DNA of 64,000 nucleotides from Acidimicrobiia bacterium (GTDB lineage Bacteria > Actinomycetota > Acidimicrobiia > UBA2766), in NCBI GenBank assembly GCA_038904395.1, contig JBCKKC010000003.1, forward strand, positions 1,856-65,855. Direction: 5' to 3'. The notes beneath the pieces were generated by a model. That model saw only the letters and a program-made list of their open reading frames with translations. It had not been told where the DNA came from and did not search any database. Of the stretch, positions 1 through 64,000 are shown piece after piece. Within the stretch, counting starts at the first letter, position 1, and the number at the start of each line of letters is the position of its first letter. The position numbers and the translations under genes were made by a program.

Positions 1-2646
1 CCTGTTGCGGATGCGGAGGGCCACATGAGCGCACCTGAGGATGGTCACATCGGCTTCCGAATCGCCATCGAAGGAAACCCACACATCGTGAGCGCAAGTT
101 TAGTGAATGTGCCCGGTGCCACGAGGCCAGTCGACCTCCCCGCCAATGGGAACCTTCAGGCAGTTGTCGGGCTACCACTCGGAAGACCTTGGGCTGACGC
201 TAGCAGTGCCGCTGGTGCTACCTGTACTGTCATTGAAGGTGTGGTTAATGACCCATACAGCGTGGACATGATCGTCGATGAACCACACCACTTTGCGCTG
301 CAGATTCGCTACAAGACTCAGTCAAGTGACCGGAACTCACAACCAATCGAAAATCTGCCAATCGTCCAGATTCCGGCCCAGTACAACAACACTGCGTATA
401 GCATCGCGTATGGCGCTGGCATCCCATTCAATAGATTTCCCGTTGCACAGTCGGCTGCTCCATTCGACATTGCCAGAGACCTGCCGTTTCCAACTAACCC
501 GGTACAGGCAGCCGGCAATGGGGCCCAGCCAAATCAGCAGCTTGGACAGCCAGGTGGAGGAGGTCTTGCCCCAGCACCACTGCGTCCAGGAGGTCTTGCC
601 CCAGCACCACTGCGTCCAGGGGGTCCCGGTGCCGGCGGCGGGGCTCAGGCACCTCTGCCTCAAGCCTTCCCACCGGCCGTTGCAGGTGAGATTGGCGGCG
701 CTACTCCCTTTAACTTGGCTGGCGCTCCGCCAGGCATTGGCGGCGACCATTATGTGACCCAGGGTATGGGGCGAACGCAACAATATCAGCAGCTAGGTTT
801 GCCGCAAGCGACGGTATTTCATCCGTATCATCCAGCAGGCTACGATCCGGATGGACCCCCAGGAGGGCACGACAGAATCAACAATGGTTTGGTAAGCACA
901 CCATTCGCAGCCAGGCTCAGCGCCGCCCACTTCCCCAACCTACCCGCATCGGTCCAGGCTGCGCTGGCCAACGAGGGTATCAACCAAGCCGACGTAGACA
1001 TCGACGTCGTTCAACAAAATATGCCCTGGTCAGCAAACACCGAAATCGAATTGCGACCCCACTATTGGACAGACCCCGCCGCACTAAACGTCGGCGTCTA
1101 CAACACCAACCGGGACCTTAGCGTTGGCCTCTTTCACGCCGACCGTGGCCTATCCATCCGCGGCCAGGCACCAGGAACAATGGGCCAATACCACATCTCC
1201 GTTCACCAAGGTCCTGCAGACCAAGAAACCGGCCTCACACCCATCGTCTCGTCGCCCGACAACATGCAGGTCGACAACCTCAACCACCGAAACAGTACAA
1301 GCATTTGGTCTGTTGTGAGAAATGGCCCACGAGCCGCGGTCACGTTGCACCTACTTCTTGATGACAATGATCATCAGCTCTTCCAAGACCACATGATCTG
1401 CTTCCCAGACTTGAACGGGGCCATACAAGGCTTGAGCGTGAACACTCCGCACGGTCGCACATGGGTAGCAAAACTCACCGGGCTAATCCAAGGCCCTGGC
1501 CGCGGCAACGTGGCTGCAGCCGAACCGGCTCCCGGAGGGCAGGCAGTCGCAGCAGCCGCACAGGCCCAGGCTGCGGCAGTCACAGGCATCGCGCCACCGT
1601 CAAGCGCTAACACCCAGCAACTGCCAGCACCCGCCAGAGGATGGAACCAGGCAACAATCGACAATCCACAAAGCACAGGTGGCCAGACCGTCGTGCTACA
1701 GCACCGGGGCACACTATTGGTTGCCAACCGGGCAAACAACGGTGGCATCAGGATCGGACGCTACAATCCGGCCAACCGAACATGGCAGTTCCAACCAATC
1801 GGATCAGCCAACTGCAACGCCCGAAGCTTGGCCGGAGTCGTCCACAACGGGGCTATCCACATTTTTGCCACAGGCCTCCAAGGCAACCAGTCTTCGATCT
1901 CCCATCTAAGTTCGGCCAATGGCCAAGACTGGCAAGAAGAACACCTCGACGTAGGCCACAGTAGCGGGCTTGGCCTGTCGGTTAGCCTGCACCAAGGCCA
2001 AATCAACATAGTCAACCGGGGCCAAGAAACCAACCAAGAATCAGGCATCTTCCAAATCCGCCACGTTACTCAAGGACCTCAAGGATGGGGAACAGCGACC
2101 ATAGCCCACGACGCCAGCGCAACCAGCAACACCGCGATTGGCGAATACGGTGGCCAACTACACGTCCTATACGAAACATGCCTGCAAGAAATCAACCACC
2201 TTTGGTACGATCCGTTGCCGGCCAATCGCTGGTCAGACGAAATCTTGGCAGCAAGAGTTGCAGCCAACACCGCACTGAACATCTCAACTTATGGCGGCCA
2301 GTTCCACATCAACTATGAGGGCGCCGGCAACCAAGTCATTCACCGCTGGTATGCGCCAACCACAGGGCAGTGGGGACAGGAAACCATCGCTGCCGACTTA
2401 GAGCGCGGCAGCAACATCACAACAGCCACCTACGGCAACCAATACCACCTAGTGTACGGCTCTGTAGGCAACCGGCTCGCACACCGCTGGTTCGACGCAC
2501 CCACGGGCCGTTGGTATAACGAGACACTCGACAACGGCAACGTAACCGCCATCGCCGGCCTGGACATGGTCGAGTTCAACGGCAGCTTCCACATCCTTGC
2601 AACAACGCCAACGGACACACTACGCCACAACTACTACCAGCCCTAA
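1..2646 (+). CDS. Secreted modular protein, paralog 1 (5' end cut by window edge): unknown N-module, Pro/Gly linker, unknown His-rich middle module, C-terminal seven-repeat beta-propeller-like domain
   Basis: Frame is open from nt 1. The ORF-track Met at 25 is internal: HIGFRIAIEG aligns with HLGFRIAIDR about 85 aa into the 2860..5700 paralog. The C-terminal ~340 aa consist of seven ~45-aa repeats (e.g. STYGGQFHINYEGAGNQVIHRWYAPTTGQWGQE) and end LRHNYYQP. Confidence 0.85.
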   Translation, partial: PVADAEGHMSAPEDGHIGFRIAIEGNPHIVSASLVNVPGATRPVDLPANGNLQAVVGLPLGRPWADASSAAGATCTVIEGVVNDPYSVDMIVDEPHHFALQIRYKTQSSDRNSQPIENLPIVQIPAQYNNTAYSIAYGAGIPFNRFPVAQSAAPFDIARDLPFPTNPVQAAGNGAQPNQQLGQPGGGGLAPAPLRPGGLAPAPLRPGGPGAGGGAQAPLPQAFPPAVAGEIGGATPFNLAGAPPGIGGDHYVTQGMGRTQQYQQLGLPQATVFHPYHPAGYDPDGPPGGHDRINNGLVSTPFAARLSAAHFPNLPASVQAALANEGINQADVDIDVVQQNMPWSANTEIELRPHYWTDPAALNVGVYNTNRDLSVGLFHADRGLSIRGQAPGTMGQYHISVHQGPADQETGLTPIVSSPDNMQVDNLNHRNSTSIWSVVRNGPRAAVTLHLLLDDNDHQLFQDHMICFPDLNGAIQGLSVNTPHGRTWVAKLTGLIQGPGRGNVAAAEPAPGGQAVAAAAQAQAAAVTGIAPPSSANTQQLPAPARGWNQATIDNPQSTGGQTVVLQHRGTLLVANRANNGGIRIGRYNPANRTWQFQPIGSANCNARSLAGVVHNGAIHIFATGLQGNQSSISHLSSANGQDWQEEHLDVGHSSGLGLSVSLHQGQINIVNRGQETNQESGIFQIRHVTQGPQGWGTATIAHDASATSNTAIGEYGGQLHVLYETCLQEINHLWYDPLPANRWSDEILAARVAANTALNISTYGGQFHINYEGAGNQVIHRWYAPTTGQWGQETIAADLERGSNITTATYGNQYHLVYGSVGNRLAHRWFDAPTGRWYNETLDNGNVTAIAGLDMVEFNGSFHILATTPTDTLRHNYYQP
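561..620 (+). repeat. Perfect 30-bp tandem duplication (2 copies) in the Pro/Gly linker of paralog 1
   Basis: aggtcttgccccagcaccactgcgtccagg at 561-590 is repeated exactly at 591-620. It encodes GGLAPAPLRP twice. Confidence 0.95.
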
Positions 2647-2697
2647 CCCTGGGGACACACCTGCCACCCCCCGTGGCAGAACCCCCCGGACACCTCC

Positions 2698-2747
2698 GGC
2701 CAGGAAACGGGCCAAGCCCTCCCCCAGGGCAGACCCGTTTCCTGGCC
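2698..2747 (+). terminator. Conserved 3' stem-loop downstream of paralog 1 (terminator-like, no U-tract)
   Basis: ggccaggaaacggg (2698-2711) pairs perfectly with cccgtttcctggcc (2734-2747). Two smaller hairpins precede it (ctgccac/gtggcag and ccgga/tccgg). The whole 2647-2754 block recurs at 5701-5808. Confidence 0.45.
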
Positions 2748-2783
2748 AACCCCATTTAGGCCAGCGCCTAAAAAGATTCCTCC

Positions 2784-2859
2784 AGTCTCAAGTGATTCTC
2801 AGCTTTGCCACATAGGGTGCTAAGGAATTACACATGAGATCCCTGGGGGGAAATTTTCA
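2784..2859 (+). promoter_or_regulatory. Conserved 5' leader/promoter block upstream of paralog 2
   Basis: agtctcaagtgattctcagctttgccacatagggtgctaaggaattaca...atccctggggggaaattttcaATG is almost identical to 6763-6836 upstream of paralog 3. It contains a G-rich SD (gggggga) 8 nt before the ATG. Promoter hexamers were not assigned. Confidence 0.45.
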
Positions 2860-5700
2860 ATGTATCATGCAAACCGAATTCGACACCGCCTCAAATACGT
2901 ACTCAGCAGCATCATGACTTTGTTGGTGCTCGTTGGAGGAATCAGCACGCTGTGCCCTACGGCCGAAGCTGTGCAAGACCTCAACGTGCACTACCAAAAC
3001 ATTCAAGCCCCGAATGGGCGCAAAATTGTACTTCCATTTACCTTTGCTCAGAGCGACCGAAACCGTGGCGTAGCAACATTCGTCTTCATCCAATCAGTGG
3101 ATGATGCTGACGCTCACTTAGGCTTTCGAATTGCTATCGATAGAAACCCAGCAATTGTGAACGTCGCTTTGGTCACTGTGCCAGGTAACCTGGAGCCCAT
3201 CCAGCTCGAAAACCGCGCAGACCTCGGAGACCGCGGACACCTTGCAGTAGCTGTCCCTCTACCCATCACAACACGAAGTACAGACGCAAATTGCACAATA
3301 GTCGAAGGCGTCGTCGATGAGGGTTACGGCGTCCTAGATGGCATTGCACAAGACCCTCACCAATTTGCCCTAAACATTCGTTATAAGTCCCGCCCAAATG
3401 ATGTAACGCAGCAGCCACAAGAGAACTTTTCAATAGTTGAGATACCTCAACGGTTCCATCACTCAGCCGATCGCGCTCGCCCCTTTACCTTCGCAAATTC
3501 ATTTACTGAATATTCGCATGGGGGTATCGGTGGTGGTGGAATACAACGACTCGACAACCCAATACCCTTCAACGACCGGACCATATTTCCGGTGGTTCAG
3601 CAGGCTGCCCCACTTGACATCGGGAGAGACCTTCCTCTCTCCCCAGCTGATAGCCCGCCAGCCAACGACGGGGGCGGTCAGTCGAATCAGCAGCCTGCAA
3701 CTGATGGACTTGCCCCACCACCCCCCCATCCCGAAGCTAACGCGGCCGGCAATCTGGCCCAGCCAATCGGACCCGGTTTGGCCAGCGGCGCAACACCATT
3801 CAACATGGCGGCAGCACCAGTGGGCCTTAATGGTCGGCCTGCAGTTACGCTTGGTATGGGACGGACGCAACAGTACGGAATCGGCCTACCCCAGGCGCCG
3901 GTGTTTCATCCCTATCACCCTGCTGGCGATGATCCGAACCCCGGCCCACATGCCAGAGACGGCATCGGCATTGTAAGCACCCCCTTCGCGGCCCGACTCC
4001 ACGGCGGCCACTTCGCCGCCCTACCCCAATCAGTCATCGCTGCTCTCGCCGCAGAAAACATAAACCCAGCAAATGTTGACATCAACATTGTCGAACAAAA
4101 CATGCCCTGGACACCAAACACCCAAATCTTGTTCCGGCCTCACTACTGGACCGACCCTGCCGCTCCTACCTTCGGTAACTACAACACAGCGAATCAAGTG
4201 CGCGCAGGCTTGTTCGAAACTGATGGTGGCCTATCAATCGCCGGCCAAGCGCCTGGAGCTATGGGTGCATACGGAATATCTGTACATCCCGGCCCCGAAC
4301 AAGCAGGCCGCGGCCCGGTCGTCGTTTCATCACCCGACAACATGGCCGTGCTAGGCCTAGGTCATCTAAACAGCACCAGCGGCTGGTCTGTCGTTAGAAA
4401 CGGGCAACGTGCCGCAGTGACACTTCATCTAGCCCTGAACGACGACGATCACGAAACATTCCAAAACTGCATGCTCAGCTTCCAAGACCTTAATGATCTC
4501 ATCCTAGGCCTTGCCGACAATCGATTGGGCGGCCCATGGGTAGCTAAACTAACTGCGCTAATCCGAGGCGCAGGGCCGGCTCCAGTCGCACAGGCCCTGG
4601 GCGTACCTGTACCGCAGGCAGGCCCCGGCGCCGCACGGCCAGGCGTGGCGCCACCGTCTAGCGCTAACACCCAACAACTGCCAGCCCCAGCCAGAGGATG
4701 GAACCAGGCAACAATCGACAATCCACAAAGCACAGGTGGCCAGACCGTCGTGCTACAGCACCGGGGCACACTCATGGTTGCCAACCGGGCAAACAACGGT
4801 GGCATCAGGATCGGACGCTTCAACCCAGCCAACCGAACGTGGCAATTCCAACCAATCGGATCAGCCAACTGCAACGCCCGAAGCTTAGCCGGAGTCGTCC
4901 ACAACGGGGCTATCCACATTTTTGCCACAGGCCTCCAAGGCGAACAGTCTTCGATCTGCCATCTGAGCTCGGGCGATGGCCAAGTCTGGCAAGAAGAACA
5001 CGTCGACGTCGGCCAAAGTAGCGGGCTAGGCCTCTCAGCTGCTGTCTACCGAGGCCGAATCAACATCGCTTGTCGCGATAACGAATTCCTATTCCAAAAC
5101 GGAGTTGGCCAAATCCGCCACGTGTTCCAAGGACGCCGCGGTTGGAAAACCGAAACCATCGCCAACGACGCCGCCGACGGCACGAGAACTGCAATCGGCG
5201 AATATGGTGGGCAACTACACGTCCTCTACACCACAAGGGCACAGGAGCTAGGGCACACCTGGTACACCCACGCCGACAACCGCTGGGCCCACGGCGCCGC
5301 AGCACGTGGCGTCGCACCCAACACTGCCATAAATGTTTCAACCTATGGCGGCCAGTTCCACATCAACTATGAGGGCGCCGGCAACCAAATCATCCATCGC
5401 TGGTTTGCGCCAACCACGGGGCAGTGGGCACAAGAAACCATCGCTGCGGACATCCTTCACGGCAGCAGCATCGCCACAGCCACTTTCGGTGACCAATACC
5501 ATCTTGTATATGGTTCCGCCGGAAACCGGCTCGCGCACCGCTGGTACGACGCCCCAACAGCCCGTTGGTACAACGAGACACTCGACAACGGCAACGTAAC
5601 CGCCATCGGCGGACTCGCCATGACCGAATACAACGGCAACTTCCACATCCTCACAACAACACCCACCAACGGCTTACGCCACAACTACTACCAACCCTAA
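2860..5700 (+). CDS. Secreted modular protein, paralog 2 (full length): signal peptide, unknown N-module, Pro-rich linker, His-rich middle module, C-terminal seven-repeat propeller-like domain
   Basis: 946-aa ORF with SD. N-terminal signal peptide LLVLVGGISTLCPTAEA. Conserved middle motifs FHPYHPAGDDPN, RPHYWTDPAA, ISVHPG and LHLALNDDDH. Seven C-terminal repeats ending LRHNYYQP. Confidence 0.9.
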   Translation: MYHANRIRHRLKYVLSSIMTLLVLVGGISTLCPTAEAVQDLNVHYQNIQAPNGRKIVLPFTFAQSDRNRGVATFVFIQSVDDADAHLGFRIAIDRNPAIVNVALVTVPGNLEPIQLENRADLGDRGHLAVAVPLPITTRSTDANCTIVEGVVDEGYGVLDGIAQDPHQFALNIRYKSRPNDVTQQPQENFSIVEIPQRFHHSADRARPFTFANSFTEYSHGGIGGGGIQRLDNPIPFNDRTIFPVVQQAAPLDIGRDLPLSPADSPPANDGGGQSNQQPATDGLAPPPPHPEANAAGNLAQPIGPGLASGATPFNMAAAPVGLNGRPAVTLGMGRTQQYGIGLPQAPVFHPYHPAGDDPNPGPHARDGIGIVSTPFAARLHGGHFAALPQSVIAALAAENINPANVDINIVEQNMPWTPNTQILFRPHYWTDPAAPTFGNYNTANQVRAGLFETDGGLSIAGQAPGAMGAYGISVHPGPEQAGRGPVVVSSPDNMAVLGLGHLNSTSGWSVVRNGQRAAVTLHLALNDDDHETFQNCMLSFQDLNDLILGLADNRLGGPWVAKLTALIRGAGPAPVAQALGVPVPQAGPGAARPGVAPPSSANTQQLPAPARGWNQATIDNPQSTGGQTVVLQHRGTLMVANRANNGGIRIGRFNPANRTWQFQPIGSANCNARSLAGVVHNGAIHIFATGLQGEQSSICHLSSGDGQVWQEEHVDVGQSSGLGLSAAVYRGRINIACRDNEFLFQNGVGQIRHVFQGRRGWKTETIANDAADGTRTAIGEYGGQLHVLYTTRAQELGHTWYTHADNRWAHGAAARGVAPNTAINVSTYGGQFHINYEGAGNQIIHRWFAPTTGQWAQETIAADILHGSSIATATFGDQYHLVYGSAGNRLAHRWYDAPTARWYNETLDNGNVTAIGGLAMTEYNGNFHILTTTPTNGLRHNYYQP

Positions 5701-5751
5701 CCCTGGGGACACACCTGCCACCCCCCGTGGCAGAACCCCCCGGACACCTCC

Positions 5752-5801
5752 GGCCAGGAAACGGGCCAAGCCCTCCCCCAGGGCAAACCCGTTTCCTGGC
5801 C
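5752..5801 (+). terminator. Conserved 3' stem-loop downstream of paralog 2
   Basis: Same 14-bp perfect stem ggccaggaaacggg / cccgtttcctggcc as at 2698-2747. The flanking block 5701-5808 differs from 2647-2754 at one position by eye. Confidence 0.45.
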
Positions 5802-5838
5802 AACCCCACTTTCAACGCCCGGACTTATTCGACTTTTT

Positions 5839-6749
5839 GTAACCATTCACGTCCCCCGGCCCGTCATTGTAGGGTGGCGGACAGGAACTTCCCCTGCCCG
5901 CTCCCGTCAAACCGGACGTGGACCTCTCGATTCATCCGGCTTCCTCACTTGGGGCCAGGTCAACTCGTGACTCCTCCCCGTTACCAGGTTGGTCACCCGA
6001 CCCGACCCAAGCGTCGACCCCTTTCCTCCAGTCCCATTACAGAACTTTCATAGGTACTACAGGCCGATCCGCCCCAGTGCACCGCATCCGATACTCTACG
6101 CCTTCAGCTTTCGACCTCGACGTTCTCTCGTTCCCCTGGCCACGCCAGGAGGCAACGGTACGACTGGTTCCCGAGTTCCATCCAAGAGCCCACGCTACGT
6201 TCATGCCCCCTATACGCCGGAGAGCGCCTGGCCAGCTACGAGATTCGCCACCAGACTTATCCCAAGACAGCTCACCTATCCTGGTTCTGCTCTCAACATT
6301 GCCCTTTCGACGCGTCATCGGAAGGTTCGCTTTCGCTCATCTCCGTAGCACATACCTGACAGGGGTTCCCCTGCCTTTTCCTGCAACGCTCAGCACCCCG
6401 CCTCTTAAACGACGCACCTTGCAGTGGTTTGGTACCTCTCCCTCGCAGAGCCGGCACCGGAGGACCAAGGAGCCTGCGCTCCCTCCTCCATCTCTTGAAC
6501 AGCATTGCTTCAGTCACGCGAGCTTACGCCCTTGTCACCTCCACATTCACGGCACACGCGAGCCCTAGGCTTTGGCAGGGCGTGGCAATCCAGGGTCTGT
6601 GGCGAAGCCGCAGGTCCACCCACAGATTCGATCCATTTTGAATTGCTTGCTTCGCGGCGCAAAGCAGTAAAGCCTGGATTGCTTCGCTCCGCTCGCAATG
6701 ACGAAAGAGCTGGTAGCGCCACCGTGGCTTCGGAGACGTGAATGGTTAC
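5839..6749. mobile_element. MITE-like repeat copy R1 (about 222 bp of element sequence), interrupted by a group II intron
   Basis: Perfect 12-bp terminal inverted repeats: gtaaccattcac (5839-5850) and gtgaatggttac (6738-6749). Flanked by the 7-bp direct repeat acttttt (5832-5838 and 6750-6756). Internal arms cgtcatt|gcgagccctaggctttggcagggcgtggcaatccagg and cctggattgcttcgctccgctcgcaatgacg match the other copies in the window. Confidence 0.85.
5869..6557 (-). mobile_element. ORF-less group II intron (689 nt), class C-like features
   Basis: On the minus strand the 5' end is GUGUGCC and the 3' end is ...CCACCCUAC. A 34-nt domain V lies at 5909-5942 (AAGCCGGAUGAAUCGAGAGGUCCACGUCCGGUUU) with the AGC triad, a GAGA loop and a CA bulge. 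Domain VI is a helix with a bulged A 7 nt from the 3' end. Removing 5869-6557 restores the repeat consensus cgtcattgcgagccc exactly. No RT-like ORF is present. Confidence 0.85.
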
Positions 6750-6762
6750 ACTTTTTTGGGCG

Positions 6763-6836
6763 AGTCTCAAGGGATTCTCAGCTTTGCCACATAGGGTGTT
6801 AGGGAATTACAAGCAATCCCTGGGGGGAAATTTTCA
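6763..6836 (+). promoter_or_regulatory. Conserved 5' leader/promoter block upstream of paralog 3
   Basis: Near-identical to 2784-2859, including ctcagctttgccacatagggtg and ccctggggggaaattttcaATG. Confidence 0.45.
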
Positions 6837-8834
6837 ATGCATCTAGCAAGCCAAATTCGACAACGCTTCAAATTCGCATTGGGCAGCCTCTTAACGTTGC
6901 TCGTGCTTGTCGGAGGTATCGGCGCACTGTGCCCATCAGCCGAAGCTGTCGGCCCAAATCCGGCCAACCGTGACACGCCTTTTAACATCGCGGCTGCACC
7001 GCAAGGCCTTGACGGTGGGCACGTCGTGACCCTAGGGCTGGGCCGCACACAACAGTACGGGGCGCTCGGCCTGCCGCAAGCCCCAGTGTTTCACCCATAT
7101 CACCCGGCTGGCGACGACCCAGATGCGGGACCAGCAGTCCACGCCAGGATCAACCAGGGTTACGTCAGCACACCCTTCGCAGCCGAACTGGACCCCGCCT
7201 ACTTCGCCAACCTACCCCAATCAGTCGTCGCTGCTCTCGTCGCAGAAAACATAAACCCAGCAAATGTTGACATCAACATCGTCGAACAAAACATGCCCTG
7301 GACTCCAGACACCGTAATTTTGTTCCGCCCCCACTATTGGACCGACCCAGCCGCACTCACATTCGGCGCCTACAACAACGTCACACAAGTACGCGTTGGT
7401 TTCTTCCACCCAGACCGGGGCCTCACAATCGCCGGGCAAGCACCTGGAACGATCGGCCCATATGGAATATCCGTCCACCCGGGACAAGCTGTCAACCCGC
7501 CAGCCGACACGCGCACACCCATCGTATCTTCACCCGAAAACATGCCAGTACCAGGCCTCAATTCCCGAGAGAGCTCAAGCGTCTGGTCTGTCGTTCGAGA
7601 GGGCGGCCGCGCAGCAGTTACGTTGCATCTTGTCCTCGACGACAACGACCACGGAACGTTCCAAAATTTCATGGCCACCTCCCTCAACCTCATCGAGCTC
7701 ACCCAACAAATGAATGCCGCCGGGTCGCAGGTTGCAGGCAGGGCTTGGGTAGCAAAACTAACCGGACTAATCCAAGGCGCAGGCCGTGGAGACGTAACCC
7801 GTGCGGAGCCAGCGCCAGGCCCACGCCCATCCGGATGGCAACAGGCAACGGTCGATAGCCCACAAAGCACCGGCAGCCAAGCCGTAGTACTACAGAACCG
7901 TGGCATGTTGATGGTGGCCAATACATCTGACCGTAATGGCATCAGGTTGGGGCGCTACAACCAAGCCAATAGAACGTGGCAATTCCAACAAATTGGTTCA
8001 GCCAATTGCAATGGCCAAAGCCTGGCCGGAGTCGTCCACGGTGATACCTTCCACATTTTCGCCACAGGCCACCAGGCGGGACAATCCTCCGTCTGCCACC
8101 TAAGCTCTCTTAACGGAGTGGACTGGCGAGAAGAACACCTCGATGTGGGCCAAAGCAGTGGGCTCGGCCTCTCGGCTACCATCTACCAAGGCCGCATCAA
8201 CCTTGCCAACCGAGGCAACGAAACCGCACCGGGATCGGGCGTCTACCAAGTCCGGCAAGTATTCCAAAGCCCACAAGGCTGGAGATCTGCAACCATCGCC
8301 GATGACGCCAGCGCAACCAGCAACACCGCGATCGGCGTATACGGCGACCAACTACACGCTATGTACGAAACAGTCATACATGAACTCAACCACCTCTGGT
8401 ACGCACCAGCACCAGTGGGCGTTTGGGCCAACGAAATAGTGGCACGAGAGGTTGCTGCCGACACCGCCATGAACATCTCAACCTACAGCGAACAGTTCCA
8501 CCTCAACTACGAAGCCCGCGGACAGATCATCCACCGCTTCTACGACCCGGGGGCAGGTTGGGTACAAGAAACCGTCGCTGCAGACATCCTTCCCGGCAGC
8601 AACATTGCCACAGCAACATACGGCAACCAATACCACCTCGTCTACGGCGCCGCTGGTAACCGACTAGCACACCGATGGTACGACGCAACCACCGGCCGAT
8701 GGTACGACGAAACACTCGACAACGGCAACGTAACCGCCATCGGCGGACTCGCCATGGTCGAATACAACGGCAACTTCCACATCCTCACAACAACACCAAC
8801 TAATGAACTGCGCCATTTGAACTACCAACCTTGA
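6837..8834 (+). CDS. Secreted modular protein, paralog 3: signal peptide, His-rich middle module, C-terminal seven-repeat propeller-like domain (no N-module)
   Basis: 665-aa ORF. Signal peptide LLVLVGGIGALCPSAEA is followed directly by TPFNIAAAPQGL...FHPYHPAGDDPD...RPHYWTDPAA. The C-terminal repeats end LRHLNYQP. Confidence 0.9.
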   Translation: MHLASQIRQRFKFALGSLLTLLVLVGGIGALCPSAEAVGPNPANRDTPFNIAAAPQGLDGGHVVTLGLGRTQQYGALGLPQAPVFHPYHPAGDDPDAGPAVHARINQGYVSTPFAAELDPAYFANLPQSVVAALVAENINPANVDINIVEQNMPWTPDTVILFRPHYWTDPAALTFGAYNNVTQVRVGFFHPDRGLTIAGQAPGTIGPYGISVHPGQAVNPPADTRTPIVSSPENMPVPGLNSRESSSVWSVVREGGRAAVTLHLVLDDNDHGTFQNFMATSLNLIELTQQMNAAGSQVAGRAWVAKLTGLIQGAGRGDVTRAEPAPGPRPSGWQQATVDSPQSTGSQAVVLQNRGMLMVANTSDRNGIRLGRYNQANRTWQFQQIGSANCNGQSLAGVVHGDTFHIFATGHQAGQSSVCHLSSLNGVDWREEHLDVGQSSGLGLSATIYQGRINLANRGNETAPGSGVYQVRQVFQSPQGWRSATIADDASATSNTAIGVYGDQLHAMYETVIHELNHLWYAPAPVGVWANEIVAREVAADTAMNISTYSEQFHLNYEARGQIIHRFYDPGAGWVQETVAADILPGSNIATATYGNQYHLVYGAAGNRLAHRWYDATTGRWYDETLDNGNVTAIGGLAMVEYNGNFHILTTTPTNELRHLNYQP

Positions 8835-8958
8835 CCACAGCGGCCAGGAAACGGGTAAGCCAAGCGCTCTGAGGGTGGCTGACAAGGTCATTTGCCAATA
8901 AAAGTTAAGGCGCGCAAACGCGATAGGCTACTCGGCATCTGTTGACCGCGAATGACGT

Positions 8959-10956
8959 TTGTTTATGAGAACCCAACCTACCCCAGCCACGAACTTGTCG
9001 TCGGCAAATACCACCAGACATAGGCGATCCACTCGCTTTGGCACGAAGGTCCTAGCCTGCTTCGTGGCGGTTTTGGCTGCAGCGATGGTGGTCCTGCCAT
9101 GTTCTCAGGCATCAGCCATTGGCGAACACGGATACGTACTCCTTAGGAATGGGTTAAGGCTGGAACCGGGTCCATATAGGGTGTCTCTCATTCAAGATGG
9201 ACATTACAATGTGCTGGCAGATATCCTGCGTCAAATAACTCAGGAGATCAACGTCGCCATCGGCCGGCCGACATTAGTACTGGACTCCCAACCGCTGTCT
9301 CCGCTTGAGCCTCTCAGAGAGCAGCAGATCATTGTCGAGGAAGCCTTGCCTGGACCTGACAATGACGTGCATACCCTCGGATTCACTCACAGTAGGCAAA
9401 TTCTCTCAACTGCCAACTCTGTCACAGCTGCTCTGGAACGAGACGCGAGGATCGGCATTTTGCCAGTAGCTTTTACCGACACGCAGCATCCGTGGATAAT
9501 TAAGGCAACCGTATTGCACGAAATGCTCCATGCCCTGGGAGTAGGCCACGTGGATGGTCTTTACCACGGGCGGCTACAAACCATGAATCCAACCTTGAGC
9601 GATCCCGTACAAGCAACGCTAGGCGATGGTGACATCAATGCTTTACGGGAACTCGCAGGGTTCCCTGTAGTTCATAGCGTTGACCCACCATCTGGTTCTG
9701 TAGGGTCAAGTCTCGTTATTGCCGGTGAAAATTTTCTTGATGGTTCAACCTCGGTTTTCTTTGGAGGAACCCGTGCTGAGAGCGTCACGGTCCTCGACCG
9801 TAAGCGTATTTCTGTTGCGGCTCCGCGCAATGCCGAAGGTCCGGTTCAAATCACGGTTGAAACGAGGATCGGGAGATCAGCCCCGGGAGGAACTCCGATC
9901 TTTGTGTACAACCAGACTCAAGGCCCTTTATCCCTTCCTGTGACCCGAGGATGGAACCAGGCAACAGTCGATAGCCCACAGAGCACTGGCAGCCAAGCCG
10001 TAGTGCTAAAAGACCGTGGCATGCTGGTCGTGGCGAACAGAGCCAGCGATGGTAGCCCCAGGGTTGGGCGCTACAATGCGACCAACCGAACGTGGCAGTT
10101 CCAACGAATCGGCTCAGCGAACTGCAGCGGCCGAAGCCTGGCCGGAGTCGTCTACAACGGCGCCTTCCATATTTTGGCTACGGGCCAGCAAGCCGGACAA
10201 CCATCCGTCTGCCACTTGAGCTCGGCTGACGGACAAGCTTGGCAAGAAGAACACCTCGATGTAGGCCAAAGCAGCGGTCTCGGCCTCTCAGCTACCATCT
10301 ACCAAGGCCGCATCAACCTTGCCAACCGAGGCAACGAAACCTCACCCGGATCAGGCGTCTACCAAATCCGTCAAGTATTCCAAGGCCCACAAGGCTGGGG
10401 AGCAGTAACACTTGCCGCCGACGCCAGCCCGAACGGCAGCACGTCCGTCGGTGAATATGGTGGCCAATTTCACGCTCTCTACGAATCAAGCCGACAAGAA
10501 GTCAACCATTTCTGGTACAATCCCGCACCAATCGACAGGTGGTCACGCGAAACCTTGGCGACAGGGGTCGCAGTCAACACGGCCATGAACATCTCAAACT
10601 ACAGCGGCCAGTTCCACCTCAACTATGAAGCGGCCGGCAACCAAATCATCCACCGCTGGTACGACCCGCAAAGCGGCCGATGGGGACAAGAAACCATCGC
10701 CGCCGACATGCTCCACGGCAGCAACATTGCCACAGCAACATACGGTAACCAATACCATCTTGTTTACGGAGCGGCAGGGAACCGACTAGCACACCGCTGG
10801 TACGACGCAACCACCGGCCGCTGGTACAACGAGCCACTCGACAACGGCAACGTAACCGCCGTTGGCGGTCTCAGCATGATCGAGTACAACGGCAACTTCC
10901 ACATCCTCACAACCACACCAACCAACGGCCTCCGACACAGCTACTACCAACCCTAA
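8959..10956 (+). CDS. Secreted matrixin-like zinc metalloprotease + IPT/TIG domain + C-terminal seven-repeat propeller-like domain (paralog 4)
   Basis: Signal peptide ...VVLPCSQASA. Metzincin motif HEMLHALGVGH followed by a Met-turn-like QTMNP and GDGDINALRELAG, the same layout as MMPs. IPT/TIG-like segment PVVHSVDPPSGSVGSSLVIAGENF...FVY. The propeller domain is shared with paralogs 1-3 and ends LRHSYYQP. Confidence 0.88.
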   Translation: MFMRTQPTPATNLSSANTTRHRRSTRFGTKVLACFVAVLAAAMVVLPCSQASAIGEHGYVLLRNGLRLEPGPYRVSLIQDGHYNVLADILRQITQEINVAIGRPTLVLDSQPLSPLEPLREQQIIVEEALPGPDNDVHTLGFTHSRQILSTANSVTAALERDARIGILPVAFTDTQHPWIIKATVLHEMLHALGVGHVDGLYHGRLQTMNPTLSDPVQATLGDGDINALRELAGFPVVHSVDPPSGSVGSSLVIAGENFLDGSTSVFFGGTRAESVTVLDRKRISVAAPRNAEGPVQITVETRIGRSAPGGTPIFVYNQTQGPLSLPVTRGWNQATVDSPQSTGSQAVVLKDRGMLVVANRASDGSPRVGRYNATNRTWQFQRIGSANCSGRSLAGVVYNGAFHILATGQQAGQPSVCHLSSADGQAWQEEHLDVGQSSGLGLSATIYQGRINLANRGNETSPGSGVYQIRQVFQGPQGWGAVTLAADASPNGSTSVGEYGGQFHALYESSRQEVNHFWYNPAPIDRWSRETLATGVAVNTAMNISNYSGQFHLNYEAAGNQIIHRWYDPQSGRWGQETIAADMLHGSNIATATYGNQYHLVYGAAGNRLAHRWYDATTGRWYNEPLDNGNVTAVGGLSMIEYNGNFHILTTTPTNGLRHSYYQP

Positions 10957-11183
10957 CTGGGGCGACCTGGGTCGACTTCAAGGACAGCTAGGCCAGACAC
11001 GTGCGACCGGGAAACGGACAAACCGCCCTCCCCCAAGGGCTAATCAGTTTCTGGGCCATCCCACCGACGTTCCCGTTTGCACCAACGCGTCGACCGGCCT
11101 AACGCTCCATGCTCAGGTCGCATACTCTCCAACATTGAGACATTTCTTCATCTGATCCGGCGACGAGTAGTCGGCGGGGGCGC

Positions 11184-14051
11184 TCAACGGCCACTCATAA
11201 CAAATATGCAAGGCTCATCTGGGGTCGTGCCGGCGAGAGCGATCGTTTGGGAAGGCGAGTAGTATAAACCCGCTGTGCCGCCGCTAGTCGGGGTTGTGAT
11301 TGTGCCGCCGAAAGCGGACCCTGAACATTGCGACGTGTGCCAGTCAACATAGACCGTCGCATAACTTACGTTGGTCGTCGGGAGAGATTGAGGGATGGCT
11401 ATTGTGCACTCCCCTGTAGGCGAAAGAGTGATCCATGCACTACCGGCGTCGTATTGGCAAGCGCCTGAGACAGTTGTTGATGCGGGCGCCGAGGTTGTCG
11501 TCGTTGTTGTTGTTGTTGTTGTTGTTGTCTCAGGTTCCTCGGTCGATGTGGCGCCTTTCCAGCTGATTTTCGCATGACCGTTGCCGGCCTGTTGGTTTGA
11601 GGTGCAAGTCGGACCGGAGGGCGCTGCGGAAGGGGCCGTCGTCGTTGAATCACCACCCAACTTGGGAAGATAACAATAGTTGTTGTCGTTTGCCCCATCT
11701 AGGTTCATGAGAGTGCTATTCAGGAAGTTGGTGCCACCTCCACCGCCGCCAGCGCCACCACCATACGTTGTGTCCGACGTGACGCCACCAGGATGACCGC
11801 CACCACCAACGCCAGATCCCAAGTCAGAGCCTGCCTGGTCAGTGTAGAATCCGCCACCACCGCCACCGCCACCGCCAGCGCTGGGACTGGTTGCCTCTCC
11901 GCCTTTGCCAGTGTTCCCAGCCGAAACACCGCTATTACCTCCGCCTCCACCCACACCGCAGTTCGCTTTACCTGTGCCGGCACTGTTGCCACCTTGACCA
12001 CCGCCGTCACCCCCCGCACCACCGGGGGGACCTGTCAGCACGCATGCCGATCCCTGACCACTCCTTGGGGCTTCATTGCCTGGAATGGCGTGACCGCCCT
12101 TTCCGCCGCTTGGGGGCGTTGACACTTTCGACGGATCTGGCACAAAGCCGGGCTCGCCAGCACCACCGCCGCCACCGGCGACCAAAAGCGTGACTCCATT
12201 GGGGAATTTATCGGGATCGGCCGGAAAGCTCTTGCACTTGCCCGGTTCGCAGCGCACAGTGGTAGCACCACCGCCAATACCGGCCTCTTTGCTGCCCCCT
12301 GAGCCACCACTACCAGTGATCGGGACGCCGTTTGGTCCGGGGAAACTACCGCCAGAGCCGACAGCACAAGTACCCGACTCGGAACCACCAGCGGCACCCA
12401 CATAAACGGAGACTTCATCGCCACCTTGGAGCTTGCCCGGCCCAACCGGCAACTGAGCGTGAACCTGGCCACCAGGGCCACCAGCTGACTCAACTTTCTT
12501 CTTAGTGGACCCCACCGTGAGCGTCGTCGGCTGACCAGTTTTAGGGTCGAGAGGGCCAAGCTTCCTCGTACCCCCGCCTGAGGCTCCGGTTGCCTCGACA
12601 TCTAAGGAAGTCACGCCATCGGGTACAGTCAATCGCCCAGGATTGTCACAGGCAAATTCCTTCTTGTCTTCACCGGCTTTCTTGGTTATCTTCAACTCCA
12701 CCCGACCGTTGCCGTTGCCTCCCGGAACAGGGGCTCCTTCCTCACAAGTCACGTTGGGACTGCCGCAGTCCCCTCCCACATCGGAACTTTGAACAAAGCT
12801 CAATCCGCCGCCGCCGCCACCCCCGCCTGCGCCGCCACCCTTCACCAACTTGTACTGACCCGAATCATTGAATTCATCATAAAGTGAGAGTGCTTTTTCA
12901 TATGAGCACGAATTAGGGATCTTGACCATCGAACCGCTGGCGCCGCCCCCACCACCGTAACTTTGGATGTCTCCTTTGTTGTAACCGCCTCCAGCTCCAC
13001 CGCCACCCCCACCACTTAAGCGCCACAGTGTGTCGTTGTCGCCGGGGGTATCCTCGCCGTTTGCATTACTACCGTTACCACCATTACCCACAGTGTCGTT
13101 ACGAAATCCGCTTTGGCCCATCTTGAAGTTAGTGGAAACAGCCGAAGAGTCACTCTTGCTAAAAGTTAGCGCCTGACCGTTTGCAGTTCCACCCTTACCG
13201 GAGGATTTATCACCGGCTGGGGATCCGCCTCCGCCACCGCCACCGCCTCCGCCGCCACCGGACACAATTCCCGATATTGTACAATCCTGAAAATGTGGAT
13301 TCTGATAACTGAAAAGGCTAAGCCCATCAGCACCCGAGGCCGCGGCCCCCTTGCTGCCAGGTATTGCTGCACCTGGTGCACCAGCACCGCCATTTTGAGC
13401 CTTCCCTGCAACAACTGTGCTGTACCCAGGCAGATCTCCGAGCGAACTCTTTCCCCCTCCACCAGCTCCGCCCCCACCCCCAGCAACGGCGAGAGGAGGG
13501 ATGTCCGGGTTGCGGCATGCCCAATAGGTCTTTATATGTTCTGGATTTCCGCACTTAACTATCGACGAACCACCCCCGCCGCCAGCGCCACTAGCCGAGC
13601 CACCAGTGGACCCACCTGTCCCACCTGGATGACCCGATGCAATTTCCTCAGCGGGGATCGTGTCGTTGTGGCCACTTGAAGTGCTCTCAGATCCAGATCC
13701 GGCAGGGCCGGCCTTGCGACTTTCCCACTTGCCGCTACCCCCAACAGTGATCGCAATCACATCACCAGAGTGCAGGGTTCCCCCCGCCGCAAGCAGGGAC
13801 TTCAACTCGAGCTTGGAGCCCAGTCCCCCTGGGGAACCCCACATAGGTCCGCTCTTCCCCCCCGCTGCTCCCCACATGGTGATGGCAACATCATCCCAGA
13901 GGGAGCCAATCTTGCAAACGTGTGTTCCGGGATTGTCATAAGTTGCGGCGCACTCCGGGATTGGAGTCTCCGATGCCACTTGCCCGCTCTGCTGAGAGCA
14001 AGCCGCAAGAAGCAGGGTAAAAACTATCAGGACAATCCGATACCGTAACAT
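11184..14051 (-). CDS. Large glycine-rich lipoprotein with repeated Gly-rich (PF12810-like) modules and a poly-Thr linker
   Basis: 955-aa ORF. Lipobox LLLAAC at residues 13-18. At least three modules follow the pattern C..G....VP.GV..L.V...GA.GG.....GG.GG......L..G..V.V.VG..GG, interspersed with GGGGGAGGG runs. A T12 tract precedes a Cys-containing C-terminal domain. Confidence 0.8.
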   Translation of the reverse strand: MLRYRIVLIVFTLLLAACSQQSGQVASETPIPECAATYDNPGTHVCKIGSLWDDVAITMWGAAGGKSGPMWGSPGGLGSKLELKSLLAAGGTLHSGDVIAITVGGSGKWESRKAGPAGSGSESTSSGHNDTIPAEEIASGHPGGTGGSTGGSASGAGGGGGSSIVKCGNPEHIKTYWACRNPDIPPLAVAGGGGGAGGGGKSSLGDLPGYSTVVAGKAQNGGAGAPGAAIPGSKGAAASGADGLSLFSYQNPHFQDCTISGIVSGGGGGGGGGGGGSPAGDKSSGKGGTANGQALTFSKSDSSAVSTNFKMGQSGFRNDTVGNGGNGSNANGEDTPGDNDTLWRLSGGGGGGAGGGYNKGDIQSYGGGGGASGSMVKIPNSCSYEKALSLYDEFNDSGQYKLVKGGGAGGGGGGGGLSFVQSSDVGGDCGSPNVTCEEGAPVPGGNGNGRVELKITKKAGEDKKEFACDNPGRLTVPDGVTSLDVEATGASGGGTRKLGPLDPKTGQPTTLTVGSTKKKVESAGGPGGQVHAQLPVGPGKLQGGDEVSVYVGAAGGSESGTCAVGSGGSFPGPNGVPITGSGGSGGSKEAGIGGGATTVRCEPGKCKSFPADPDKFPNGVTLLVAGGGGGAGEPGFVPDPSKVSTPPSGGKGGHAIPGNEAPRSGQGSACVLTGPPGGAGGDGGGQGGNSAGTGKANCGVGGGGGNSGVSAGNTGKGGEATSPSAGGGGGGGGGFYTDQAGSDLGSGVGGGGHPGGVTSDTTYGGGAGGGGGGTNFLNSTLMNLDGANDNNYCYLPKLGGDSTTTAPSAAPSGPTCTSNQQAGNGHAKISWKGATSTEEPETTTTTTTTTTTTSAPASTTVSGACQYDAGSAWITLSPTGECTIAIPQSLPTTNVSYATVYVDWHTSQCSGSAFGGTITTPTSGGTAGLYYSPSQTIALAGTTPDEPCIFVMSGR
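11503..11526 (-). repeat. (GTT)8 trinucleotide microsatellite (read as ACA Thr codons on the coding strand)
   Basis: Eight uninterrupted GTT units on the plus strand. They form part of the 12-Thr tract of the glycine-rich lipoprotein. Confidence 0.95.
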
Positions 14052-14103
14052 GCCCTCGGTATCGGCACGTTCTGCCGCCTACTTAAACGAAATTTTCAAG
14101 AAA

Positions 14104-15204
14104 TTAATTGTTAAGGTCGCGCTCACGTTTTTGGATGGTGTCAAGGAGGGTTTGGTAGGCCTTGGAGAAGGACTCGACACCCTCGGCTTCGAGCTGGGCG
14201 GTGACGGCTTTCATATCGATACCCACTTCGGCGAGGTCTTCCATCAACTGGCGAGCATCATCAACACCACTCTCGAGGGTCTCGCCGACCTTGCCGTGAT
14301 CCGCGAAGGCATCAACGGTCACTTGAGGCATCGTGTTGACCGTCATCGGCCCAATCAGGTCTTCGACATACATAGTGTCTCTGTAATCGGGATTCTTCGT
14401 GCTTGTGCTCGCCCAAAGGGGTCGCTGTGGCCTGGCTCCCTGACTCACTAGCGCTTCCCACCGAGGCCCACCGAACTTGCGCTTGAAGGCTTGATAGGCA
14501 ATTTTGGCGTTAGCGACGGCGGCTTTGCCTTTGAGAGCCTTGGCTGCGTCGGTGCCGAGCGCGTCAAGCTGCTGATCGACCAGGGTGTCGACACGGGAAA
14601 CAAAGAACGACGCCACCGAAGCGATCTTGCCCAGATCGTGACCGTTAGCAGCGGCAGCTTCCAGGCCAGCCATGTACGCGTCGGCCACTTCCATATAACG
14701 ATCGACATCGAAGAGGAGCGTGACGTTGACGCTGATTCCGTCTGCAAGCGTCGCCGAGATGGCCGGTAGACCCTCTAGCGTGCCCGGAATCTTAATGATT
14801 ACGTTCTCGTGGCTAATCGTGTCGTGAAGATGCTTGGCTTCGATGATCGTCTCATCGGTGTCGTGTGCCAAGAACGGAGAGACCTCAATGCTGACCAAGC
14901 CATCGATCCCACCCGATTCGTCGTAAACAGGTCGTAGCATGTCGCAGGCATCTTCAATATCTTTCACAGCCAAGCTGACAAAGATATCTTCAGGATCCAG
15001 GCCCTCGTCAGCAAAAATATCTTTGTCGTACAGCTCAGATCCGCTGACGGCCTTTTCAAAAATTGTCGGATTGGACGTCACACCACGAACAGCAAAATCA
15101 TTCACCAGCCGGGCAAGTCCCCCCTCGTGGATGAGATCACGACTGATGTTGTCATACCAAACACTTTGACCAAACTCCGACAATTGCCACAAAGGGTTAG
15201 CCAT
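14104..15204 (-). CDS. tal: Transaldolase
   Basis: 366-aa ORF. The N-terminus MANPLWQLSEFGQSVWYDNISRDLI, together with RGVTSNPTIFEKA and IKIPGT, is typical of the actinobacterial-type transaldolase family. Confidence 0.9.
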   Translation of the reverse strand: MANPLWQLSEFGQSVWYDNISRDLIHEGGLARLVNDFAVRGVTSNPTIFEKAVSGSELYDKDIFADEGLDPEDIFVSLAVKDIEDACDMLRPVYDESGGIDGLVSIEVSPFLAHDTDETIIEAKHLHDTISHENVIIKIPGTLEGLPAISATLADGISVNVTLLFDVDRYMEVADAYMAGLEAAAANGHDLGKIASVASFFVSRVDTLVDQQLDALGTDAAKALKGKAAVANAKIAYQAFKRKFGGPRWEALVSQGARPQRPLWASTSTKNPDYRDTMYVEDLIGPMTVNTMPQVTVDAFADHGKVGETLESGVDDARQLMEDLAEVGIDMKAVTAQLEAEGVESFSKAYQTLLDTIQKRERDLNN

Positions 15205-15289
15205 AAGTCACTCCTTCAGATACTTGCCGTGACGACTCAATCGGCTCCGAGCCGGCAATTCACTAGGCGCTGGCAACACTATCAAAGGA

Positions 15290-16915
15290 ATGCCGCCGCT
15301 GCACACCTCAATATCGAGCCTAGTTGCCTGCCAGGCAACGCCGAAACGGCTCTGGGGAGCTAGCCCGGGCCTTGTCGAAACTCTCTCAGCACGAAACCTC
15401 ATAAAATCCCTAAAGGTCGGACGACTTAGTGCCGAAACTGGTTGGGTGAGAAAACAACACTCAGCGCGGACAATCAGGGCAAGATACGGCAGGCCAAGAG
15501 CATTAGTAGCACTGTGCGCGTGCGCAATCTTCTTGCTGGGCCTATCGGCGTGTCAAACTACCGGCAGATCTACCAAAACACAATCCGAAAACCGATCGGG
15601 TCAAACCGCGTCTGAAGGTGCGCCCCATTGCGACATCCCTCTCCGAGGTAGCAATAACACCTACATCGAAGGCCCACCGTTCAACTTCACAGTGGCACCC
15701 TCTCCAAACGAGGTTGTCACGGTCACGGGGACTCTCAAAGACTCAACACCTTTGGTAAACGGCCCCGGCGCAAGGCAACTAAAGGCCAATATTGCCGAAG
15801 CCACGATCAAGAAGAGATCTACCAATGAAGTTATCGGGACTGTCGGCAGCGGAGCCAAATTCAGTACATTTGTCCCATATCTGGATTTCGATGCGAATCA
15901 GTACCCTTCCTTCTCTCTTGATGGACGTTTGGGAGCGAGCCAGCCTGAAAGGATTAACGCGCTTTGGGGCAGGCTGCACGAAGCACCTAATACCACCGTT
16001 CCGAACAATGTCGATCAACCAGATGTGGTCATCCAAAATGTCACGTCGCAGGCAGTGACAGTTTCCGATATCTACCGAGCGTTCGACTGTACCCGTGCCC
16101 TCAGCGGCGCGGTGTACAGTCCCCGCACTGGGGGCACTGAGAGCTGGCCCGTTGAAGAGTCGATTGAGCCAAGTCCAACGGGTCCAAATGGATGGAGACT
16201 CTGGATACCTGAGGCAAAGCTGCCCCAGGCCGATTATCGAGGCAACTCATTTGGCCAAGTACAAATCTGTGGCACTTCGTGCCTATATGCCATGTGGGGC
16301 ATGTCTAGCGCTGGCCGCACCCAACAATGTGTTTCCGCTCCCGTAAGACCCGAACCCGAGCCCTCCACCCAAGCCGCACTAATCTGCAAGGTCGATGAGA
16401 CCAGCAGCCCAGTCACTTTCATTGTCACCGAAAGCAAGTGCGCGGCACCTCTTGGGTGGGGACATATCGAAGGCCGACATCGCTCCGTCAACGTCCGGGT
16501 TTACAATTGCACGCCGGTCGATGTGTGGATACAAGTAAGAGACTGGAGTGGCGATCTCAACGATAACCCGAACGGCAAAAAAATCTCCCCCGGGGGATAC
16601 GTTACTTTTTCGACTGGTAGTGGTGGGGACACGCATGGATGGGGTCGGCTGTGTACGGACAGCCAATGTCCACAGGCTCATGGCGAGAATTCACCAGCGA
16701 TCATGGCAAATTTTCATTGGGAGAACGACTTTGGAACAAGCAACAAGGCCGAGTGCGGCGTGGCCCCAACATTCCAATACGGGTCAGCATCACCCACATA
16801 TTGGTGTAGAGGGGATGTCGACAACACAGGTGACCTAGACAATATTGCTGGCTTCGTCCTGTGCAGTCCAACAAACGATAAGCCCAACTTGGTATGCCCC
16901 AAAGCGTTCCCGTGA
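15290..16915 (+). CDS. Cys-rich secreted lipoprotein, unknown function (likely true start GTG at 15446)
   Basis: The long ORF contains an internal in-frame GTG followed by a basic n-region and the lipobox LLGLSAC. The mature part has many Cys and no motif I recognise. Confidence 0.65.
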   Translation: MPPLHTSISSLVACQATPKRLWGASPGLVETLSARNLIKSLKVGRLSAETGWVRKQHSARTIRARYGRPRALVALCACAIFLLGLSACQTTGRSTKTQSENRSGQTASEGAPHCDIPLRGSNNTYIEGPPFNFTVAPSPNEVVTVTGTLKDSTPLVNGPGARQLKANIAEATIKKRSTNEVIGTVGSGAKFSTFVPYLDFDANQYPSFSLDGRLGASQPERINALWGRLHEAPNTTVPNNVDQPDVVIQNVTSQAVTVSDIYRAFDCTRALSGAVYSPRTGGTESWPVEESIEPSPTGPNGWRLWIPEAKLPQADYRGNSFGQVQICGTSCLYAMWGMSSAGRTQQCVSAPVRPEPEPSTQAALICKVDETSSPVTFIVTESKCAAPLGWGHIEGRHRSVNVRVYNCTPVDVWIQVRDWSGDLNDNPNGKKISPGGYVTFSTGSGGDTHGWGRLCTDSQCPQAHGENSPAIMANFHWENDFGTSNKAECGVAPTFQYGSASPTYWCRGDVDNTGDLDNIAGFVLCSPTNDKPNLVCPKAFP

Positions 16916-17064
16916 ACGAGACAATCGGGCTGGCAACGATCTAGGACCACCGACTCTGACTGTCGCTTCCGATGTCTTGCCGATTCACGACTGATACAAT
17001 TCTCACTCCCACCCTGAATGGCACATAAGCAACTCCCCCGCCCATAGGTAGTGTTGATGGCGAC

Positions 17065-17841
17065 ATGATCAGCATCCCGACCGACACGCCTGACACAAGC
17101 GAATTCCTACAACAACTTGGGTTTCATGAAGTTGTTCACCAGTGGTTCTCGGAGCAGCTTGGGGCACTGACTGCAGCACAACAGCAGGCTTGGCCACGAA
17201 TTGCCGAGGGTGAGAACTCTTTGATTCTGGCGCCGACTGGATCGAGTAAGACTCTGGCCGGATTTCTGTGGGCTATCAGTGGATTTCTCAAGTCCCCGGC
17301 TCCGCCGGCCACGAAGACAGTTCGGCTCCTCTATATTTCGCCCCTCAAGGCGCTCAATTACGACATCGAACGGAATTTGCGGGTGCCGTTGACCCAGATG
17401 CAGGATCTGGCCGCTGCTCGAGGTGAGTCGTTGCCGGAGATCAGAATTGCTGTTCGAACCGGTGATACCAAGACCTCAACGCGCAACTCGATCTTGCGCA
17501 ATCCCCCAGACATCTTGATCACTACGCCCGAGTCGCTCTACTTGATGCTCACTGCGCCGAAAGCCCGAACAATCTTGCACGGTGTTGAGTCGGTGATCCT
17601 CGATGAGATCCACGCCATTGCCGGCAACAAGCGAGGCACTCACTTGGCAGTCTCGCTTGAGCGTCTCGAGGAATTGCGTTCAGTCGAAGCGCCACTGCAA
17701 CGGATTGGACTCTCGGCGACGGCCCGCCCACCGGAAGCCATAGCCTCTCTCCTCGGCGGATTCTCGACTGCTGGCCAGTCCGCCAGCCGCATAACAACGG
17801 TGGCTGGGCGGCCGGTTAGTGTGGGGATCAAATCGATTTGA
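17065..17841 (+). pseudogene. lhr: Truncated Lhr-type DEAD/DEAH-box helicase (N-terminal ~235 aa only)
   Basis: Walker A LILAPTGSSKTLAG, motif II ILDEIH and motif III LSAT are present, then homology ends. The ORF runs into the convergent lipoprotein gene at 17828. Lhr proteins are about 1,400-1,500 aa. Confidence 0.6.
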
Positions 17842-18343
17842 TGGCGGTTTGGGCCAACTGGGTGAGGGCCGGCAAGTCGGCTTGCGTACCGCCGACATAT
17901 TCCAGAGCTAGAGAGTTCCCCTTCGCGGTTTGGGTGCCAACAACAATCGAATCAGGCATGTTGGCCGAGAATGCTTGCTGGCCAAGGTTTGGCACGGGCG
18001 TCGTTGTGGGATATTGACTGGGATTGTAGACACTGGCCGGACCGTAGGTAGCGAGAATACTTTTGCCCCCACTGCCTGTCCAGGTGCAAGTGCCATTTGT
18101 GGCATTGTTTTGGGCGCCCTCTTCAGCGTTTGACGAGCCGATCACCGCGTTGACTTCATCTGGTGTAAGTAGCGAGCACACCTGGAATGGCGTATTGGCA
18201 TCGCTGCCATACGGGTTCAGCGGGGCAGTGGTCATTGTTGAACCCTTACTGGAACTGTTCTTGGAACTACTGGAGGAACAGGCCGACACGCCCACAACAA
18301 GCGTCGTGCAAACAATAAACAGTGCGATCTTGCGCTTGCGCAT
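17828..18343 (-). CDS. Small lipoprotein (DUF3558-like), unknown function
   Basis: 171 aa. Lipobox VGVSAC followed by a Ser-rich linker. The Cys pair QVCSLLTPDEV...GTCTW is typical of small actinobacterial lipoproteins. Confidence 0.65.
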   Translation of the reverse strand: MRKRKIALFIVCTTLVVGVSACSSSSSKNSSSKGSTMTTAPLNPYGSDANTPFQVCSLLTPDEVNAVIGSSNAEEGAQNNATNGTCTWTGSGGKSILATYGPASVYNPSQYPTTTPVPNLGQQAFSANMPDSIVVGTQTAKGNSLALEYVGGTQADLPALTQLAQTAIKSI

Positions 18344-18487
18344 TCAATCCCCGATCAGCAGTAGGCGAACTCAGACAACATATATATCCCACTCGACAAT
18401 GCCCAAATATAGCCAAACGGCTACTCGACGCGCTACCCGCCGCAAAAACCAGTCTGATAGTTCTGTTGGGAGTTCTTCACACAATGT

Positions 18488-19213
18488 TTGGTATCGTCGC
18501 CCCATATGACCCAGACACATACTGCCGACACCGATACTACCGATCCGTTGAGCGGCCTCGATATGCCGCTGCAAGAAGCGATGTTAACGCAACGCTCAAT
18601 CCGTCGACTGCGGCCAGATCCGGTTGATGATGCCATCATTCTCAAATGCATCGAGCTAGCCCTCAAGGCGCCGACAGGATCAAATGCCCAGAACTGGGAA
18701 TGGATCATCGTCAGAGACGAGCAGACCAAGGCAAAATTTGGCCGACTGAACCGATTTATCTGGAGGTTCTACTCCAAGACTGCAAACTCTGCAAGCGACT
18801 CCCAAAGCCGTGGCCTTAGCAAGATTATGGAAGCTGTCCAATGGCAGCTCGATCACTTCGAAGAAACTCCCGCTCTAGTTGTCCCATGCCTGCGCTCTGG
18901 CAAGATTCCGTTGTTGCCCATGCCGCCGATCATCGAGTCATCCTTCTACGGCTCGATCTACCCCAGCGTGCAGAACTTTCTCCTTGCCGCCCGAGCAATG
19001 AACCTGGGCGCATCGCTTATCACCCTGCCGCTTTGGAGCATGACCGCAGCCCGGATCATTCTCGGATTGCCTCTCAAGGTTCAGCCATGCTGCATGATCC
19101 CCGTCGGCTGGCCCCAAGGTCACTATGGCCCAACACAACGCAAGTCAGTTGAATCAGTCGTACATCTCGACCGCTACGGCCATCAGCCGTTCAAGGCCCC
19201 TGAGCCACGTTAA
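18488..19213 (+). CDS. Nitroreductase family protein
   Basis: LQEAMLTQRSIRRLRPDPV...LALKAPTGSNAQNWEWIIVRD is the nitroreductase-fold signature. Confidence 0.8.
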   Translation: MVSSPHMTQTHTADTDTTDPLSGLDMPLQEAMLTQRSIRRLRPDPVDDAIILKCIELALKAPTGSNAQNWEWIIVRDEQTKAKFGRLNRFIWRFYSKTANSASDSQSRGLSKIMEAVQWQLDHFEETPALVVPCLRSGKIPLLPMPPIIESSFYGSIYPSVQNFLLAARAMNLGASLITLPLWSMTAARIILGLPLKVQPCCMIPVGWPQGHYGPTQRKSVESVVHLDRYGHQPFKAPEPR

Positions 19214-19281
19214 CTGCTCACTTAGTTAGCTGATGTCGGTCAAAACCTGGCCCGGATACTCACTTGAGGTTGCATTTGGGC

Positions 19282-19366
19282 TGGTGGCGGGAGCAGGATT
19301 CGAACCTGCGAAGGCGAAGCCGCCTGATTTACAGTCAGGTCCCTTTGTCCACTCGGGTATCCCGCC
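19282..19366 (-). tRNA. tRNA-Tyr (anticodon GUA), CCA encoded
   Basis: The minus-strand 85 nt are GGCGGGA...CCTGACTGTAAATCAGG...GCAGGTTCGAATCCTGC TCCCGCC ACCA. It has a 7-bp acceptor stem, a GTA anticodon in a CT-GTA-AA loop, a long variable arm and a TTCGAAT T-loop. Confidence 0.93.
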
Positions 19367-19566
19367 AGAGATCCTAGTAACCATAGTTCATCGTTCCGGA
19401 TTTGAAACTCAATTCCGTTGCGTCAACTCGAGATCATCCCGAGACTCGGCGATCGCTGCGAACGCCCAAAAAAATCGCCACAGTACAGGTCTCAGCGAAT
19501 CCTTAGGTTGGGATGCTAAGAATTGATCCGAGCATTTTTTTACCACGCTCATCTTCCAGTTGAAGT

Positions 19567-21348
19567 TTGGAATCCCGGGCGTCCGGGACCCGAGAAGAAT
19601 TGATCTTTCATATGTCTATTTCATTTGCTCATACGCGACGGCGATGGTTTTCGGAACGGCTTGCGGCTTCGGTTCGGCCAGCGATTGTGGCACTCTTGGC
19701 CACTGTTGTATCTTTCGGGATTGGATCATCGGCACTTGCCTGTAAGGGATTTACCGAAATGTGCCCAGGCTATGTTCTGACCGACGCTCCGTACAAGATC
19801 GTGGTCGCCGATCAACCCAACTCAAAAAACCTGCGAGCGTTGAGAGGCACCCTGCCGAGGGTTGTCCGTCATTTGAACCAACACATGAACCACAGACTCA
19901 AACTGCACTTAGCCCCAGGGGATCACGCAAAACATTTCCGGCCACGCAACAATTGCATTGTCATTCACCTATCACCCACAGCAACGTCCCGACCGGGGTT
20001 GTTTGGCCAAGCAAGCCCCGAACTCGACGATGCGACTGGGCGAATCGTCGGAGGAAAAGTTAAGATCTTCGAACCCTCTTTTGCGCATGATCTGCTACAA
20101 GAGGTCTTACTGCATGAATTGGGCCATGCTCTCGGTTTGGACCATTACGACGAGGCCATCGACGGCCGCACGCAAATAATGCACCGCAGCCACTTTCACG
20201 TGCCGGCCACACTAGGAGTCGGCGATATTCGTGGACTTCGACATCTTGCCCATCTAGAGAATGGCCAAGAACAGGGCACGATCACGCCGGTAATCGCTCG
20301 GTCCAGCCTGAAGTGGAGCCCGACCAAACCAAGCGATCCAATCATGATTTATGGTTCTGGCTTCACCGGAGCAACGTCGCTCCTCTTTGGTTTGGCACCC
20401 GCCAAATTTGATGTAGTTGACGACAGCCATATTTTGGCTTGGCCGCCTGACAGCCCAGCCGGCTCTTTCCACATACACGTTGTTACCCCGGATGCGACAA
20501 GCCGCACAACCGCTGCAAGTAGGTTCCACTTTGCCAATACCCGCCCGAACACCAAGCCTTTACTGGTGCAACCAAATGGCGGCCCCGCCAGCGGCGGTCT
20601 CAGGGTGCAAATTCTTTGTGAAGACGCCACGGCAGCGACTGAAGTCCTTTTCGACAATGTACCCGCCTTGGACGTAAGAATTGAGAACAAGGGACTCATT
20701 ACTGCAACTGTCCCGCCCGGGGTGTCCGGACCGGCGACAGTATCGTTGGTCAATCCGTGGGATAGGCCGCAGCGATGCCCACGTCCGTTCACATATTATC
20801 CGGGCCCAGAAGTGACTGAAATCAAGCCAACGAAGGACCCCGGTGCCGGGGATGACCAAATTGTCATTCGTGGAACCAGGTTTCTGGCTCTCGGACCAAC
20901 ACAAGTCACGTTTGGGAACGTACCCGCTTCCAATGTCCGCTTAATTAGCGACAGCGAAATTATCGCCACGGTACCCCAATTGCCTGACGGATCACACGAT
21001 GTGATCATTCGCACTTCCCTTGGGGATTCAACACCTAGCCCAGCCTCGCAATATTGCTCTGGCGCCGCACCATCGGCAGCCGCAGCAGCACCCCCACCAC
21101 CGCCTCGGATCTCGGATTCTCCAGTCGATTGCATGGACGATCGGGAAATTCTAACTGGGCCTGACGCAAAACCGCAGTCCCCTGATTCTTGGAACAGTCC
21201 GAACCCATGGAATTCGGAGCCGGCGTCATTCCCAGTGTCCCCTGAAGGACCGATGAGGTCAGCTGCGGCGTCAGCATCACCAGATCGGATGCCCCGTCCT
21301 ACTGCTCCATCGCCCTCGAACACTCCACTTGGGTGGGCTGTGGAATAG
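19567..21348 (+). CDS. Secreted matrixin-like zinc metalloprotease with IPT/TIG repeats and Pro-rich C-terminus (likely start ATG 19612)
   Basis: Signal peptide ...SFGIGSSALA. HELGHALGLDH followed by TQIMHRS and GVGDIRGLRHL. About three IPT/TIG-like repeats. The protease head is homologous to those of 8959..10956 and 21547..23421. Confidence 0.85.
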   Translation: MESRASGTREELIFHMSISFAHTRRRWFSERLAASVRPAIVALLATVVSFGIGSSALACKGFTEMCPGYVLTDAPYKIVVADQPNSKNLRALRGTLPRVVRHLNQHMNHRLKLHLAPGDHAKHFRPRNNCIVIHLSPTATSRPGLFGQASPELDDATGRIVGGKVKIFEPSFAHDLLQEVLLHELGHALGLDHYDEAIDGRTQIMHRSHFHVPATLGVGDIRGLRHLAHLENGQEQGTITPVIARSSLKWSPTKPSDPIMIYGSGFTGATSLLFGLAPAKFDVVDDSHILAWPPDSPAGSFHIHVVTPDATSRTTAASRFHFANTRPNTKPLLVQPNGGPASGGLRVQILCEDATAATEVLFDNVPALDVRIENKGLITATVPPGVSGPATVSLVNPWDRPQRCPRPFTYYPGPEVTEIKPTKDPGAGDDQIVIRGTRFLALGPTQVTFGNVPASNVRLISDSEIIATVPQLPDGSHDVIIRTSLGDSTPSPASQYCSGAAPSAAAAAPPPPPRISDSPVDCMDDREILTGPDAKPQSPDSWNSPNPWNSEPASFPVSPEGPMRSAAASASPDRMPRPTAPSPSNTPLGWAVE

Positions 21349-21386
21349 GAACCGCCTGCATCAGACCAAGCGCAGTGCCCTCATTT

Positions 21387-21407
21387 GCCAGCTCCACCGG
21401 AGCTGGC
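21387..21407 (+). terminator. Short perfect hairpin after the first protease gene
   Basis: gccagctcc acc ggagctggc gives a 9-bp stem and a 3-nt loop. No U-tract follows. Confidence 0.3.
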
Positions 21408-21546
21408 AGATCAAGCCAATCGAGCAGGTACAGTCTCAGCGCTTGCTTAACTTAGGCTGCTACGAATTAATACTTAATATTTGTATATCGGCGTTCGACT
21501 GACCACAGGCGAGCACAACCAGATACAGCCCACGGGGGGCTTCCCA

Positions 21547-23421
21547 ATGTTTCAATCGTTCATTCACCAGGTAGGCCGACGGCCTAGATCGGCGTCAAGA
21601 CGTATAGGACTACGCCCTGTTCTTGCTGTCCTTCTAGCGACGCTCCTGTCTCTGACATTGGCCTCGTCAGCGCTGGCGGTCAGGGGATTTTCTGAGCTGC
21701 ATCCCGGCTATGCCATGACAGATACGCCTTACAGAATTGTCGTCGACAAAGACGTGCGTGTCACGAAGGAGACCGACGATATCGTAGCCAGTTTGCCCGG
21801 AGTGGTACGCCAGATTAACGAACACACAAATGGCAAGCTCAGTCTTGCCAAGAATCCGATCCGCCCAGTTTTGGCAAGCTACAAGCCGCGCAATAACGAC
21901 ATAGTGATTCAAGCTGCTCTACGCAACATTGACGCCACCACATTGGGCGTGGCTCGGCTCCAATTGGACCATCCAAGCGCAACCATCGTGGGGACCAGAA
22001 TTCTGGTCTATCCTAGGACCTTCGCATCCGGCATGGTTGCAGAGGTGCTTCTGCACGAAATTTGCCACGCTCTCGGCCTGGGCCATTGCGAGGACTGTGT
22101 CGACGACCGCCCGCAGACAATGAATCCTACGCTCTACAACTCGGTGCAAGCTTGTTTGGGCGAGGGAGACGTCCGGGGACTTCGATATCTTACTTGTGTG
22201 GGATCAGGCAACAACGGTCGTGGGCCAGCAGGAAAGGCTGCCACTGGAGCCCGGACAGGGTCCCCAGAACCGGCCACAGCCAACGGAGCGGATCCCGGCG
22301 CACCCCGTCCACACCCCGTAACCCCCAGTGCTGCTCTACCCACTTCCGACCAGCCTGTCGCTGCCGCTCCCACCATCGAAGCCTTAAGCCCAAATTGGAG
22401 CAGCCTGGCAGGCGGAGGAGAGCTCACGATACAAGGGACAGGCTTTACCGCCATGACGGCTGTCTATTTTGGTACAACTGCGGCACGGTTTTTCAGAATC
22501 CAAGACGATCAAACTCTATTGGTCCACATTCCGGAGGCGTCCGTCGACGGCCAGGTGCATGTACACGTGGCGACTCCAGATGCCTCAAGCCTCACTACCG
22601 AAAAAAGCAAGTTCTACTATTTTGGTGAAACCAAGACCCCCCAAATCACAAACATTAGACCGGCCATTGGGACTAACAGTGGCGGGCAAAGAGTATCAAT
22701 TACTGGCGACGCTATCTCTCCATTGACACAGGTCTATTTCGGTGACCGGCTCGCGACAGACGTCAAGATTTTGAGCCCGACTCTCATCAGCGCCACGACT
22801 CCACCGGGCACAGCTGGAGAAGCCAGCGTGTCGCTCGTCAGTCCGTGGGGCAGATCAGAAGCATCAAGTTCAAACATATTTACCTATTTGCCCGGTCCCG
22901 AAATCACGGCACTCACACCAAACGTGGGCCCCAGTTTGGGTGGCAACCAAGTGACCATCCGAGGCGACCGTTTCATGGGCCTGGGGGCAACAACAGTTCA
23001 TTTTGGGCCTGCCCAAGCCTCGAGAGTCCGAGTCGTTAGCGACAACGAGATCACTGCCATGGCGCCACCTTTGCCGCTTGGTAACTATTCAGTGACCGTG
23101 CGGAATTCGAACGGCGAATCTGTTGCCAACGAGCAGTCACAGTATGCGTCTGTTCCCCCGCCACCAAGCCTCAGCGTTGTCGACACTCAGGGCCCAAGTG
23201 CAGGCGGCCAACCGATAGGCATCAAACTGACGGGAGCCAGACAAACCAAGGCTGTCTACATAGGCGACTTGCGAGCATGGTTTTCTGTCGAGGATGATGG
23301 AACGCTTAAAGTCAGTCCGCCTCCCCACAAACCCGGTAAGTACGACATTAAAGTTGTCTCGGATGCTTCGCCCCTGCCATCGATCGCCCAACGAGCGTAT
23401 ACCTATCTACCAGCGGGCTAA
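21547..23421 (+). CDS. Secreted matrixin-like zinc metalloprotease with about five IPT/TIG repeats
   Basis: The ATG at 21547 is preceded by a gggggg SD; the ORF-track start at 21481 is less likely. Signal peptide ...LTLASSALA. HEICHALGLGH followed by PQTMNP and GEGDVRGLRYL. Pro-rich linker, then repeated P.I..L.P..G...GG..vtI.G..F modules. Confidence 0.85.
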   Translation: MFQSFIHQVGRRPRSASRRIGLRPVLAVLLATLLSLTLASSALAVRGFSELHPGYAMTDTPYRIVVDKDVRVTKETDDIVASLPGVVRQINEHTNGKLSLAKNPIRPVLASYKPRNNDIVIQAALRNIDATTLGVARLQLDHPSATIVGTRILVYPRTFASGMVAEVLLHEICHALGLGHCEDCVDDRPQTMNPTLYNSVQACLGEGDVRGLRYLTCVGSGNNGRGPAGKAATGARTGSPEPATANGADPGAPRPHPVTPSAALPTSDQPVAAAPTIEALSPNWSSLAGGGELTIQGTGFTAMTAVYFGTTAARFFRIQDDQTLLVHIPEASVDGQVHVHVATPDASSLTTEKSKFYYFGETKTPQITNIRPAIGTNSGGQRVSITGDAISPLTQVYFGDRLATDVKILSPTLISATTPPGTAGEASVSLVSPWGRSEASSSNIFTYLPGPEITALTPNVGPSLGGNQVTIRGDRFMGLGATTVHFGPAQASRVRVVSDNEITAMAPPLPLGNYSVTVRNSNGESVANEQSQYASVPPPPSLSVVDTQGPSAGGQPIGIKLTGARQTKAVYIGDLRAWFSVEDDGTLKVSPPPHKPGKYDIKVVSDASPLPSIAQRAYTYLPAG

Positions 23422-23735
23422 GACACCAACCTGCTGGCCAAGGCCTTCTCAAATTGAGCTCCACCAGAGTTGCAATCCCCCTTGCATTGACCTATCGTTA
23501 CCGCACCGTTAATTCTGACTTAACCAATCGGAAGAGAGGGAAGCAGGTATCGACAGCTGTCTTGTTGGTCGATGGCCAGTCCTCGGACCCGCCCACTGGC
23601 GTTGGGCACGACGACACGAACCGGCCTAGACTCGCAAGGAACGAATGTCACCTGCGGCCATCAAAGCGCAGTTGTTGCAATGGGCAGAACGGTAACATTT
23701 TGCCCACGTCGCAGCTAACAATGTAGGAGTCCAAC

Positions 23736-24791
23736 GTGGTTCAGCGCAGGCTTCAACGCGTGAGACCTTTTTGTCTCGCCGTCATTGCCTTTCTTGGCAT
23801 TGGAACACTGGTTGGTTGCACAAGTGTCGGAGCGACTTCTGCCACCAACACGTCCGTTCGTGTCGCCTACATGGCGAACCTCACACACGCCCCAGCAATT
23901 CTTGCCGTCGATCAGGACTATCTGTCTAAGGCACTTGGCGATCGCACCAAGCTTGACAGCAAAGTCTTCAGTGCCGGTCCCGAAATCATTCAAGCCCTGT
24001 TCTCGGGCGCCGTCGACCTGGCTTTCGTTGGCCCGAGCCCAACAATTTCAGGATTCACGCAGTCTCATGGACAAGCATTACGCATTATCGCAGGGACTAC
24101 CTCGGGTGGGGCTGCCCTGATCGTCAAGTCCGGCATCAACACACCCCAAGATCTCAAAGGCAAGCATCTGGCAACTCCCCAGCTCGGCAACACCCAAGAT
24201 GTTGCCCTGCGGGCATGGCTCAAACAACAAAATCTGTCGGCCGACGCTCAAGGCGGGGGCGATGTGTCAATCACTCCGCAAGAAAACTCACAAACGCTCG
24301 AGACCTTCCGTCAAGGACAAATTGACGGAGCTTGGGTGCCTGAACCATGGGCAAGTCGCCTTGTCCTCAATGGTGGCGGGCACATGCTGGTCGACGAATC
24401 CAGCCTCTGGCCGGACGGCAAATTCGTAACGACACAACTAATCGTACGAACGGAGTTCTTAAAGGATCACCCGGACCTTGTTCGCAAATTCCTCAACGGA
24501 TATCTGCAAGCCATGAACGCAATCAATGCCGACCCTGCCACATCTCAACAAGTTGTCAATGGCGCCTTGGCCAAGCTGACCGGTAAGCCGTTGTCAGACA
24601 AGGTCATCCAGACCGCCTGGCCCCGACTCAGCTTCACCGTCGACCCAGTAGCATCATCGTTGATGAAATCAGCCCGCGATGCCGAATCGGCCGGATTTGT
24701 CGAAAAGGTCAACCTCAAGGGGATCTACGATCTCGACCTGCTCAACGCAGCATTGAAAGCCCAAGGCAAGCCAGCAGTGGAGGACAAATAG
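23736..24791 (+). CDS. ABC transporter substrate-binding lipoprotein (NitT/TauT, SsuA-like family)
   Basis: Lipobox TLVGC. VRVAYMANLTHAPAILAV..., GAVDLAFVGPSP and QLGNTQDVALRAWL are typical of aliphatic sulfonate/nitrate/taurine-type binding proteins. Confidence 0.75.
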   Translation: MVQRRLQRVRPFCLAVIAFLGIGTLVGCTSVGATSATNTSVRVAYMANLTHAPAILAVDQDYLSKALGDRTKLDSKVFSAGPEIIQALFSGAVDLAFVGPSPTISGFTQSHGQALRIIAGTTSGGAALIVKSGINTPQDLKGKHLATPQLGNTQDVALRAWLKQQNLSADAQGGGDVSITPQENSQTLETFRQGQIDGAWVPEPWASRLVLNGGGHMLVDESSLWPDGKFVTTQLIVRTEFLKDHPDLVRKFLNGYLQAMNAINADPATSQQVVNGALAKLTGKPLSDKVIQTAWPRLSFTVDPVASSLMKSARDAESAGFVEKVNLKGIYDLDLLNAALKAQGKPAVEDK

Positions 24792-25636
24792 TGATTGAAG
24801 CACAACGCATTTACCAACCCTCAACTCCGGTTATGGCGCCCTCGGGAGCTGTAACCGGAGTGCCAGCAAGCAACCCGGTTACGACGAGACCAGCCATCTC
24901 TATCAATGGTGTCACCAAGAGATACGGTGACGGATCCAATGCACTGCTGGCCCTTGACAACCTGACGTTACAGGTGGGTGAGGGCGAGTTCCTTTGTATG
25001 GTAGGAGCTTCGGGCTGTGGCAAAAGCACACTGCTCAAACTCCTCGTTGGCCTCTACAAGCTGGACCAAGGCACGATAGATGTCGGCGATCACAATACTG
25101 CCCTCATGTTCCAAGAATCGGCCTTGTTCCCATGGCTCACCGTCGAAAAGAACATAGAAATGGCTATGCGATTTCGAAGGGCGAAGGTGCCGCGCAGGCA
25201 GCGCAGGGAAAAAGTTGAAGAACTCTTAGACCTTGTCTACCTGTCGGGATTCGGCAAGAAACGTCCGCACGAACTGTCAGGTGGCATGCGCCAACGAGTG
25301 GCGATTGCCAGAGCCTTGGCCCAAGAAGCCAACATCCTGTTGATGGATGAGCCATTCGCTTCTCTCGATGCCATGACCCGCGACGTATTGCACGACGAGC
25401 TCGAACGCATCTGGTCCCAAACCGGCATGACGATCATGTTTGTCACCCACGACGTGCGCGAGGCAGTTCGCCTTGGCGATCGTGTGGTTCTGTTATCGAG
25501 CCGTCCTGGTCGGGTCGTGGCCGAGTTTCCCGTCGACATCGCCCGACCGCGCAACATCGAATCGAACGAGGTGGCAGAGCTGTCCGCCACAATCACAGCG
25601 GGCTTGCGCAAGGAGGTAAGGCGCCATGGCGTATAA
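24791..25636 (+). CDS. ABC transporter ATP-binding protein (NitT/TauT family)
   Basis: Walker A GASGCGKST, signature LSGGMRQRVAIARAL and Walker B LLMDEPF. The GTG start overlaps the upstream stop by 1 nt. Confidence 0.9.
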   Translation: MIEAQRIYQPSTPVMAPSGAVTGVPASNPVTTRPAISINGVTKRYGDGSNALLALDNLTLQVGEGEFLCMVGASGCGKSTLLKLLVGLYKLDQGTIDVGDHNTALMFQESALFPWLTVEKNIEMAMRFRRAKVPRRQRREKVEELLDLVYLSGFGKKRPHELSGGMRQRVAIARALAQEANILLMDEPFASLDAMTRDVLHDELERIWSQTGMTIMFVTHDVREAVRLGDRVVLLSSRPGRVVAEFPVDIARPRNIESNEVAELSATITAGLRKEVRRHGV

Positions 25637-26672
25637 CACGACATCGACTAGCAATCCCGGCGGCCCAAAGCTGGACAGGGCGTCCGGGTCCGGACCCGGA
25701 CCCGGTAACGATACTGGGAACGCTGAAGGACCGGCGTCACCCACGACCGTTCTGACCCGTGAGCCTGACCTGATGACCGGAACAAATGTGACCAACCTGC
25801 CAAAAGGCAGAGACCAGCTCCAGCAGGAGCTTTCAGGACTCGATTCACTTGTTGCGCCCAAGCCCACAGCCACCGGCCATCACAGACGAATCACCAAGCT
25901 CTGGCAAGCAACCTGGCCCAAACTGGCCGCGATTGCGTTCGTCTTGACGGCCTGGCAGCTCGTCGTATGGTCAGGCTGGCGACCCACTTACGTCTTTCCC
26001 GGACCGACCGAAGTCTTCTCTGAGTTCTGGAACCAAATCCTCACCCTAGATATGGCCAAAGCTGTTGGTCACACTCTGCAGCGGGCAGCCCTTGGGTTCA
26101 CCCTCGCTGTAGCAGTCGGTACTGTTCTTGGACTGGCCGTGTCGCGCAGCCGCATTATCCGTACAGCATTTGGGTCGCTACTCACCGGATTGCAAAGCAT
26201 GCCATCGATAGCCTGGTTCCCTTTGGCAATTCTGTTTTTCCAATTGAGCGAGTCGGCGATCCTGTTCGTTGTTGTTTTGGGTGCCGCCCCATCTGTCGCC
26301 AACGGCTTGATCACCGGAGTCGACCACACTCCCCCACTCCTCCTGAATGCCGGCAAAGTCTTGGGCGCCAAGGGCTTGAAGGCACTTCGCCATGTGGTGA
26401 TCCCGGCCGCTCTGCCTGGTTACGTGGGCGGACTCAAACAAGGCTGGGCCTTCGCGTGGCGGAGCTTGATGGCAGGCGAGCTGCTGGTAATCATTGCCAG
26501 CAAGCCCTCAATTGGCGTGCGCCTCCAATTCGCCAGAGAAATGTCCGACGCCTCAGGCCTCATGGTGATGATGATCGTAATCCTCATGATTGGCATCTTG
26601 GTTGACTCACTGGTCTTTGGCACGGTCGAGCGCAGCGTGCGCCGCCGCCGTGGCCTCATCGACACAATCTAA
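25626..26672 (+). CDS. ABC transporter permease (NitT/TauT family) with ~90-aa low-complexity N-terminal extension
   Basis: Multi-TM C-terminal 250 aa with an EAA-like loop (NAGKVLGAKGLKALRHVVIPAALP). Overlaps the ATPase gene by 11 nt. Confidence 0.85.
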   Translation: MAYNTTSTSNPGGPKLDRASGSGPGPGNDTGNAEGPASPTTVLTREPDLMTGTNVTNLPKGRDQLQQELSGLDSLVAPKPTATGHHRRITKLWQATWPKLAAIAFVLTAWQLVVWSGWRPTYVFPGPTEVFSEFWNQILTLDMAKAVGHTLQRAALGFTLAVAVGTVLGLAVSRSRIIRTAFGSLLTGLQSMPSIAWFPLAILFFQLSESAILFVVVLGAAPSVANGLITGVDHTPPLLLNAGKVLGAKGLKALRHVVIPAALPGYVGGLKQGWAFAWRSLMAGELLVIIASKPSIGVRLQFAREMSDASGLMVMMIVILMIGILVDSLVFGTVERSVRRRRGLIDTI

Positions 26673-26700
26673 TTGAGAACAACCTGGTAGACAGCCGAGA

Positions 26701-27726
26701 CTAGATCTCCGCTTGGATGACGAAAAAACTACCAAAACTCTCGGGATTCAGGAGAGCCTGGATTTCGGTTAGTTCGCTTTTCGCTTGGAGTTGGGTCATC
26801 ACGTCTTGGCGCTGGGCTGCCGCCCTGGCCTCTTCGCTTGCCTTGGCCTTGATATCGTCAATTCCGTTGGCCTTAAGCCAGCCGGCTTGGGTCGTCACGT
26901 CCGTGGTCCAGCCATTGTCCTGGAGCCAATTGGTAATGATGTCATGAGGGACATCGCACGTGATGTCTGCACTACCCTGTGGCGTTCGGAATGGGTCAAC
27001 CCGTTGATGCCCTCTGTAGGCTCGCACCGGCCAGTCCGACCTGGCTGCCAATTCGGCGGCCGTGGCACCGTAGTCCACAATGGTTAACAATGCTGGTCGC
27101 TCAACGTGCTGGGTGAGAGTTTCAATCCACTTTTTGGCGACGATAGGGATTGGTAGAATCCCAGCTGCATCTGGCGGCAATGTTGGCGGATACCAACGTT
27201 CGCCGCACTCGCGCAGCTCCCCCTCTACCGGGACCTGCTCCGGCCGGAGGGTCAACCCGCCGGTTGGCGAGTCCTCAGACAAAACAACCACTTCTGCGTC
27301 ACGCGCCGCGAGTAATCGTGCCGGCATGTTATCAATGAGCTCATGAGCCACAATTACGTTGGGGCACCAGGGCAGATCCTCAAGTAACAGCGCAGCCTGA
27401 AGTCCCCTCTGGCTGGCTAACTCCCTGGCCTGAGGCGACACGTCGACAACAACCCCTTCGAAGATATCTCCCTGGGGAATCATCTCACTCGCATGCCCCA
27501 GCAGCGCGCCCCGGCCTCCACCCACGTCAGCCAACCGGATCTCATTGACCCCAACCTGATCTCGCCACTCCTCAATCGACCGAACCAAACAGCGAGCAAA
27601 CACTGACCCCAATTCAACGGAGGTCACATAGTCTCGATCGCCCCCAGCCCCCGTCCCCTCCCGCATGTAGTAACCCTCGCGCCCATACAACGCCCGCTGC
27701 ATAAACTGTGCAAAGTCGGTCCTCAA
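26701..27726 (-). CDS. SAM-dependent methyltransferase, MidA/NDUFAF7 family (Methyltransf_28-like)
   Basis: FAQFMQRALYGREGYY...GDRDYVTSVELGSVFARCL...W....LADVGGGRGAL matches the MidA-family N-terminal pattern (F..FM...LY...GYY, D[FY].T..E....F, G.G.G). Confidence 0.7.
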   Translation of the reverse strand: MRTDFAQFMQRALYGREGYYMREGTGAGGDRDYVTSVELGSVFARCLVRSIEEWRDQVGVNEIRLADVGGGRGALLGHASEMIPQGDIFEGVVVDVSPQARELASQRGLQAALLLEDLPWCPNVIVAHELIDNMPARLLAARDAEVVVLSEDSPTGGLTLRPEQVPVEGELRECGERWYPPTLPPDAAGILPIPIVAKKWIETLTQHVERPALLTIVDYGATAAELAARSDWPVRAYRGHQRVDPFRTPQGSADITCDVPHDIITNWLQDNGWTTDVTTQAGWLKANGIDDIKAKASEEARAAAQRQDVMTQLQAKSELTEIQALLNPESFGSFFVIQAEI

Positions 27727-28340
27727 TTCGCTGTCTCCCAGGGAGCAGCTCCGGCCAAGGTGATGGCCTCTGCGTGCAGGGAGTCTACGAGAGGCGAGCC
27801 AGCTGAAATCAGCTCGCCAAATTCGCTTACGCTGTATTGAATAACGTCTGCTTCATTTCCTGACCAAGATCTAATCCGCTCCGACAGCATGTCCACTTGC
27901 TGGTACCATTTTTCACTCTCGAACTCGATATCGTCTGATCGCAGAACAACTAGATCGACATCGCTAGCAGAAGTCCCATCCCCCCTTGCAGTTGATCCAA
28001 ACACGGCCACCCAGATAGGTGCAAGAGGCCACGACTGAACTACTTCGGAGATTCGTCGATACAATTCTTGTCGAAGATCGGCCAATTCTTCAATTGCCGC
28101 CGCTGCCAAATGGTCTCTATTGAGGGAAAATAGAGCTGCCGGCGGAATGTCCTCTCGTACGACGATTCCCTCGCCAACCATCTCGTTGAGAGCGTTCAAG
28201 ACACCCTTCTGACTGGCCCGGTCTCCGAGTATCCGTGCAACCTCGCGTCCAGTCAGTGGCGACCGCGACCGACTCAAGACAGCCAACGCTGGTCCCCGAA
28301 CGGTATTGACAACTGAGCGAATCGGAAAGACAAGGTCCAT
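27723..28340 (-). CDS. Winged-HTH + minimal nucleotidyltransferase (MNT-like) protein
   Basis: N-terminal wHTH (LTGREVARILG...VLNALNEMVGEGIV). NTase motif VFGSTARGDGTSASDVDLVVL. Its stop overlaps the methyltransferase start by 4 nt. Confidence 0.75.
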   Translation of the reverse strand: MDLVFPIRSVVNTVRGPALAVLSRSRSPLTGREVARILGDRASQKGVLNALNEMVGEGIVVREDIPPAALFSLNRDHLAAAAIEELADLRQELYRRISEVVQSWPLAPIWVAVFGSTARGDGTSASDVDLVVLRSDDIEFESEKWYQQVDMLSERIRSWSGNEADVIQYSVSEFGELISAGSPLVDSLHAEAITLAGAAPWETAN

Positions 28341-28470
28341 ATGAGTACCATACTACTCACTTGAGCACTATAGTACTCATGCACAGAAGCAGAGCTTGGA
28401 ATTCTGGGCTAGGCGCAATTCCAGTTGCTCCGTGGCCCACTCGGCCCCAACCCCCTTACGACGCCAGCAT

Positions 28471-28752
28471 CTAAAGCTTGGAGGGTGCTGCTAGATACAT
28501 GTGGAGGGCTCGCCTGATTAGGTCGCTTTGAGAAGTCTTCTCGGCTTTGGCTTGTTTCAGAAGCGCCTTGCGTAAATCCGGATCTAACCGAACAGGAACC
28601 ACTTGGCTTGGTCCTGATCCTATGAGAGGGCGACCCCCACGTCGTCGCAGCTCCTTGACGTCATAGCCGGCTTCGGCCTCGTCAGCCAGCTTCTCAATAT
28701 CCGAGTCGGTAAGCACTGCCCCCTTTGCCGTCCGGTAAGTTCTCTTCTTCAT
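28471..28752 (-). CDS. Ribbon-helix-helix (CopG-like) antitoxin-type protein, orphan
   Basis: The start at 28752 is preceded by ggagaggggaag. The C-terminal VVPVRLDPDLRKALLKQAKAEKTSQSDLIRRALHMYL is an RHH fold signature. The longer ORF-track start (28824) lacks an SD. Confidence 0.65.
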   Translation of the reverse strand: MKKRTYRTAKGAVLTDSDIEKLADEAEAGYDVKELRRRGGRPLIGSGPSQVVPVRLDPDLRKALLKQAKAEKTSQSDLIRRALHMYLAAPSKL

Positions 28753-28840
28753 TTTTCTTCCCCTCTCCATCATAGGAGGTCCATGTATTTCAACATAATC
28801 CAATTGTAATACACAACCTGACAAACCGCCGACAATACGG

Positions 28841-30334
28841 CTATCGGGCGACGAGGGTGGCGACTTCGGAGAAGTAGGTGAGGACGGGGGTGATGCCTCC
28901 GACGATTACCAGGATCGAGAGGGCGCTTAGAGCGACGGCGATAGGGGGCGGCACTAGGGCCAGTCCGCTAGTGGACTCGGCTTCTAGATGGGCGAACTCT
29001 GGGGCGGGCTCATCGAAGAACATGCGCCGCACAACGCTCATGTAATAGAAGGCAGCTATCACGGAGTTGACAGCAACAACGCCGGCTAATACCCATGACC
29101 AGGTTGACCCCTGAGCGGCGAGGGCTTTGAAGACTTGGAACTTGCCCAACCATCCGGCGAGGGGCGGAATACCGGTGAGTGAAGCCATGAACAGGGTCAT
29201 CATGACAGCGAGCACGGGCATCGACTTGTACAGACCCTTATAGGAATCCAGACTGCCCGACTTGGTGCGGCGAGCCACAGCAATCACAACGCCGAACGCG
29301 CCCAGATTCATTACCCCATATACAAGCAAGTAGATAACAGCGGCTTGCAAGGCGTTGGCGGTGGCGGCGGGACTCTCGCCCACAACTGCAAAGGGTGCCA
29401 AGATATAGCCGGACTGGGCAATCGACGAATAAGCCAAGAAGCGGACGATGTTGGTTTGGCGCAGAGCGATGAGGTTTCCGACGGTCATGGTGAGAGCCGA
29501 GAGGACCCACATCATCGGACGCCAGATAGCCCCATTGCCGGCAAAGCCCACGTACATGAGCATGATGAGACCAACGAAACCGGCAGCTTTGACCGACACC
29601 GAAAAGAAAGCCGTGATTGGCAGGGGCGCTCCCTCATAAACATCGGGGGCCCAAAAATGAAACGGTACGGCCGAGACTTTGAAAGAGAAGCCGACCAGGA
29701 TCAGCACGATTGACAAAGCAACCATCGGTTCTGCCACTCCACCACTTTGGCGGGCGAGCGCAAATGCGATCTCGGTGAACTTGGTCGATGCTGTGATGCC
29801 GAACACGAGCGACATCCCGTAGAGCATGATTGCCGTCGACAGCACACCCAGCAAGAAGTACTTCATGCCTGCTTCATTCGAGCGCAACGAGCGCTTGTTC
29901 CAGGTGGCCAGCATGTATCCGGGTGCCGAGAACAATTCAAATGCGATCAGCAGCACCACCAGGTCCCGCGCCGATGACACCAAGAACATGCCCACAATCG
30001 AGGCCACCAAAAGGAAATAGAACTCGCCCCGGTAGAAGGCGCCTTCTTCGATCATGTTGACCGACAAGAACAACACGACATAGCCAGTCAGCACGAAAAA
30101 ACCCTTCAGGACAAGGGCGAACGGGTCAACAACGTAGCTACCTCCGAAGAGGCTGCGCGCCTCGCCCGAAGCCCCCAAGGTGAGCAGAGGCACAGCACTG
30201 AGCAAGAGACCAAAGGCCGCAATTCCAGCGAGGGTCCACTTGGACCGGCTCGGCAGCACGAGGTCAACCAGCAGCAACAGCATCATGAGCGCTGCGAGAA
30301 TTATCTCTGGGGCGAGAGCGTGCCAATCGATCAT
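28841..30334 (-). CDS. nuoN: NADH-quinone oxidoreductase subunit N (operon 1)
   Basis: 497-aa polytopic antiporter-like subunit. Last gene of operon 1. Paralogous to 45363..46907. Confidence 0.9.
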   Translation of the reverse strand: MIDWHALAPEIILAALMMLLLLVDLVLPSRSKWTLAGIAAFGLLLSAVPLLTLGASGEARSLFGGSYVVDPFALVLKGFFVLTGYVVLFLSVNMIEEGAFYRGEFYFLLVASIVGMFLVSSARDLVVLLIAFELFSAPGYMLATWNKRSLRSNEAGMKYFLLGVLSTAIMLYGMSLVFGITASTKFTEIAFALARQSGGVAEPMVALSIVLILVGFSFKVSAVPFHFWAPDVYEGAPLPITAFFSVSVKAAGFVGLIMLMYVGFAGNGAIWRPMMWVLSALTMTVGNLIALRQTNIVRFLAYSSIAQSGYILAPFAVVGESPAATANALQAAVIYLLVYGVMNLGAFGVVIAVARRTKSGSLDSYKGLYKSMPVLAVMMTLFMASLTGIPPLAGWLGKFQVFKALAAQGSTWSWVLAGVVAVNSVIAAFYYMSVVRRMFFDEPAPEFAHLEAESTSGLALVPPPIAVALSALSILVIVGGITPVLTYFSEVATLVAR

Positions 30335-31848
30335 CCAAATATCCCTGTAAACATTGGTGCTACCGCAGTGTTAGTCACGTTCATGACTAAGCCCGGGAAG
30401 ACTCCCAGCGCCACCGTCATGATGATCAACGGTGTCCAGGCTGCATACTCAAACGGATTAACGTCGTGCAAGGTCACGCCCTGCCAACGCTCCGGAATCG
30501 GACCTTGAGCGACTCGCTGCAACATCCACAGCAGGTAGCCCGCCGTCAGCACCGTGCCTACGGCTGCTGCAACCATGAGGCCACGGAAGAATCCAACATT
30601 GAGCCCTGGGGCCGGATTGAAGGCCGCCAACATCGACGTGAACTCGCCCGGAAAACCGGCCAGAGCGGGCAGCCCCAGCGACGCAAACGAGACAAACACT
30701 AACAGGCCACCCAACTTGGGCACCGAGTTGATCAGCCCGCCCAGCTTCGAAATTTCACGAGTGCCGTAGCGCTCTTGCACCGATCCGGCCAGGAAGAAGA
30801 GCATACCGGTCACGATTCCATGAGCGACCATGCCAAAAATGGCTGCGTTAATACCCACCGGTGTGAGAGTGGCAATACCCAGCATTATAAAGCCCATGTG
30901 GCCCACCGAGCTAAAGGCGATCAGGCGCTTGATATCGGTTTGGGCAAGACAGGCCAGCGAACCATAAATGATTCCAATCACGGCTAGTAGTCCAATCACA
31001 GGAGCCCACTTATGAGCAGCATCGGGCAGAATCGGCATGGCAATCCTGATGAAGCCATAGCTACCTAACTTCAAGAGGATGGCTGCCAACACAACCGAGC
31101 CCACCGTTGGCGCCTCGGTGTGGGCATCGGGTAACCAAGTGTGGAACGGCCACATCGGCACCTTGATAGCAAACCCTAAGAAGAGGCCGCCGAAGAGCCA
31201 CATGGCCGCCTGAAGCGGGATTCCCCGAGCCGCACTTTGTAACTCGACAATGTCAAACGTATTCGGGGTCGACAAAAAGAACAGCCCCATGAAGCTCACC
31301 AACATGAACGCGGAGCCGAAGAGCGTGAAGAGGAAGAACTTAATCGCCGCATATTGTCGCCGTGGCCCTCCCCAAATACCGATAATGAAGTACATGGGCA
31401 AGAGGACAATCTCGAAGAAGACAAAAAACAAGATCAGGTCAAGCGCAACGAACGTGCCCAACATGCCCGTCTCGAGCAGGAGCAACAAGAATAGGAACAT
31501 CTTCGGATTGTGTGGTTCCGGGAAGTGATGCCACGAATAGATAATGCACAGAATCGTGATCACGCCCGTGAGAACAAACATAGGCAACGAGATGCCATCC
31601 ATCCCTAGGTGATAGCGGGTGTGGATAGCCCTAATCCAGGGCAGATTGACGACGAACTGGAACCCTGAATCCGAATAGTGGAACCGACCCATAATGCCGA
31701 GCGTGACCACAAAGGCCGCTATGGCACTGAGGAGCGCAACCCACTTAATACCATTCTCTCGCTTCTTGGGCATGGCAAGAATGACGAGCGCACCAACGAT
31801 GGGCAAGAAGGTTGCTAACGTCAGCGCCCAATTATCAAACCATTCCAC
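30331..31848 (-). CDS. nuoM: NADH-quinone oxidoreductase subunit M (operon 1), GTG start
   Basis: Antiporter-like subunit with HTWLPDAHTEAPTVGSVVLA. Confidence 0.9.
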   Translation of the reverse strand: MEWFDNWALTLATFLPIVGALVILAMPKKRENGIKWVALLSAIAAFVVTLGIMGRFHYSDSGFQFVVNLPWIRAIHTRYHLGMDGISLPMFVLTGVITILCIIYSWHHFPEPHNPKMFLFLLLLLETGMLGTFVALDLILFFVFFEIVLLPMYFIIGIWGGPRRQYAAIKFFLFTLFGSAFMLVSFMGLFFLSTPNTFDIVELQSAARGIPLQAAMWLFGGLFLGFAIKVPMWPFHTWLPDAHTEAPTVGSVVLAAILLKLGSYGFIRIAMPILPDAAHKWAPVIGLLAVIGIIYGSLACLAQTDIKRLIAFSSVGHMGFIMLGIATLTPVGINAAIFGMVAHGIVTGMLFFLAGSVQERYGTREISKLGGLINSVPKLGGLLVFVSFASLGLPALAGFPGEFTSMLAAFNPAPGLNVGFFRGLMVAAAVGTVLTAGYLLWMLQRVAQGPIPERWQGVTLHDVNPFEYAAWTPLIIMTVALGVFPGLVMNVTNTAVAPMFTGIFG

Positions 31849-31870
31849 TGTTATTTCCCTTCGCTGAAAA

Positions 31871-32070
31871 TTGAATTGCTCGCGGAGCCTGTCCTGAGGA
31901 CGAGCGCCAGCGAGGACGTGAGGGCTCGCAAATGGATTCGGATTCCTGGATCCTCACGGTCGCCTGGCGGCTCCCTCAGGATGACGGAGGAGAGTGCTCG
32001 CTGCGCTCGCAACCGGGGGCACCCCGGTCGCCCCGACGGACTGGATTGCTTCGCTCCGCTCGCAATGACG
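31871..32070. repeat. MITE/BIME-like repeat copy R2 in the nuoL1-nuoM1 spacer
   Basis: Contains a degenerate B arm (gtcctgaggacgagcgccagcgaggacgtgagg), an inverted B arm (ggattcctggatcctcacggtcgcctggcggctccctcaggatgac) and an A arm (ctggattgcttcgctccgctcgcaatgacg). Confidence 0.85.
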
Positions 32071-32074
32071 GGGA

Positions 32075-34054
32075 TCATACAACTACCGCCAATACGACGC
32101 CAATCACACAGCTGGCGGCGAAAAGCACGCCAGCATATTGCTGGACTTGCCCTGTTTGCATGCGTCGCAAGAATCGTCCCGACTTGTTTGCTCCCGAAGC
32201 CGACTCGTTGTATGCAGTATCGATGACCTTCTGATCGATTGCGTATATGGCTAGCCCGGCTTTGACGGTGGCGGCCGCTGTGACGTTGAGGGTGGCATCG
32301 ATAATATTTTGGTTTGTCCAGTAGACGGCTTGGGCCAAGGGTTCCCGGATGAAGTAGACAATCGCCCCGTAGAGATGGTCGAGATAATACTTGTGGACCA
32401 GCACGTGGCGAATACGACGCAGGATGGCATAACGGTCGATGATGTCGCCGGGGGTCTTCTTCCACAGATAGATCCAGGTGGCAAGGAAAATACCGAGACC
32501 CGCTACCGCCACAGATGCAACCGCCAGAATTACGGTGCTCAAATCGAAGGCATGCTCACCGAGAGCGGGGAATTCCTTGACGACCTCATGCACGAGGTGT
32601 GGCTCAGCCCAGTGAGAAAAGACATTGAAGTCACCGGGCATGCCGAGGAATCCCACAAGGGCCGAGGGGATGGCCAGCAAGATCAGCGGTGTAGTCATCA
32701 AGGCTTCGGACTCGTGCGGGTGTCCGTCACCACGGTATTTGCCATGGAACACCATGTGAGTTGCCCGGAACATGTAGAACGCTGTCAGGAACGCCACCGA
32801 GAGTCCAATGGCCCAAACCCACTGATAGTTGTGGTGGAACGCTGCAGAGAGAATTTCGTCTTTGGAGAAGAAGCCGGCCAGCGGGAACACACCGCACAGA
32901 GCCAGGGTGCCGACCAGCCAAGTGCCGTAGGTCTTGCGCATCACGTGACGCAGTCCACCCATCTTGCGCATGTCTTGTTCGTGGACCGCATGAATTACAG
33001 ATCCAGACCCCAAGAAGAGCAAGGCCTTGAAGAAGGCATGCGTGAAGAGGTGGAACACGGCTGCGGGCCAGGCGCCCACTCCGATGGCGAAAACCATAAA
33101 CCCCAACTGGCTAATCGTTGAGTAGGCCAACACCTTCTTGATGTCGAATTGGACCAATGCCAACAGAGCGCCAATTATGGCCGTGATCGAGCCGATGATA
33201 ACGATCAAGTGCGGGGCGGCACCACTGATATCGAAGCCGACCACGAAGACCGGAAACATCCGGGCCAACAGATAGACCCCAGCCACAACCATGGTTGCAG
33301 CATGGATCAGTGCCGATACTGGAGTTGGACCCGCCATGGCATCGGGAAGCCACGTGTGCAACGGGAACTGGGCCGACTTTCCCATCGCCCCAATGAAGAG
33401 GCAGATCCCGGCAACCAACAAGATTGTGCCGGTGAATTCACCGGAAATGGCGGCCTCGTTGATCTCCTGAATGTTGAAGGTTCCGACCGCCCAAAAACAG
33501 ATAATCGTGCCAATCAGGAGACCGAGGTCACCGGTGCGAGTAGTCAGGAAGGCCTTAATACCAGCGCTCGAATTTGCTCGCTCTTCGAAGTAGTGCCCAA
33601 TCAGCAGGTAAGAGCAAAGGCCCATGATCTCCCAGCCGAAGATGGCCAGGAACAGCGAGTCGGCGACGATGAGCGTGAGCATGCCCGAGGTGAACAAGGA
33701 GAGGGTGGCAAAGTATTGCACATAACGGATCTCACCCCGCATGTAGGCAATCGAGTAAATCTGTACCATCAAGGAAATCGTCGTCACCACCACAGCCATA
33801 ACCGTGGTGAAACCGTCGATCGTGACCCCAACCCGCAGTGTGCCAGCGCCAAAGTTGAACCATTCCACAGACTGCAACACGTTGTCGTGGCCCATGGCGT
33901 TCTGAACGAATGCAACCATCGCCACGACCCACGAGAAGACCGCAGCCGGTATGGTCCAAACGTGCCCGCGCCCGCGGGTGACACTCTTGCCAAAGAAAAT
34001 GCAAAGCAAGAAAGCCAGAGCGTTGACAATGGGCAGAACCCATACGATGTTCAC
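32075..34054 (-). CDS. nuoL: NADH-quinone oxidoreductase subunit L (operon 1)
   Basis: 659 aa. Motifs WEIMGLCSYLLIGHYF and HTWLPDAMAGPTPVSALIHAATMVVAG. Confidence 0.92.
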   Translation of the reverse strand: MNIVWVLPIVNALAFLLCIFFGKSVTRGRGHVWTIPAAVFSWVVAMVAFVQNAMGHDNVLQSVEWFNFGAGTLRVGVTIDGFTTVMAVVVTTISLMVQIYSIAYMRGEIRYVQYFATLSLFTSGMLTLIVADSLFLAIFGWEIMGLCSYLLIGHYFEERANSSAGIKAFLTTRTGDLGLLIGTIICFWAVGTFNIQEINEAAISGEFTGTILLVAGICLFIGAMGKSAQFPLHTWLPDAMAGPTPVSALIHAATMVVAGVYLLARMFPVFVVGFDISGAAPHLIVIIGSITAIIGALLALVQFDIKKVLAYSTISQLGFMVFAIGVGAWPAAVFHLFTHAFFKALLFLGSGSVIHAVHEQDMRKMGGLRHVMRKTYGTWLVGTLALCGVFPLAGFFSKDEILSAAFHHNYQWVWAIGLSVAFLTAFYMFRATHMVFHGKYRGDGHPHESEALMTTPLILLAIPSALVGFLGMPGDFNVFSHWAEPHLVHEVVKEFPALGEHAFDLSTVILAVASVAVAGLGIFLATWIYLWKKTPGDIIDRYAILRRIRHVLVHKYYLDHLYGAIVYFIREPLAQAVYWTNQNIIDATLNVTAAATVKAGLAIYAIDQKVIDTAYNESASGANKSGRFLRRMQTGQVQQYAGVLFAASCVIGVVLAVVV

Positions 34055-34058
34055 AGCC

Positions 34059-34367
34059 TCAACCCTTTAGCATGTCGACTTCGTCAACGTTAACGCTGAC
34101 CCGGTTACGGAAAATAAGGAGCACGATGGCCAGGCCAATCCCTACCTCGGCAGCTGCCAGAGTAATGACGAAGAGGGCAAAGATCTGGCCGGTGATAGTC
34201 CCTAAGAAGGCGCCGAACGCGACGAGGTTGATCGTGACGGCGTTGACCATGAGCTCAACCGACATGAGAATCAGCACAGCATTGCGCCTCGCCAGCACAC
34301 CATATATGCCCAGACAGAACAGGGCCGCCGAGAGGATCAAGAACAGGTTTAACTTCATTGGAACCAT
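34059..34367 (-). CDS. nuoK: NADH-quinone oxidoreductase subunit K (operon 1); native start probably ATG 34358
   Basis: ~100-aa three-TM protein ([18 protein letters not shown]...[12 protein letters not shown]). The first three codons (MVP) lie inside repeat copy R3. Confidence 0.9.
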
Positions 34368-34542
34368 TCACCGCCAATCGGGCAGATGGTCGGTAACAGG
34401 CTTTCTCCGTCATTGCGAGGAGCCGGCTTTGGGGCGACGTGGCAACCTAGTCCGAAACCTGAGTCTTCGTGGCGTGAGTCACGGACTAGATTGCTTCGCT
34501 GCGCTCGCAACGACGGAAGGGGAGGACCTGGATGGTTACATA
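34361..34542. repeat. MITE/BIME-like repeat copy R3 in the nuoJ1-nuoK1 junction
   Basis: A arms cgtcattgcgaggagccggctttggggcgacgtggcaacctag and ctagattgcttcgctgcgctcgcaacgacg. Termini gaaccattcac and ggatggttac. Flanked by the direct repeat tcattg (34355-34360 and 34543-34548). Confidence 0.85.
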
Positions 34543-35181
34543 TCATTGCGCTGCCTCCTTGGGGCCGGTAGTGACAAGCGGGGGTCGATCAGGCGCCACT
34601 ATTGGAGCTGATTCCGGAGAGGGAGAGCCGCTTCTCGCTTGGACGTGCTCAGGATCATCGCGTCGGGCCAAAACCACTGCCCCAATCAGTGCCGCTAGCA
34701 GAACGAGCGAGATCGCCTCGAAAGGCAGCACCCAACGGGCGAACAAGTCCTCACCAATTTGGGCAGCCGTTGTTGGCTTAAGCCCAACGGGACCTTCGAG
34801 AAATATTTCGGCGCCATCAAAAACCGTGACAAAAGCTGCTACCAAGAGCGCCAAGATTGCAAGGGCCACGATCCCACCAAATATTCGCTGTGAGGGCTTG
34901 CTGTCGAGACGGGTCTCGGGGTCATCCGGATTGGCAACCGTCTGAGCCTTGGTGAGCATCACACCAAACATGAACAGCACCACGATGGCCCCGATGTAGA
35001 CAAGCACCTGAGTCCAGCCGACAAACTCTGCACCCAAGAGAATAAATATTGCGGCCGTTCCCGCCAAGACCAGCAGGAGATAGAGCGCTGCATGCACAAC
35101 ATTGCCTACCGTGACCAGACGCACTCCGGCGAAGAGCATCACGACAGCAATGACAGCAAATGCGATATTGGGAGCAAGCAT
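34543..35181 (-). CDS. nuoJ: NADH-quinone oxidoreductase subunit J (operon 1)
   Basis: 212-aa membrane subunit in the conserved I-J-K order. Paralogous to 51407..52204. Confidence 0.88.
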   Translation of the reverse strand: MLAPNIAFAVIAVVMLFAGVRLVTVGNVVHAALYLLLVLAGTAAIFILLGAEFVGWTQVLVYIGAIVVLFMFGVMLTKAQTVANPDDPETRLDSKPSQRIFGGIVALAILALLVAAFVTVFDGAEIFLEGPVGLKPTTAAQIGEDLFARWVLPFEAISLVLLAALIGAVVLARRDDPEHVQARSGSPSPESAPIVAPDRPPLVTTGPKEAAQ

Positions 35182-35769
35182 CTACTTGGGCGCCTTCATA
35201 GTCGAACCAGCTTCGTAGGCCGGTAGTTTCGGTTTAGTCGAGTCCCACTCGCCGAGACGGTCTTTGTCATGCAACAAATCGGAAATGCCAAGCTCGCTGT
35301 ACTCGTATTCGGGTGACCAGTGCAAGGCATCGAACGGACACACGTCAACGCAAATGCCACAGTACATGCACAGGGCATAGTCGATGTCGAAACGGTTGAG
35401 AATGTTCACTTGGCGAGGCTTGCCCCCCTCATGGCGAGGCGGCCGCTTCTCTTGATGACCTTCGATGTAGATACACCAGTCCGGGCATTCGCGGGCACAC
35501 AACATGCACACCGTACAGTTTTCCTCTTGAAGTCCAATTACCCCTCTTGCCCGGGGGTGAGGAGTCTCCTTGACGTGAGGATATTGGACAACCTGAGACC
35601 GTGACAGCATTGTGCGAAGCGTAACCCAGAGGCCGGTAAAGAGTCCTTTGATGCGGGCGGGATGAGCCGGGGATCCATATTTAAGAGTCTTGTTTGATGC
35701 CCCCGTCCCCTCATGGGGCTCGGATTCCGCCCCGGGGGCGCCTTGCTCCAGATCTTGTGCTTGAGTCAT
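35182..35769 (-). CDS. nuoI: NADH-quinone oxidoreductase subunit I (operon 1)
   Basis: Two 4Fe-4S ferredoxin motifs, [12 protein letters not shown] and [12 protein letters not shown]. Confidence 0.92.
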
Positions 35770-36771
35770 CTAAACAGTCACCACTTTGAATACACCTGTC
35801 AAGGCAATGTTTACGAGAGAAAGGGGAATCAGATACATCCAAGCAAAGCGCTGTAGCTGGTCCTCACGCAGGCGTGGATACGTAGAGCGCAGCCACAGAA
35901 AGATGAATACGAGCAGGGCGATCTTCACGGCCAAGACAAATGGGCCGATGTACTTGAGCATCTCGGGCGAGACAAACGGAATCCAATAGCCGCCGAGAAA
36001 GAGAGTCGCAGCAATTGCTGCTAAGGCAAAGTTGGACGCAAACTCGGCCATGAAGAAGAACAAGTAACGGAAACCGCTGTACTCGGTAGCGAAACCACTG
36101 ACAAGCTCGGATTCAGCAAAGGGCATGTCGAACGGGGCCTGGGCCAGTTCGGCCTGGCAAGCGACTATGAAGATGACAAAGCCCAATATTTGGGGCACGA
36201 AGTAAGGGACAACAATCCCCGTACCAAAGAGTTCAAACTGGGACTGGGCACTGACGATTCCCTGCAACGACATCGTGCCTGCTTGCATCACAACCCCGAC
36301 CACCGCCAGAACGAGAGGCAACTCGTAGGCGATAAGCTGTCCGGCGGCCCGGAACCCGCCAATCAACGAATACTTGTTGGCCGACGACCAACCAGCCATC
36401 AACACACCAATCGCCCCAATCGAACTCACGGCGAGGAAGACAAAGATCTGGCTATCGAGATTAACGACCTCCAGCACAGGCGAAAACGGAATCGTAATAA
36501 ACACCAACACGACAGACATGAGCACAACCCCGGGAGCCAGCGCAAACACCCAACGATCGGCATTCGTAGGGATGATGTCTTCCTTCTGGATGAACTTGAG
36601 GCCATCAGCCAACAGCTGAGCCCATCCATGGAAACGCCCAGCCTCCATTGGTCCCAGCCGGCTCTGCATGTGAGCCAAAATCTTGAGAAAGGCAAAGCCC
36701 GTAATCATGGCCGATACCGGCACCAAGACTGCGATGACAAGAATCTTTATGAGCAGCGCTACCCAGTCCAT
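35770..36771 (-). CDS. nuoH: NADH-quinone oxidoreductase subunit H (operon 1)
   Basis: 333-aa polytopic protein with GWSSANKYSLIGGFRAAGQLIAYE and PFDMPFAESELVSGF. Confidence 0.92.
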   Translation of the reverse strand: MDWVALLIKILVIAVLVPVSAMITGFAFLKILAHMQSRLGPMEAGRFHGWAQLLADGLKFIQKEDIIPTNADRWVFALAPGVVLMSVVLVFITIPFSPVLEVVNLDSQIFVFLAVSSIGAIGVLMAGWSSANKYSLIGGFRAAGQLIAYELPLVLAVVGVVMQAGTMSLQGIVSAQSQFELFGTGIVVPYFVPQILGFVIFIVACQAELAQAPFDMPFAESELVSGFATEYSGFRYLFFFMAEFASNFALAAIAATLFLGGYWIPFVSPEMLKYIGPFVLAVKIALLVFIFLWLRSTYPRLREDQLQRFAWMYLIPLSLVNIALTGVFKVVTV

Positions 36772-37946
36772 CAGCGATCCACGTCTCCCAGGATGAAGTA
36801 GAGGCTGCCGAGGATGGCGATGAGGTCGGGCACGAACGCATCCTGAAGCAACCAGGGCAAAACGCTCACGTTGGAAAAGCTAGCAGTGCGAATCTTGACC
36901 CGATACGGGATGCGCCCACCGCGAGACACGATGTAATAGCCCATCTCACCGAGCGGGTTCTCACCCCGAGAGTAGATCTCGCCGGGCGGAATCTGGATAA
37001 TCCGAGGCACCTTCGCCATGACTGGCCCCGACGGAAGCTTGTCAACGCACTGGAAAATGATCCGGCATGACTGGCGAATTTCCTCGAGACGGCACCAGGC
37101 CCTGGCATAGCAGTCGCCTCTTGTATCGGTGACGACATCAAAATCGAGCTCGTCATAGACGAGATAGGGCTGGTCTCTTCTCACATCGGCCGTTGATCCC
37201 GACGCACGAATGTTGGCACCTGAGACCCCGAACTCCAGGCCCTTTTCGAGCGGGATCACACCAATACCCATCGTGCGTTGCTGGAAGATGTCATTACCGA
37301 AGAGCAGCATCTCGACATCATCACACAGCCTCAAGACAACATCGAGGGCCGAGCGAGTCTCATCGATGAAACCCGCCGGCAGGTCGTCCTTCGTTCCGCC
37401 GACACGATTGAAGTTCGGGTGGAAGCGACCGCCCGTGACCGACTCGATCAGGTCAAGGATCCGCTCACGATCACGGAACGTGTGAAAGATCGGTGTGAGC
37501 GCGCCCAGTTCGATGCCGAATCCACCAATGAAAACGAGGAAGGTCGAAATACGAGCCATCTCGCTCAAGATCGTACGGATGTATTGCGCTCGGGGTGGCG
37601 CCTCCACTCCCAAAAGCTTCTCTGCACCAAGCACGAATGGGATCTCATTGGCATATCCGGATAGCCAGTCAATCCGATTCACGATCGTCGTGACTTGCGG
37701 ATAGGTACGAACTTCGCACAGCTTCTCATAGCCCCTGTGCATATAACCCAACACTGGGGTCACGCTAGTAACTCGTTCACCATCGACTTTGGCAACGAGA
37801 CGAAACACGCCGTGAGTCGAAGGGTGCTGAGGCCCGATGTTGAGCGTCATATCTTCGGTCTGAAGTTCAACGGCGACCATAGCGTCGGCCATGTGAGCAG
37901 CAGCTCTGGCCTGGTCCATCATGTCGGCTTGTCTCGTTGCAGTCAC
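36771..37946 (-). CDS. nuoD: NADH-quinone oxidoreductase subunit D (operon 1)
   Basis: NIGPQHPSTHGVFRL near the N-terminus and ILGDVDR at the C-terminus. Confidence 0.92.
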   Translation of the reverse strand: MTATRQADMMDQARAAAHMADAMVAVELQTEDMTLNIGPQHPSTHGVFRLVAKVDGERVTSVTPVLGYMHRGYEKLCEVRTYPQVTTIVNRIDWLSGYANEIPFVLGAEKLLGVEAPPRAQYIRTILSEMARISTFLVFIGGFGIELGALTPIFHTFRDRERILDLIESVTGGRFHPNFNRVGGTKDDLPAGFIDETRSALDVVLRLCDDVEMLLFGNDIFQQRTMGIGVIPLEKGLEFGVSGANIRASGSTADVRRDQPYLVYDELDFDVVTDTRGDCYARAWCRLEEIRQSCRIIFQCVDKLPSGPVMAKVPRIIQIPPGEIYSRGENPLGEMGYYIVSRGGRIPYRVKIRTASFSNVSVLPWLLQDAFVPDLIAILGSLYFILGDVDR

Positions 37947-38686
37947 TTGTCGCCACCCCCGGGAGCTTTGGCGTCACCAGAGTCGCCCTCAGCAGGAGCC
38001 GCATCGGCAAGCTCCACCACGTTGCCATCATCATCAAGCACAGGCGTGTCGTCGGGCATGTCTTCCACGTCAACAGCACCAGGCCACGGCTTCACGAGCC
38101 GCGCCCCTAGCTTGAAACTTTTGCGAAGGGGAAAGCCCTCAAACTCGTCGGGAAGATACAACTTCACAGGGTTCGGATGGCCAACCACCTCGATGCCAAA
38201 CATCTCCATCAGCTCACGTTCGTGCCAGTCGGCCCCACCAAAAACAGGAATCAACGTATCGATTTGGGCCTGCATCTTATCGAGATTTGTCTTTACTGTC
38301 ACGCTGTGAGCGAACTGAGTTGAATAGAACCGGGCAAACACTTGGAAGAATTCTCCGGTGGGCGATACGTAGTCGCCGCTTTTGGCATTCTGGGCCTTTG
38401 GAGCCTTAGGGGGTGCGGGCTTTGCGGTGTCATCAGCATCATCACTATCAGCATCGGCGGCCGGGTCGTCACCGTCGTCACTCCAGTCGATGGCCGAGAC
38501 AAACCCAAGAAAATCACAATGTATCTTGGGGGCTTCTCTGGCAAAGCGTGCTGCCTTCACCCAGGCGCTGGGCTCGACGGTCACGCACGCTTCTCCAAAA
38601 GCGATGGCCGAATCCACAACAGCAGAGCCAAAACTGACCCGATAGCCCTCGATGATTGTTTCAGGCGCGAGTGCCAATGGGCTCAC
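37943..38686 (-). CDS. nuoC: NADH-quinone oxidoreductase subunit C (operon 1) with acidic insertion
   Basis: The NuoC core ([18 protein letters not shown]...LRKSF) is interrupted by [17 protein letters not shown]. Position between nuoB and nuoD. Confidence 0.85.
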
Positions 38687-39176
38687 CCCGCCATTTTTCT
38701 TGGATGTTCTCGCCCTGGATCATCTTTTGTAATTCCAAAATGCCCTGCATGAGCGCCTCGGGCCTGGGCGGGCATCCGGGCACATAAACATCAACATGCA
38801 AGATCTGGTCGACACCCTTGGTTACCGAATATGAGTCCCAATAGGGGCCACCACAGTTCGAGCAAGAGCCCATCGAGATTACATACTTAGGCTCGGGCAT
38901 CTGCTCATAGATGCGTTTCACCGACGGGGTCATCTTGTCGGTGAGCGTGCCAGCAACAACCATCAGGTCGGCCTGGCGGGGCGATGACGGCAACGGCACA
39001 ATTCCGAATCGCATCACGTCGTAGCGGGGACTCGTGATAGCTGCACCCATCTCGATGGCACAACAGGCCAGCCCGAACTGGAACATCCACAGCGAATATT
39101 TGCGGCTCCAATTGAGCAGCCAAGCAATCGGCTTCGTTGGGCCCTTGTTCAGATTCACCCTTTCAAGCAGCGTCAT
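38661..39176 (-). CDS. nuoB: NADH-quinone oxidoreductase subunit B (operon 1)
   Basis: [21 protein letters not shown] and [11 protein letters not shown] are the N2 cluster ligand motifs. Confidence 0.93.
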
Positions 39177-39198
39177 AACCCACCCGACAAGCCTTCAA

Positions 39199-39564
39199 CT
39201 AAAGCCACTGCAAAACTCCCTTACGAATCGCATACAACAAAGACACTGCCAAGATGGCAACAAAGACCAACATTTCAACCAGGCCGGCAACACCCAACCC
39301 GCCCATGACAGTGGCCCAAGGGAAAATGAAGACGGCCTCAACGTCAAAGATCACGAACAGCAACGCAAAAATGTAATAGCGCACGTTTTGCTGCGACCAG
39401 CCATCACCGACCGGATCAACACCACACTCATAGGTCATCAACTTAGTGGCGGTCTGTCGCCTCGGCTGAACAACCCGCGCCATAGCCAACATTGCCCCAA
39501 ATAAGGCCAAACCAAGCCCGCCAAAGCAAGCAACCGTTAGGTATGAAGCGTAATAGTCTGACAA
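39199..39564 (-). CDS. nuoA: NADH-quinone oxidoreductase subunit A (operon 1)
   Basis: 121-aa three-TM protein with YECG and FVIFDVEAVFIFPWA. Confidence 0.9.
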   Translation of the reverse strand: MSDYYASYLTVACFGGLGLALFGAMLAMARVVQPRRQTATKLMTYECGVDPVGDGWSQQNVRYYIFALLFVIFDVEAVFIFPWATVMGGLGVAGLVEMLVFVAILAVSLLYAIRKGVLQWL

Positions 39565-39647
39565 AAACCCAAGCCTCTCTCAAATGAGCAGCGGTGCGGC
39601 GCTCGCAATCTTAACCTGGCGCAGCTGTCTGTGACAAATTTCCCTCC

Positions 39648-39810
39648 CGTCATTGCGAGCCCTGGGCTTTGACAGGGCGTGGCAATCCAGGCATTAAACA
39701 TTTGCTAGCGCAGCGAGCAATTCGCAATGGGCTTAGCGTGTGTGGGTTTTCAGGGCTTTCGGACACGTACGCTGTGGGCTGTGGGCTGTTAGGGATTGTT
39801 TCGCTCGGCC
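39648..39810. repeat. MITE/BIME-like repeat copy R4 (partial/degenerate) upstream of nuoA1
   Basis: Intact A arm cgtcattgcgagccctgggctttgacagggcgtggcaatccagg, plus gcgcagcgagcaattcgcaatgg. The right arm is degenerate (agggattgtttcgctcggcc). Confidence 0.65.
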
Positions 39811-39888
39811 CACCATCCCATAACGCTCAGCACAACTCGAGACACTATACTACTGGTATTACTACTCAGAGCAACGTGAGAGGTACTC

Positions 39889-40182
39889 ATGCCGGTCGTC
39901 AAGACATCCCTGTCTATTGAAGAAGAATTGTTGAATGAGGCTAAGGCGATCTCTGGGCCCAGGGGCGTCTCTTCACTAGTGTCCGATAGCTTGCGGCGCG
40001 AGATTCAACGCCGCCGATTGCTCACGACGTTGGACGAGATGCTTGCCGAAAATCCCCCCACCTTGGAAGAACTACAACGGGCCCGCAAAGCCGTGCAGTC
40101 CGTGGTTGCTTACACTGATGAAGAGATGCAAGAGTCTCTTCCCGATTCACTGGCCCGGGATTCCGATCAGGCCTCGGCATAG
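39889..40182 (+). CDS. vapB: Type II antitoxin, RHH/VapB-like
   Basis: The 97-aa N-terminus MPVVKTSLSIEEELLNEAKAISG is an RHH-type strand-helix. It sits immediately upstream (3-nt gap) of a PIN-domain gene. Confidence 0.75.
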   Translation: MPVVKTSLSIEEELLNEAKAISGPRGVSSLVSDSLRREIQRRRLLTTLDEMLAENPPTLEELQRARKAVQSVVAYTDEEMQESLPDSLARDSDQASA

Positions 40183-40185
40183 CCA

Positions 40186-40617
40186 ATGGCTCGCAACGCG
40201 AAAAGGCAATCGCTAAACGAAGCTGGCACTCTGGTTCTCGATTCCGGCGGACTTTCACACGTAGCCAATGACAGAGAAACTGCCGCAATCATGCGCGCTT
40301 TCATCGACAAGGGATGGCATGTCGTAACTGCTGCTCCCGTTTTGACGGAGTCGCTTCGGGGCGACCACCACGATGCGAAAGTCGACAGGATTCTCTCAGC
40401 GCGAGTGGAAGTAGTCCCCTGCGACGAAGACCTGGCAAGATCGTCTGCACCCATCCGAACACAAGCCCTCCGCTCAGCCCACCCATCGGCAACTGACGCA
40501 ATCGTTGCCACGCTCGCAATTCAAGCTCGGCCATCTGCGGTGATACTAACCAGCGACTATGACGACCTCTCTGCCCTAACCGATGGCCAAGACCACGTGC
40601 GAATTCTCCGGGTCTGA
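40186..40617 (+). CDS. vapC: PIN-domain toxin (VapC-like)
   Basis: The acidic residues are spaced as in PIN domains: LVLDSGG, LTESLRG, ATDAIVATLA and LTSDYDDL. Confidence 0.75.
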   Translation: MARNAKRQSLNEAGTLVLDSGGLSHVANDRETAAIMRAFIDKGWHVVTAAPVLTESLRGDHHDAKVDRILSARVEVVPCDEDLARSSAPIRTQALRSAHPSATDAIVATLAIQARPSAVILTSDYDDLSALTDGQDHVRILRV

Positions 40618-40709
40618 CACTGGCGTCCGGGCCCCTCCTCCCTCCCTGAGCCGCCCCCGATTCTGTCAGAAATTTCACCCGCTCTAGCGGAATGGTCGGG
40701 CAAGATAAC

Positions 40710-40736
40710 TTGACTTATTATAACTTGTGTTATAAT
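40710..40736 (+). promoter_or_regulatory. Sigma-70-like promoter for a probably leaderless transcript of the ATPase gene
   Basis: TTGACT (40710-40715), a 15-bp spacer, TATAAT (40731-40736), then 7 nt to the ATG at 40744, with no SD. The spacer contains the palindrome ttataac-ttgt-gttataa. Confidence 0.45.
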
Positions 40737-40743
40737 TCCGTCC

Positions 40744-42198
40744 ATGACTGAACTTACGAAGCCTTCGCATCTATTTGATCGAGACGCCGAATGGGACGAA
40801 GTTGCATCATACGCGACGAACAAAACGCTCGGCGCCACCTTGGCATTGGTATACGGCCGTCGCCGTCAAGGCAAAACGCTGCTCCTCGATTCGCTGGCCG
40901 ACGCTACGGGCGGATTCTACTTCACGGGCCTCGAGCAATCGCCTCGCCAGAATCTCATCGCACTTGGCGAAACCTACGCACGCTACCTTGAGTTGGGTTC
41001 GCCCGTACAGTTCCCCAGCTGGGAACGTGCTTTGGACGATCTCCTCGCCCTAGGCGAACACAGCGAACCTGTCTTGATCGTCTTAGACGAATTCCCCTAC
41101 CTTGCGCGAGATACTCCGGCCCTTCCGTCTCTCCTCCAGAAGGCTTTGAAGCCTCGGGGCCGAGCTCGCAGCAAATCGATGGCGAGGCTGATCCTGTGCG
41201 GCTCGATGTTCTCGGTAATGCGCCAGCTGGTGAGCGGCACTGCCCCACTCCGAGGGCGTCTAGTCCGTGAGATCGTTTTGCAGCCATTCAACTATCGAGA
41301 ATCGGCAACCTTTTGGGGAATTGAACACGATTGGGACCTGGCGTTTCGCCTACACGCGCTGTGCGGTGGCACGCCGGCCTATTTGGACTATTGCTTTGGT
41401 GACGTGCCAACGAAGAGCAAGGATTTCGACCGATGGGTCGTGCGGAATCTACTCAATCCGGCCAGTGCCTTTTTTCGAGAGGGACGCATTCTTCTCGCCG
41501 AAGAACCCAAGATCACCGATTTGGCTCTCTATTACTCGGTACTGACAGCGATCAGCTGGGGAAAGACACGTCGGGGCGAGATCGCATCTGTCCTGGGCCG
41601 TGAGCAGACAGCGATCGCCCATCCACTAGCAGTACTGGAAGAGGCACAACTCATCACCCGCAATCAGGATCCCTTGCGTGAGCGTCGCAGCAGCTATCGA
41701 ATTGCCGAGCCGCTGCTGCGCTTTTCCCAGTTAGTCATTCAACCTAACGAAGCTGATCTTGTTCGACGTGCAGGAGCTCCAGTGTGGAATGACTTACAGC
41801 CGCACGTCGCGTCGAAAATATTCGGACCCCATTTCGAACGCCTGGCCCGCGAGTGGACTGCCCAACACGCGACTGGAGACATCCTGGCCGATCGGCCCCA
41901 GCACGTTGGCACCAGCGAAATCAGTTGCAAAGAGCATCGATCCAAGTACGAACTCGATGTTGTCGCTACTCGAGATGGCCAAGTGCTCGCCCTCGGCGAG
42001 GCCAAGTGGACCAACAAGAAACTCGATATTAATCACCTCCACCGCTTGAAACACATACGAGACCTATTGGTGAATGCCAAGGATGCCCGGCTCCTGCTCT
42101 TTAGCCGCAGCGGCTTTACTGCGGACCTGCACGCGACCGCCGACCAAGCCGACGACGTCCACCTCGTAGACCTAGAGCGGCTGTATACCGGAGGCTGA
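40744..42198 (+). CDS. AAA-type ATPase (ATPase_2 / DUF234 architecture)
   Basis: FDRDAEWDEV...LALVYGRRRQGKTLLL is the Walker A and LIVLDEFPYL the Walker B. The C-terminal region has a wHTH-like segment and a DUF234-like tail (ELDVVAT...ALGEAKWT). Confidence 0.75.
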   Translation: MTELTKPSHLFDRDAEWDEVASYATNKTLGATLALVYGRRRQGKTLLLDSLADATGGFYFTGLEQSPRQNLIALGETYARYLELGSPVQFPSWERALDDLLALGEHSEPVLIVLDEFPYLARDTPALPSLLQKALKPRGRARSKSMARLILCGSMFSVMRQLVSGTAPLRGRLVREIVLQPFNYRESATFWGIEHDWDLAFRLHALCGGTPAYLDYCFGDVPTKSKDFDRWVVRNLLNPASAFFREGRILLAEEPKITDLALYYSVLTAISWGKTRRGEIASVLGREQTAIAHPLAVLEEAQLITRNQDPLRERRSSYRIAEPLLRFSQLVIQPNEADLVRRAGAPVWNDLQPHVASKIFGPHFERLAREWTAQHATGDILADRPQHVGTSEISCKEHRSKYELDVVATRDGQVLALGEAKWTNKKLDINHLHRLKHIRDLLVNAKDARLLLFSRSGFTADLHATADQADDVHLVDLERLYTGG

Positions 42199-42210
42199 TC
42201 ACATCAAATT

Positions 42211-42366
42211 TCATGCCAACAGGCGCTCGCAATTGTCCTGAATGCGTTGCAGATACGCAACGAATTGCGCCCTTTCTTCCGCCTGAAATCCGTCGAGGAT
42301 CATCTTTTCGCTCTGCTCGACAAGAGGCCACAATCTTGCGAGGAGCTCCTCACCAGAGGCGGTGAA
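42211..42366 (-). pseudogene. MarR-family C-terminal remnant (51 codons, no N-terminal part)
   Basis: The minus-strand translation FTASGEELLARLWPLVEQSEKMILDGFQAEERAQFVAYLQRIQDNCERLLA* looks like the last two helices of a MarR regulator. An in-frame stop lies immediately upstream. Confidence 0.4.
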
Positions 42367-42399
42367 TGTTCACTTGGACTCGCATGTGACTAAGTTTAG

Positions 42400-42663
42400 C
42401 TAACTAGCTCGCCCTTGGGTCAACTTGGCGCCTAAATCGTACGCGCCACGAGAAAACGCTTTTGGCATCCTTTTACCAGACCACTCGATCGAGCCATCAG
42501 CGTTGATTTTGTCGCCATCAGGGAAAGTCATGGTGCCGCCAGACTGCGCCGTTCCCATCCAGCCATTCGGTTTGGTGCTGCGACAGGCGGGTTGACCTGC
42601 AGTCATGGCAGAAGCGCCGAATCCCAAAGTTGCCAGGGAAGCGATCGCTAATAGCGCCAGCAT
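42400..42663 (-). CDS. Possible small secreted protein (uncertain start)
   Basis: The 87-aa ORF begins with a signal-like MLALLAIASLATLGFGASA. The upstream in-frame codons encode RRGIIG without a start codon, so the gene may be damaged or mis-started. Confidence 0.3.
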   Translation of the reverse strand: MLALLAIASLATLGFGASAMTAGQPACRSTKPNGWMGTAQSGGTMTFPDGDKINADGSIEWSGKRMPKAFSRGAYDLGAKLTQGRAS

Positions 42664-42716
42664 GCCGATGATGCCGCGGCGCAGAGTTCTCGGAGAACGC
42701 TCTCGGTAATTTTCTC

Positions 42717-43157
42717 TTGCGCAAGAACCGAACTAGCCACTACTCGAGTCTCGTGAAGGCAACAGGGCACGATTTGGAGCCCGCCACATACCCAGTTCTG
42801 AGCGGATTAGCAAGAGTAGGCCCGGCGACATCAGCACAACTAGGCAGAGAGATAGGCCTCGATCGCTCTGTCGTGAGCCGACATGCTGACAAGCTCACAG
42901 CAGCCGGACTTGTCAAACGAGTTCCGTCAAATTCTGATAAGCGAGCGACGACTCTCATGTTGACGAGAGCGGGCGAGTCAGCGGTTTCCAGTATGCGGAC
43001 TCGCCAGGCCGACCAAATCGCAGCAGAGCTAGCTAGCTGGAGCGATGAAGCAATGGAACGCTTCACGAAAGACTTGGAATTCCTGATCGGGAGCTTGTCA
43101 ATGAATCCACTGACTGACAGTGGCCCGGATCGAAACGATGTCGCACCTCCAACTTGA
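42717..43157 (+). CDS. MarR family transcriptional regulator
   Basis: The wHTH PVLSGLARVGPATSAQLGREIGLDRSVVSRHADKLTAAGLVKRVPSNSDKRATTLMLTRAGE is the canonical MarR core. Confidence 0.8.
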   Translation: MRKNRTSHYSSLVKATGHDLEPATYPVLSGLARVGPATSAQLGREIGLDRSVVSRHADKLTAAGLVKRVPSNSDKRATTLMLTRAGESAVSSMRTRQADQIAAELASWSDEAMERFTKDLEFLIGSLSMNPLTDSGPDRNDVAPPT

Positions 43158-43363
43158 AGCGCTGGAGTGCCGAGGTCGGAGCCGGCCCTCAGCGAAGGCG
43201 AGTGAACAAAATCGGACGACTGGCAACAAAAAGCTCATGTTTGGACCGGGACGGCCGATACTCATACTGTGTGCTGCGGACACGCAGGGGGCATGGATTG
43301 ACTACGATTTAAGACAGCCCCTGTATTCGCCGATGCAAAAGCCAGGGAATCGAGGAGTCTGGC

Positions 43364-44332
43364 ATGGCCACGATTCGAGAAATGATCAATAACCGGACAA
43401 AGCTGACTGATATCCAGGGTCGACGTACATCATCAACAGCCTTTGTCCTCTCGGGCGGCGGTTCTCTCGGAGCCGTGCAAGTTGGCATGCTCAAGGCCCT
43501 CTTAGAGCACGACATTCTTCCAGATGTGATGGTTGGCTCATCAGCAGGAGCCCTCAATGCCGCCGTGATTGCTGCCTACCCAAGCGACAGCTCAGTGTCC
43601 CGGCTTGAAGACATCTGGTTTGGCATGCGCGAGGAGCATATCTTTCCAGGTGGAACACTGAGTCAAGCTTGGCGATTGGCACGGCGGCGCAACCATCTGG
43701 TTACTGACAAGGGCGTGATCGACCTGATCATGAGATCTCTGCCCGTCGCCCGATTTGACGAACTGCGCATCCCGATCAGAATCGTCGCCACCGAAGTCAA
43801 GACTGGCGAAGAGCACGTTTTCGCCAGTGGACCCCTGGTAAGACCACTTTTAGCCTCATCCGCTGTTCCGGGCGTCTTTCCGCCGGTGCGAATTGGCGAA
43901 CACGTCTACATTGATGGTGGGGTCATCAATAACGTACCGATTAGCCATGTGGCCGAAGCTGACCGTGTCTTCGTGCTCATGACTCGCTCCTCATACGCGG
44001 AACCTAACCTGCCAAAAACGCCGATGGGGCTCATGCTGCGATCATTTTCCATCGCTCTTGGTAACCGCCTCAAGCAAGATCTCGCCCACTACGGACAAAC
44101 AACTGAGATCATAGTCATGCCAATACCGCCCATCCCCCACCTCCGCTTCGGCGACCTATCACATACCCAAAACTTCATTGACAGCGCATACGACATCTCA
44201 ACACAATTCCTGGATGAACGGGCTAAAGCCGACAAGGGTGTCAAGAAGCCGACTGCTATTTCTTCACTGTTAGGCCGCCTTAGCCCCACCCCAACGCCCG
44301 CCACTGACGCCAGCATCATGACTGTCGCTTGA
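43364..44332 (+). CDS. Patatin-like phospholipase
   Basis: Oxyanion motif SGGGSLG, nucleophile motif GSSAGA and catalytic DGG (YIDGGVINNVP). Confidence 0.85.
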   Translation: MATIREMINNRTKLTDIQGRRTSSTAFVLSGGGSLGAVQVGMLKALLEHDILPDVMVGSSAGALNAAVIAAYPSDSSVSRLEDIWFGMREEHIFPGGTLSQAWRLARRRNHLVTDKGVIDLIMRSLPVARFDELRIPIRIVATEVKTGEEHVFASGPLVRPLLASSAVPGVFPPVRIGEHVYIDGGVINNVPISHVAEADRVFVLMTRSSYAEPNLPKTPMGLMLRSFSIALGNRLKQDLAHYGQTTEIIVMPIPPIPHLRFGDLSHTQNFIDSAYDISTQFLDERAKADKGVKKPTAISSLLGRLSPTPTPATDASIMTVA

Positions 44333-44409
44333 CCATCTCATCCATGCTCCCTCAAGAAAATCCGCCAGTCTCTAAGGTTGCGTTAAGGTTTAGCGACTTT
44401 ACTTAGTGG

Positions 44410-45270
44410 ATGTTTACTTCATCTGTCAAATTCAAGCTTCGAACAATTGTTGTCGGTTCCCTATGTGCAGTGGTGCTCATCGGCCAGGGCCTGGCGATAC
44501 ATTCAACACGAGCGTCATCGTTGAACGCTCTATCGGGATCGGTATCGAAGGGCCGTCTCGTCGGACACAGCAGCAAGGCCAAGTCCGGAACCGAGCCACT
44601 TGTTTTCGAATTTCTCCATAGCATCCTTACTATTCCTCAGCCAGCACCTGTTGATTTGGCACCCGTTCCTCCGGTCGCTGACAGCGTTGCACCTCCCGCA
44701 CCAGAGCCACCCCCCGCTCCGGAACCCGAGCCGGAGCCCGAGCCCGACGACGGACTCCGTGTCCATGTCAAGTCAGAAGGGCCACATAATCTCGAGGATT
44801 GGGCCCGCCAAGTGTTGCGGTCGTTAGCCAAGGGTGCCGGCAAACCCGAAGATGAGGTTGTCACTGAGGGCCATATCGAAGCGCTCGTCACGTTCGCCTA
44901 CTGCGAAGGCGGCGGCATCAAAGGCCACTTGGGCCAATACAATCCCCTCAACACTAAGCGTAGGGATTCCGACCTGAGAGGCCAGAAGGCTGGTGGTGGT
45001 GCCTCGGTCAACTTTCCCACTCTGGATCACGGTGTCGAAGCTGCCGTCCGCACGATTGAGCAAAACCACTACAACAGACTGCTGGCTGCGTTGCTGGACC
45101 CAGGTGCAGATGCAGCATGCTTCTTCAATGCGCTGGGAAGTCCCCACGGAACAAAAGGCAACTGCAACTGGAGCGAAAACGACGCCGGTCATCGCTCCAC
45201 CTACCTACAATTCCTAAAGCGAGTGCAAAGAAACTACGAGCACTACGCTCACGAAACCTTGCGCGGCTAA
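44410..45270 (+). CDS. Secreted protein, unknown function, with PE-repeat linker
   Basis: Signal-like VVGSLCAVVLIGQGLA. Linker PAPEPPPAPEPEPEPEPD. The C-terminal ~170 aa has no motif I recognise. Confidence 0.6.
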   Translation: MFTSSVKFKLRTIVVGSLCAVVLIGQGLAIHSTRASSLNALSGSVSKGRLVGHSSKAKSGTEPLVFEFLHSILTIPQPAPVDLAPVPPVADSVAPPAPEPPPAPEPEPEPEPDDGLRVHVKSEGPHNLEDWARQVLRSLAKGAGKPEDEVVTEGHIEALVTFAYCEGGGIKGHLGQYNPLNTKRRDSDLRGQKAGGGASVNFPTLDHGVEAAVRTIEQNHYNRLLAALLDPGADAACFFNALGSPHGTKGNCNWSENDAGHRSTYLQFLKRVQRNYEHYAHETLRG

Positions 45271-45362
45271 CACTCTCGCTCGACAAGGCAATGAGATGGT
45301 GGGCCGAGCGAAGCATTCCCCAGCAGCAGGCTAAGGCATCCAGAAGCCACAAGGCCCAGCAA

Positions 45363-46907
45363 CTAGAAAATGATGCCGGCGTGGTTGGCGATGTTCATGA
45401 GGGGTTCGGGGTAGATACCGAAGAAGAGGGTGAGGGCAACCGCGATGCCGAGGGCAAGGCCGGATCCGAAGTTGACTCGCACGTTTCCGCCCGGTTTGTC
45501 AATCAAGTCGACTGAGTCGAGCATGTACATGTTGACAACGAGCCGCACGTATATGTAAAGCGCCACCACGCTGGCCACCGTTCCGATCACAATCAGAACC
45601 CATTGGTTGGACGCGGCCGCTCCCGAGAAGACGAGGAATTTGGCCATAAAGCCCGAGGTGCCCGGGATACCAGCCATAGCGAATAGGAAGAACGTGAGGA
45701 TGAGTGCCAGGATGGGTTCATCTTGGTAGAAGTTGCGGTAATCCTTTAGTTCGGAGCCTCGTTCCCCTCGTTTAGCCGCAAGGCCAACTACTGCGAAGCT
45801 GCCCAGCACCATAAAGGTGTATGCGACGAGGTAGAAGAGGGCTCCCTGCACACCTTTGGGGTTGGCCGCGATCACCCCGATGAGAATGAAACCGGCGTTC
45901 GCTATCGATGAATAGGCCAGCATTCGCTTCATGTTTGTCTGCACCAAAGCCATGATGGACCCAACGAGCATAGTCAGAACTGCGATACCCCACAGGAGAG
46001 GCTGCCAGTCAAGTCGGTATGCTTCGAATGCGATCAGCACCACCCGGAAAAGGGCTGCAAAAGCGGCCACTTTGGCTCCCGATGCCATGAATCCCACCAC
46101 TGGCGACGGGGCTCCTTCGTAAACATCAGGCGTCCACATGTGGAACGGGACGGCGGCCATCTTGAAGGCCAGCCCGATCACCATGAAAGCAAGCCCCAAG
46201 AGGACGACACCCTGGTTGGCCAGTAGGTTGCTTGAAAAGTATTGGGCTATCGCCGGAATGTTCATCGTGCCGGTGCCACCGTATGTGAGAGCTATACCGA
46301 AGGCGAAGATCGCGGAGGAGTAGGCGCCCAAGAGTAGATACTTCATGCCTGCTTCTTGGGCCGTGGGCCGATCCCGATCGAAGGCGACAAGTACATATAG
46401 ACAGATTGAGAGGAGCTCAAGGCCAAGGAAGACCATGATTAGATTGTTAGCACTCACCATGAGCTGGATACCGGCAGCACAGAAGAGCATCAAGATGTAG
46501 TACTCAGCCTTGTTGAGCGATTCTCGTTGCAGGTAACCGACCGACAACAACAGAGCCATGACTAGCGCTACCGCTGTCAGGACTATGAGAAAAGCCGAGA
46601 ATCGATCGGCGGCGATCATGCCCCCAAAAGAGTAGCGATAGCGGTCGCCGCTGAGATCAAACCAGAGAAAGACCCCCGCCCCCAGCGACGCTAACGCCCC
46701 TGCAATGGCCACAGAGGCATAAACAATTGTGCTCTTGAACCGCTTGACGGCGATCATGAACAAGATGAGCAGGCCCGTGGCACAGAGAATAATCTCAGGC
46801 GCTATGGCGTAAAAGTCAGCCGGAGGCGCCTTGATTGGCTGTTGAGCGGGTATGTCTGAGACTGCCCTGACGAGGGTAAGGGCCGATTGGGCTAAGTTCG
46901 AAATCAT
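45363..46907 (-). CDS. nuoN: NADH-quinone oxidoreductase subunit N (operon 2)
   Basis: 514-aa antiporter-like subunit. Last gene of the 14-gene operon. Confidence 0.9.
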   Translation of the reverse strand: MISNLAQSALTLVRAVSDIPAQQPIKAPPADFYAIAPEIILCATGLLILFMIAVKRFKSTIVYASVAIAGALASLGAGVFLWFDLSGDRYRYSFGGMIAADRFSAFLIVLTAVALVMALLLSVGYLQRESLNKAEYYILMLFCAAGIQLMVSANNLIMVFLGLELLSICLYVLVAFDRDRPTAQEAGMKYLLLGAYSSAIFAFGIALTYGGTGTMNIPAIAQYFSSNLLANQGVVLLGLAFMVIGLAFKMAAVPFHMWTPDVYEGAPSPVVGFMASGAKVAAFAALFRVVLIAFEAYRLDWQPLLWGIAVLTMLVGSIMALVQTNMKRMLAYSSIANAGFILIGVIAANPKGVQGALFYLVAYTFMVLGSFAVVGLAAKRGERGSELKDYRNFYQDEPILALILTFFLFAMAGIPGTSGFMAKFLVFSGAAASNQWVLIVIGTVASVVALYIYVRLVVNMYMLDSVDLIDKPGGNVRVNFGSGLALGIAVALTLFFGIYPEPLMNIANHAGIIF

Positions 46908-48664
46908 CCGCCACCTCCTGGGGCTGGTGCTGGATTAGGCGCTGGCACTGCAGGGGTGACCACTCCCGGGGCCGGAGCCCCTGGCACTGCGGGCGAGCCG
47001 CCGGGGCCAGTAGTAGCGGGCCCAGCGGGCCCAGCGGGCCCTCCTGGTGCCGGCTGCTGGCCGCCCGGGCTGGTTCCCGTCTTGGCATTGCCGTCGTGCT
47101 TAGGCCCAGCCTTTTGCAAGGCTGGGTTCTTGAGCGGGCTCGTCACTTTAGGCTCGACATATTCCTGTTTCGTGCCCTTCGTACCCTTCTCAACACGATC
47201 AACTACGAATTCAGCTGAAGGTGTGATGCGCTCCAACATCGGAGCTGGGTAGAGGTCGAGGAAAAGAATGGCAACCACAAACGGGACAATAACTACAAGT
47301 TCCCGGGGACTCAGGTCTTTGAGCACCTTGTTCTTCGGGTTGTCAAGCGGCCCCCAGAAAAGTTTGCCATAGACGTAGAACAAGTAGATAGCGCCCAACA
47401 CGATCCCTACCGCTCCTACCACGGCCCACCACCTGTGCACAGCGAACGTGCCAAAGAGAGTAAGCACTTCACCAACGAAACTGTTGAGACCTGGCAGCCC
47501 GGCAGCGGCAAACGTTACCAACAAGAAAATGCCGGCAAAGATAGGCATGTTCTTCTTTAGTCCACCCCACTCGTTCAGGTCATATGTGTGCCGCCGGTCA
47601 CCGAACATTCCGATCAAGAAGAAGAGCGCACTGGTGATCAGTCCATGGTTAACCATTTGGGCCACACCACCGACGATTCCGGTCGTGGTGATGGCAAAAA
47701 TGCCCAGGACAATGAAACCGATGTGACTAATGGAGGTATAGGCAATCAGGCGCTTGACATCACGCTGCCCCAGCGCCACAAATGCACCATAGATAATGCC
47801 GATCACTCCCAAAGTGAGCAAGATAGGAACGGCTTCGACTGCAGCCCGGGGAAACAGCGGCAAACAAAACCGCAACATTCCGTATGTGCCCAGTTTCAAG
47901 AGCACACCAGCCAGGAAGCCCGAGCCCGCAGTTGGTGCCTGGGCATGGACGTCAGGCAACCACGTATGGAAGGGCACAACCGGCGCCTTCACCATGAAGC
48001 TGATCATGAACCCCCAAAACAGCCAGCGCTGCTGAGTGAGGGTGAAACTTGTTTTGAGGTGATCGGCGAAAGCGAATGTGGGCGTGCCGCCGTGGCCCGA
48101 AATGAAGGCAACAGCGATGAGTGCAGCTAACAAGAATGCAGAACCAAAAGCCGTATACAAGATGAACTTGACAGCCGCATAGACACGACGCTCCCGACCC
48201 CAGCGGCCGATGATGAAATACATCGGTACGAGCATCATCTCCCAGAAAACAAAGAACAAGAACAAGTCGGCCGAGATAAAGACACCGATCAGCGCTGCCT
48301 CTAGCCACAGCTTGAAAATGATAAGATGTTTGGCCCGATGGATTGACGAGCCAGAACCGATAATGGCGAGCGGAAACATAAACGCTGTTAGAACGACCAT
48401 GAAGACGCTAATGCCATCGACACCGAGACGATATGAAATTCCAAACGATGGAATCCACTTGACGCTTTCAGTCCATTGCAGCCCGGGCACGCCGGTCTTG
48501 AAACCAATCACAAGCCAAATCGCCAACGCAAAGGTGATACCGCTAAATACCACACCCAAGATTTGAGCGACGTTCTGGCGGGCTCGCGGCACAAAGCCAA
48601 TCACCACTGCGCCAATTACGGGCATGAACAGCAAAAGAGACAGCAGGGGAAATGAACCTTTCAT
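46904..48664 (-). CDS. nuoM: NADH-quinone oxidoreductase subunit M (operon 2) with ~90-aa Pro/Gly-rich C-terminal tail
   Basis: HTWLPDVHAQAPTAGSGFLAG. The tail is ...GQQPAPGGPAGPAGPATTGPGGSPAVPGAPAPG.... Confidence 0.9.
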   Translation of the reverse strand: MKGSFPLLSLLLFMPVIGAVVIGFVPRARQNVAQILGVVFSGITFALAIWLVIGFKTGVPGLQWTESVKWIPSFGISYRLGVDGISVFMVVLTAFMFPLAIIGSGSSIHRAKHLIIFKLWLEAALIGVFISADLFLFFVFWEMMLVPMYFIIGRWGRERRVYAAVKFILYTAFGSAFLLAALIAVAFISGHGGTPTFAFADHLKTSFTLTQQRWLFWGFMISFMVKAPVVPFHTWLPDVHAQAPTAGSGFLAGVLLKLGTYGMLRFCLPLFPRAAVEAVPILLTLGVIGIIYGAFVALGQRDVKRLIAYTSISHIGFIVLGIFAITTTGIVGGVAQMVNHGLITSALFFLIGMFGDRRHTYDLNEWGGLKKNMPIFAGIFLLVTFAAAGLPGLNSFVGEVLTLFGTFAVHRWWAVVGAVGIVLGAIYLFYVYGKLFWGPLDNPKNKVLKDLSPRELVVIVPFVVAILFLDLYPAPMLERITPSAEFVVDRVEKGTKGTKQEYVEPKVTSPLKNPALQKAGPKHDGNAKTGTSPGGQQPAPGGPAGPAGPATTGPGGSPAVPGAPAPGVVTPAVPAPNPAPAPGGGG

Positions 48665-48665
48665 A

Positions 48666-48875
48666 TGGACTCACTACCTGCTTGGCTGTCATTGCAAGGA
48701 GGCGTTGGCAGTGACTGCACCATGCAAAGCGTCTTGATCCGTTTTGAATTGCTCGCTTCGCTCACAAAAATTCGGATTCCTGGATCCTCACGGTCGCCTA
48801 GCGGCTCCCTCAGGATGACTGGGATTCCTGGATCCTCACGGTCGCCTAGCGGCTCCCTCAGGATGACGAAGTGCG
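48666..48875. repeat. MITE/BIME-like repeat copy R5 in the nuoL2-nuoM2 junction
   Basis: A-like arm gtcattgcaaggaggcgttggcagtgac, core fragment gatccgttttgaattgctcgcttcgctcac, and two tandem B arms. Flanked by the direct repeat tcata (48661-48665 and 48876-48880). Confidence 0.85.
48774..48867. repeat. Exact tandem duplication of the 46-bp B arm (period 48 bp)
   Basis: ggattcctggatcctcacggtcgcctagcggctccctcaggatgac occurs at 48774-48819 and again at 48822-48867, separated by tg. Confidence 0.95.
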
Positions 48876-50825
48876 TCATACGCCGGACCCCCCACGCAAC
48901 ATCATGTAGACCACGATGAGCAGCGCGCCACCAAGTATCACAGCCGCGTACAGACGCACGTAACCGGTCTGTAACTTGCGGCCGAAGCGTCCCGCGCTAG
49001 TAATTCCATGCGCAGTTCCTAACACAGCGCCATCAACACCCTTCTGGTCTGCTATTTCTAACACCTTGACAAGGTCCCAGCCCGGCCGTTCAAAGGCCAT
49101 TTGCGTAGCTTCGTCGTAATAAAACTTGTGGGCTGCCAACTGCGGCAAGGGCCCAAAGCGGGTTGCCAGCTTGGCTCTGGAACCGGCCGAGCTCTTGAGC
49201 CAAATCTTGGTAGCGATGGCGACACCGATAAGAGCAACAGCGAGGCTGACGGCAAAGAGCACAATCGTCTCAAGCGACCAGACTTCGCCGGCGCCACCAG
49301 CGGTCTCGAACGTGGGCTCAAGCCACTTGTGCAAAACGTTCCAATCGGGAATACCTAACACTCCGAGCAACGTGGCACCCACAGCAAGTATCCCGAGCGG
49401 CACCGTCAAAACCTTGGGTGACTCATGCGGCTTTACGCCTTCAGCCCAGTTGGCCTTGCCCCAAAAGACTCGGTAGTACTGACGGAACATGTACATCGCT
49501 GTGAGCAAAGCGCCAATGAGGCCCAACACGTATGTGACCTTGCCCCAGCCGTAGTGCGAGGTGAACTCGGCAGATAGAACAGCATCTTTGGACCAGAAAC
49601 CACTGAACGGAAAAATCCCACAGATCGCCAGCAACCCACACAAATAGGTGATGTGGGTGACAGGCATTTTCTTGCGCAGGTTACCCATCTTGCGAATGTC
49701 CTCTTCGCCGCCCATGCCGTGCATAACCGATCCGGCACAGAGAAACAAGAGTGCCTTAAAGAAACCATGCGTGAGCATGTGAAAGAGGCCGGCGGTATAG
49801 CCAGCAGCACCAATACCGACGCCAGCAACCATATAACCGATCTGACTGATCGTCGAATAGGCCAAGATCTTCTTGAAGTTGTTTTGACCGAGCGCAATAA
49901 TCGCCGCCCACACCGTGGTTGCTGAACCGATGAATACCGTGATCAGTTGCGCTGCCGGGGCGAGATCAAATATGGGATGCACTCTGGCGATGAGGTAGAC
50001 GCCCGCTACCACCATCGTTGCCGCGTGCATGAGCGCCGAAACCGGTGTCGGTCCCTGCATGGCGTCGGGCAGCCAAAGGTAAAGAGGGATCTGGGCCGAC
50101 TTGCCGGTGACACCCATCAATAACAACAAGGCAATAGCGGTAGCTACCCCGGTGGATAACAAATCGGTGTGAGCGAACACGACCGAGAAATCCAGGCTGC
50201 CAAAGGTGAAGAAGATAAGCATCATGGCAATTACGAAACCGAAGTCACCAATCCGGTTGACGATCATTGCCTTCTTACCAGCGGTGGCATTGATCGGCTC
50301 GTTATACCAAAACCCAATCAGCAGGTAGCTGCAAGCACCGACTAGTTCCCAACCAACAAAGAGCACCAGGAAGTCGTTGGCGAGAACCAAGATGAGCATG
50401 CCGGCTACGAAGAGGTTCAGGTAGGAGAAAAAGCGAGTGAAATCGGGGTCACCCTTCATGTAGCCGTTGGCGTAGATGTGAATCATCAAGCCAACAAAAG
50501 AGACCAACAACAACATGATTATCGTGAGCGGGTCGACCCGAATCGACGCCTTGACATCGAAGCCGCCACCGGTAATCCAGGTATAGAGATTTTTGGTAAA
50601 GACCCGATGATGTGCGGATTGACTCATCAAACCGACATAAGCCAGGACACTAAAGACGAATGAAAGGCCGACAGCGCCAACGGCAATCAGGCCCCCGAAG
50701 GGTGCCCTTAAACGTTTGCCGAGTAGGGCGAGGAGGCCGGCCGACAAGAGCGGCAACAGCGGGATTATCCAGGCAATTTTAAGAAATGTCATTGACCCCA
50801 CCTCGGCAGCTGTGACCATTCCCAT
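48876..50825 (-). CDS. nuoL: NADH-quinone oxidoreductase subunit L (operon 2); native start probably ATG 50792
   Basis: WELVGACSYLLIGFWY and LWLPDAMQGPTPVSALMHAATMVVAG. Most of the first 11 codons (MGMVTAAEVGS) run through the terminus of repeat copy R6 and its flanking direct repeat. A gaggtgg SD precedes the ATG at 50792. Confidence 0.9.
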   Translation of the reverse strand: MGMVTAAEVGSMTFLKIAWIIPLLPLLSAGLLALLGKRLRAPFGGLIAVGAVGLSFVFSVLAYVGLMSQSAHHRVFTKNLYTWITGGGFDVKASIRVDPLTIIMLLLVSFVGLMIHIYANGYMKGDPDFTRFFSYLNLFVAGMLILVLANDFLVLFVGWELVGACSYLLIGFWYNEPINATAGKKAMIVNRIGDFGFVIAMMLIFFTFGSLDFSVVFAHTDLLSTGVATAIALLLLMGVTGKSAQIPLYLWLPDAMQGPTPVSALMHAATMVVAGVYLIARVHPIFDLAPAAQLITVFIGSATTVWAAIIALGQNNFKKILAYSTISQIGYMVAGVGIGAAGYTAGLFHMLTHGFFKALLFLCAGSVMHGMGGEEDIRKMGNLRKKMPVTHITYLCGLLAICGIFPFSGFWSKDAVLSAEFTSHYGWGKVTYVLGLIGALLTAMYMFRQYYRVFWGKANWAEGVKPHESPKVLTVPLGILAVGATLLGVLGIPDWNVLHKWLEPTFETAGGAGEVWSLETIVLFAVSLAVALIGVAIATKIWLKSSAGSRAKLATRFGPLPQLAAHKFYYDEATQMAFERPGWDLVKVLEIADQKGVDGAVLGTAHGITSAGRFGRKLQTGYVRLYAAVILGGALLIVVYMMLRGGSGV

Positions 50826-51061
50826 ACCCGAGCCAGAGTGGCCCTACCAGGCCCTTCGTCATTGCGAGCCCTGGGCTTTGGCAGGGCGTAGCAATCCAGG
50901 CTTTGCTGTGTTGCGAGCGCAGCGAGCAATTCGAAATGGCCCGAGTCTGATGCTAAAGTCCTGCTCGCAAGCTCGCAGAATATTCTAAAGCCTGGATTGC
51001 TTTGTCGCCGCAGAGCCGGCTCCTCGCAATGACGGGAGGTGGGAGGTGAATTGCTAGTCAT
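50815..51061. repeat. MITE/BIME-like repeat copy R6 in the nuoK2-nuoL2 spacer
   Basis: A arms cgtcattgcgagccctgggctttggcagggcgtagcaatccagg (50857-50900) and cctggattgctttgtcgccgcagagccggctcctcgcaatgacg (50991-51034). Flanked by the 8-bp direct repeat cagctgtg (50807-50814 and 51062-51069). Confidence 0.88.
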
Positions 51062-51083
51062 CAGCTGTGGGTTCCCGATCAAA

Positions 51084-51404
51084 TCAGCCTCGCATCCTGG
51101 ACAAGTTATCTACAGAAGTGTTTGCCCGTCGGCGGAAGATAGCAATCAAAATGCCCAGCCCGACCATGACCTCAACTGCCGCCACAACCAGAATGAAAAA
51201 CACGAAGATCTGGCCGCTCAGGTCGTTGAGCTTGGCGCCAAACGTGATCAACGTGAGATTGACAGCGTTGAGCATGAGCTCAACGCACATAAACATGACC
51301 AACGCACTCTTGCGAACAAGGAAACCAAGCGCTCCAATCATGAAGATCGCAACAGCAAGGAGCAGGTATGCATCTGCACCGGGACGCGTAATAGCAAAAA
51401 ACAT
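51084..51404 (-). CDS. nuoK: NADH-quinone oxidoreductase subunit K (operon 2)
   Basis: 106-aa three-TM protein (FMCVELMLNAVNLTLITF...VVAAVEVMVGLGILI). Confidence 0.9.
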   Translation of the reverse strand: MFFAITRPGADAYLLLAVAIFMIGALGFLVRKSALVMFMCVELMLNAVNLTLITFGAKLNDLSGQIFVFFILVVAAVEVMVGLGILIAIFRRRANTSVDNLSRMRG

Positions 51405-51406
51405 AT

Positions 51407-52204
51407 CTAAACGACCTTTTCTGAATCCGTCGAGGCCGTTGCGGCCGAGCCTGATGCGGATGACGCCGGTTTAGCTGAGCTTGAGGCGGGGGCCGAGGCG
51501 GATGCCACCGGTTCAGCCTCGCTCGAACCTGCCGCGTCACGCGAGACACTTGCATTCCCCGCACCAGAAGCATCGGCGCCTGAGCTGGCTGAATAATCAG
51601 TGTCACGGTCCCCGTCGCTATCGTCGCCTCCATCATCGTCGCCGGGGGCATCACTCCGACCCACTCCAGCACCGCGCAAGCCCTTGGGGCGTTTCGCCAG
51701 TACGATCACACCCACGATGGCGGCCACAACCAGAATCGAGGTGACCTCGAAGGGAAGCAAGTATTGGGTAAAGAGTGACTGGGCGATGGCTTGCACATTG
51801 CCACCCGCCGCAGTAATGGCCGCTTTCGTATCGGTGCCGGGGGCTCCGGTGGGCCAACCGCCCGTAACCAGCAAGATCGGAACAAGAAGCACAGCAACGG
51901 CAGCTAAAAATCCGTAGCGAAAAGAGGCTCGACTCAACATTCGAGTCTCTCGCTCGTCACCTCGGTCAACACCGAGCATCATGATGACGAACAAGAAGAG
52001 CACGACGATGGCCCCGGTATAGACAATGATTTGCACGGTCGATAGGAAGAAGGCGCTTTGCTCAAGGAACAGCACCGCAATCGATACAAGGGTCACCACT
52101 AGCGACAAGGCTGAATGCACGGGGTTGGCCAAGAACACGACTCCGAGAGCGCCGCCCAGGGCGAGAGCGCCAAATATTGCATAGAGAATCCACTCAGCCA
52201 TCAT
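51407..52204 (-). CDS. nuoJ: NADH-quinone oxidoreductase subunit J (operon 2) with ~95-aa acidic/Ser-Ala-rich C-terminal tail
   Basis: NuoJ core in the first ~170 aa, then ...DAPGDDDGGDDSDGDRDTDYSASSGADASGAG...SASAPASSSAKPASSASGSAAT. Confidence 0.88.
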   Translation of the reverse strand: MMAEWILYAIFGALALGGALGVVFLANPVHSALSLVVTLVSIAVLFLEQSAFFLSTVQIIVYTGAIVVLFLFVIMMLGVDRGDERETRMLSRASFRYGFLAAVAVLLVPILLVTGGWPTGAPGTDTKAAITAAGGNVQAIAQSLFTQYLLPFEVTSILVVAAIVGVIVLAKRPKGLRGAGVGRSDAPGDDDGGDDSDGDRDTDYSASSGADASGAGNASVSRDAAGSSEAEPVASASAPASSSAKPASSASGSAATASTDSEKVV

Positions 52205-52211
52205 GGCCTCC

Positions 52212-52429
52212 CTTCAGATCCTCTGTCATCCTGAGCTCTGGCGCCAGCCAGGGCGTGAGGATCCATCTGTAGCGAAGCCGCAGGTCTACCCGCAGATTCG
52301 ATCCATTTTGAATCGCTCGCTGCGCTCGCAACATTCGGATTCCTGGATCCTCACGGTCGGCTAGCGCCTCCCTCAGGATGACGAAAGGCTTGGTAGCGCC
52401 ACTTTTGCGAGGAGGGGGTGAATGGTTAC
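52212..52429. repeat. MITE/BIME-like repeat copy R7 in the nuoI2-nuoJ2 junction
   Basis: B arms gtcatcctgagctctggcgccagccagggcgtgaggatcca and ggattcctggatcctcacggtcggctagcgcctccctcaggatgac. Core shared with R1. Terminus gtgaatggttac (52418-52429). Flanked by a 14-bp direct repeat, ccatcatggcctcc (52198-52211) and ccatcgtggcctcc (52430-52443). Confidence 0.9.
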
Positions 52430-53082
52430 CCATCGTGGCCTCCATTGTTCACTGCAGGAGCGACTCCGGCAACTCCGGCCGTCTCAGCATTCTGACCAAG
52501 TTCGGCTGGAGGAACTCCTCGTCCAGCCTCGCCTGACCACGAAGCGATACCCTCGTATGCAGCGTTGCCGCTGGGAGAAACAGCTCGCATCCAACCACCA
52601 GATTCTTTGAGCGACTCTGGGTCATACCATTCGCCCTGATGCTTCGGTGTGCCATCAGGCTCCACGAGCAACAGGTCCTTGCCGAAGATAGCCTCGTCAC
52701 GATCGGCAAAGCTGAACTCGAACAAGTTCGACATGGTGATCGCCTCAGTGGGACAAGCCTCTACGCACAAGGCGCAAAAGATGCACCGCAGGAAGTTGAT
52801 CTCATATACATAGCCATACCGCTCACCTGGAGCGACCGGAGCGTCAACGGGGTTGTCGGCTCCACGCACGTAAATGCACTTGGCCGGACACACACCAGCA
52901 CACAGCTCGCAACCAATGCACTTTTCCATGCCGTCTTCGTACCGATTGAGCACGTGGCGGCCATGAAAGCGGGGCGGCTTTTCTTTGATCTCTTTCGGAA
53001 ACTGGATCGTGACCGGCTTGCGGAAGAAGTTGTGCATGGTCACGCCCATGGCTTTGACAATCGCACCTAGATTCATTGCCAT
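52426..53082 (-). CDS. nuoI: NADH-quinone oxidoreductase subunit I (operon 2); start taken at MAMNLG
   Basis: CIGCELCAGVCP and CIFCALCVEACP. The ATG at 53082 lies 1 nt after the nuoH2 stop. The stop codon TAA lies in the terminus of repeat R7. Confidence 0.9.
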   Translation of the reverse strand: MAMNLGAIVKAMGVTMHNFFRKPVTIQFPKEIKEKPPRFHGRHVLNRYEDGMEKCIGCELCAGVCPAKCIYVRGADNPVDAPVAPGERYGYVYEINFLRCIFCALCVEACPTEAITMSNLFEFSFADRDEAIFGKDLLLVEPDGTPKHQGEWYDPESLKESGGWMRAVSPSGNAAYEGIASWSGEAGRGVPPAELGQNAETAGVAGVAPAVNNGGHDG

Positions 53083-53083
53083 A

Positions 53084-54124
53084 TCATCGGCCCCCAAACC
53101 AGTTCGGTAAGTGACCCTCAACTTGCAAGGCCACAAGAAATGCGATCACCATCGTGTAGACAAGGTTGATTGGAATCAATACTTTCCAACCAAACTGCAT
53201 GAGCTTGTCATAGCGAATACGTGGCACCGTGACGCGAATCCAGAAGAATATGAATATCAATATGGACGTCTTGAGCAGGAACCAAATCAAGCCCCACAGG
53301 CCAGGAAGTCCGAAAAAGACCGGACCTTGCCAGCCACCCAAAAAGAAGGTTGTAGCCAACGCCGAAATGGTGATGACGTTGATGTACTCCGCTAGATAGA
53401 AGAGGGCAAACCGGATGCCCGAGTACTCGGTATGAAAGCCTCCAACCAATTCAGTCTCAGCTTCAACAAGGTCAAACGGCGGACGGTTCGTTTCGGCAAG
53501 TCCGGCGATGAAGAAGAAAAAGAACGGTATAACGAGCGGGACTATGAACCACCAATAGGTTCCCTGAGCATTCACGATATCTTGCAGTTCCATGGACCCA
53601 GCCAAGATCACTACCGGCACCATTGCCAACGACATGGCAGCCTCGTAGGAAATGACTTGAGCGGACGCTCGCACCCCACCCAAGAGTGGGTATTTTGAGC
53701 CGGACGACCAACCGGCCAGCATCGAGCTGTAAACACCAATCGAGCTCATCGCCAAAAACCACAAAAGGCCGACGTTTAGGTTGGCGATCTGCATCGGAAC
53801 AAAGCGGCCAATGATGTTGAAGCCGGGACCAAACGGGATAATAGCAAAAGCCAAAAAGGCCGGCACCATCGCCAGGATTGGCGCCAATTCGTAGACGATC
53901 CGGTCGGCCCGAAGTGGCACGATGCTCTCTTTGAAAAACAGCTTGATGCCGTCGGCAAGGGTGATCAATACGCCGCCAGGACCAGCTTGATTTGGCCCAA
54001 TCCGAGTCTGCATATACGAAGCAACTTTGCGTTCGCCCCACACTGTAAGCATCGTAAAAATGAGCAGCCCGAAGAAAACGACAATTACTGAAATGGCTTT
54101 AATCAGAAATCCCCAGAAATCCAC
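53084..54124 (-). CDS. nuoH: NADH-quinone oxidoreductase subunit H (operon 2)
   Basis: GWSSGSKYPLLGGVRASAQVISYE and PFDLVEAETELVGGF. Confidence 0.92.
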   Translation of the reverse strand: MDFWGFLIKAISVIVVFFGLLIFTMLTVWGERKVASYMQTRIGPNQAGPGGVLITLADGIKLFFKESIVPLRADRIVYELAPILAMVPAFLAFAIIPFGPGFNIIGRFVPMQIANLNVGLLWFLAMSSIGVYSSMLAGWSSGSKYPLLGGVRASAQVISYEAAMSLAMVPVVILAGSMELQDIVNAQGTYWWFIVPLVIPFFFFFIAGLAETNRPPFDLVEAETELVGGFHTEYSGIRFALFYLAEYINVITISALATTFFLGGWQGPVFFGLPGLWGLIWFLLKTSILIFIFFWIRVTVPRIRYDKLMQFGWKVLIPINLVYTMVIAFLVALQVEGHLPNWFGGR

Positions 54125-54128
54125 AGGA

Positions 54129-56702
54129 CTAATTCACCTTCTTCGCTCTCTTGACGTTCACAATCATTTCCGGCAACAACTTAACAGACTCGACCTGAGC
54201 ATGCGGGATGACCGCTGTGCCCGGCACGACCGACCGGCGAGCCTCAATGGTAAATTCGTGTTCCCAATTCTCTCCTGATGCTGAGACAATTTCGCCAACC
54301 TCGAAGCCCCGTCGGGCTAGGTCTTCAGGATGAATGCGAATCACGGGCCCGGGCCTCAAATCAGCAAGAGATGGACAGTGCCCGACAAGTGAGCCACGAT
54401 CATACAAGGAACGCGACACTTGCAAGGCAAAACGCCCACTAGCCGGACTCACACGTTCGAGAGCCGGTTGACGTGTCTGATCTGAGCGATACTGTGCGGC
54501 AAATAGGTCAGGCTTGAGGCCATTGACTATGCGGCCTTGCGCTTCGTGGACCAGCACGCCTTCGCGGCCAGCCTTGCGTGCCCGAGTGCCTTGGCCAGCC
54601 CCCGGGAAGCGTCCGTCAGCGCCAAGAATGTCGTTGTAAGCGGGAGCCACTTGCGAGATCTCAAACAGGGTTGATTCCGGACTTTGGCAGCCGAATTCGA
54701 TGCCCAAACCGAAAGCTACTTCTCGGAATAGATCGGCATCGCTACTGGCCTGGCCGGGCGCCACAACTTTGGCAACCACACGTTGTACTCGCCCCTCAAT
54801 ATTGGTAACGGTGCCATCGACCTCACCCCAGCCAGCACATGGAATCACCAAGTCGGCAAGGTCAGTGCTGCGTGTGGCAAAGAGATCGAGCGCCACTACA
54901 AAGTCACACTTTTCAAAGGCCGCCCGGGCCAAGTCGGGGTCGGGAAAATCAGCAATCGGATCGCTGCCAACAAGAAAGAGCACGTCGATATCACCACGGG
55001 CGGCAGCTTCGAGAATCCCGCGTGTGTCTCGACCCGGAACGGTCGGCACCTTGCCCGTCCACACTTTGGCCAGCTGGCCTCGGTTCTCGGGATCATCAAC
55101 GCTAACCCTGCCTGGCAAAAGTTCAGGCGACAAGCCCATGTCAAGAGCACCGTGAGCGTTCGAGCGGCGCAGCACAGGCATGAGTTTGACTCGGTCACCA
55201 AGCTGAGCGGCAAGCTCAAGCGCCCACAAGCACAGTTGAGCGGGATCCTGGGTAAGGCTCTGGCGCCCCACAATAAGGACGACATTGCCCTCAGTCGGCA
55301 AGTCGGTTGCGGTAACGACGTCAGCAGTCACCGTGCGTTTCTTGGCGAACTGATCCAGGCCCGATTGCATACCGCCGGCAATCAACAAGGGGACATCGTG
55401 GTTGTCAGCAGCGTCTCGGACACGCAAGTAAAGGATGGGGAGTTCGTCTTTGAGATCGGGACAAGCCAACACAATCGCTGCTGCTGATTCGAGATCACCA
55501 ATCGTGGCCCGGTTCTGAGCGCCGGCAACAAAGGCTGCCGGCAAGCCATCGTCGAGTTGACAGTCAACGTCGTTACTGCCACAAACAACCCGCATAAATT
55601 TCGAGACAACGTAAGCCTCTTCGTTGGTGAGGCGAGCACCACCGATCGCGGCAACTTTCACATCTTGGTGAAGCTTGGCACAAATCATTTCAACGGCTTG
55701 GGCCCATGTGACCTCTTCGGCGGCAACATGCTTGCCCTCGCGAGGCTGGCGCAACGGCGTAGTAAGTCGCTCGTCGGATGCCACATATTCGTAGCCAAAT
55801 CGGCCCTTGTCACACAACCAGCCCCAGTTGACAGACTCTGTGTCAACCCCATTGAGGCGAATCGGCACATCACGAGTTTCATATAGCACCCCGCGACAGC
55901 CCACGGAACACATAGTGCAAGTGGTTTCGGCAGCGGTGACATCCCATGGACGGGCCTTGAACCGGTATGGCGTGGCCGTCAATGCTCCGACCGGACAAAT
56001 CTGCACAACGTTGCCAGAGAAGTATGAGCTAAAGGGCGCGTTCGGGTAGGTGACAATGTGGAGATCGTTGCCGCGATGACTGAATTCCAAAAGCGGATCA
56101 CCCGCCACTTCGGCGGCAAAACGAGTGCAACGAGCACATTGAATGCAGCGCTCCCGGTCAAGCAAAACTAAGTCGGAAACCGGAATGGGCTTCTCGAAGT
56201 GACGTTTGGCCTCAACAAAACGTGATTCGCCCGGACCAAACGACATCGTGTGGTCTTGGAGCGGGCACTCGCCACCCCTGTCACATACAGGGCAGTCGAG
56301 GGGATGGTTGATGAGGAGAAACTCCAGAACCCCTTCCTGGGCCTTTTCGACCTCGGGAGTCTTGGTCTCAACCTTCATGCCGTCAGACACTTCATGCCAA
56401 CAGGCGGGCTTGAGCCCCAGTCCTTCAATGTCAACGAGGCACATGCGGCACATCGCCACTGTACGCAGACGTGGATGCCAGCAAAAGCGAGGGATATAGA
56501 CACCCTGGTCCTCAGCAGCCTTGATTAGGAGCTCACCCTTGGGCACTTGCATTTGCTTGCCATCAACGGTGATCCCAACTAGGTCCGTTGCCTGCTCCGC
56601 CACGGCGGTACTTTGGCCCGATGCCCGCCGCACTACAACAGGCGACCCCTTTTCGGAGTCGAGGCTCGTTTTGAATTGAGGTTGTTTGGGCGCATCAGAC
56701 AT
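54129..56702 (-). CDS. nuoG: NADH-quinone oxidoreductase subunit G (operon 2)
   Basis: 857 aa. N-terminal 2Fe-2S/4Fe-4S motifs: CWHPRL...CRMCLV, CPVCDRGGECPLQD and CIQCARCTRF. Confidence 0.92.
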   Translation of the reverse strand: MSDAPKQPQFKTSLDSEKGSPVVVRRASGQSTAVAEQATDLVGITVDGKQMQVPKGELLIKAAEDQGVYIPRFCWHPRLRTVAMCRMCLVDIEGLGLKPACWHEVSDGMKVETKTPEVEKAQEGVLEFLLINHPLDCPVCDRGGECPLQDHTMSFGPGESRFVEAKRHFEKPIPVSDLVLLDRERCIQCARCTRFAAEVAGDPLLEFSHRGNDLHIVTYPNAPFSSYFSGNVVQICPVGALTATPYRFKARPWDVTAAETTCTMCSVGCRGVLYETRDVPIRLNGVDTESVNWGWLCDKGRFGYEYVASDERLTTPLRQPREGKHVAAEEVTWAQAVEMICAKLHQDVKVAAIGGARLTNEEAYVVSKFMRVVCGSNDVDCQLDDGLPAAFVAGAQNRATIGDLESAAAIVLACPDLKDELPILYLRVRDAADNHDVPLLIAGGMQSGLDQFAKKRTVTADVVTATDLPTEGNVVLIVGRQSLTQDPAQLCLWALELAAQLGDRVKLMPVLRRSNAHGALDMGLSPELLPGRVSVDDPENRGQLAKVWTGKVPTVPGRDTRGILEAAARGDIDVLFLVGSDPIADFPDPDLARAAFEKCDFVVALDLFATRSTDLADLVIPCAGWGEVDGTVTNIEGRVQRVVAKVVAPGQASSDADLFREVAFGLGIEFGCQSPESTLFEISQVAPAYNDILGADGRFPGAGQGTRARKAGREGVLVHEAQGRIVNGLKPDLFAAQYRSDQTRQPALERVSPASGRFALQVSRSLYDRGSLVGHCPSLADLRPGPVIRIHPEDLARRGFEVGEIVSASGENWEHEFTIEARRSVVPGTAVIPHAQVESVKLLPEMIVNVKRAKKVN

Positions 56703-56864
56703 TAGAAATCACTTTGGCTGTAGGGCCAGTCGATGAATTATTAGCGCGCTTGCGGCGAGGCCTGGGCGACCCTCGCAAGGCGCGACGACGATGTGTAGCC
56801 GGCCTACTCGAGGAGGAGGAACGCAGCGAGGGGTGGCCAGGACCGTTGCAAACGCCTATGTAAT

Positions 56865-58244
56865 TCATTGACGGGCCCTAACTTCAAGCTTGCGGCGTGT
56901 TAGCGATACTCGACGAGAGCCCGAGCTAGCAGAATCGGCTCCAGTCGCTGTCCCCCCAGGACCACCGTCAGGACCACCAGTCACTCGTGCCTCATAGTCC
57001 CCACGAAACATGCGAATGCTCGATTCAATAGGAGCCACAGCTGACGGAGCAAGAACACAGATCGTAGTGTAAACAGGCGGCCATTTTAGGCCTGGAGAAA
57101 TATTATCGCCGATGTCAAGCAACAAATCTATATCTTGTGACCGGCCCTGACCCGACAAAAGGCGCTCGTATATGTCGCTCAGCCAGGTAATTCCCTCACG
57201 ACATGGAGTGCATTGCCCGCACGATTCCACGGCGAAGAACTTGACAAGTCGCCACGCAGCAGCGACGATATCGGCTTCTTGGTTCATGATCATGATCCCG
57301 CCCGAACCCATCATGGATCCCTTCGAGGCGACGAAATCGTCATCCATCGGATAGTCAAGGGCCTCAGCGCCAAACCACGGGGCGGAAGCTCCTCCGGGGA
57401 TGATCGCCTTCACGGTGCTGTTATTGCGCACTCCCTGGCCCCAACGATCGACAAACTCTCGAAACGTGGTGCCCTGCTCAAGCTCGAAATTGCCCGGACG
57501 GTTCACATCGCCAGACAAGCAAAACAGCCTGGTGCCAGCAGAGCCATCCGTGCCCATCGCTGCAAAGGCCTTACCGCCGTTTTCCATGATCCAGGGCAGA
57601 TACGAAATGGTCTCAACGTTGTTGACAATGGTCGGCTGCGCGTACAGTCCCTCAACGGCTGGGAAAGGTGGCTTGAGGCGGGGCCAAGCGCGATAGCCCT
57701 CGAGTGACGACAGCAACGCGGTCTCTTCACCGGCAATGTAAGCACCACCGGCTCGGTGCACGGTCACTTTAAGAGACATCTTGGTGTCAAAAATATTGCG
57801 GCCCAGGTAGCCGGCGTTTTCTAGTTCCTCGACAGCCTTGGTCAGACGATCATACGCTGTGCGTAACTCACCCCGGCAATATATGAAGGCATGTTCAACT
57901 TCGAGGCAATAGCTGGCGATAATCATGCCTTCAAGCAGCTGGAACGGGTCACGCTCCATAAGCATGCGATCCTTAAACGTGCCGACCTCTGCCTCGTCAC
58001 CGTTAACACACAAGTAACGAGGAAACGACTTGCCGACAAAGCTCCACTTTTTCGCAGTCGGGAAACCAGCTCCGCCCCGCCCACGCAATTTCGATTGCAT
58101 GAGCTCTGTCAGGACGTCCTTCTTGCTCATTTCTTTGAGGGCTTTGCGGGCCGCGACCATGCCGCCCGAGTCGAGGTATGACTTGAGGGTCCAGGAATCG
58201 TTGGGCCGCTCCATCATGCGCTTAGTGACAATCAGCTTGGTCAT
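56865..58244 (-). CDS. nuoF: NADH-quinone oxidoreductase subunit F (operon 2)
   Basis: GRGGAGFPT (FMN/NADH site) and ESCGQCTPCREG (N3 cluster). Gly/Ser-rich C-terminal tail. Confidence 0.93.
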   Translation of the reverse strand: MTKLIVTKRMMERPNDSWTLKSYLDSGGMVAARKALKEMSKKDVLTELMQSKLRGRGGAGFPTAKKWSFVGKSFPRYLCVNGDEAEVGTFKDRMLMERDPFQLLEGMIIASYCLEVEHAFIYCRGELRTAYDRLTKAVEELENAGYLGRNIFDTKMSLKVTVHRAGGAYIAGEETALLSSLEGYRAWPRLKPPFPAVEGLYAQPTIVNNVETISYLPWIMENGGKAFAAMGTDGSAGTRLFCLSGDVNRPGNFELEQGTTFREFVDRWGQGVRNNSTVKAIIPGGASAPWFGAEALDYPMDDDFVASKGSMMGSGGIMIMNQEADIVAAAWRLVKFFAVESCGQCTPCREGITWLSDIYERLLSGQGRSQDIDLLLDIGDNISPGLKWPPVYTTICVLAPSAVAPIESSIRMFRGDYEARVTGGPDGGPGGTATGADSASSGSRRVSLTRRKLEVRARQ

Positions 58245-58966
58245 TTGGCCCCACCCCCACTCGCTGGCACAGCACTAGCCGCTTTGGCCCTTGCCACTGC
58301 CTCTTTGGGGGACAACAGTTTCGGTTGCATTCCCTCAGCAATCTCTTCCGCCGATATCGGAGGCAGCGGAGCACTCTCGGCACCCCGTCGGTACAACACG
58401 GTGTCTAGCCCCCGCTCCTTAATGTCCTCGATGAGCTGGGCAGCCGTATCGGGCGCCAGATACTCAAAGTGGCGGTAGTTGACTTCGAGACAAGGAGCAC
58501 CTCCACAAGCCGCCTGACACTCGGCCTCCTCAATACTCAACATGTTGTCGCCGGTCACTTCATGGGGAGCAACATTAAAATGCTCAAGCAAGTTATCGAG
58601 AAGTTGGCGAGCACCATAGAGCTGGCACGGCATTCCTGTACAAACCGAGACAAGATAGCGACCCTTTGGGGCCATCTTGAACATCTCGTAGAAACTGAGC
58701 GTGCCCAGCACTTCGGCTGGCGTCAAACGCAGGAGGCGGGCAATCTCACGCATGCCCGTATCGGTAAGATGCCCAACGGCGGCCATGTACATGTGTGCCA
58801 GCGGCATGACTGCCGAACGAGACTGCGGATACTCAGCGATTTTAGCCTTGGCCCGCTCGAGCATTTTACCCTGAAAGACCAGGCCAGGCGGCTTAGGCGC
58901 GTCTGCCTGTTTAACCGTCCCGCTCTTCTCTTCGTTCACTTGCTCACTCTGGCCCATCTCACCCAT
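58241..58966 (-). CDS. nuoE: NADH-quinone oxidoreductase subunit E (operon 2)
   Basis: The 2Fe-2S ligand pattern is VCTGMPC...ECQAACGGAPC. Position between nuoD and nuoF. Confidence 0.9.
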   Translation of the reverse strand: MGEMGQSEQVNEEKSGTVKQADAPKPPGLVFQGKMLERAKAKIAEYPQSRSAVMPLAHMYMAAVGHLTDTGMREIARLLRLTPAEVLGTLSFYEMFKMAPKGRYLVSVCTGMPCQLYGARQLLDNLLEHFNVAPHEVTGDNMLSIEEAECQAACGGAPCLEVNYRHFEYLAPDTAAQLIEDIKERGLDTVLYRRGAESAPLPPISAEEIAEGMQPKLLSPKEAVARAKAASAVPASGGGAK

Positions 58967-60382
58967 CTATCTATCAACATCCCCAAGCACCGGATCGATC
59001 GAGGCGATCGTCACCACAGCGTCGGCAACGAGCCCACCCACCATCATCGTCGGCATGGCATGCACAAGGTAAAAACCTGGCGCCCGCGTGTGCTGACGAT
59101 AGGCCTTTGCCGAGCCATCTGATACTAGATAACAACCAAGCTCACCACGCGGCGATTCGGTAGCAACATAGGTCTCGCCAGCAGGCACTTTGAAGCCTTC
59201 AGTATAAAGTTTGAAATGGTGGATCACCGCTTCCATCGAAACGTTGATGCGTTGGCGCGGCGGCGGTGTCACCTTCTTGTCTTGCACCCGATAATCACCT
59301 CGGGGCATGTTGGCTGCGGCCTGGCGCACGATCTTGATCGACTCGGCAATCTCGTCAAGGCGCAACATATAGCGTGAGTAAACATCGCAGCCGTTATAGG
59401 TAATAACATCAAAGTCGTAGTTTTCGTAGCCGCTGTACGGCTCGTCTTTGCGCAGGTCCCATTCAATCCCGCACGCCCGTAGGGTTGGGCCAGTCGCGCC
59501 TAGGGCCACGGCTTCTTCAGGAGTGATAACACCTACGTCTTGGGTACGTTGCAAAAAGATTGGGTTGGCATCGAGCAATTTGCGGGACTCTGCCATGCGG
59601 ACAGTGAGGTGATCGCAGATCTCAGCGACGTCAGCTTGCCAACCATCTGGCAAATCGGCGGCCACGCCACCGGGCCGCACATAGTTATTGTTCATGCGCA
59701 AACCGGTGACCTTCTCGAAGAAGTCCAAGAGCATCTCACGCTCACGCAAGCCGTGAATCATGACCGTGGTCGCGCCCAGGTCGAGTCCTGCGGTAGCCCA
59801 CCACACGAGGTGGCTCGAGATGCGTTGCAACTCAGTCATGAGCACACGGATTACTTGCGCTCTGGGCGGGATTTCAGTCTCGAGCAGCTTCTCGACAGCG
59901 AGTGAAAAGGTGAGCTCATTACCGATCGGGTTCAGATAGTCCATGCGAGTGACGTTCGTACTGCCTTGGGTGTACATGAGCTGCTCGGCAGTCTTTTCCA
60001 TGCCGGTATGCAAGTAGCCGATGATGGGTTTGACCCGCAGGACTTCTTCACCATCGAGTTCCATCATGAGACGCAACACGCCGTGGGTCGACGGATGCTG
60101 CGGGCCCATGTTGATGATCATGGTCTCGTCTTCAGGAGCACTGAGAACATCCCAATCAGCATTTGTCACGAGGGCTTTCTGGACGCCTTTGACTGTGTGC
60201 GTTCGCCCCGGACGCATCAGCTCTTGTTGACCCTCATAGGTTGGGATTCGGGGGGCCAATACTGACGGCGGTACTACCTGCTTTTGAGCGGCAAGATCGA
60301 AGACGACGCTGCTCACATCGGTCTTGGCTGCCGCCGGTGATGATCTATTACTCGTGGGTGCTTTGGAAGGAGAGTCAGCCAC
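58967..60382 (-). CDS. nuoD: NADH-quinone oxidoreductase subunit D (operon 2) with ~70-aa N-terminal extension
   Basis: NMGPQHPSTHGVLRL and a C-terminal VLGDVDR. Confidence 0.92.
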   Translation of the reverse strand: MADSPSKAPTSNRSSPAAAKTDVSSVVFDLAAQKQVVPPSVLAPRIPTYEGQQELMRPGRTHTVKGVQKALVTNADWDVLSAPEDETMIINMGPQHPSTHGVLRLMMELDGEEVLRVKPIIGYLHTGMEKTAEQLMYTQGSTNVTRMDYLNPIGNELTFSLAVEKLLETEIPPRAQVIRVLMTELQRISSHLVWWATAGLDLGATTVMIHGLREREMLLDFFEKVTGLRMNNNYVRPGGVAADLPDGWQADVAEICDHLTVRMAESRKLLDANPIFLQRTQDVGVITPEEAVALGATGPTLRACGIEWDLRKDEPYSGYENYDFDVITYNGCDVYSRYMLRLDEIAESIKIVRQAAANMPRGDYRVQDKKVTPPPRQRINVSMEAVIHHFKLYTEGFKVPAGETYVATESPRGELGCYLVSDGSAKAYRQHTRAPGFYLVHAMPTMMVGGLVADAVVTIASIDPVLGDVDR

Positions 60383-61011
60383 TATTGTGCCCCCTTCTTG
60401 TCACCATTCGGGCTTGGGCTCGGACTCGAGCCAGCTGGCCGCTTCTTCGTGCCACGCCATTCCACGGGCGACCCGACCGGAGTCACATCGTCCTTAAAGG
60501 TCACAGGAATAGTTGCCGTCATGAAGTCCTTGCGCAATGGATGGCCTTCCCAGTCATCGGGCATCAAAATACGGGTTAAATCGGGATGCCCATCAAATGA
60601 GATACCAAACATGTCAAACACTTCACGCTCGGCAGCATCGGCAGAAGGCCAAACGAAGGTCAGCGTCGGACACCTTGGGTTGAGTTCATCGACCGGCACT
60701 CGCAGCCGTAGTCGCTGCTTTTCTGCCAGGTTGAGCAGGTTGACAACGACTTCGAAGCGAGTCGGTTCACCCTGCCAATTTCCCATTGACCGGTCAAAGT
60801 GATCTAAGTAATCAGCCCCAGTCACATCGACGCACATGGCAAAGCGCTTGTTTTGCAACCACTCGGCCAACGGCACCAACGAATCTGGTGCAACTATCAC
60901 AACGCGCTGGCCTTTACTGAGGTCCCAGCCACAATCGGGGAACTCGCCGACAATCTCGGCCAGCAAGTCATCGGGTGGAGAGTCTTTTGGTGTGGTGTTA
61001 TCGCTGATCAT
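60382..61011 (-). CDS. nuoC: NADH-quinone oxidoreductase subunit C (operon 2); start taken at MISDNT, 3 nt after the nuoB2 stop
   Basis: NuoC core AEREVFDMFGISFDGHPDLTRILMPDDWEGHPLRKDF. The ORF-track start at 61104 would overlap nuoB2 by 90 nt. Confidence 0.88.
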   Translation of the reverse strand: MISDNTTPKDSPPDDLLAEIVGEFPDCGWDLSKGQRVVIVAPDSLVPLAEWLQNKRFAMCVDVTGADYLDHFDRSMGNWQGEPTRFEVVVNLLNLAEKQRLRLRVPVDELNPRCPTLTFVWPSADAAEREVFDMFGISFDGHPDLTRILMPDDWEGHPLRKDFMTATIPVTFKDDVTPVGSPVEWRGTKKRPAGSSPSPSPNGDKKGAQ

Positions 61012-61013
61012 CG

Positions 61014-61493
61014 CTAAACCTTGCGCTTGAGGAGTTGCTCCTCTTTGATTTGCTTGTGTAAAAGTTCGATCCCGTGCATCAGAGTTTCTGGCCCGGGCGG
61101 GCACCCCGGCACGTAAACATCGACGGGCACAATCTGGTCAACACCTTGCACAATTGCGTAGTTGTTGAACATCCCGCCGGTGCTTGCGCACGCGCCCATA
61201 GAGATAACCCACTTAGGCTCAGGCATTTGGTCGTAAATCTCACGCAGCACAGGTGCCATTTTCTGGCTCACACGCCCGGCGACAATCATGAGGTCGGCCT
61301 GGCGGGGACTGGCCCGGAAAACTTCCATGCCATAGCGGGCCAGGTCATAATGCGGTCCACCGGTAGCCATCATCTCGATCGCGCAACACGCCAAGCCAAA
61401 CGTGGCCGGCCAGTTGGACCGATACCGAGCCCAGTTAACGAGACCCTCAAGCTTGGTCGTGAAAAAGTTTGCGCTTAGATCGTTGATAGACAT
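61014..61493 (-). CDS. nuoB: NADH-quinone oxidoreductase subunit B (operon 2)
   Basis: [22 protein letters not shown] and [11 protein letters not shown]. Confidence 0.93.
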
Positions 61494-62041
61494 TACACGC
61501 CCTCCCCGCCAGCAGGACCCGGCTCATCCGGCGTCGCCTGACTAGGAGTGGCTGCACGCTCATCGAGATGACCCTGCGCCGCAGCGGCCTCAGCCTCGGA
61601 CACCCGGCCAGCTCCTACTTGGGCCGCTAAAGAATCTTTGCGAAACTGTTCCATGAGCCCTTCCTTTGACAACTTGCGGCTCGGCGCCCACTCCAACACA
61701 CCCTCTCGGCGAATGTATCCATAAGCAATGAACACAATTCCAACGAAGACGAGCATTTCGATGACACCGAACATGCCTAGCTGGCGCATTTTCACAGCCC
61801 AGGGAAAGAGGAATATGATTTCGATATCAAAAGCAATGAACATCACTGCGACGAGGTAAAACTGGACAGGAAAGCGAGGCACGGTTCCTTCTTCAGGAAC
61901 AATTCCACATTCGTACGGCCCAAGTTTTTCGGGTGTCGGGTCTTTCGGGTGCAAGCGGCTTGCCATGAGGCGTGAAAGCGACGCAAATAGGACCGACAAC
62001 ACCAGCATGATCCCAATGCCGAGATATGCAGCCACGTTCAT
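61493..62041 (-). CDS. nuoA: NADH-quinone oxidoreductase subunit A (operon 2) with ~60-aa C-terminal tail
   Basis: PYECGIVPE and [15 protein letters not shown]. First gene of operon 2. Confidence 0.9.
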
Positions 62042-62306
62042 CCGGTTACAAGCCTTCTTTTCGTAAAACTTCAGTCGTTAATCTTGCGCCCACCGAGCAA
62101 CAACCCGGGACTCCCCAGTCACCCTCGAAGTCTGGGACCCCCGCGGTCACCCCGAGGAGAGGTACAGTGCATGAGCTACGAGGCAATAATCCACGAAACC
62201 CACCGAGGCACAGGCTAGCGGGTGCGCGCCACCTTTGAGAGCTTAGCCATCAAAATTCCTTATTCATTTATTTACCCAAGAACGAGCTCCAAGTTGAACG
62301 CATCAA

Positions 62307-63566
62307 TCAGGCCCAGAGGGCAGCGAGAGGTAGACCGAAAAGGCGATCACCCCACGGCAAAGATTGGGAGCCTGTGTATAAGACGATCCCCGTCACGAAT
62401 CGCCCTGATAGCTTGTCACGGAGTCGCTTGAGCCAACGGAAATCGGTGTCCGATAGGCTGGCTGATGCTTTGATTTCCAATGCGACTATACGCCCATCGG
62501 GCGCTTCTAGGATCACGTCTACTTCCGCCCTCTCCAGTTCTCGGTAATGATAGAGACGAGGCTCAGTCTCCGAAAGAGGGATCTGCTTGCGTAATTCCGA
62601 AAGGACAAACGTTTCTACCAGCGTTCCCGCAGGATCGGGGTCGATTGTGACTGCTAGTCGCTCCGCTTCAACATTAACGAGCCACGCCGCGAGTCCGCTA
62701 TCTAGCAGGGCTATCTTGGGTGAGCGAGCGATGCGCTTGGAGAGGTTGTTTGACCAGGCTGGAATGCGCTGAACCAGGTAGAGCGTCTCGAGTAGCGCAA
62801 GATAGGGCGGTAATGTACTCGGATGTATTCCTGACTCGCGAGCCAAGGTTGCTTGAGATACTGTAGATGCGCTGTGAGAAGCTATGAGCCTGAGCAATGT
62901 GGGCAGGTGTTCAATGTGGTGGAGGTTGGAGATATCGAGGGCATCGCGCTGCGTGATGCGAGCAATGTAGTTGTCGAACCAAGATCGCTGCCGTCTGGGG
63001 ATTGTTCGTGCCAGGGGCTCAGGGTATCCGCCCGCGCAGACAAGTCTTAGGTAGCTGGCTCGATCCGGCAAGTCACTTGGTAAAGTGGCAACTTTCTTGC
63101 CAGAGAATGCAGTGTCGATAAACCGTTCTTGGTGGCCCCTGAGTTCGCCTTGGGATAAGCCGAAGAGCTCGACGCTTTCGGCACGGCCGGCCAGACTATC
63201 TTCAATGGCGGGTAACCGCAACAAATTTGCCGACCCTGTCAAGAGAAATCTGCCGGGACGACGGTCACTATCGGCCGATGTTTTTAGGGCAAGGATTAGC
63301 TCAGGAACGCGTTGTATTTCGTCTATTACCAAGCAGCCACTGGGAAGCTGGTTTACAAAAGTCACCGGGTCGACTTTTGCGGCTCCACGCGTCCCTAAGT
63401 CATCTAGCGTGCGATATAGGCCCCCTCGACGGGCCAGGATTTCCTTTGCGAGCGTGCTTTTGCCAACCTGTCGAGCTCCCTGGATCACAGCGATTGGAGT
63501 ATCCGCTAGAACATCGTCGACAAGCTTACTCGCATGCCTTGGAATGAGTTTTGCTTCCACAGGCAC
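62307..63566 (-). CDS. AAA ATPase with DUF4143-type C-terminal domain
   Basis: Walker A VIQGARQVGKSTLA and Walker B CLVIDEIQ. The C-terminal part (...EVDVILEAPDGRIVALEIKAS...) has a restriction-endonuclease-like E-x-K signature typical of AAA_14/DUF4143 proteins. Confidence 0.75.
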   Translation of the reverse strand: MPVEAKLIPRHASKLVDDVLADTPIAVIQGARQVGKSTLAKEILARRGGLYRTLDDLGTRGAAKVDPVTFVNQLPSGCLVIDEIQRVPELILALKTSADSDRRPGRFLLTGSANLLRLPAIEDSLAGRAESVELFGLSQGELRGHQERFIDTAFSGKKVATLPSDLPDRASYLRLVCAGGYPEPLARTIPRRQRSWFDNYIARITQRDALDISNLHHIEHLPTLLRLIASHSASTVSQATLARESGIHPSTLPPYLALLETLYLVQRIPAWSNNLSKRIARSPKIALLDSGLAAWLVNVEAERLAVTIDPDPAGTLVETFVLSELRKQIPLSETEPRLYHYRELERAEVDVILEAPDGRIVALEIKASASLSDTDFRWLKRLRDKLSGRFVTGIVLYTGSQSLPWGDRLFGLPLAALWA

Positions 63567-63580
63567 TTATTCTATCGACA

Positions 63581-63668
63581 CTCGTTGATATGAGCAATCT
63601 ATCTCGTGGATTTGAGGCATATTCCTCGTAGATATGAGCCCCTATGCTCGTAGAAATGATGGCCGTGC
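63581..63668. repeat. Four tandem imperfect 22-bp direct repeats (iteron/operator-like array)
   Basis: ctcgttgatatgagcaatctat / ctcgtggatttgaggcatattc / ctcgtagatatgagcccctatg / ctcgtagaaatgatggccgtgc, in exact 22-bp register starting 15 bp upstream of the ATPase start codon. Confidence 0.8.
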
Positions 63669-63883
63669 CCGATATGTTGCGGCCCTTGGCGTCTCAATAT
63701 TGGGGACCTCGAACACGCGTGTATGCCGTTATAGTTGTATGACGCACGGTCACTTGCACCCCGAAGAAGGATAGGAAATGCTGACTCTGAGGCTCCCCGA
63801 CGATATCTAACACCCAATTTCACCCTTTACCCAATCGCAATTAATCTATATGATTAGGACTGATTACTGATTGAGGAGCGGAT

Positions 63884-64000
63884 ATGACAACCAAGGTACT
63901 CACAGCCCACATCCCTTTGCAGCTAGCGACACAAGTTGACCAGATGGCTGCACGTCTCGAACGCTCACGAGGCTGGATCGTGAAACAGGCGTTGATTGCT
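63884..64000 (+). CDS. Ribbon-helix-helix (CopG/antitoxin-type) protein, 3' partial at window edge
   Basis: ATG preceded by the SD gaggag. MTTKVLTAHIPLQLATQVDQMAARLERSRGWIVKQALIA shows the beta-strand/helix/helix RHH pattern. The frame is open to nt 64000. Confidence 0.6.
   Translation, partial: MTTKVLTAHIPLQLATQVDQMAARLERSRGWIVKQALIA

Follow-up and report, generated by a model that had tools for sequence, protein, structure and literature searches.

A tandem array of predicted secreted proteins that share a C-terminal lectin-type beta-propeller and differ in their N-terminal heads

A stretch of 64,000 nucleotides from an Acidimicrobiia bacterium, referred to here as the window, opens with four neighbouring genes whose products end alike and begin differently, and the question raised by this locus is which role a common C-terminal domain might play behind such unlike N-terminal parts. 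Open reading frames were found at 1..2646 (partial), 2860..5700, 6837..8834 and 8959..10956, all of them on the plus strand and exactly where a preliminary description of the DNA had placed the four genes. The last ~335 residues of the four proteins align gap-free with 68-77% identity and end in the motif LRH..YQP in every case, in agreement with the common C-terminal domain proposed in that description. The proposed shuffling of the parts in front of this domain was likewise borne out, with an N-module confined to genes 1 and 2, a middle module present in genes 1 to 3, and a protease motif followed by a TIG domain in gene 4. The genes and the features of the array as a whole are:

1..2646, plus strand: gene 1, truncated at its 5' end by the window start; the complete protein is P0002 (972 aa), made up of signal peptide, N-module, Pro/Gly linker, middle module and propeller
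2860..5700, plus strand: gene 2, complete; product P0001, 946 aa, comprising signal peptide, N-module, linker, middle module, linker and propeller
2860..2970, plus strand: Sec-type signal peptide of gene 2 (aa 1-37, AEA/V cleavage), recognised by eye; modelled as a helix over residues 2-25
3640..3762, plus strand: Pro/Gly-rich linker of gene 2, the C-terminal part of a predicted disordered segment (aa 193-305, pLDDT <50)
5865..6557, minus strand: group II intron without an ORF, ends approximate (RF01999, 73.9 bits at 6354..6486; RF00029, 46.5 bits at 5869..5944)
6837..8834, plus strand: gene 3; product P0003, 665 aa, comprising signal peptide (6837..6947), middle module (6945..7829) and propeller (7827..8831)
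8959..10956, plus strand: gene 4; product of 665 aa from a TTG start, comprising signal peptide, metzincin-type head, one TIG domain and propeller

The putative signal peptides, read from the sequences by eye, consist of a basic n-region and a hydrophobic core followed by AEA/V or ASA/I, and the full product of gene 1 carries the same signal peptide as that of gene 2. The public annotation of gene 4 (P0008, 630 aa) starts 35 codons downstream of the TTG start, so that the n-region of the signal peptide is lost from P0008. The middle module and the propeller show dN/dS values of 0.17-0.31, which indicates that the genes are maintained and are not decaying copies. Identity between the propellers is distributed as a mosaic along the blades: genes 1 and 2 share 96% and 92% in blades 1 and 2 and 58-66% in blades 3-5, and genes 3 and 4 share 90% in blade 3 and 54% in blade 4. 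The array probably originated by duplication, exchange of the front ends and gene conversion among the propeller copies. A scan for promoters and terminators yielded signals that were no commoner than in shuffled sequence. Genes 2 and 3 are 1136 bp apart, and the group II intron lies in this spacer, where it interrupts the array outside the proteins.

The C-terminal domain was located in the individual proteins by alignment, tblastn and blade alignment, with these coordinates in addition to those of gene 3:

1633..2643, plus strand: seven-bladed propeller of gene 1
4690..5697, plus strand: propeller of gene 2 (aa 611-946), with blade starts W614, W661, W710, W762, W809, W856 and W903
9943..10953, plus strand: propeller of gene 4

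Exactly four propeller copies are present in the 64-kb window according to tblastn, which detected no propeller remnants elsewhere in it. The seven repeats claimed for this domain are apparent in the blade alignment, each of them ~47 aa long and with a Trp at its start. Closure of these repeats into a propeller had been set beforehand as one of two points at which the reading could fail, and the AF2 model of gene 2 (residues 612-946) contains 28 strands arranged as seven sets of four, with pLDDT values mostly >90. A Foldseek search of the PDB with this model returned PLL and PHL lectins (PLL2, PLL5, PLL4, PLL3, PLL and PHL) as all of the best 15 matches, with E-values of 3e-13 to 2e-11, TMt values of 0.73-0.78 and an rmsd of 3.0-3.5 A over about 340 columns. 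The six-bladed fucose lectins AFL, AOL and AAL ranked next (TM about 0.61). With respect to the sequence, a profile of 10 sequences matched AFL (6.7e-7), AOL (4.5e-6) and PLL3 (1.1e-4) in the PDB; such matches emerged only once distant relatives had joined the profile, and searches of the PDB with gene 2 alone or with a profile of the four propellers returned nothing relevant.

On the propeller, no Pfam or NCBIfam model reaches its threshold; for PF03984 (DUF346) the scores are 16.3 bits at best (gene 4) and 15.1 bits for the isolated gene 2 propeller against a gathering score of 22 bits. A weak Pfam match to Collagen_bind_2 (20.3 bits with a cut-off of 22) was taken as repeat noise. Relatives collected with the profile of the array propellers do pass PF03984, namely P0034 (113.7 bits), P0073, P0085 and P0088, and the PLL sequences in the PDB were reached by a search with P0034; a phmmer search of the PDB with P0073 gave no match. 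DUF346 is the domain of PLL (PMC10481521). The structural model predicts with high confidence that the C-terminal repeats close into a seven-bladed beta-propeller, which the matches place in the lectin superfamily of PLL and AAL (DUF346-type).

The resemblance to fucose-binding propellers suggested at the outset holds at the level of lectin homology, as indicated by the Foldseek and profile matches, but it does not extend to the fucose-contact residues of PLL/PHL and AAL/AFL, which are not conserved. PLL repeats align with the array blades without gaps, with conservation of the Trp at the blade start and of the H-x-W motif of strand 3; sequence identity to the PLL structures matched in Foldseek is 13-16%. 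The hydrophobic fucose pocket of PLL and PHL is formed by two conserved Trp residues between blades, such as W199 and W214 of PHL (PMC5584973, PMC12203525); in the array, one of these positions is taken by Ile, Leu or Ala and the other by Glu, Ala or Gln. The polar site of PLL is composed of R-x-E in strand 2, the Trp of H-x-W and a Gln or Trp of the next blade (PMC5584973). In the array R-x-E is replaced by Q-x-H and the Gln by Tyr or Phe, with H-x-W and the leading Trp retained. Judged from the alignment, the polar-site pocket is retained in its position and altered in its chemistry. The conserved polar pair of the AAL family occupies the same positions in strands 2 and 3, and HMMER alignments pair the fucose-binding Arg and Glu/Gln of AAL and AFL with two His residues of the array blades. 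Since the sugar-contact residues are replaced, fucose binding should not be assumed; the His pair in their place predicts a different ligand specificity, and the ligand might be something other than a sugar. The candidate pocket set, made up of Gln-x-His in strand 2, His-Arg-Trp in strand 3 and the opening Trp-x-x-Glu of the next blade, is complete only in blades 4-6; the two His residues are kept in blades 2 and 7, and blades 1 and 3 are degenerate.

The heads of genes 1 to 3 consist of the following modules, together with the middle module of gene 3 given above:

25..525, plus strand: N-module of gene 1, orphan and beta-rich, 41% identical to that of gene 2
2971..3639, plus strand: N-module of gene 2 (aa 38-260), with strands predicted at aa 55-191 at low confidence (pLDDT 50-62)
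685..1557, plus strand: middle module of gene 1, belonging to an unnamed family of ~250-aa domains
3763..4623, plus strand: middle module of gene 2 (aa 302-588), AF2 pLDDT 88.5, pTM 0.88

A confident placement of all modules in well-characterised families was the second point at which the reading could fail, and it did not materialise: the preliminary description assigned neither of these two modules to a named family, and neither of them has a Pfam or NCBIfam match that reaches its threshold. The identity of the two N-modules extends over 177 aa, with a pN of 0.345 and a pS of 0.757, and among the best 150 matches in a search of 1.84 billion representative proteins there was no relative beyond genes 1 and 2. 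The middle modules of genes 1 to 3 share 62-65% identity. They had been labelled His-rich, a designation that does not fit, as His accounts for 3.5% of the middle module and for 5.1% of the propeller, and only a few His residues are conserved. The middle module has no match in the PDB, and its model is without a structural neighbour there according to Foldseek. Conserved throughout the family are, in gene 2 numbering, Y339, P344, P347, H350, Y352, P389, Q413, R426, P427, W430, H476, S491, T521 and H523, and this pattern suggests that the invariant His, Arg, Gln, Tyr and Ser residues form a putative active or ligand site. A reading as ADP-ribosyltransferase (Arg ... Ser-Ser ...) was rejected, with no ExE motif following and no ART fold in Foldseek.

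The middle module was found in more than 130 protein clusters. Its family would extend from the Acidimicrobiia propeller proteins to TIG/He_PIG lipoproteins that Holophagaceae secrete, to signal-peptide-less and ankyrin-repeat proteins of low-GC, probably intracellular bacteria, and to giant viruses of the Klosneuvirinae type, whose uncharacterised proteins its model resembles. Given its presence in proteins without a signal peptide and beside ankyrin repeats, the target of the module need not be extracellular or associated with glycans. The gene neighbourhoods of two homologues are of a housekeeping type (ArgRS, SPOR, NagZ-like GH3, M50) and give no functional hint. Tentatively, the middle module could be the first example of a domain family that has not been described before, whose fold has no counterpart in the PDB and whose invariant residues form a new catalytic or ligand site. 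In that event it would represent a new class of enzyme or effector, which would here be targeted by a lectin-type propeller. Being well predicted, under purifying selection and distributed over more than 130 clusters and giant viruses, with neither a name nor a solved structure, the module is a tractable target for study.

Gene 4 carries a head of another type, and two further genes of the window encode related heads:

9118..9663, plus strand: metzincin-type protease head of gene 4 (aa 54-235), with zinc motif and Met-turn
9517..9549, plus strand: zinc motif H187-E-x-x-H191-x-x-G-x-x-H197 (HEMLHALGVGH)
9583..9585, plus strand: Met-turn M209 (QTMNP), invariant in four homologues
9664..9867, plus strand: IPT/TIG domain of gene 4 (aa 236-303), PF01833, 35.1 bits, E 1.4e-8
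19567..21348 and 21481..23421, plus strand: two further metzincin-head genes, with TIG domains after the head (two and three stretches according to Pfam) and no propeller

The single IPT/TIG domain expected in gene 4 was recovered above the Pfam threshold. The protease in front of it had been described as matrixin-like, and this assignment could be kept in part: the motif HExxHxxGxxH and the Met-turn of metzincins are present, but the matrixin model PF00413 scores 14.2 bits against a cut-off of 24. Residues H187, E188, H191, G194, H197 and M209 are invariant across gene 4, the two paralogues of the window and the relative P0029. Among the weak PDB profile matches of the head, 59 of 60 are metzincins, which belong variously to the adamalysins, archaemetzincin and the MMPs, none of them below an E-value of 0.01; the weak Pfam matches are likewise nearly all to metzincins. 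The head is accordingly classified as a putative metzincin-type zinc protease that is not demonstrably a matrixin. It has HExxHxxGxxH and the subsequent Met-turn in common with matrixins (M10), adamalysins (M12B) and archaemetzincins, whereas the model of no such family is reached. Named metzincin families are typified by Ser, Asp, Glu or Pro after the third His; in the heads considered here this position is occupied by Val, Tyr or Cys. The head of gene 4, those of the two other window genes and that of P0029 constitute a small family of their own, and the front end of gene 4 is derived from the family of the metzincin-head genes at 19567..23421.

Beyond the window, 1.84 billion representative proteins were searched for similar propellers. 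Array-like propellers form a small collinear subgroup, with alignments over several consecutive blades limited to five proteins, among which P0009 and P0011 align across all seven blades. The first five of the proteins listed here are these collinear relatives, and the last three are weaker, repeat-level DUF346 matches:

P0009: middle module and propeller
P0011: Peptidase_S8 (subtilase) and propeller
P0029: metzincin head, TIG, GNAT and propeller
P0088: reprolysin-like (M12B) domain and propeller
P0087: propeller and PARG-like domain
P0073: glucosaminidase head
P0041: Peptidase_C70
P0082: repeats inside a GSDH-family protein

A scan of genome contigs (GTDB representatives) and metagenome contigs with the propeller alignment yielded no locus. 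The fusions of collinear propellers to Peptidase_S8, M12B, metzincin with TIG and GNAT, and the middle module are consistent with the earlier suggestion that a shared propeller delivers exchanged heads, which is itself still an inference. On balance, we consider it probable that the array encodes Sec-exported, modular extracellular proteins in which a glycan-binding, lectin-type propeller holds exchangeable N-terminal heads at a target. The observations from which this proposal starts are the module map, the propeller fold and its homology to lectin propellers, the purifying selection and the diversity of heads among the relatives. Each protein would consist of independently folding modules strung on disordered linkers rich in Pro, Gly and Ala, with the propeller in last position. 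With pockets between neighbouring blades, as in the PLL and AAL lectins, the propeller would bind in a multivalent manner to a repetitive ligand, probably a glycan, of a surface or polymer and would thereby hold the heads at the target. In gene 4 the head may serve as a metzincin-type zinc endopeptidase with the TIG domain as a spacer; in genes 1 to 3 the ~250-aa module would act through its putative active or ligand site, to which genes 1 and 2 would add the orphan beta-rich module.

The heads might alternatively be kept on the surface of the producer instead of being delivered outward, with the propeller as a self-anchor on a polymer of its own envelope. Cell-wall-binding repeats of autolysins bind the envelope polymer of the producer in this way. 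The producer, which would be a monoderm, is actinobacterial by its NuoG, whose best named matches, at 59-61% identity, come from Acidimicrobiia MAGs. As LPXTG and lipobox motifs are absent from genes 1-4 by inspection of the sequences, retention would need a non-covalent anchor; moreover, the joining of DUF346 repeats to a peptidoglycan glucosaminidase in P0073 is an arrangement typical of autolysins that bind the wall. The superfamily members with known structures (PLL, PHL, AAL and AFL) are nevertheless soluble lectins directed against foreign glycans (PMC5584973, PMC12203525), and self-anchoring is regarded as unlikely. It departs from the proposed delivery of heads solely in the identity of the ligand, and the sequence offers no distinction between self and non-self ligands.

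Even less probable is a propeller that serves as an enzyme of the GH145 or sialidase type, or as a Kelch-like protein platform, with the repeated His residues in a catalytic or structural role. The seven-bladed GH145 hydrolases BT3686 and BACCELL_00856, a putative neuraminidase and Kelch domains do appear in Foldseek at E-values of about 1e-10, and the lectin contact residues are not conserved in the array blades; the TM values of these matches (0.53-0.63) are, however, clearly below the 0.73-0.78 of the PLL family, and the significant sequence-profile matches are lectins, apart from one Kelch protein at 0.0027. The presence of the conserved motif in five of the seven blades is likewise the pattern of multivalent sites and not that of a single active site. 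The least credible account takes the array as an ordinary expansion of paralogues, in which the head differences have no functional logic, gene 3 is a deletion derivative and gene 4 a chance fusion. Gene 3 does match genes 1 and 2 in its signal peptide and middle module, the missing N-module being the sole difference, and mobile-element activity has touched the stretch, as the ORF-less group II intron that lies between genes 2 and 3 indicates. Against this account stand the purifying selection on the modules, the independent recurrence of both fusion types on other contigs (P0009 for middle module and propeller; P0029 for metzincin, TIG and propeller) and the occurrence of propellers with other heads in further lineages.

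Among known systems, the PLL family comes closest to the array propeller, with seven W-motif blades of ~47 aa and four strands each, and PLL paralogues are likewise encoded near each other in one genome (PMC12203525). PLLs are stand-alone proteins of ~370 aa without a recognised signal peptide, whereas the array propeller is the C-terminal module of putative Sec-type proteins of 665-972 aa. The AAL family (AAL, AFL/FleA and AOL, with the related RSL) has six blades instead of seven, although AFL is the closest sequence-profile match of the array propeller in the PDB. To our knowledge, work on PLL/AAL-type propeller lectins has been confined to stand-alone proteins from insect and fungal pathogens. 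The multidomain DUF346 proteins resemble the array in fusing the propeller to enzymes (glucosaminidase, Peptidase_C70, reprolysin-like), and P0034 and P0073 display the repeat consensus ...Q-L-H-V-F...L-x-H-x-W...W-x-x-E also seen in the array, whose propellers, unlike these relatives, remain below the gathering score of PF03984. No experimental study of such DUF346 fusion architectures was found in the literature searched.

Secreted glycosidases and proteases can combine an enzyme with a non-catalytic targeting module, and those bearing a CBM would be analogous to the array proteins in joining one conserved binding module to varied catalytic heads via flexible linkers. A CBM is small, whereas targeting in the array would fall to an entire lectin-type propeller with multiple sites; a further difference lies in the heads, two of which, out of three, have no known activity. 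In the array and its relatives, environmental bacteria appear to use the PLL/AAL-type fold at the C-terminal end of proteases, of cell-wall hydrolases and of unnamed heads, and the four paralogues provide a natural set for studying the ligand specificity of the propeller.

The ORF listing of the window yielded the four plus-strand genes named in the preliminary description:

25/1..2646, plus strand, gene 1 (partial): N-module, middle module, propeller
2860..5700, plus strand, gene 2: N-module, middle module, propeller
6837..8834, plus strand, gene 3: middle module, propeller
8959..10956, plus strand, gene 4: protease head, TIG domain, propeller

Gene 1 crosses the window start, and its complete product P0002 on the same contig (972 aa) begins with a putative signal peptide identical to that of gene 2. 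The common C-terminal domain was recovered in a four-way alignment as an ungapped block of ~335 residues with 68-77% identity and a terminal LRH..YQP motif. With each module as query, tblastn detected exactly four propellers in the window, three middle modules (62-65% identity) and two N-modules (41%), in agreement with the proposed layout, and no module remnants in the spacers. The label 'His-rich' formerly given to the middle module proved loose, as His makes up 3.5% of it and 5.1% of the propeller. Nei-Gojobori estimates of dN/dS lie at 0.17-0.25 in the middle module and at 0.20-0.31 in the propeller; the N-module has a pN of 0.345 versus a saturated pS of 0.757. The array genes are under selection. 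The propellers of genes 1 and 2 share 96% and 92% identity in blades 1 and 2 and only 58-66% in blades 3-5, while those of genes 3 and 4 share 90% in blade 3 and 54% in blade 4. This blade-by-blade mosaic indicates that gene conversion acted between the copies. In the Pro/Gly linker of gene 1 (685..760), a stretch is perfectly duplicated in tandem, GGLAPAPLRPGGLAPAPLRPGG; gene 2 lacks this duplication, which suggests recent slippage or expansion. Gene 4 is publicly annotated as P0008 (630 aa) with a start 35 codons 3' of the TTG at 8959 (8959..9063), which deprives the putative signal peptide of its basic n-region. The TTG start would provide the whole Sec-type leader RHRRSTRF...ASA|IGE.

The blade alignment of the propeller comprised the seven expected repeats of 44-52 aa, each starting with Trp, and the consensus of blades 4-7 reads W-x-x-E-T-[IL]...Y-G-x-Q-x-H-[ILV]-x-Y...[IL]-x-H-R-W-[YF]. 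A Pfam search with the propeller gave nothing above threshold (DUF346, 16.3 bits at a cut-off of 22; Fungal_lectin, E 0.07; Collagen_bind_2). For the full-length gene 2 product, AlphaFold2 modelling on a 27-row alignment gave pLDDT values mostly >90 at residues 612-946 and 28 strands, four in each of seven groups.

Foldseek matches of the propeller model in the PDB
Ranks 1-15: PLL2, PLL5, PHL, PLL4, PLL, PLL3; E 3e-13 to 2e-11; TM (target) 0.73-0.78
Next group: AFL/FleA, AOL and AAL, six-bladed fucose lectins; E ~1e-10; TM ~0.61
Interleaved with AFL/AOL/AAL and lower: GH145 hydrolases, Kelch domains; E ~1e-10 to 1e-9; TM 0.53-0.63

The superpositions of ranks 1-15 covered ~340 of ~343 residues with an rmsd of 3.0-3.5 A. 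The 28-strand model and the PLL-family matches thus argue for a predicted propeller that is closed, as had been proposed, and PLL-like. A profile of the four copies had no match among PDB sequences, and the same profile extended by five or six distant relatives matched AFL (6.7e-7), AOL (4.5e-6) and PLL3 (1.1e-4). The weaker relatives detected with the window's profile proved to be genuine DUF346 proteins, among them P0034 (113.7 bits), which matches every PLL-family structure (E 1e-12 to 1e-7); DUF346 is also the Pfam domain of PLL (PMC10481521). The earlier inference of a lectin propeller was supported by the structure model, with PLL-family lectins as best matches, and by the extended profile, and the domain is a divergent member of the known PLL/DUF346/AAL superfamily.

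PHL and the PLLs possess two rings of inter-blade sites, a hydrophobic one formed by two Trp and a polar one formed by R-x-E, the Trp of H-x-W and a Gln/Trp of the next blade (PMC5584973; PMC12203525). The PLL sequence was aligned with the window blades without gaps:

Blade start: W-S-x-W in PLL, W-x-x-E in the window
Strand 2: G-R-L-E-V-F in PLL, G-Q-F-H-I-N in the window
Strand 3: A-L-W-H-I-W in PLL, Q-I-I-H-R-W in the window

Both sequences share H-x-W and the leading Trp, but the window propeller lacks the two hydrophobic-site Trp, and its polar-site positions are kept in place but altered from R to Q and from E to H. Likewise, the fucose-binding Arg and Glu/Gln of AFL are both His at the aligned positions. 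The His-His pair is found in blades 2, 4, 5, 6 and 7, blades 1 and 3 being degenerate, and is also usual in P0034 and P0073, both DUF346 proteins. At the residue level, the window propeller falls outside both characterised lectin families, PLL and AAL. The fold and the site location are lectin-like, yet the specificity probably differs from the way in which PLL or AAL recognise fucose.

When 1.84 billion cluster representatives were searched exhaustively with HMMER and a full-length profile, 335 matched. Among the matches listed, only five proteins outside the window's contig aligned several consecutive blades in order, and P0009 and P0011 spanned all seven. The relatives included the following combinations:

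P0009: middle module and propeller, like gene 3
P0011: Peptidase_S8 and propeller
P0029: metzincin head, TIG, GNAT and propeller, like gene 4 plus an insert
P0087: propeller and PARG-like macro domain
P0088: reprolysin-like M12B and propeller

Matches at repeat level extend the range of partners to glucosaminidase, Peptidase_C70 and a GSDH-family protein. No more propeller loci turned up in scans of GTDB representative genomes or JGI metagenome contigs, and the subfamily is rare.

The head of gene 4 had been described as matrixin-like. The HExxHxxGxxH motif (HEMLHALGVGH in gene 4) and M209 do not vary among gene 4, two window paralogues and P0029, and 59 of the 60 weak PDB matches of the four-sequence head profile were metzincins (acutolysin and other adamalysins, archaemetzincin, MMP-12, -9 and -1). 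Assignment to the metzincins therefore stands, whereas the matrixin family was not reached (Peptidase_M10, 14.2 bits), and the head is a metzincin-type domain without family assignment. The predicted IPT/TIG domain of gene 4 was a significant Pfam match. The two paralogues adjoin each other and consist of a gene 4-type head followed by TIG stretches, without a propeller:

19567..21348, plus strand, two TIG stretches matched by Pfam
21481..23421, plus strand, three TIG stretches matched by Pfam

Their heads share 27-34% identity with gene 4 and the pattern HExxHALGxxH...Q.M, and the front end of gene 4 belongs to this head family.

The middle module, for which no named family had been suggested, indeed had no match in Pfam, NCBIfam or PDB sequences. 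It is the sole matched part in ~130 of the best 150 of the 335 matches. Its partners are TIG, He_PIG/Rib, NHL repeats or none. Many of the high-GC proteins are lipoproteins, and genome matches came from Holophagaceae MAGs and two proteobacterial MAGs; many low-GC proteins lack a signal peptide, and two run on into ankyrin repeats. At least 80% conservation in 128 sequences was found for Y339, P344, P347, H350, Y352, P389, Q413, R426, P427, W430, H476, S491, T521 and H523. The AlphaFold2 model (38 sequences) is confident (pLDDT 88.5, pTM 0.88), and a conserved polar constellation on such a predicted fold is as expected for an active or ligand site. The model (3763..4623) had no structural neighbour in the PDB (top match E 0.08, TM 0.13-0.17), and in BFVD it matched an uncharacterised Fadolivirus protein (E 3.9e-12, TM 0.56/0.52) and further uncharacterised proteins of Hyperionvirus, Mimivirus LCMiAC01, Catovirus, Hokovirus and Klosneuvirus. 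These giant-virus fold matches, together with the low-GC members without signal peptides and the two with ankyrin repeats, suggest an effector-like domain common to amoeba-associated organisms. The middle module is the truly unexplored element of the array. The N-module was absent outside genes 1 and 2 among the 150 matches listed of 335, and its AlphaFold2 model is beta-rich with low confidence (pLDDT 50-62).

With respect to its surroundings, the window has an even GC content (0.53-0.60) and contains the following features near the array:

5865..6557, minus strand, ORF-less group II intron of ~0.7 kb in the 1136-bp spacer of genes 2 and 3 (Rfam 6354..6486, 5869..5944)
11184..14051, minus strand, predicted 955-aa lipoprotein with an LLAAC lipobox, directly downstream of the array and convergent
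15290..16915, plus strand, 541-aa Cys-rich protein with a possible internal signal-anchor segment

Only ~410 nt separate the domain I-IV and domain V/VI models of the intron, too little for the intron to encode a reverse transcriptase. Between the intron and the gene 2 stop codon lies a long GC-rich hairpin (~5775..5823). The lipoprotein consists mostly of Gly-rich runs with one poly-Thr tract, and neither it nor the 541-aa protein matched Pfam or NCBIfam. Counting the array, the TIG proteins and the 541-aa protein, the window encodes many unannotated, putatively exported proteins in its first 23 kb. Eight housekeeping proteins encoded in the window were compared with ~15 billion proteins, and each is a singleton at 90% identity. 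The best matches of NuoG (54129..56702) reach 59-61% identity, the named ones in that range all being Acidimicrobiia MAGs. Judged by these best matches, the source is probably an uncultured actinobacterium of a very poorly sampled lineage.

The demonstrated features are the module architecture, the fold, the homology, selection on the genes and the variety of heads among relatives. On the best-supported reading, the array products would be exported modular proteins, in which a multivalent lectin-type propeller would attach to a repeating ligand and keep exchangeable heads there, the unnamed modules being putatively catalytic. The main support for such targeting is that every occurrence of the propeller subfamily is joined to another, usually hydrolytic head. 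A variant of the targeting idea is self-anchoring, in which the propeller would fix the proteins to the producer's own wall. Alternatively, the propeller itself might be catalytic or protein-binding, or the array might represent a functionally neutral expansion of paralogues.

As regards the targeting reading, no description of a whole PLL-type propeller as an enzyme-targeting module was found in the searchable literature. The logic of combining an enzyme with a binding module is familiar, and the array proteins would follow it. The PLL paralogues of Photorhabdus are clustered in the genome like the array genes but are stand-alone proteins (PMC12203525), whereas the window propellers are C-terminal modules.

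Follow-up and report, generated by a model that had tools for sequence, protein, structure and literature searches.

CGTC-tagged REP hairpins in putative insertion elements at stop/start junctions of two nuo operons

CGTC-tagged REPs carry an unpaired CGTC or TGTC head, an AT-first stem and a CCA tail (Di Nocera, De Gregorio & Rocco 2013, BMC Genomics 14:522; PMC3733652). They occur mostly as inverted dimers with structured spacers of 20–100 bp, are intergenic and lie near the 3' end of the upstream ORF, between genes running in the same direction or convergently; they lack a dedicated transposase, in the published survey they never flanked a RAYT or IS200-type gene, and many of them are argued to act as RNA (PMC3733652). 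RPE-4 and RPE-6 of Rickettsia are CGTC REPs as well (Di Nocera 2013; PMC3733652). A REPIN consists of two inverted REPs and a spacer, forming one long hairpin that is the mobile unit (Bertels & Rainey 2011; PMC3116915).

The stretch of DNA analysed here (the window) comprises 64 kb from an Acidimicrobiia bacterium. Seven of its intergenic sites hold 14 hairpin units; with two further, divergent units the number of sites rises to eight. The unit can be written as CGTCAT-NNN-GAG-[variable hairpin]-GNN-N'N'N'-ATCCAGG. Its CGTC head is unpaired, and its stem has 5 bp, A-T and T-A followed by three pairs that covary; next come a conserved internal loop (GAG/GNN) and an inner hairpin that varies, and the tail is CCA. 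These units are not a new kind of repeat but fit the superfamily of CGTC-tagged REPs already described (Di Nocera 2013). Head, AT-first stem, CCA tail, inverted dimers, structured spacers and proximity to the upstream stop are shared, no transposase is nearby in either case, and the A-short unit of the window (CGTCATTGCGAGCGGAGCGAAGCAATCCAG) is identical to alphaproteobacterial units (100% over 31–35 nt). Searches recovered the CGTC unit of this window from 76 IMG/VR stretches and at least 120 genome stretches, most of them alphaproteobacterial; dimers in other genomes have their tags outward in 111 cases versus 14. There are also differences. Published stems are 8–9 bp long with loops of 4–5 nt (PMC3733652), whereas the 5-bp stem in the window is followed by the GAG/GNN loop and the variable inner hairpin; spacers measure 35–96 nt (median in the other sampled genomes, 22 nt); and the dimers are part of a larger element that has inverted repeats at its ends and direct repeats on its flanks, whereas 102 ordinary CGTC dimers elsewhere have neither around them. 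The host phylum, Actinomycetota, is not among the five phyla with CGTC repeats in the survey (PMC3733652).

With REPINs, the window elements share the inverted REP pair that forms a long hairpin together with its spacer; REPINs, however, are linked to a flanked RAYT gene and have heads of the GTAG type, while here the heads are CGTC and no RAYT is visible. REPINs are not known to have terminal repeats outside the REPs, nor target duplications. The first-pass annotation had likened the layout to that of E. coli REP/BIME elements, and this comparison holds: REP-type hairpins form mosaics of inverted dimers in alternating orientation, with conserved spacers, a small set of conserved linker motifs and modules shuffled between copies. 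E. coli BIMEs nevertheless carry an unrelated class of REP (GTAG-type Y and Z REPs), and their function is defined by binding of IHF, gyrase or Pol I. Rickettsia palindromic elements are likewise palindromes that stay open in a frame and are tolerated in translated regions; they lie within genes and form part of the host protein, whereas in the window a separate frame runs between two genes. Co-transcribed MITEs, such as the Correia elements of Neisseria and ERIC of Yersinia, are small and have terminal inverted repeats, flanking duplications and long RNA hairpins. The window elements resemble them in all these features and in their apparent location in transcription units, but the length of their duplications is not fixed and their interior consists of REP units, not of a deleted transposase gene; we know of no autonomous IS that matches them. 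Special to this locus is the packaging of REP dimers in larger insertion elements located exactly on the overlapping stop/start junctions of complex I genes.

The seven repeat copies listed in the first-pass annotation (R1 to R7) are all present where it placed them. The strict unit pattern, GTCATYSYGAGN{4,25}RSRATC, has ten matches in the window where 0.05 are expected from shuffles, and the 51-nt core shared by R1 and R7 occurs twice against none expected; chance or low-complexity similarity was therefore rejected. The proposed A and B arms and the core do recur, but the A arm and its supposed inverted partner turn out to be two subtypes of one unit. There are two intact copies of the A arm plus one split by an intron, and four copies of the B arm at 95–100% identity plus one variant; GTGAATGGTTAC is found in three perfect copies and three with one or two mismatches. 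In the B arm, the A-arm unit recurs with compensatory changes at each of the three variable stem pairs (TGC/GCA to CCT/AGG). In units gathered without a pairing constraint, Watson-Crick triplets of seven types are present in 259 out of 271, and 94.6% of the stem positions are paired compared to 85.6% after shuffling, with none of 500 shuffles reaching 94.6%; changes on both sides are seen at all three variable pairs. As DNA hairpins, single units are not unusually stable (z of +0.6 to −2.2). The prediction that the arms pair into long imperfect hairpins is borne out for whole elements, which fold with z values of −6.4 (R1), −5.9 (R3), −5.3 (R7) and −4.6 (R6) relative to shuffled sequences.

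Around the two inverted units and their conserved spacer, a composite element of 175–260 bp can be recognised; it comprises a conserved core and outer linkers and has GTAACCATTCAC as its terminal inverted repeats. Direct repeats of 5–14 bp (5, 6, 7, 8 and 14 bp) flank R1, R3, R5, R6 and R7, R5 having them without terminal inverted repeats. MITE-type ends had been assigned to the family as a whole; they are present in R1 and R3 and partly in R6 and R7, are perfect only in R1, and are absent from R2 and R5. R1 (5839–6749, plus strand) is a complete composite element, with perfect 12-nt terminal repeats (5839–5850 and 6738–6749) that extend to 15 nt, flanked by ACTTTTT (5832–5838 and 6750–6756). 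Its A-long unit is divided into a 5' part, CGTCATT (5862–5868), and a 3' part (6558–6594, plus), followed by the core (6597–6647, plus; the same core is at 52267–52317 in R7) and by an A-short unit (6674–6703, minus). R7 (52212–52429, plus; nuoI2/nuoJ2 spacer) is collinear with R1, with B-type arms at 52224–52266 (plus) and 52342–52383 (minus), a single terminal repeat (52418–52429) that is the source of the nuoI2 TAA stop, and the flanking repeat GGAGGCCAYGATGG at 52430–52443 and 52198–52211. R3 (34361–34542, minus; nuoJ1/nuoK1 spacer), also complete, contains A-short (34486–34515, minus) and A2 (34408–34450, plus) units, terminal repeats at 34528–34539 and 34360–34371 and the flanking repeat CAATGA at 34543–34548 and 34355–34360. 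R6 (50815–51061, minus; nuoK2/nuoL2 spacer) combines A2 (50991–51034, minus) and A-long (50857–50900, plus) units with degenerate terminal repeats, and is flanked by CACAGCTG (51062–51069 and 50807–50814).

R2 (31849–32074, minus; nuoL1/nuoM1 spacer) contains A-short (32041–32070, minus), B (31945–31986, minus) and degenerate inverted B (31889–31924, plus) units. R5 (48665–48875, minus; nuoL2/nuoM2 spacer) has two tandem B units (48827–48868 and 48779–48820, minus), a core and a degenerate inverted A unit (48687–48728, plus), flanked by TATGA (48876–48880 and 48661–48665). R4 (39648–39819, plus) consists of an A-long unit (39648–39691, plus), a core-like spacer and a divergent inverted unit (39792–39819, minus); it is located 5' of nuoA1, beyond a promoter-like site, and is therefore not inside the operon. 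An eighth site had been missed: a solitary divergent unit just 3' of nuoN2 (45293–45320, plus), 86% complementary to 39785–39821.

The genes on either side, identified by Pfam, bear out the assignment of the five intercistronic copies to the L/M and J/K junctions of operon 1 and the L/M, K/L and I/J junctions of operon 2. Comparison with close relatives had been suggested; the relatives found are distant (about 60–66% amino-acid identity), and their junctions are tight or overlapping, with 1–4 nt overlaps, mostly ATGA, at J/K, I/J and L/M, gaps of 3–20 nt at K/L and one L1/M1 gap of 43 nt, and no REP units were found in their nuo loci. As these junctions are tight or ATGA-overlapping, the elements in the five spacers of the window (175–258 nt) are derived insertions. 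Taking out each element and one copy of the repeat gives back a junction of the ATGA type; through the duplications, the upstream gene again has a stop and the downstream gene a start. The insertions are old, since whole copies are only 43–67% identical. In a tally of the ORF list of this window, elements occupy 5 of about 23 nuo-internal junctions and 3 of about 28 others, a small excess that, in 64 kb, does not establish a bias towards operon junctions.

The five spacers contain no terminator-like site and are not enriched in promoter-like sites, making it plausible that the elements are co-transcribed with the nuo mRNA. Each of the five copies is spanned by one open "relay" frame of 63–90 codons, all on the minus strand. 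The R2 frame (31851–32078, 75 codons) starts with an ATG overlapping the nuoL1 stop (ATGA) and ends with a TAA 2 nt before the nuoM1 GTG. The 63 codons of the R3 frame (34355–34546) begin with the duplicated nuoK1 start, which comes after the native AAGGAGG and overlaps the nuoJ1 stop; the closing TGA overlaps the real nuoK1 ATG at 34358. The R5 frame (48661–48879, 72 codons) has an ATGA overlap at each end. That of R6 (50789–51082) measures 97 codons if it begins with the TTG at 51082 and 90 if it begins with the ATG at 51061; it ends in a TGA overlapping the ATG at 50792, probably the native nuoL2 start, which has GAGGTG before it. In R7 (52194–52433, 79 codons), the frame opens at the duplicate of the nuoJ2 start and closes at that of the ancestral nuoI2 stop, 8 nt beyond the real nuoJ2 ATG. 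For these frames, which were spotted post hoc, the probability of all five being open is about 3e-5 to 1e-3 overall (3e-5 by dinucleotide shuffle; 1e-4 to 8e-4 from open-frame rates elsewhere). Antisense frames are open in 4 of 15 cases in the five spacers, and REP-bearing spacers of other genomes have no excess of open sense frames (85 against 81). The first-pass annotation envisaged that the hairpins could segment mRNA stability or decouple translation between subunits; for translation, the relay frames point in the opposite direction and suggest that coupling may have been preserved.

The elements are probably non-autonomous palindromic insertion elements made up of CGTC-tagged REP hairpins, inserted at nuo junctions and tolerated when open in a frame. 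They would have entered junctions that were ancestrally tight or overlapping, and duplication of a few target bases would have allowed both the upstream stop and the downstream start to survive. Transcribed within the polycistronic mRNA, they may fold into long hairpins, and the copies that persist would be those open in one frame. Ribosomes could start at the duplicated start codon, cross the element and stop on or beside the real downstream start; such relay reading would maintain translational coupling and ribosome cover of the spacer. We infer that an enzyme acting in trans moved the elements; the varying length of the flanking repeats does not fit one classical DDE transposase. A Y1 HUH transposase of the RAYT type, encoded as a single copy elsewhere and moving the REP doublets as single-stranded hairpins (i.e., as REPINs), would agree with the inverted doublets, short spacer and unpaired tetranucleotide head, and with arms far better conserved (B units) than the whole elements. 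We nevertheless consider this doubtful: CGTC REPs were never found beside RAYT or IS200-type genes in the published survey (PMC3733652), no transposase, Y1/RAYT gene or reverse transcriptase was found in the 64-kb window, and conservation and inverted repeats reach past the heads and the elements have flanking direct repeats, both of which ordinary CGTC dimers lack.

In E. coli, REP stem-loops protect upstream mRNA segments. The hairpins could likewise be adaptive RNA elements, tuning subunit ratios by giving parts of the nuo mRNAs different stabilities or processing sites. Their location in presumably transcribed spacers, the very stable predicted RNA hairpins, the start of REP units 4 and 7 nt past the nuoL1 and nuoL2 stops, occupation of the L/M junction in both operons and the published argument for REPs acting as RNA (PMC3733652) are consistent with such a role. 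It is nonetheless unlikely to explain their presence: the distant relatives do with overlapping, element-free junctions, the flanking duplications and terminal repeats indicate insertion and not evolution in place, modules are also found outside the operons (R1, R4 and 45293), and R7 is inverted with respect to R3 and R6, so orientation relative to transcription is not constant. That the spacers encode real small proteins of 63–97 residues, with the repeats as coding repeats, is very improbable, even if every spacer has one open frame and some start codons are preceded by good Shine-Dalgarno sequences. Where B copies differ, the changes compensate each other in the hairpin (GCC..GGC to GGC..GCC) and yet alter the peptide (PLGD to ALAD), one unit is read in three different frames across copies, and the peptides are alike only where the palindrome imposes it.

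R1 had been recorded as a 911-bp repeat copy; it is a 222-bp element with an ORF-less group II intron of 689 nt (5869–6557, minus strand; GUGUG...CUAC, boundaries read from the sequence) in its A arm. The insertion site is CTCGC|AATGACG, and excision restores CGTCATTGCGAGCCC. As in other bacterial group II introns without an ORF, the D1–D4, D5 and D6 regions match Rfam models (RF01999, 73.9 bits; RF00029, 46.5 bits; each exceeds its gathering score), and the ends are GUGUG (5') and AC (3'). The related introns inspected are in IS genes, whereas this one is located within a REP arm and encodes no protein; its distant relatives that bear a reverse transcriptase are on Rhizobiales plasmids.

Across the window the repeats occur far beyond chance. 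Sequence inspection places the modules described in the first-pass annotation at all seven of its sites (R1 to R7), and a repeat finder independently recovers the same families: the B arm, with four copies of 89–100% identity in the window, the A arm, its "inverted partner" and the inverted repeats that run from arm to arm. A strict pattern for the hairpin unit gives 10 matches in the window where 0.05 are expected, the 51-nt core gives 2 against 0 expected, and the terminal motif GTGAATGGTTAC is present in three perfect and three near copies. Pfam identities of the flanking nuo genes confirm the five placements between cistrons, with R2 at the L1/M1 junction and R3 at J1/K1 of nuo operon 1 (minus strand, about 28841–39564, 11 subunits, lacking nuoEFG), and R5 at L2/M2, R6 at K2/L2 and R7 at I2/J2 of nuo operon 2 (minus strand, about 45363–62041, 14 subunits). 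R4 lies upstream of nuoA1 and R1 between two paralogous surface-protein genes. In a raw tally from the list of open reading frames, 5 of about 23 nuo-internal junctions are occupied, versus 3 of about 28 other junctions, a small excess. The two complex I operons are on the same strand, 5.8 kb apart, and the distant relatives of one differ from those of the other.

The A arm, its inverted partner and the B arm had been read as separate kinds of module; all three are present, but listing every occurrence reduces them to a single unit, CGTCAT-NNN-GAG-[variable hairpin]-GNN-N'N'N'-ATCCAGG, found 14 times in the window. From the A arm to the B arm every one of the three NNN pairs changes, and the changes are compensatory (TGC/GCA versus CCT/AGG). 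The head of the 14 canonical units is CGTC in 11, TGTC in two and AGTC in one, and the ATCCAGG tail is found in 11; beyond these, a degenerate inverted B unit in R2 has a TGTC head. Units are 30–44 nt long. Their 5-bp outer stem leads through a GAG/GNN internal loop to an inner hairpin, the length of which varies. The outer stem covaries. Watson-Crick triplets, of seven types, are present in 259 of 271 units gathered without any pairing constraint; pairing of the stem reaches 94.6% among 41 distinct sequences, versus 85.6% after shuffling, and none of 500 shuffles attains that level. The three variable stem pairs all have changes on both sides, while columns 5/20 and 6/19 hold AU and UA pairs, respectively, in all 41 distinct units. 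Folded alone as DNA, single units make only modest hairpins (−1.4 to −9.8 kcal/mol; z values between +0.6 and −2.2), and whole elements fold far better than shuffled sequences, with z values of −6.4 for R1, −5.9 for R3, −5.3 for R7 and −4.6 for R6. Two divergent REP-like units (GGGATGGTGGGCCGAGCGAAACAATCCC), both without the CGTC head, are located upstream of operon 1 (39792–39819, minus strand) and downstream of operon 2 (45293–45320, plus strand).

CGTC-tagged REPs were defined by Di Nocera et al. 2013 (PMC3733652) as having an unpaired CGTC end, with TGTC and CCTC allowed as variants, a stem of 8–9 bp that opens with complementary A-T residues, a loop of 4–5 nt (other loop lengths occur in Bradyrhizobium CGTC-1) and a 3-nt tail near CCA. 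They form mainly inverted dimers with spacers of 20–100 bp, often conserved or structured, are sited between same-direction or convergent genes near the end of the upstream open reading frame and, in contrast to GTAG REPs, have no associated transposase (PMC3733652). The window units belong to this known superfamily. The head, the A-T/T-A opening of the stem and the CCA tail all match, and in each of R1, R3, R4, R6 and R7 two units form an inverted dimer around a spacer of 35–100 nt; of the features compared, only the sizes of stem and loop depart from the published ones. R2 and R5 contain extra units in direct orientation. Many copies spread through the genome are a further mark of the superfamily; the copies counted here come from 64 kb of a 66-kb contig.

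The same unit is found in 76 IMG/VR stretches and in at least 120 genome stretches, which among the matches listed are mostly from Alphaproteobacteria, with Myxococcales, Bacteroidota, Spirochaetes, Acidobacteria and Beta- and Gammaproteobacteria also represented. The A-short unit (6674–6703 and 32041–32070) is 100% identical over 31–35 nt to alphaproteobacterial units despite the actinobacterial appearance of the host proteins, which points either to horizontal spread or to strong shared constraint. Rfam has no model for the units and gives no family match to the spacers even at E ≤ 1, and a literature search with GTCATTGCGAG and its complement returned only unrelated primer matches. When the elements were compared by BLAST with 1.67 Mb of loci fetched from other genomes, the A-type REP units were the sole part matched, the core, linkers, B arms and the intron in R1 being unmatched. 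The exact B-arm pattern had no match in the genome contig collection or the JGI metagenomes, nor had the pattern of outer linker plus terminal repeat in the latter.

The elements show that the REPs here belong to a larger unit that has ends of its own. R1 (minus its intron), R7, R6 and R3 can be aligned end to end over 175–260 bp with 57–67% identity, in the order left linker, first REP, core of 35–96 nt, second REP and right linker of about 33 nt, and share 23–45 nt of sequence outside the REP heads. These four also have, in varying completeness, a terminal inverted repeat, GTAACCATTCAC...GTGAATGGTTAC. In R1 it is perfect for 12 nt or more, R3 and R6 have degenerate versions, and in R7 only one of the two ends carries it; R2, R4 and R5 lack it. 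Arm subtypes are swapped from copy to copy, so the earlier description of the copies as mosaics holds. The B units are 95–100% identical, versus 43–67% for whole elements, which implies that selection, gene conversion or replacement maintains the similarity of the arms.

Ordinary CGTC dimers in the collected loci have their tags outward in 111 cases versus 14, their spacers have a median length of 22 nt, and the flanks of 102 distinct ordinary dimers contain neither direct repeats above control nor complementarity past the heads. In a REPIN the REP heads mark the limits of the mobile unit, from which the window elements differ by their conserved outer sequence. Among the main open reading frames of the 64 kb scanned with Pfam, there was no RAYT gene (Y1 transposase) with these REPs on its flanks, and no transposase, Y1 or reverse transcriptase gene of any kind. 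A MITE derived from a DDE transposon would have terminal inverted repeats, a target-site duplication of fixed length and a parent IS with matching ends; the direct repeats at the five flanked window elements measure 7, 6, 5, 8 and 14 bp. An IS66-like origin, with GTAA ends and an 8-bp duplication, was also considered. The terminal repeat was also considered as a general companion of CGTC REPs, and rejected: 1.5 Mb yielded one chance-level case, in locus L016. We conclude that this is a real and well-described repeat family of a known superfamily, present here as a lineage-specific composite, the host being apparently a relative of Actinomycetota.

The nearest relatives found have protein identities of only about 60–66%, and the best named matches are Acidimicrobiia and other Actinomycetota. 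In these relatives the J/K, I/J and L/M genes overlap by 1–4 nt, mostly as ATGA, the K/L gaps are 3–20 nt, and the nuo loci contain none of these units; the corresponding window junctions measure 175–258 nt. Direct repeats flank R1 (ACTTTTT), R3 (CAATGA), R5 (TATGA), R6 (CACAGCTG) and R7 (GGAGGCCAYGATGG), and deleting the element with one copy of the repeat recreates an ancestral-type junction. In the case of R3 the deletion in silico gives ...AAGGAGGCAGCGCAATGAAGTTAAACCTG; the equivalent position in a relative reads ...GGGAGCCGCAGCCATGAAGCTGAACCTC. Since relatives retain the ancestral ATGA overlaps, the junctions before and after can be compared unusually cleanly, and they show that the elements came in by insertion with a short duplication. 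The variable repeat lengths may come from an enzyme whose duplications vary in size, or from 8-bp duplications that later mutation has obscured. The duplicated bases in R3, R5 and R7 include the overlapping stop and start, so that a stop remains for the upstream gene and the ATG for the downstream one; at R7 the terminal repeat supplies this stop, a TAA. A different repeat occupies a nuo junction in a distant relative (locus L077, 8164–8428), where a 265-nt nuoD/nuoH spacer is full of tandem repeats of about 30 nt, GGAGCACCGYCAGGTGCGGAGCMATGTARC.

One frame stays open through each of the operon-internal copies. On conceptual translation, each of the five intercistronic spacers is crossed by exactly one open sense frame, here called a relay frame, which starts at, or a few bases from, the upstream stop and ends on or beside the real downstream start. 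All are on the minus strand. The frame through R2 (32078 to 31851, 75 codons) ends 2 nt before the nuoM1 GTG, those through R3 (34546 to 34355, 63 codons), R5 (48879 to 48661, 72 codons) and R6 (51061, or 51082, to 50789; 90, or 97, codons) end in ATGA overlaps with nuoK1, nuoM2 and nuoL2, respectively, and that through R7 (52433 to 52194, 79 codons) ends 8 nt past the nuoJ2 ATG. The relay frames of R3, R5 and R7 begin at the duplicate of the downstream gene's start codon, which is closely preceded by a clear native Shine-Dalgarno sequence in R3 and R7 and by only a weak G-run in R5. The insertion has separated nuoK1 and nuoM2 from their native ribosome-binding sites, and they are also precisely the pair of genes whose relay frames run perfectly from ATGA to ATGA.

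Two features of the locus stand out: the precise placement of the insertions at stop/start overlaps, and the relay frames. The probability that all five frames are stop-free is 3e-5 by dinucleotide shuffling and 1e-4 to 8e-4 from observed open-frame rates (16% in irrelevant frames of the window's elements, about 24% in similar-sized REP spacers of other genomes), both figures being for a pattern spotted post hoc. These GC-rich palindromes contain few stop codons, and 4 of 15 antisense frames of the five spacers are open. As a general property of REP-bearing spacers the pattern was rejected, since 68 spacers of other genomes have 85 open sense and 81 open antisense frames. Nor are the relay frames conserved proteins, because the differences between B copies are compensatory in the hairpin and alter the peptide. 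The pattern fits a survival filter, in which a relay frame would carry ribosomes through some 200 nt of hairpin and hand them over to the downstream gene. Translation through the element would restore termination-reinitiation coupling of that gene, and translating ribosomes would keep the 200-nt structured spacer covered. We put forward, tentatively and as a rather doubtful generalization, that palindromic elements settle in the coupled overlapping junctions of essential operons only if the duplication regenerates the stop and start and the element is open in the linking frame, with the corollary that CGTC REPs in this lineage may be passengers in a larger element bounded by terminal inverted repeats.

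The locus bears on the spread of the widespread CGTC REPs and on the constraints on their siting. If the relay frames are translated, they offer a simple explanation of how structured selfish DNA is tolerated in tightly coupled operons; if not, the locus merely adds to the known examples of intergenic REP-type repeats. No terminator-like sites lie in the spacers, where matches to promoters occur no more often than in shuffles, making read-through transcription likely. A promoter-like site is present between R4 and nuoA1.

R1 contains a group II intron of 689 nt (6557 down to 5869, minus strand), which starts with GUGUG and ends with CUAC, in agreement with GUGYG/AY ends. Domain V/VI and the D1–D4 core score above Rfam thresholds (RF01999 at 6354–6486, 73.9 versus 36; RF00029 at 5869–5944, 46.5 versus 40; both minus strand). 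The intron is inserted at CTCGC|AATGACG in an A-long arm, and its excision restores the unit exactly. It encodes no reverse transcriptase or maturase, 689 nt leaving no room for such a reading frame. Its distant relatives are full-length introns on Rhizobiales plasmids, with about 66% identity over D1–D3; some are in IS genes, and one (locus L206) encodes a 434-aa TIGR04416 protein. Class IIC, which targets hairpins, was considered, and no class is assigned because the nearest relatives are these Rhizobiales plasmid introns in IS genes. As a candidate exon-binding site, a GCGAG loop complements the 5' exon CUCGC, but a 5-mer match is expected by chance and the candidate was rejected; by eye, the L206 intron has no equivalent match.

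Elsewhere in the window, four large paralogous genes are arranged in tandem on the plus strand (25–2646, 2860–5700, 6837–8834 and 8959–10956), the only Pfam match being a TIG domain in the last. Three of the four are followed by the same hairpin, GGCCAGGAAACGGG...CCCGTTTCCTGGCC (at 2716, 5770 and 11025). A 955-aa open reading frame on the minus strand (11184–14051) has many GGN-type glycine-rich repeats and no Pfam match. The DEAD-box helicase reading frame at 17065–17841 (plus strand) has 258 residues, versus 547 in the relatives beside nuoA2, and may be truncated.

Follow-up and report, generated by a model that had tools for sequence, protein, structure and literature searches.

In an uncultured Acidimicrobiia bacterium, a MITE copy termed R7 lies between the respiratory complex I genes nuoI and nuoJ, in a 64,000-nt window (the whole stretch of DNA analysed). 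The genome is a 70%-complete MAG of 2,000,772 bp in 123 contigs. The two genes are now 221 nt apart through R7, and the features of the locus are collected in Table 1. Two copies of a 14-mer, CCATCATGGCCTCC (52198-52211) and CCATCGTGGCCTCC (52430-52443), bracket the hairpin repeat between the genes; a pair like this would arise by chance at two fixed positions with a probability of about 1e-7. A repeat search on the window recovered them as a direct repeat of 17 nt with 88% identity (52198-52214, CCATCATGGCCTCCCTT; 52430-52446, CCATCGTGGCCTCCATT). The initial annotation had reported this 14-bp flanking repeat, and had raised the concern that it might be a consensus of the repeat family found at unrelated loci. 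The 14-mer, searched as CCATC[A/G]TGGCCTCC, occurs only twice in the 2,000,772-bp genome, both times at the nuoI/nuoJ locus, and is therefore a unique pair and not part of the family consensus.

Table 1. Features of the nuoI/nuoJ junction (window coordinates)
Feature	Position	Strand	Basis or remark
nuoJ, intact	51407..52204	-	Oxidored_q3 (Pfam), profile positions 1-146 of 146, E = 4.6e-37
TSD, nuoJ-side copy CCATCATG (coding strand CATGATGG)	52198..52205		carries ATG 52204-52202 and ATG 52201-52199
TIR, putatively rewritten, GCCTCCCTTC (coding strand GAAGGGAGGC); expected GTAACCATTC (GAATGGTTAC)	52206..52215	-	position, spacing
Whole MITE copy R7, 224 bp, modular hairpin family	52206..52429		genome matches, inverted repeats, alignment
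Nested inverted arms of R7, first pair	52225-52235/52372-52382		
Nested inverted arms of R7, second pair	52254-52265/52344-52355		
Intact TIR GTGAATGGTTAC (coding strand GTAACCATTCAC)	52418..52429		family TIR GAATGGTTAC 66 times in the genome
nuoI, 218 aa from ATG at 53082	52426..53082	-	ORF list; two Fer4 domains (Pfam); homologs named NuoI in Acidimicrobiia MAGs
TSD, nuoI-side copy CCATCGTG (coding strand CACGATGG)	52430..52437		directly outside the intact TIR; 8-bp family rule
GCCTCC (coding GGAGGC, nuoI codons Gly-Gly), native flank beyond the 8-bp TSD	52438..52443	-	sequence; SD-like motifs of relatives

The length of R7 corrects the 218 bp initially assigned to the element, as the degenerate left TIR is now counted. 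The element has an RNA fold z-score of -4.67 and contains spurious ORFs only. No intrinsic terminator was found on its coding strand, and an Rfam search returned an L31 leader at 19 bits only, a sub-threshold chance match. R7 is probably co-transcribed as a long hairpin within the nuo mRNA. A MAG of 123 contigs at 70% completeness, with hundreds of related repeat modules, could in principle yield such a junction by misassembly. An assembly artefact is nevertheless very improbable here, given that R7 is unique, its nearest copy being only 87% identical, and so assembles unambiguously. Its flanks are single-copy nuo genes in conserved order with both ORFs open, and a 14-bp direct repeat whose copies differ synonymously would not result from a chimera.

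At the nuoI side of R7 the family TIR is intact and supplies the end of the upstream gene. The last sense codon of nuoI is GGG, whose final base (52429) comes from the element, and the stop TAA (52426-52428) lies inside the TIR GTGAATGGTTAC, as had been claimed for the element terminus. With G-TAA read from the TIR, the C-terminus GGHDG* is unchanged. At the opposite side, the ORF of nuoJ begins at ATGATG (52204-52199) with GGGAGG, an SD, upstream at 52212-52207, and the earlier assignment of both signals to the other repeat copy is thereby upheld. Judged by spacing, the start is most likely the second ATG (52201), 5 nt after GGAGG; the NuoJ N-termini of relatives read M-S-[AG]-E-W or M-A-E.

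The initial annotation had proposed that a mobile repeat inserted into a formerly overlapping nuoI/nuoJ junction. Removing the element with one repeat copy gives AACAATGGAGGCCA(T/C)GATGGCTGAGTGG, the same sequence as obtained there, in which nuoI ends GGHDG* and the ATG of nuoJ is embedded. The reconstructed empty-site junction is AACAATGGAGGCCAYGATGGCTGAGTGG, with AACAATGGAGGCCAYGATGG joined directly to CTGAGTGG, and on the coding strand the ancestral junction would read ...GGA GGC CAT GAT GGC TGA. Comparison with the junctions of relatives agrees with both proposals. In seven of the seven nearest relatives (six genomes of the same family and the closest contig, with 84% aa identity) nuoI and nuoJ overlap by ATGA or GTGA, with neither spacer nor MITE, and the ATGGCTGA overlap predicted by the reconstruction was found in two genomes of the same class. 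Within the 3' end of nuoI, the relatives also carry an SD-like GGAG or GAGG that precedes the nuoJ start by 5-9 nt. The MITE was absent from 40 relatives. The closest NuoI in the protein search was 76% identical over its full length; a partial sequence reached 84%. Metagenome scans with a 23-mer from the nuoI tail and with a degenerate nuoJ N-terminal pattern gave no match. The order of events described below is inferred from one sequence, since neither the protein search nor the metagenome scans found a sister strain with an empty-site or intermediate allele.

The family to which R7 belongs has 68 matches in the genome, with up to 87-92% identity, and is bounded by TIRs of 10-12 bp, GTAACCATTC(AC). 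The sequence GAATGGTTAC occurs 66 times, and the copies diverge immediately after it. TIR pairs GTAACCATTC...GAATGGTTAC placed 117-259 bp apart number 28; an exact 8-bp TSD flanks 12 of these and an 8-bp TSD with one mismatch about four more, and no other length was seen. Another Actinomycetota MAG contains a miniature copy of 104 bp that shares this TIR and is flanked by an 8-bp TSD. By these sequence features the family is a true MITE.

The 8-bp rule bears directly on the flanking repeat of R7, which the initial annotation had described as a 14-bp flanking duplication. On the nuoJ side, GCCTCCCTTCA is found exactly at the position expected for GTAACCATTCA, in register with the other copies, and the true TSD is therefore 8 bp (CCATCATG/CCATCGTG), the other 6 bp being the outermost positions of the left TIR. 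The register is supported on the inner side. The left TIR matches the canonical one at 6/10 (7/11) positions and at canonical spacing, the 9-nt spacer between it and CTCAGGATGAC is the modal family spacing, and the order TIR (11), 8-nt spacer and GTCATCCTGAG is the same as in copies C30 and C42. The earlier suggestion that part of the duplication is element tail is borne out in that the six bases occupy TIR positions, but what stands there now is a copy of the flank and not TIR sequence. A single staggered cut of 14 bp, with the whole repeat as TSD and an element lacking the outer part of one TIR, is an improbable account. TSD length does vary in a few IS families, and the two copies of the 14-mer, which is unique to the locus, differ by one mismatch. 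All informative family copies, however, show exactly 8 bp, and the TIR tip is short by as many bases (6 nt) as the repeat is in excess (6 nt), an exact register that would have to be coincidence. For DDE transposases, moreover, an end without its terminal 6 nt should not serve as a strand-transfer substrate.

On the coding strand the outer six bases of the left TIR are GGAGGC in place of the canonical GGTTAC, and they are identical to the six bases preceding the TSD on the nuoI side. Because the TIR tip matches these pre-TSD flank bases, the repeat appears to be 14 bp long and the nuoJ SD is back at its original spacing. The GGAGGC at the nuoI side was, judging by the motifs of relatives, the original nuoJ SD, and it is the presumed template of the six extra repeated bases. 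Three of the six (G, C, C) are common to TIR and flank, such that only TTA to AGG needs explaining, a change that selection for GGAGG could by itself bring about. At the fourth TIR position, counted from the inside, the present base (GAAT to GAAG) agrees with neither TIR nor flank, and at least one separate point change is thus needed in any model. R7, which was aligned with nine full-length copies, differs from the family consensus at 15 of 149 conserved columns, and 10 of the 15 fall in the left terminal ~30 columns; outside the left end, divergence is ~4%, as in other copies. The change at the left end of R7 is thus local and not drift. A subfamily variant was also considered as the source of the left end and was rejected, as neither TTCAGATCCTCT nor GCCTCCCTTCAG is closely matched at the ends of other elements.

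Replacement of a TIR tip is not confined to R7. In copies on contigs C18, C22, C2 and C7 one TIR is intact, and in place of the other tip stand 4-16 nt copied from the flank that lies past the TSD at the far end; for C18 this tract comprises the 3' end of a gene with its native stop codon. In total, seven flank-tract matches were found at the TIR boundary, two of which (C24 and C103) are otherwise explained, compared with 0-3 at each control offset when two contig-start artefacts are left out of the control counts. The tips of these four copies favour templated rewriting as a secondary event over a staggered cut of 14 bp.

Taken together, the preferred explanation, which is considered probable, is that a MITE with an 8-bp TSD inserted into the overlapping junction and that the tip of one TIR was later rewritten from a template. 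As the sequence shows, insertion in the 8-nt window CATGATGG made the usual 8-bp duplication, with the nuoI stop then supplied by the TIR and the nuoJ ATG kept by the second TSD copy. Rewriting of the TIR tip would be a later event, in which one TSD copy primed replication slippage or break repair on the other. The strand may then have copied a few flank bases and re-entered the element at ATT(C) microhomology, in effect an abortive precise excision. The rewritten product would have been retained because nuoJ, uncoupled from nuoI translation, needed its own ribosome-binding site. The predicted RNA accessibility of the SD, however, is only modestly better than with the canonical TIR; mean unpaired probability rises from 0.0 to 0.32 after rewriting, and the SD core is still predicted to be paired. 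R7 is now probably immobile, since it has only one good TIR. Whether the same applies across the family, as a recurrent post-insertion strand jump from TSD to TSD across the hairpin that copies 4-16 nt of flank over the outer TIR, is a tentative extension to which less than even confidence is given.

Selection on point changes offers a second route to the same tip. Here the TSD is again 8 bp and the tip arose by independent substitutions (TTA to AGG, T to G) selected as an SD for nuoJ, the identity to the upstream GGAGGC being convergence on the same motif and spacing and not copying. Three substitutions suffice, given that G, C and C are already common, and they yield a perfect GGAGG at a distance of 5 nt from the second ATG, where all relatives keep an SD-like motif. 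The T to G change is not flank-derived; it makes the purine run longer (GGGAGG) and eliminates the competing ATG of the TIR, while one substitution within the TSD implies an insertion old enough for some point changes. Against this stand four changes in 10 nt where the element interior has ~4%, as well as the flank-derived tracts of 12-24 nt found in place of the TIR tip in the copies on C18 and C22, by which a copying process does operate in this MITE family; at C18 no SD was restored. The selection invoked would also be weakened, as nuoJ could at first have used the ATG of the TIR with the G-rich SD of the element. The canonical TIR GAATGGTTAC would place its own outward ATG, now AGG in R7, in frame with nuoJ (ATG GTT ACC ATG ATG GCT). 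Independent substitution is on this evidence rather unlikely, and templated rewriting is retained as the preferred explanation.

Several searches concerned the behaviour and the source of the family. Donation of stop codons as a selected family trait was not apparent, with seven ORFs of >=200 codons ending at the TIR TAA versus five and five in the other frames, and a preference of the transposase for TIR-like targets appeared only as a weak, non-significant trend. An autonomous partner was sought as a TIR pair 600-4000 bp apart with matching flanks, and none was present in the 70%-complete MAG. A TIR near the end of contig C8, tried as an IS, was rejected and is a 38-bp mini-element. A profile search for the IS66 transposase (DDE_Tnp_IS66, PF03050) gave 0 matches in the 70%-complete MAG and 0 in a second MAG with the same TIR (L064), and the single PF03050 match, in a Pirellulales MAG, was without matching TIRs. 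ISDge4 of Deinococcus geothermalis, in the ISBst12 group of the IS66 family, has the TIR GTAACTGCTCAGCA and an 8-bp direct repeat (PMC12898284). The present family resembles the IS66/ISBst12 elements in a TIR that starts GTAAC (GTAACCATTCAC, against a criterion of GTAA(G/C)) and in an 8-bp TSD, but its TIRs are unrelated to those of ISDge4 past the first five bases. Kinship to IS66/ISBst12 is a lead only, suggested by the terminal bases and TSD length.

The body of the element recalls a different class of repeat. CGTC-tagged REPs have no known transposase according to Di Nocera, De Gregorio and Rocco (2013, PMC3733652). As in those REPs, the inner arms are palindromic units preceded by CGTC (cGTCATCCTGAG...CTCAGGATGACg); with one mismatch allowed, CTCAGGATGAC occurs 270 times in 2 Mb, often as inverted pairs, and the units lie mostly between co-directional genes. 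In the palindromic unit, for which the REP criterion is 20-40 bp, the right arm is CTCAGGATGACGaa and its reverse complement ttCGTCATCCTGAG, with an unpaired CGTC tag. The left arm of R7 is tGTCATCCTGAG, and the consensus in other copies is cGTC. REPs, by contrast, have neither a TIR cap nor a TSD, whereas the hairpins here are set between TIRs of 10-12 bp and TSDs of 8 bp.

Bacterial MITEs are known from operons, in which the Correia/NEMIS elements of Neisseria, ERIC and the RUP/BOX elements of pneumococcus are co-transcribed. Their ends can bear expression signals, and the Correia TSD is TA. The present family is likewise short, non-coding, TIR-bounded, hairpin-forming, high-copy and tolerated between co-directional genes, but it has no sequence relation to them and differs in its 8-bp TSD, in the inbound TAA and outbound ATG of its TIR and in a body of CGTC-tagged REP-like hairpin modules. 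A further actinobacterial parallel is found in the mycobacterial interspersed repetitive units (MIRUs). They occupy the intercistronic junctions of operons as tandem units of 46-101 bp without TIRs or TSDs, and a small ORF within them maintains translational coupling. In both cases the ends overlap the upstream stop and the downstream start and both genes stay translatable, but R7, a transposon with TIRs, a TSD and a long hairpin, keeps the cistrons 221 nt apart. MIRUs were reportedly described by Supply and co-workers in 1997 in Mol Microbiol.

The rewriting step proposed for R7 has its nearest likeness in precise excision and template switching. When slippage between TSD copies spans a palindrome, Tn10 and Tn5 are excised precisely or nearly so; for quasipalindromes, template-switch mutagenesis is known from work of the Lovett laboratory. 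Short direct repeats around a hairpin, a strand jump and a microhomology-guided return would be shared with those processes. They delete the element or perfect a palindrome, however, whereas here a flank-templated patch would destroy the TIR tip while the element stays. To our knowledge, such a flank-templated TIR-tip patch has no known description for MITEs.

Apart from possible templated patching, the event is an ordinary MITE insertion. It offers a base-by-base case of a transposon that settled where two translationally coupled genes of an essential respiratory operon overlap and yet spared both: the TIR supplies the stop, the TSD supplies the start, and a ribosome-binding site has formed anew in the TIR tip. 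It also exposes a likely annotation trap, since a TSD of ordinary length next to an overwritten TIR tip can pass for a single long TSD. Were the templated patch true, it would be a simple route to the fixation and domestication of MITEs, and its signature could be searched for in other repeat-rich genomes. Such an event would immobilise the copy and could at the same time restore a signal just outside the target, here the ribosome-binding site of nuoJ. Patching, together with the inbound TAA and the outbound SD and ATG, would then make this transposon unusually suited to life in operons.

Within the nuo operon, the hairpin repeat copy R7, a MITE at 52206-52429, separates the nuoI stop from the nuoJ start by 221 nt. 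The spacer folds as an extended hairpin whose arms, 52225-52235/52372-52382 and 52254-52265/52344-52355, are nested, and the RNA fold gave z = -4.67. Both 4Fe-4S domains are present in NuoI and the whole Oxidored_q3 profile is covered by NuoJ (Pfam). Protein searches returned homologs named NuoI in Acidimicrobiia MAGs, while the NuoI of the window was unique in a collection of 5.8 billion proteins. NuoJ carries a C-terminal, low-complexity tail of ~90 aa rich in Asp, Ser, Ala and Gly (51407-51680, the 3' third of nuoJ); NuoJ of the closest relative (L061) has 204 aa and no such tail.

Genes of the nuo operon (window coordinates) and MITE copies of the source MAG (G000) with flank-derived repeats
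Feature	Position	Strand	Source or flank-derived repeat	Details
nuoG	54129-56702	minus	ORF list	
nuoH	53084-54124	minus	ORF list	
nuoI	52426-53136	minus	ORF list	218 aa from ATG at 53082
nuoJ	51407-52204	minus	ORF list	
nuoK	51084-51404	minus	ORF list	
nuoL	48876-50825	minus	ORF list	
C18	G000 C18:14950-15230		20-24 nt incl. 8-bp TSD	far TIR replaced by copy of gene's last codons and native TAA
C22	G000 C22:11630-11910		~24 nt incl. 8-bp TSD	far TIR replaced by flank copy, 2 mismatches and 1 indel
C2	near 76610 (oriented)	minus	14 nt incl. 8-bp TSD	GCAGCTGTTCAC where GTAACCATTCAC expected
C7	near 38092 (oriented)	minus	12 nt incl. 8-bp TSD	TGAA, then TIR positions 7-10 (ATTC)

The initial annotation described a 14-bp direct repeat flanking the element, and the repeat is present as CCATCATGGCCTCC (52198-52211) and CCATCGTGGCCTCC (52430-52443); it is specific to this locus rather than a piece of the repeat consensus, with no further copy of the 14-mer in the 2.0-Mb genome. 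The gene ends also read as proposed there. The nuoI stop is supplied by the element, its TAA (52426-52428) lying inside the terminal inverted repeat (TIR) GTGAATGGTTAC (52418-52429), and because GG|C TGA turned into GG|G TAA, nuoI retains its C-terminus GGHDG*. The Shine-Dalgarno (SD) sequence and ATG of nuoJ come from the other repeat copy, which reads GGGAGG and then ATGATG on the coding strand. Both ATGs sit within a copy of the target-site duplication (TSD), and GGAGG is now 5 nt upstream of the second. A promoter-like match, ATGACA-18-CATGAT (9/12; 52229-52200, minus strand), is made by the CTCAGGATGACA module of the element together with the TSD, and probably has no meaning, since transcription would begin inside nuoJ.

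The postulated insertion into an overlapping nuoI/nuoJ junction is borne out by relatives. The two genes overlap by ATGA or GTGA in all six genomes of the same taxonomic family and in the closest contig found (Logan ERR14173675; NuoI core 84% aa identity), all with an SD-like GGAG/GAGG 5-9 nt upstream, within nuoI. In two genomes of the same class (L038 and L046), GAT GGC TGA overlaps ATG GCT GAG, the arrangement left when the element and one TSD copy are taken out of the R7 locus; this reconstruction is identical whether the TSD is read as 8 or 14 bp. The nuoJ/K and nuoK/L junctions are also compact in the nearest relative, which makes the MITEs in the nuo operon of the window derived. Protein searches and metagenome scans found no sister strain, and the evidence is one MAG sequence.

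A second MITE copy occupies the nuoK-nuoL spacer (50812-51083), a gap of only 10 nt in L061. Its outward TIR, GAATGGTCAC, has an ATG in the 647-codon nuoL frame (MVTAAEVGSMTFLKI...), and the native nuoL start is likely ATG ACA TTT, with SD GAGGTGG, 9 codons downstream of the TIR ATG. A third repeat-filled junction lies 3' of nuoL, where tandem half-modules (GTCATCCTGAGGGAGCCGCTAGGCGACCGTGAGGATCCAGGAATCC, twice) run from just after the TGA to the start of the next gene (48666-48875).

The repeat family is built mosaic-like from hairpin modules, with 68 genome matches to the 218-bp query and 315 pieces by more sensitive blastn. The motif GAATGGTTAC occurs 66 times in the genome, similarity ends directly after it, and it is a true terminus of the element. 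Inverted pairs GTAACCATTC...GAATGGTTAC (n = 28) are spaced 117-259 bp; an exact 8-bp direct repeat flanks 12 of them and a single-mismatch one of that length ~4 more, with no other TSD length among the 28. The TIR tip GTAAC and the 8-bp TSD resemble those of the ISBst12 group of IS66, in which ISDge4 has the TIR GTAACTGCTCAGCA and an 8-bp repeat (PMC12898284). No IS66 transposase was found in the source MAG (70% complete), nor a transposase partner by long-range TIR pairs or by IS66 searches of this and the comparison MAGs. As for the inner arms, cGTCATCCTGAG, they conform to the CGTC-tagged REP class (PMC3733652) and are packaged here between TIRs. The family was absent from 40 relatives in the same taxonomic family and class. 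Mini-copies were seen in an uncultured Actinomycetota MAG (104 bp; L064:768-872, CAZOWS010000309.1), where the 12-bp TIRs are those of the family and TCTTCAAG is the 8-bp TSD, and in the source genome (38 bp, TIR to TIR; G000 C8:42964-43001).

Measured against this family, the TSD of R7 is 8 bp and not 14 bp; the initial annotation had allowed that part of the 14-bp duplication may be element tail. R7 has a perfect TIR towards nuoI. Towards nuoJ, the order in canonical copies is the TSD, GTAACCATTCA, a C-rich spacer of 8-15 nt and GTCATCCTGAG; R7 has CCATCATG followed by GCCTCCCTTCA, GATCCTCT and GTCATCCTGAG, with lengths equal to those of copies C30 and C42. Read outward on the coding strand, R7 is CTCAGGATGAC, 9 nt (the modal spacer of the family), GAAGGGAGGC and CATGATGG, with six of the ten positions of GAAGGGAGGC agreeing with GAATGGTTAC. 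Directly outside the two TIR positions lie CCATCATG and CCATCGTG, which make up a normal 8-bp TSD; the one transition between them is synonymous in nuoI (CAT/CAC, His). GCCTCC, the remaining six bases of the repeat, sits at TIR positions 1-6; its G, C and C belong to the TIR itself, and the other three (TAA to CCT) are now those of the flank. That a 14-bp staggered cut created the whole duplication is very improbable, as it needs the coincidence of a lost TIR tip equal in length to the excess duplication. If a 3-nt gap is allowed, the last nuoI codons (GCCTCCATTGTTCAC, plus strand, 52438-52452) agree with the family TIR GTAACCATTCAC at 9 of 12 positions (empirical p ~0.005), which may be chance, microhomology favouring the patch, or a trace of a TIR-like target preference.

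R7 departs from the consensus of nine full-length copies at 15 of the 149 conserved columns, ten of them within the left terminal ~30, and its interior differs by ~4%, as in other copies; the change in R7 is local. A search of all TIR ends for repeats of the flank exceeding 8 nt gave, besides R7, the copies C18, C22, C2 and C7. In these four, one TIR is intact and the other tip consists of flank sequence, 4-16 nt copied from outside the opposite 8-bp TSD; in C18 the tract is the last 8 codons and stop of a 535-codon ORF, which now ends at the TAA of the TIR. Seven hits fell at the true TIR boundary (including C24 and C103, both otherwise explained) against 0-3 per control offset (10-100 nt, leaving out two contig-start artefacts). 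The flank-copied tips at other loci and this boundary excess argue that a copying process acts at TIR ends, whether or not a ribosome-binding site is involved. The flank tract of R7, C2 and C7 stops where TIR and flank share (A)TT, and the joint base in R7 and C2 is unlike both.

As the mechanism behind the R7 tip we infer that a strand jumped from one TSD copy across the hairpin to the other, perhaps during replication or repair of a transposase-made break, with microhomology guiding the return to the element; the product would have been retained because it restored the nuoJ SD. For R7 taken alone, a less likely route to the same tip is selection for GGAGG acting on three or four point substitutions; predicted RNA accessibility does not separate this route from copying. 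A canonical TIR at this position would give ATG GTT ACC ATG ATG GCT in the nuoJ frame; in R7 the outward ATG of the TIR is gone (now AGG) and the native nuoJ ATG has regained its SD. Across the genome, the outward ATG shares its frame with an open frame of at least 200 codons 22 times, compared with 6 and 10 times in the two remaining frames, which suggests that many genes begin at, or put up with, the ATG of the element; the TIR TAA ends about six other long ORFs, without frame enrichment. In-frame examples of the outward ATG (GA-ATG-GTTAC), which follows the G-rich GGAGGGGG tract of the element, are C31:2123(-), C27:20353(+) and C1:69500(+). A MITE tolerated inside an operon, as R7 is, is a known kind of event; the instructive detail is that a TIR tip was overwritten, as is also seen in further copies.
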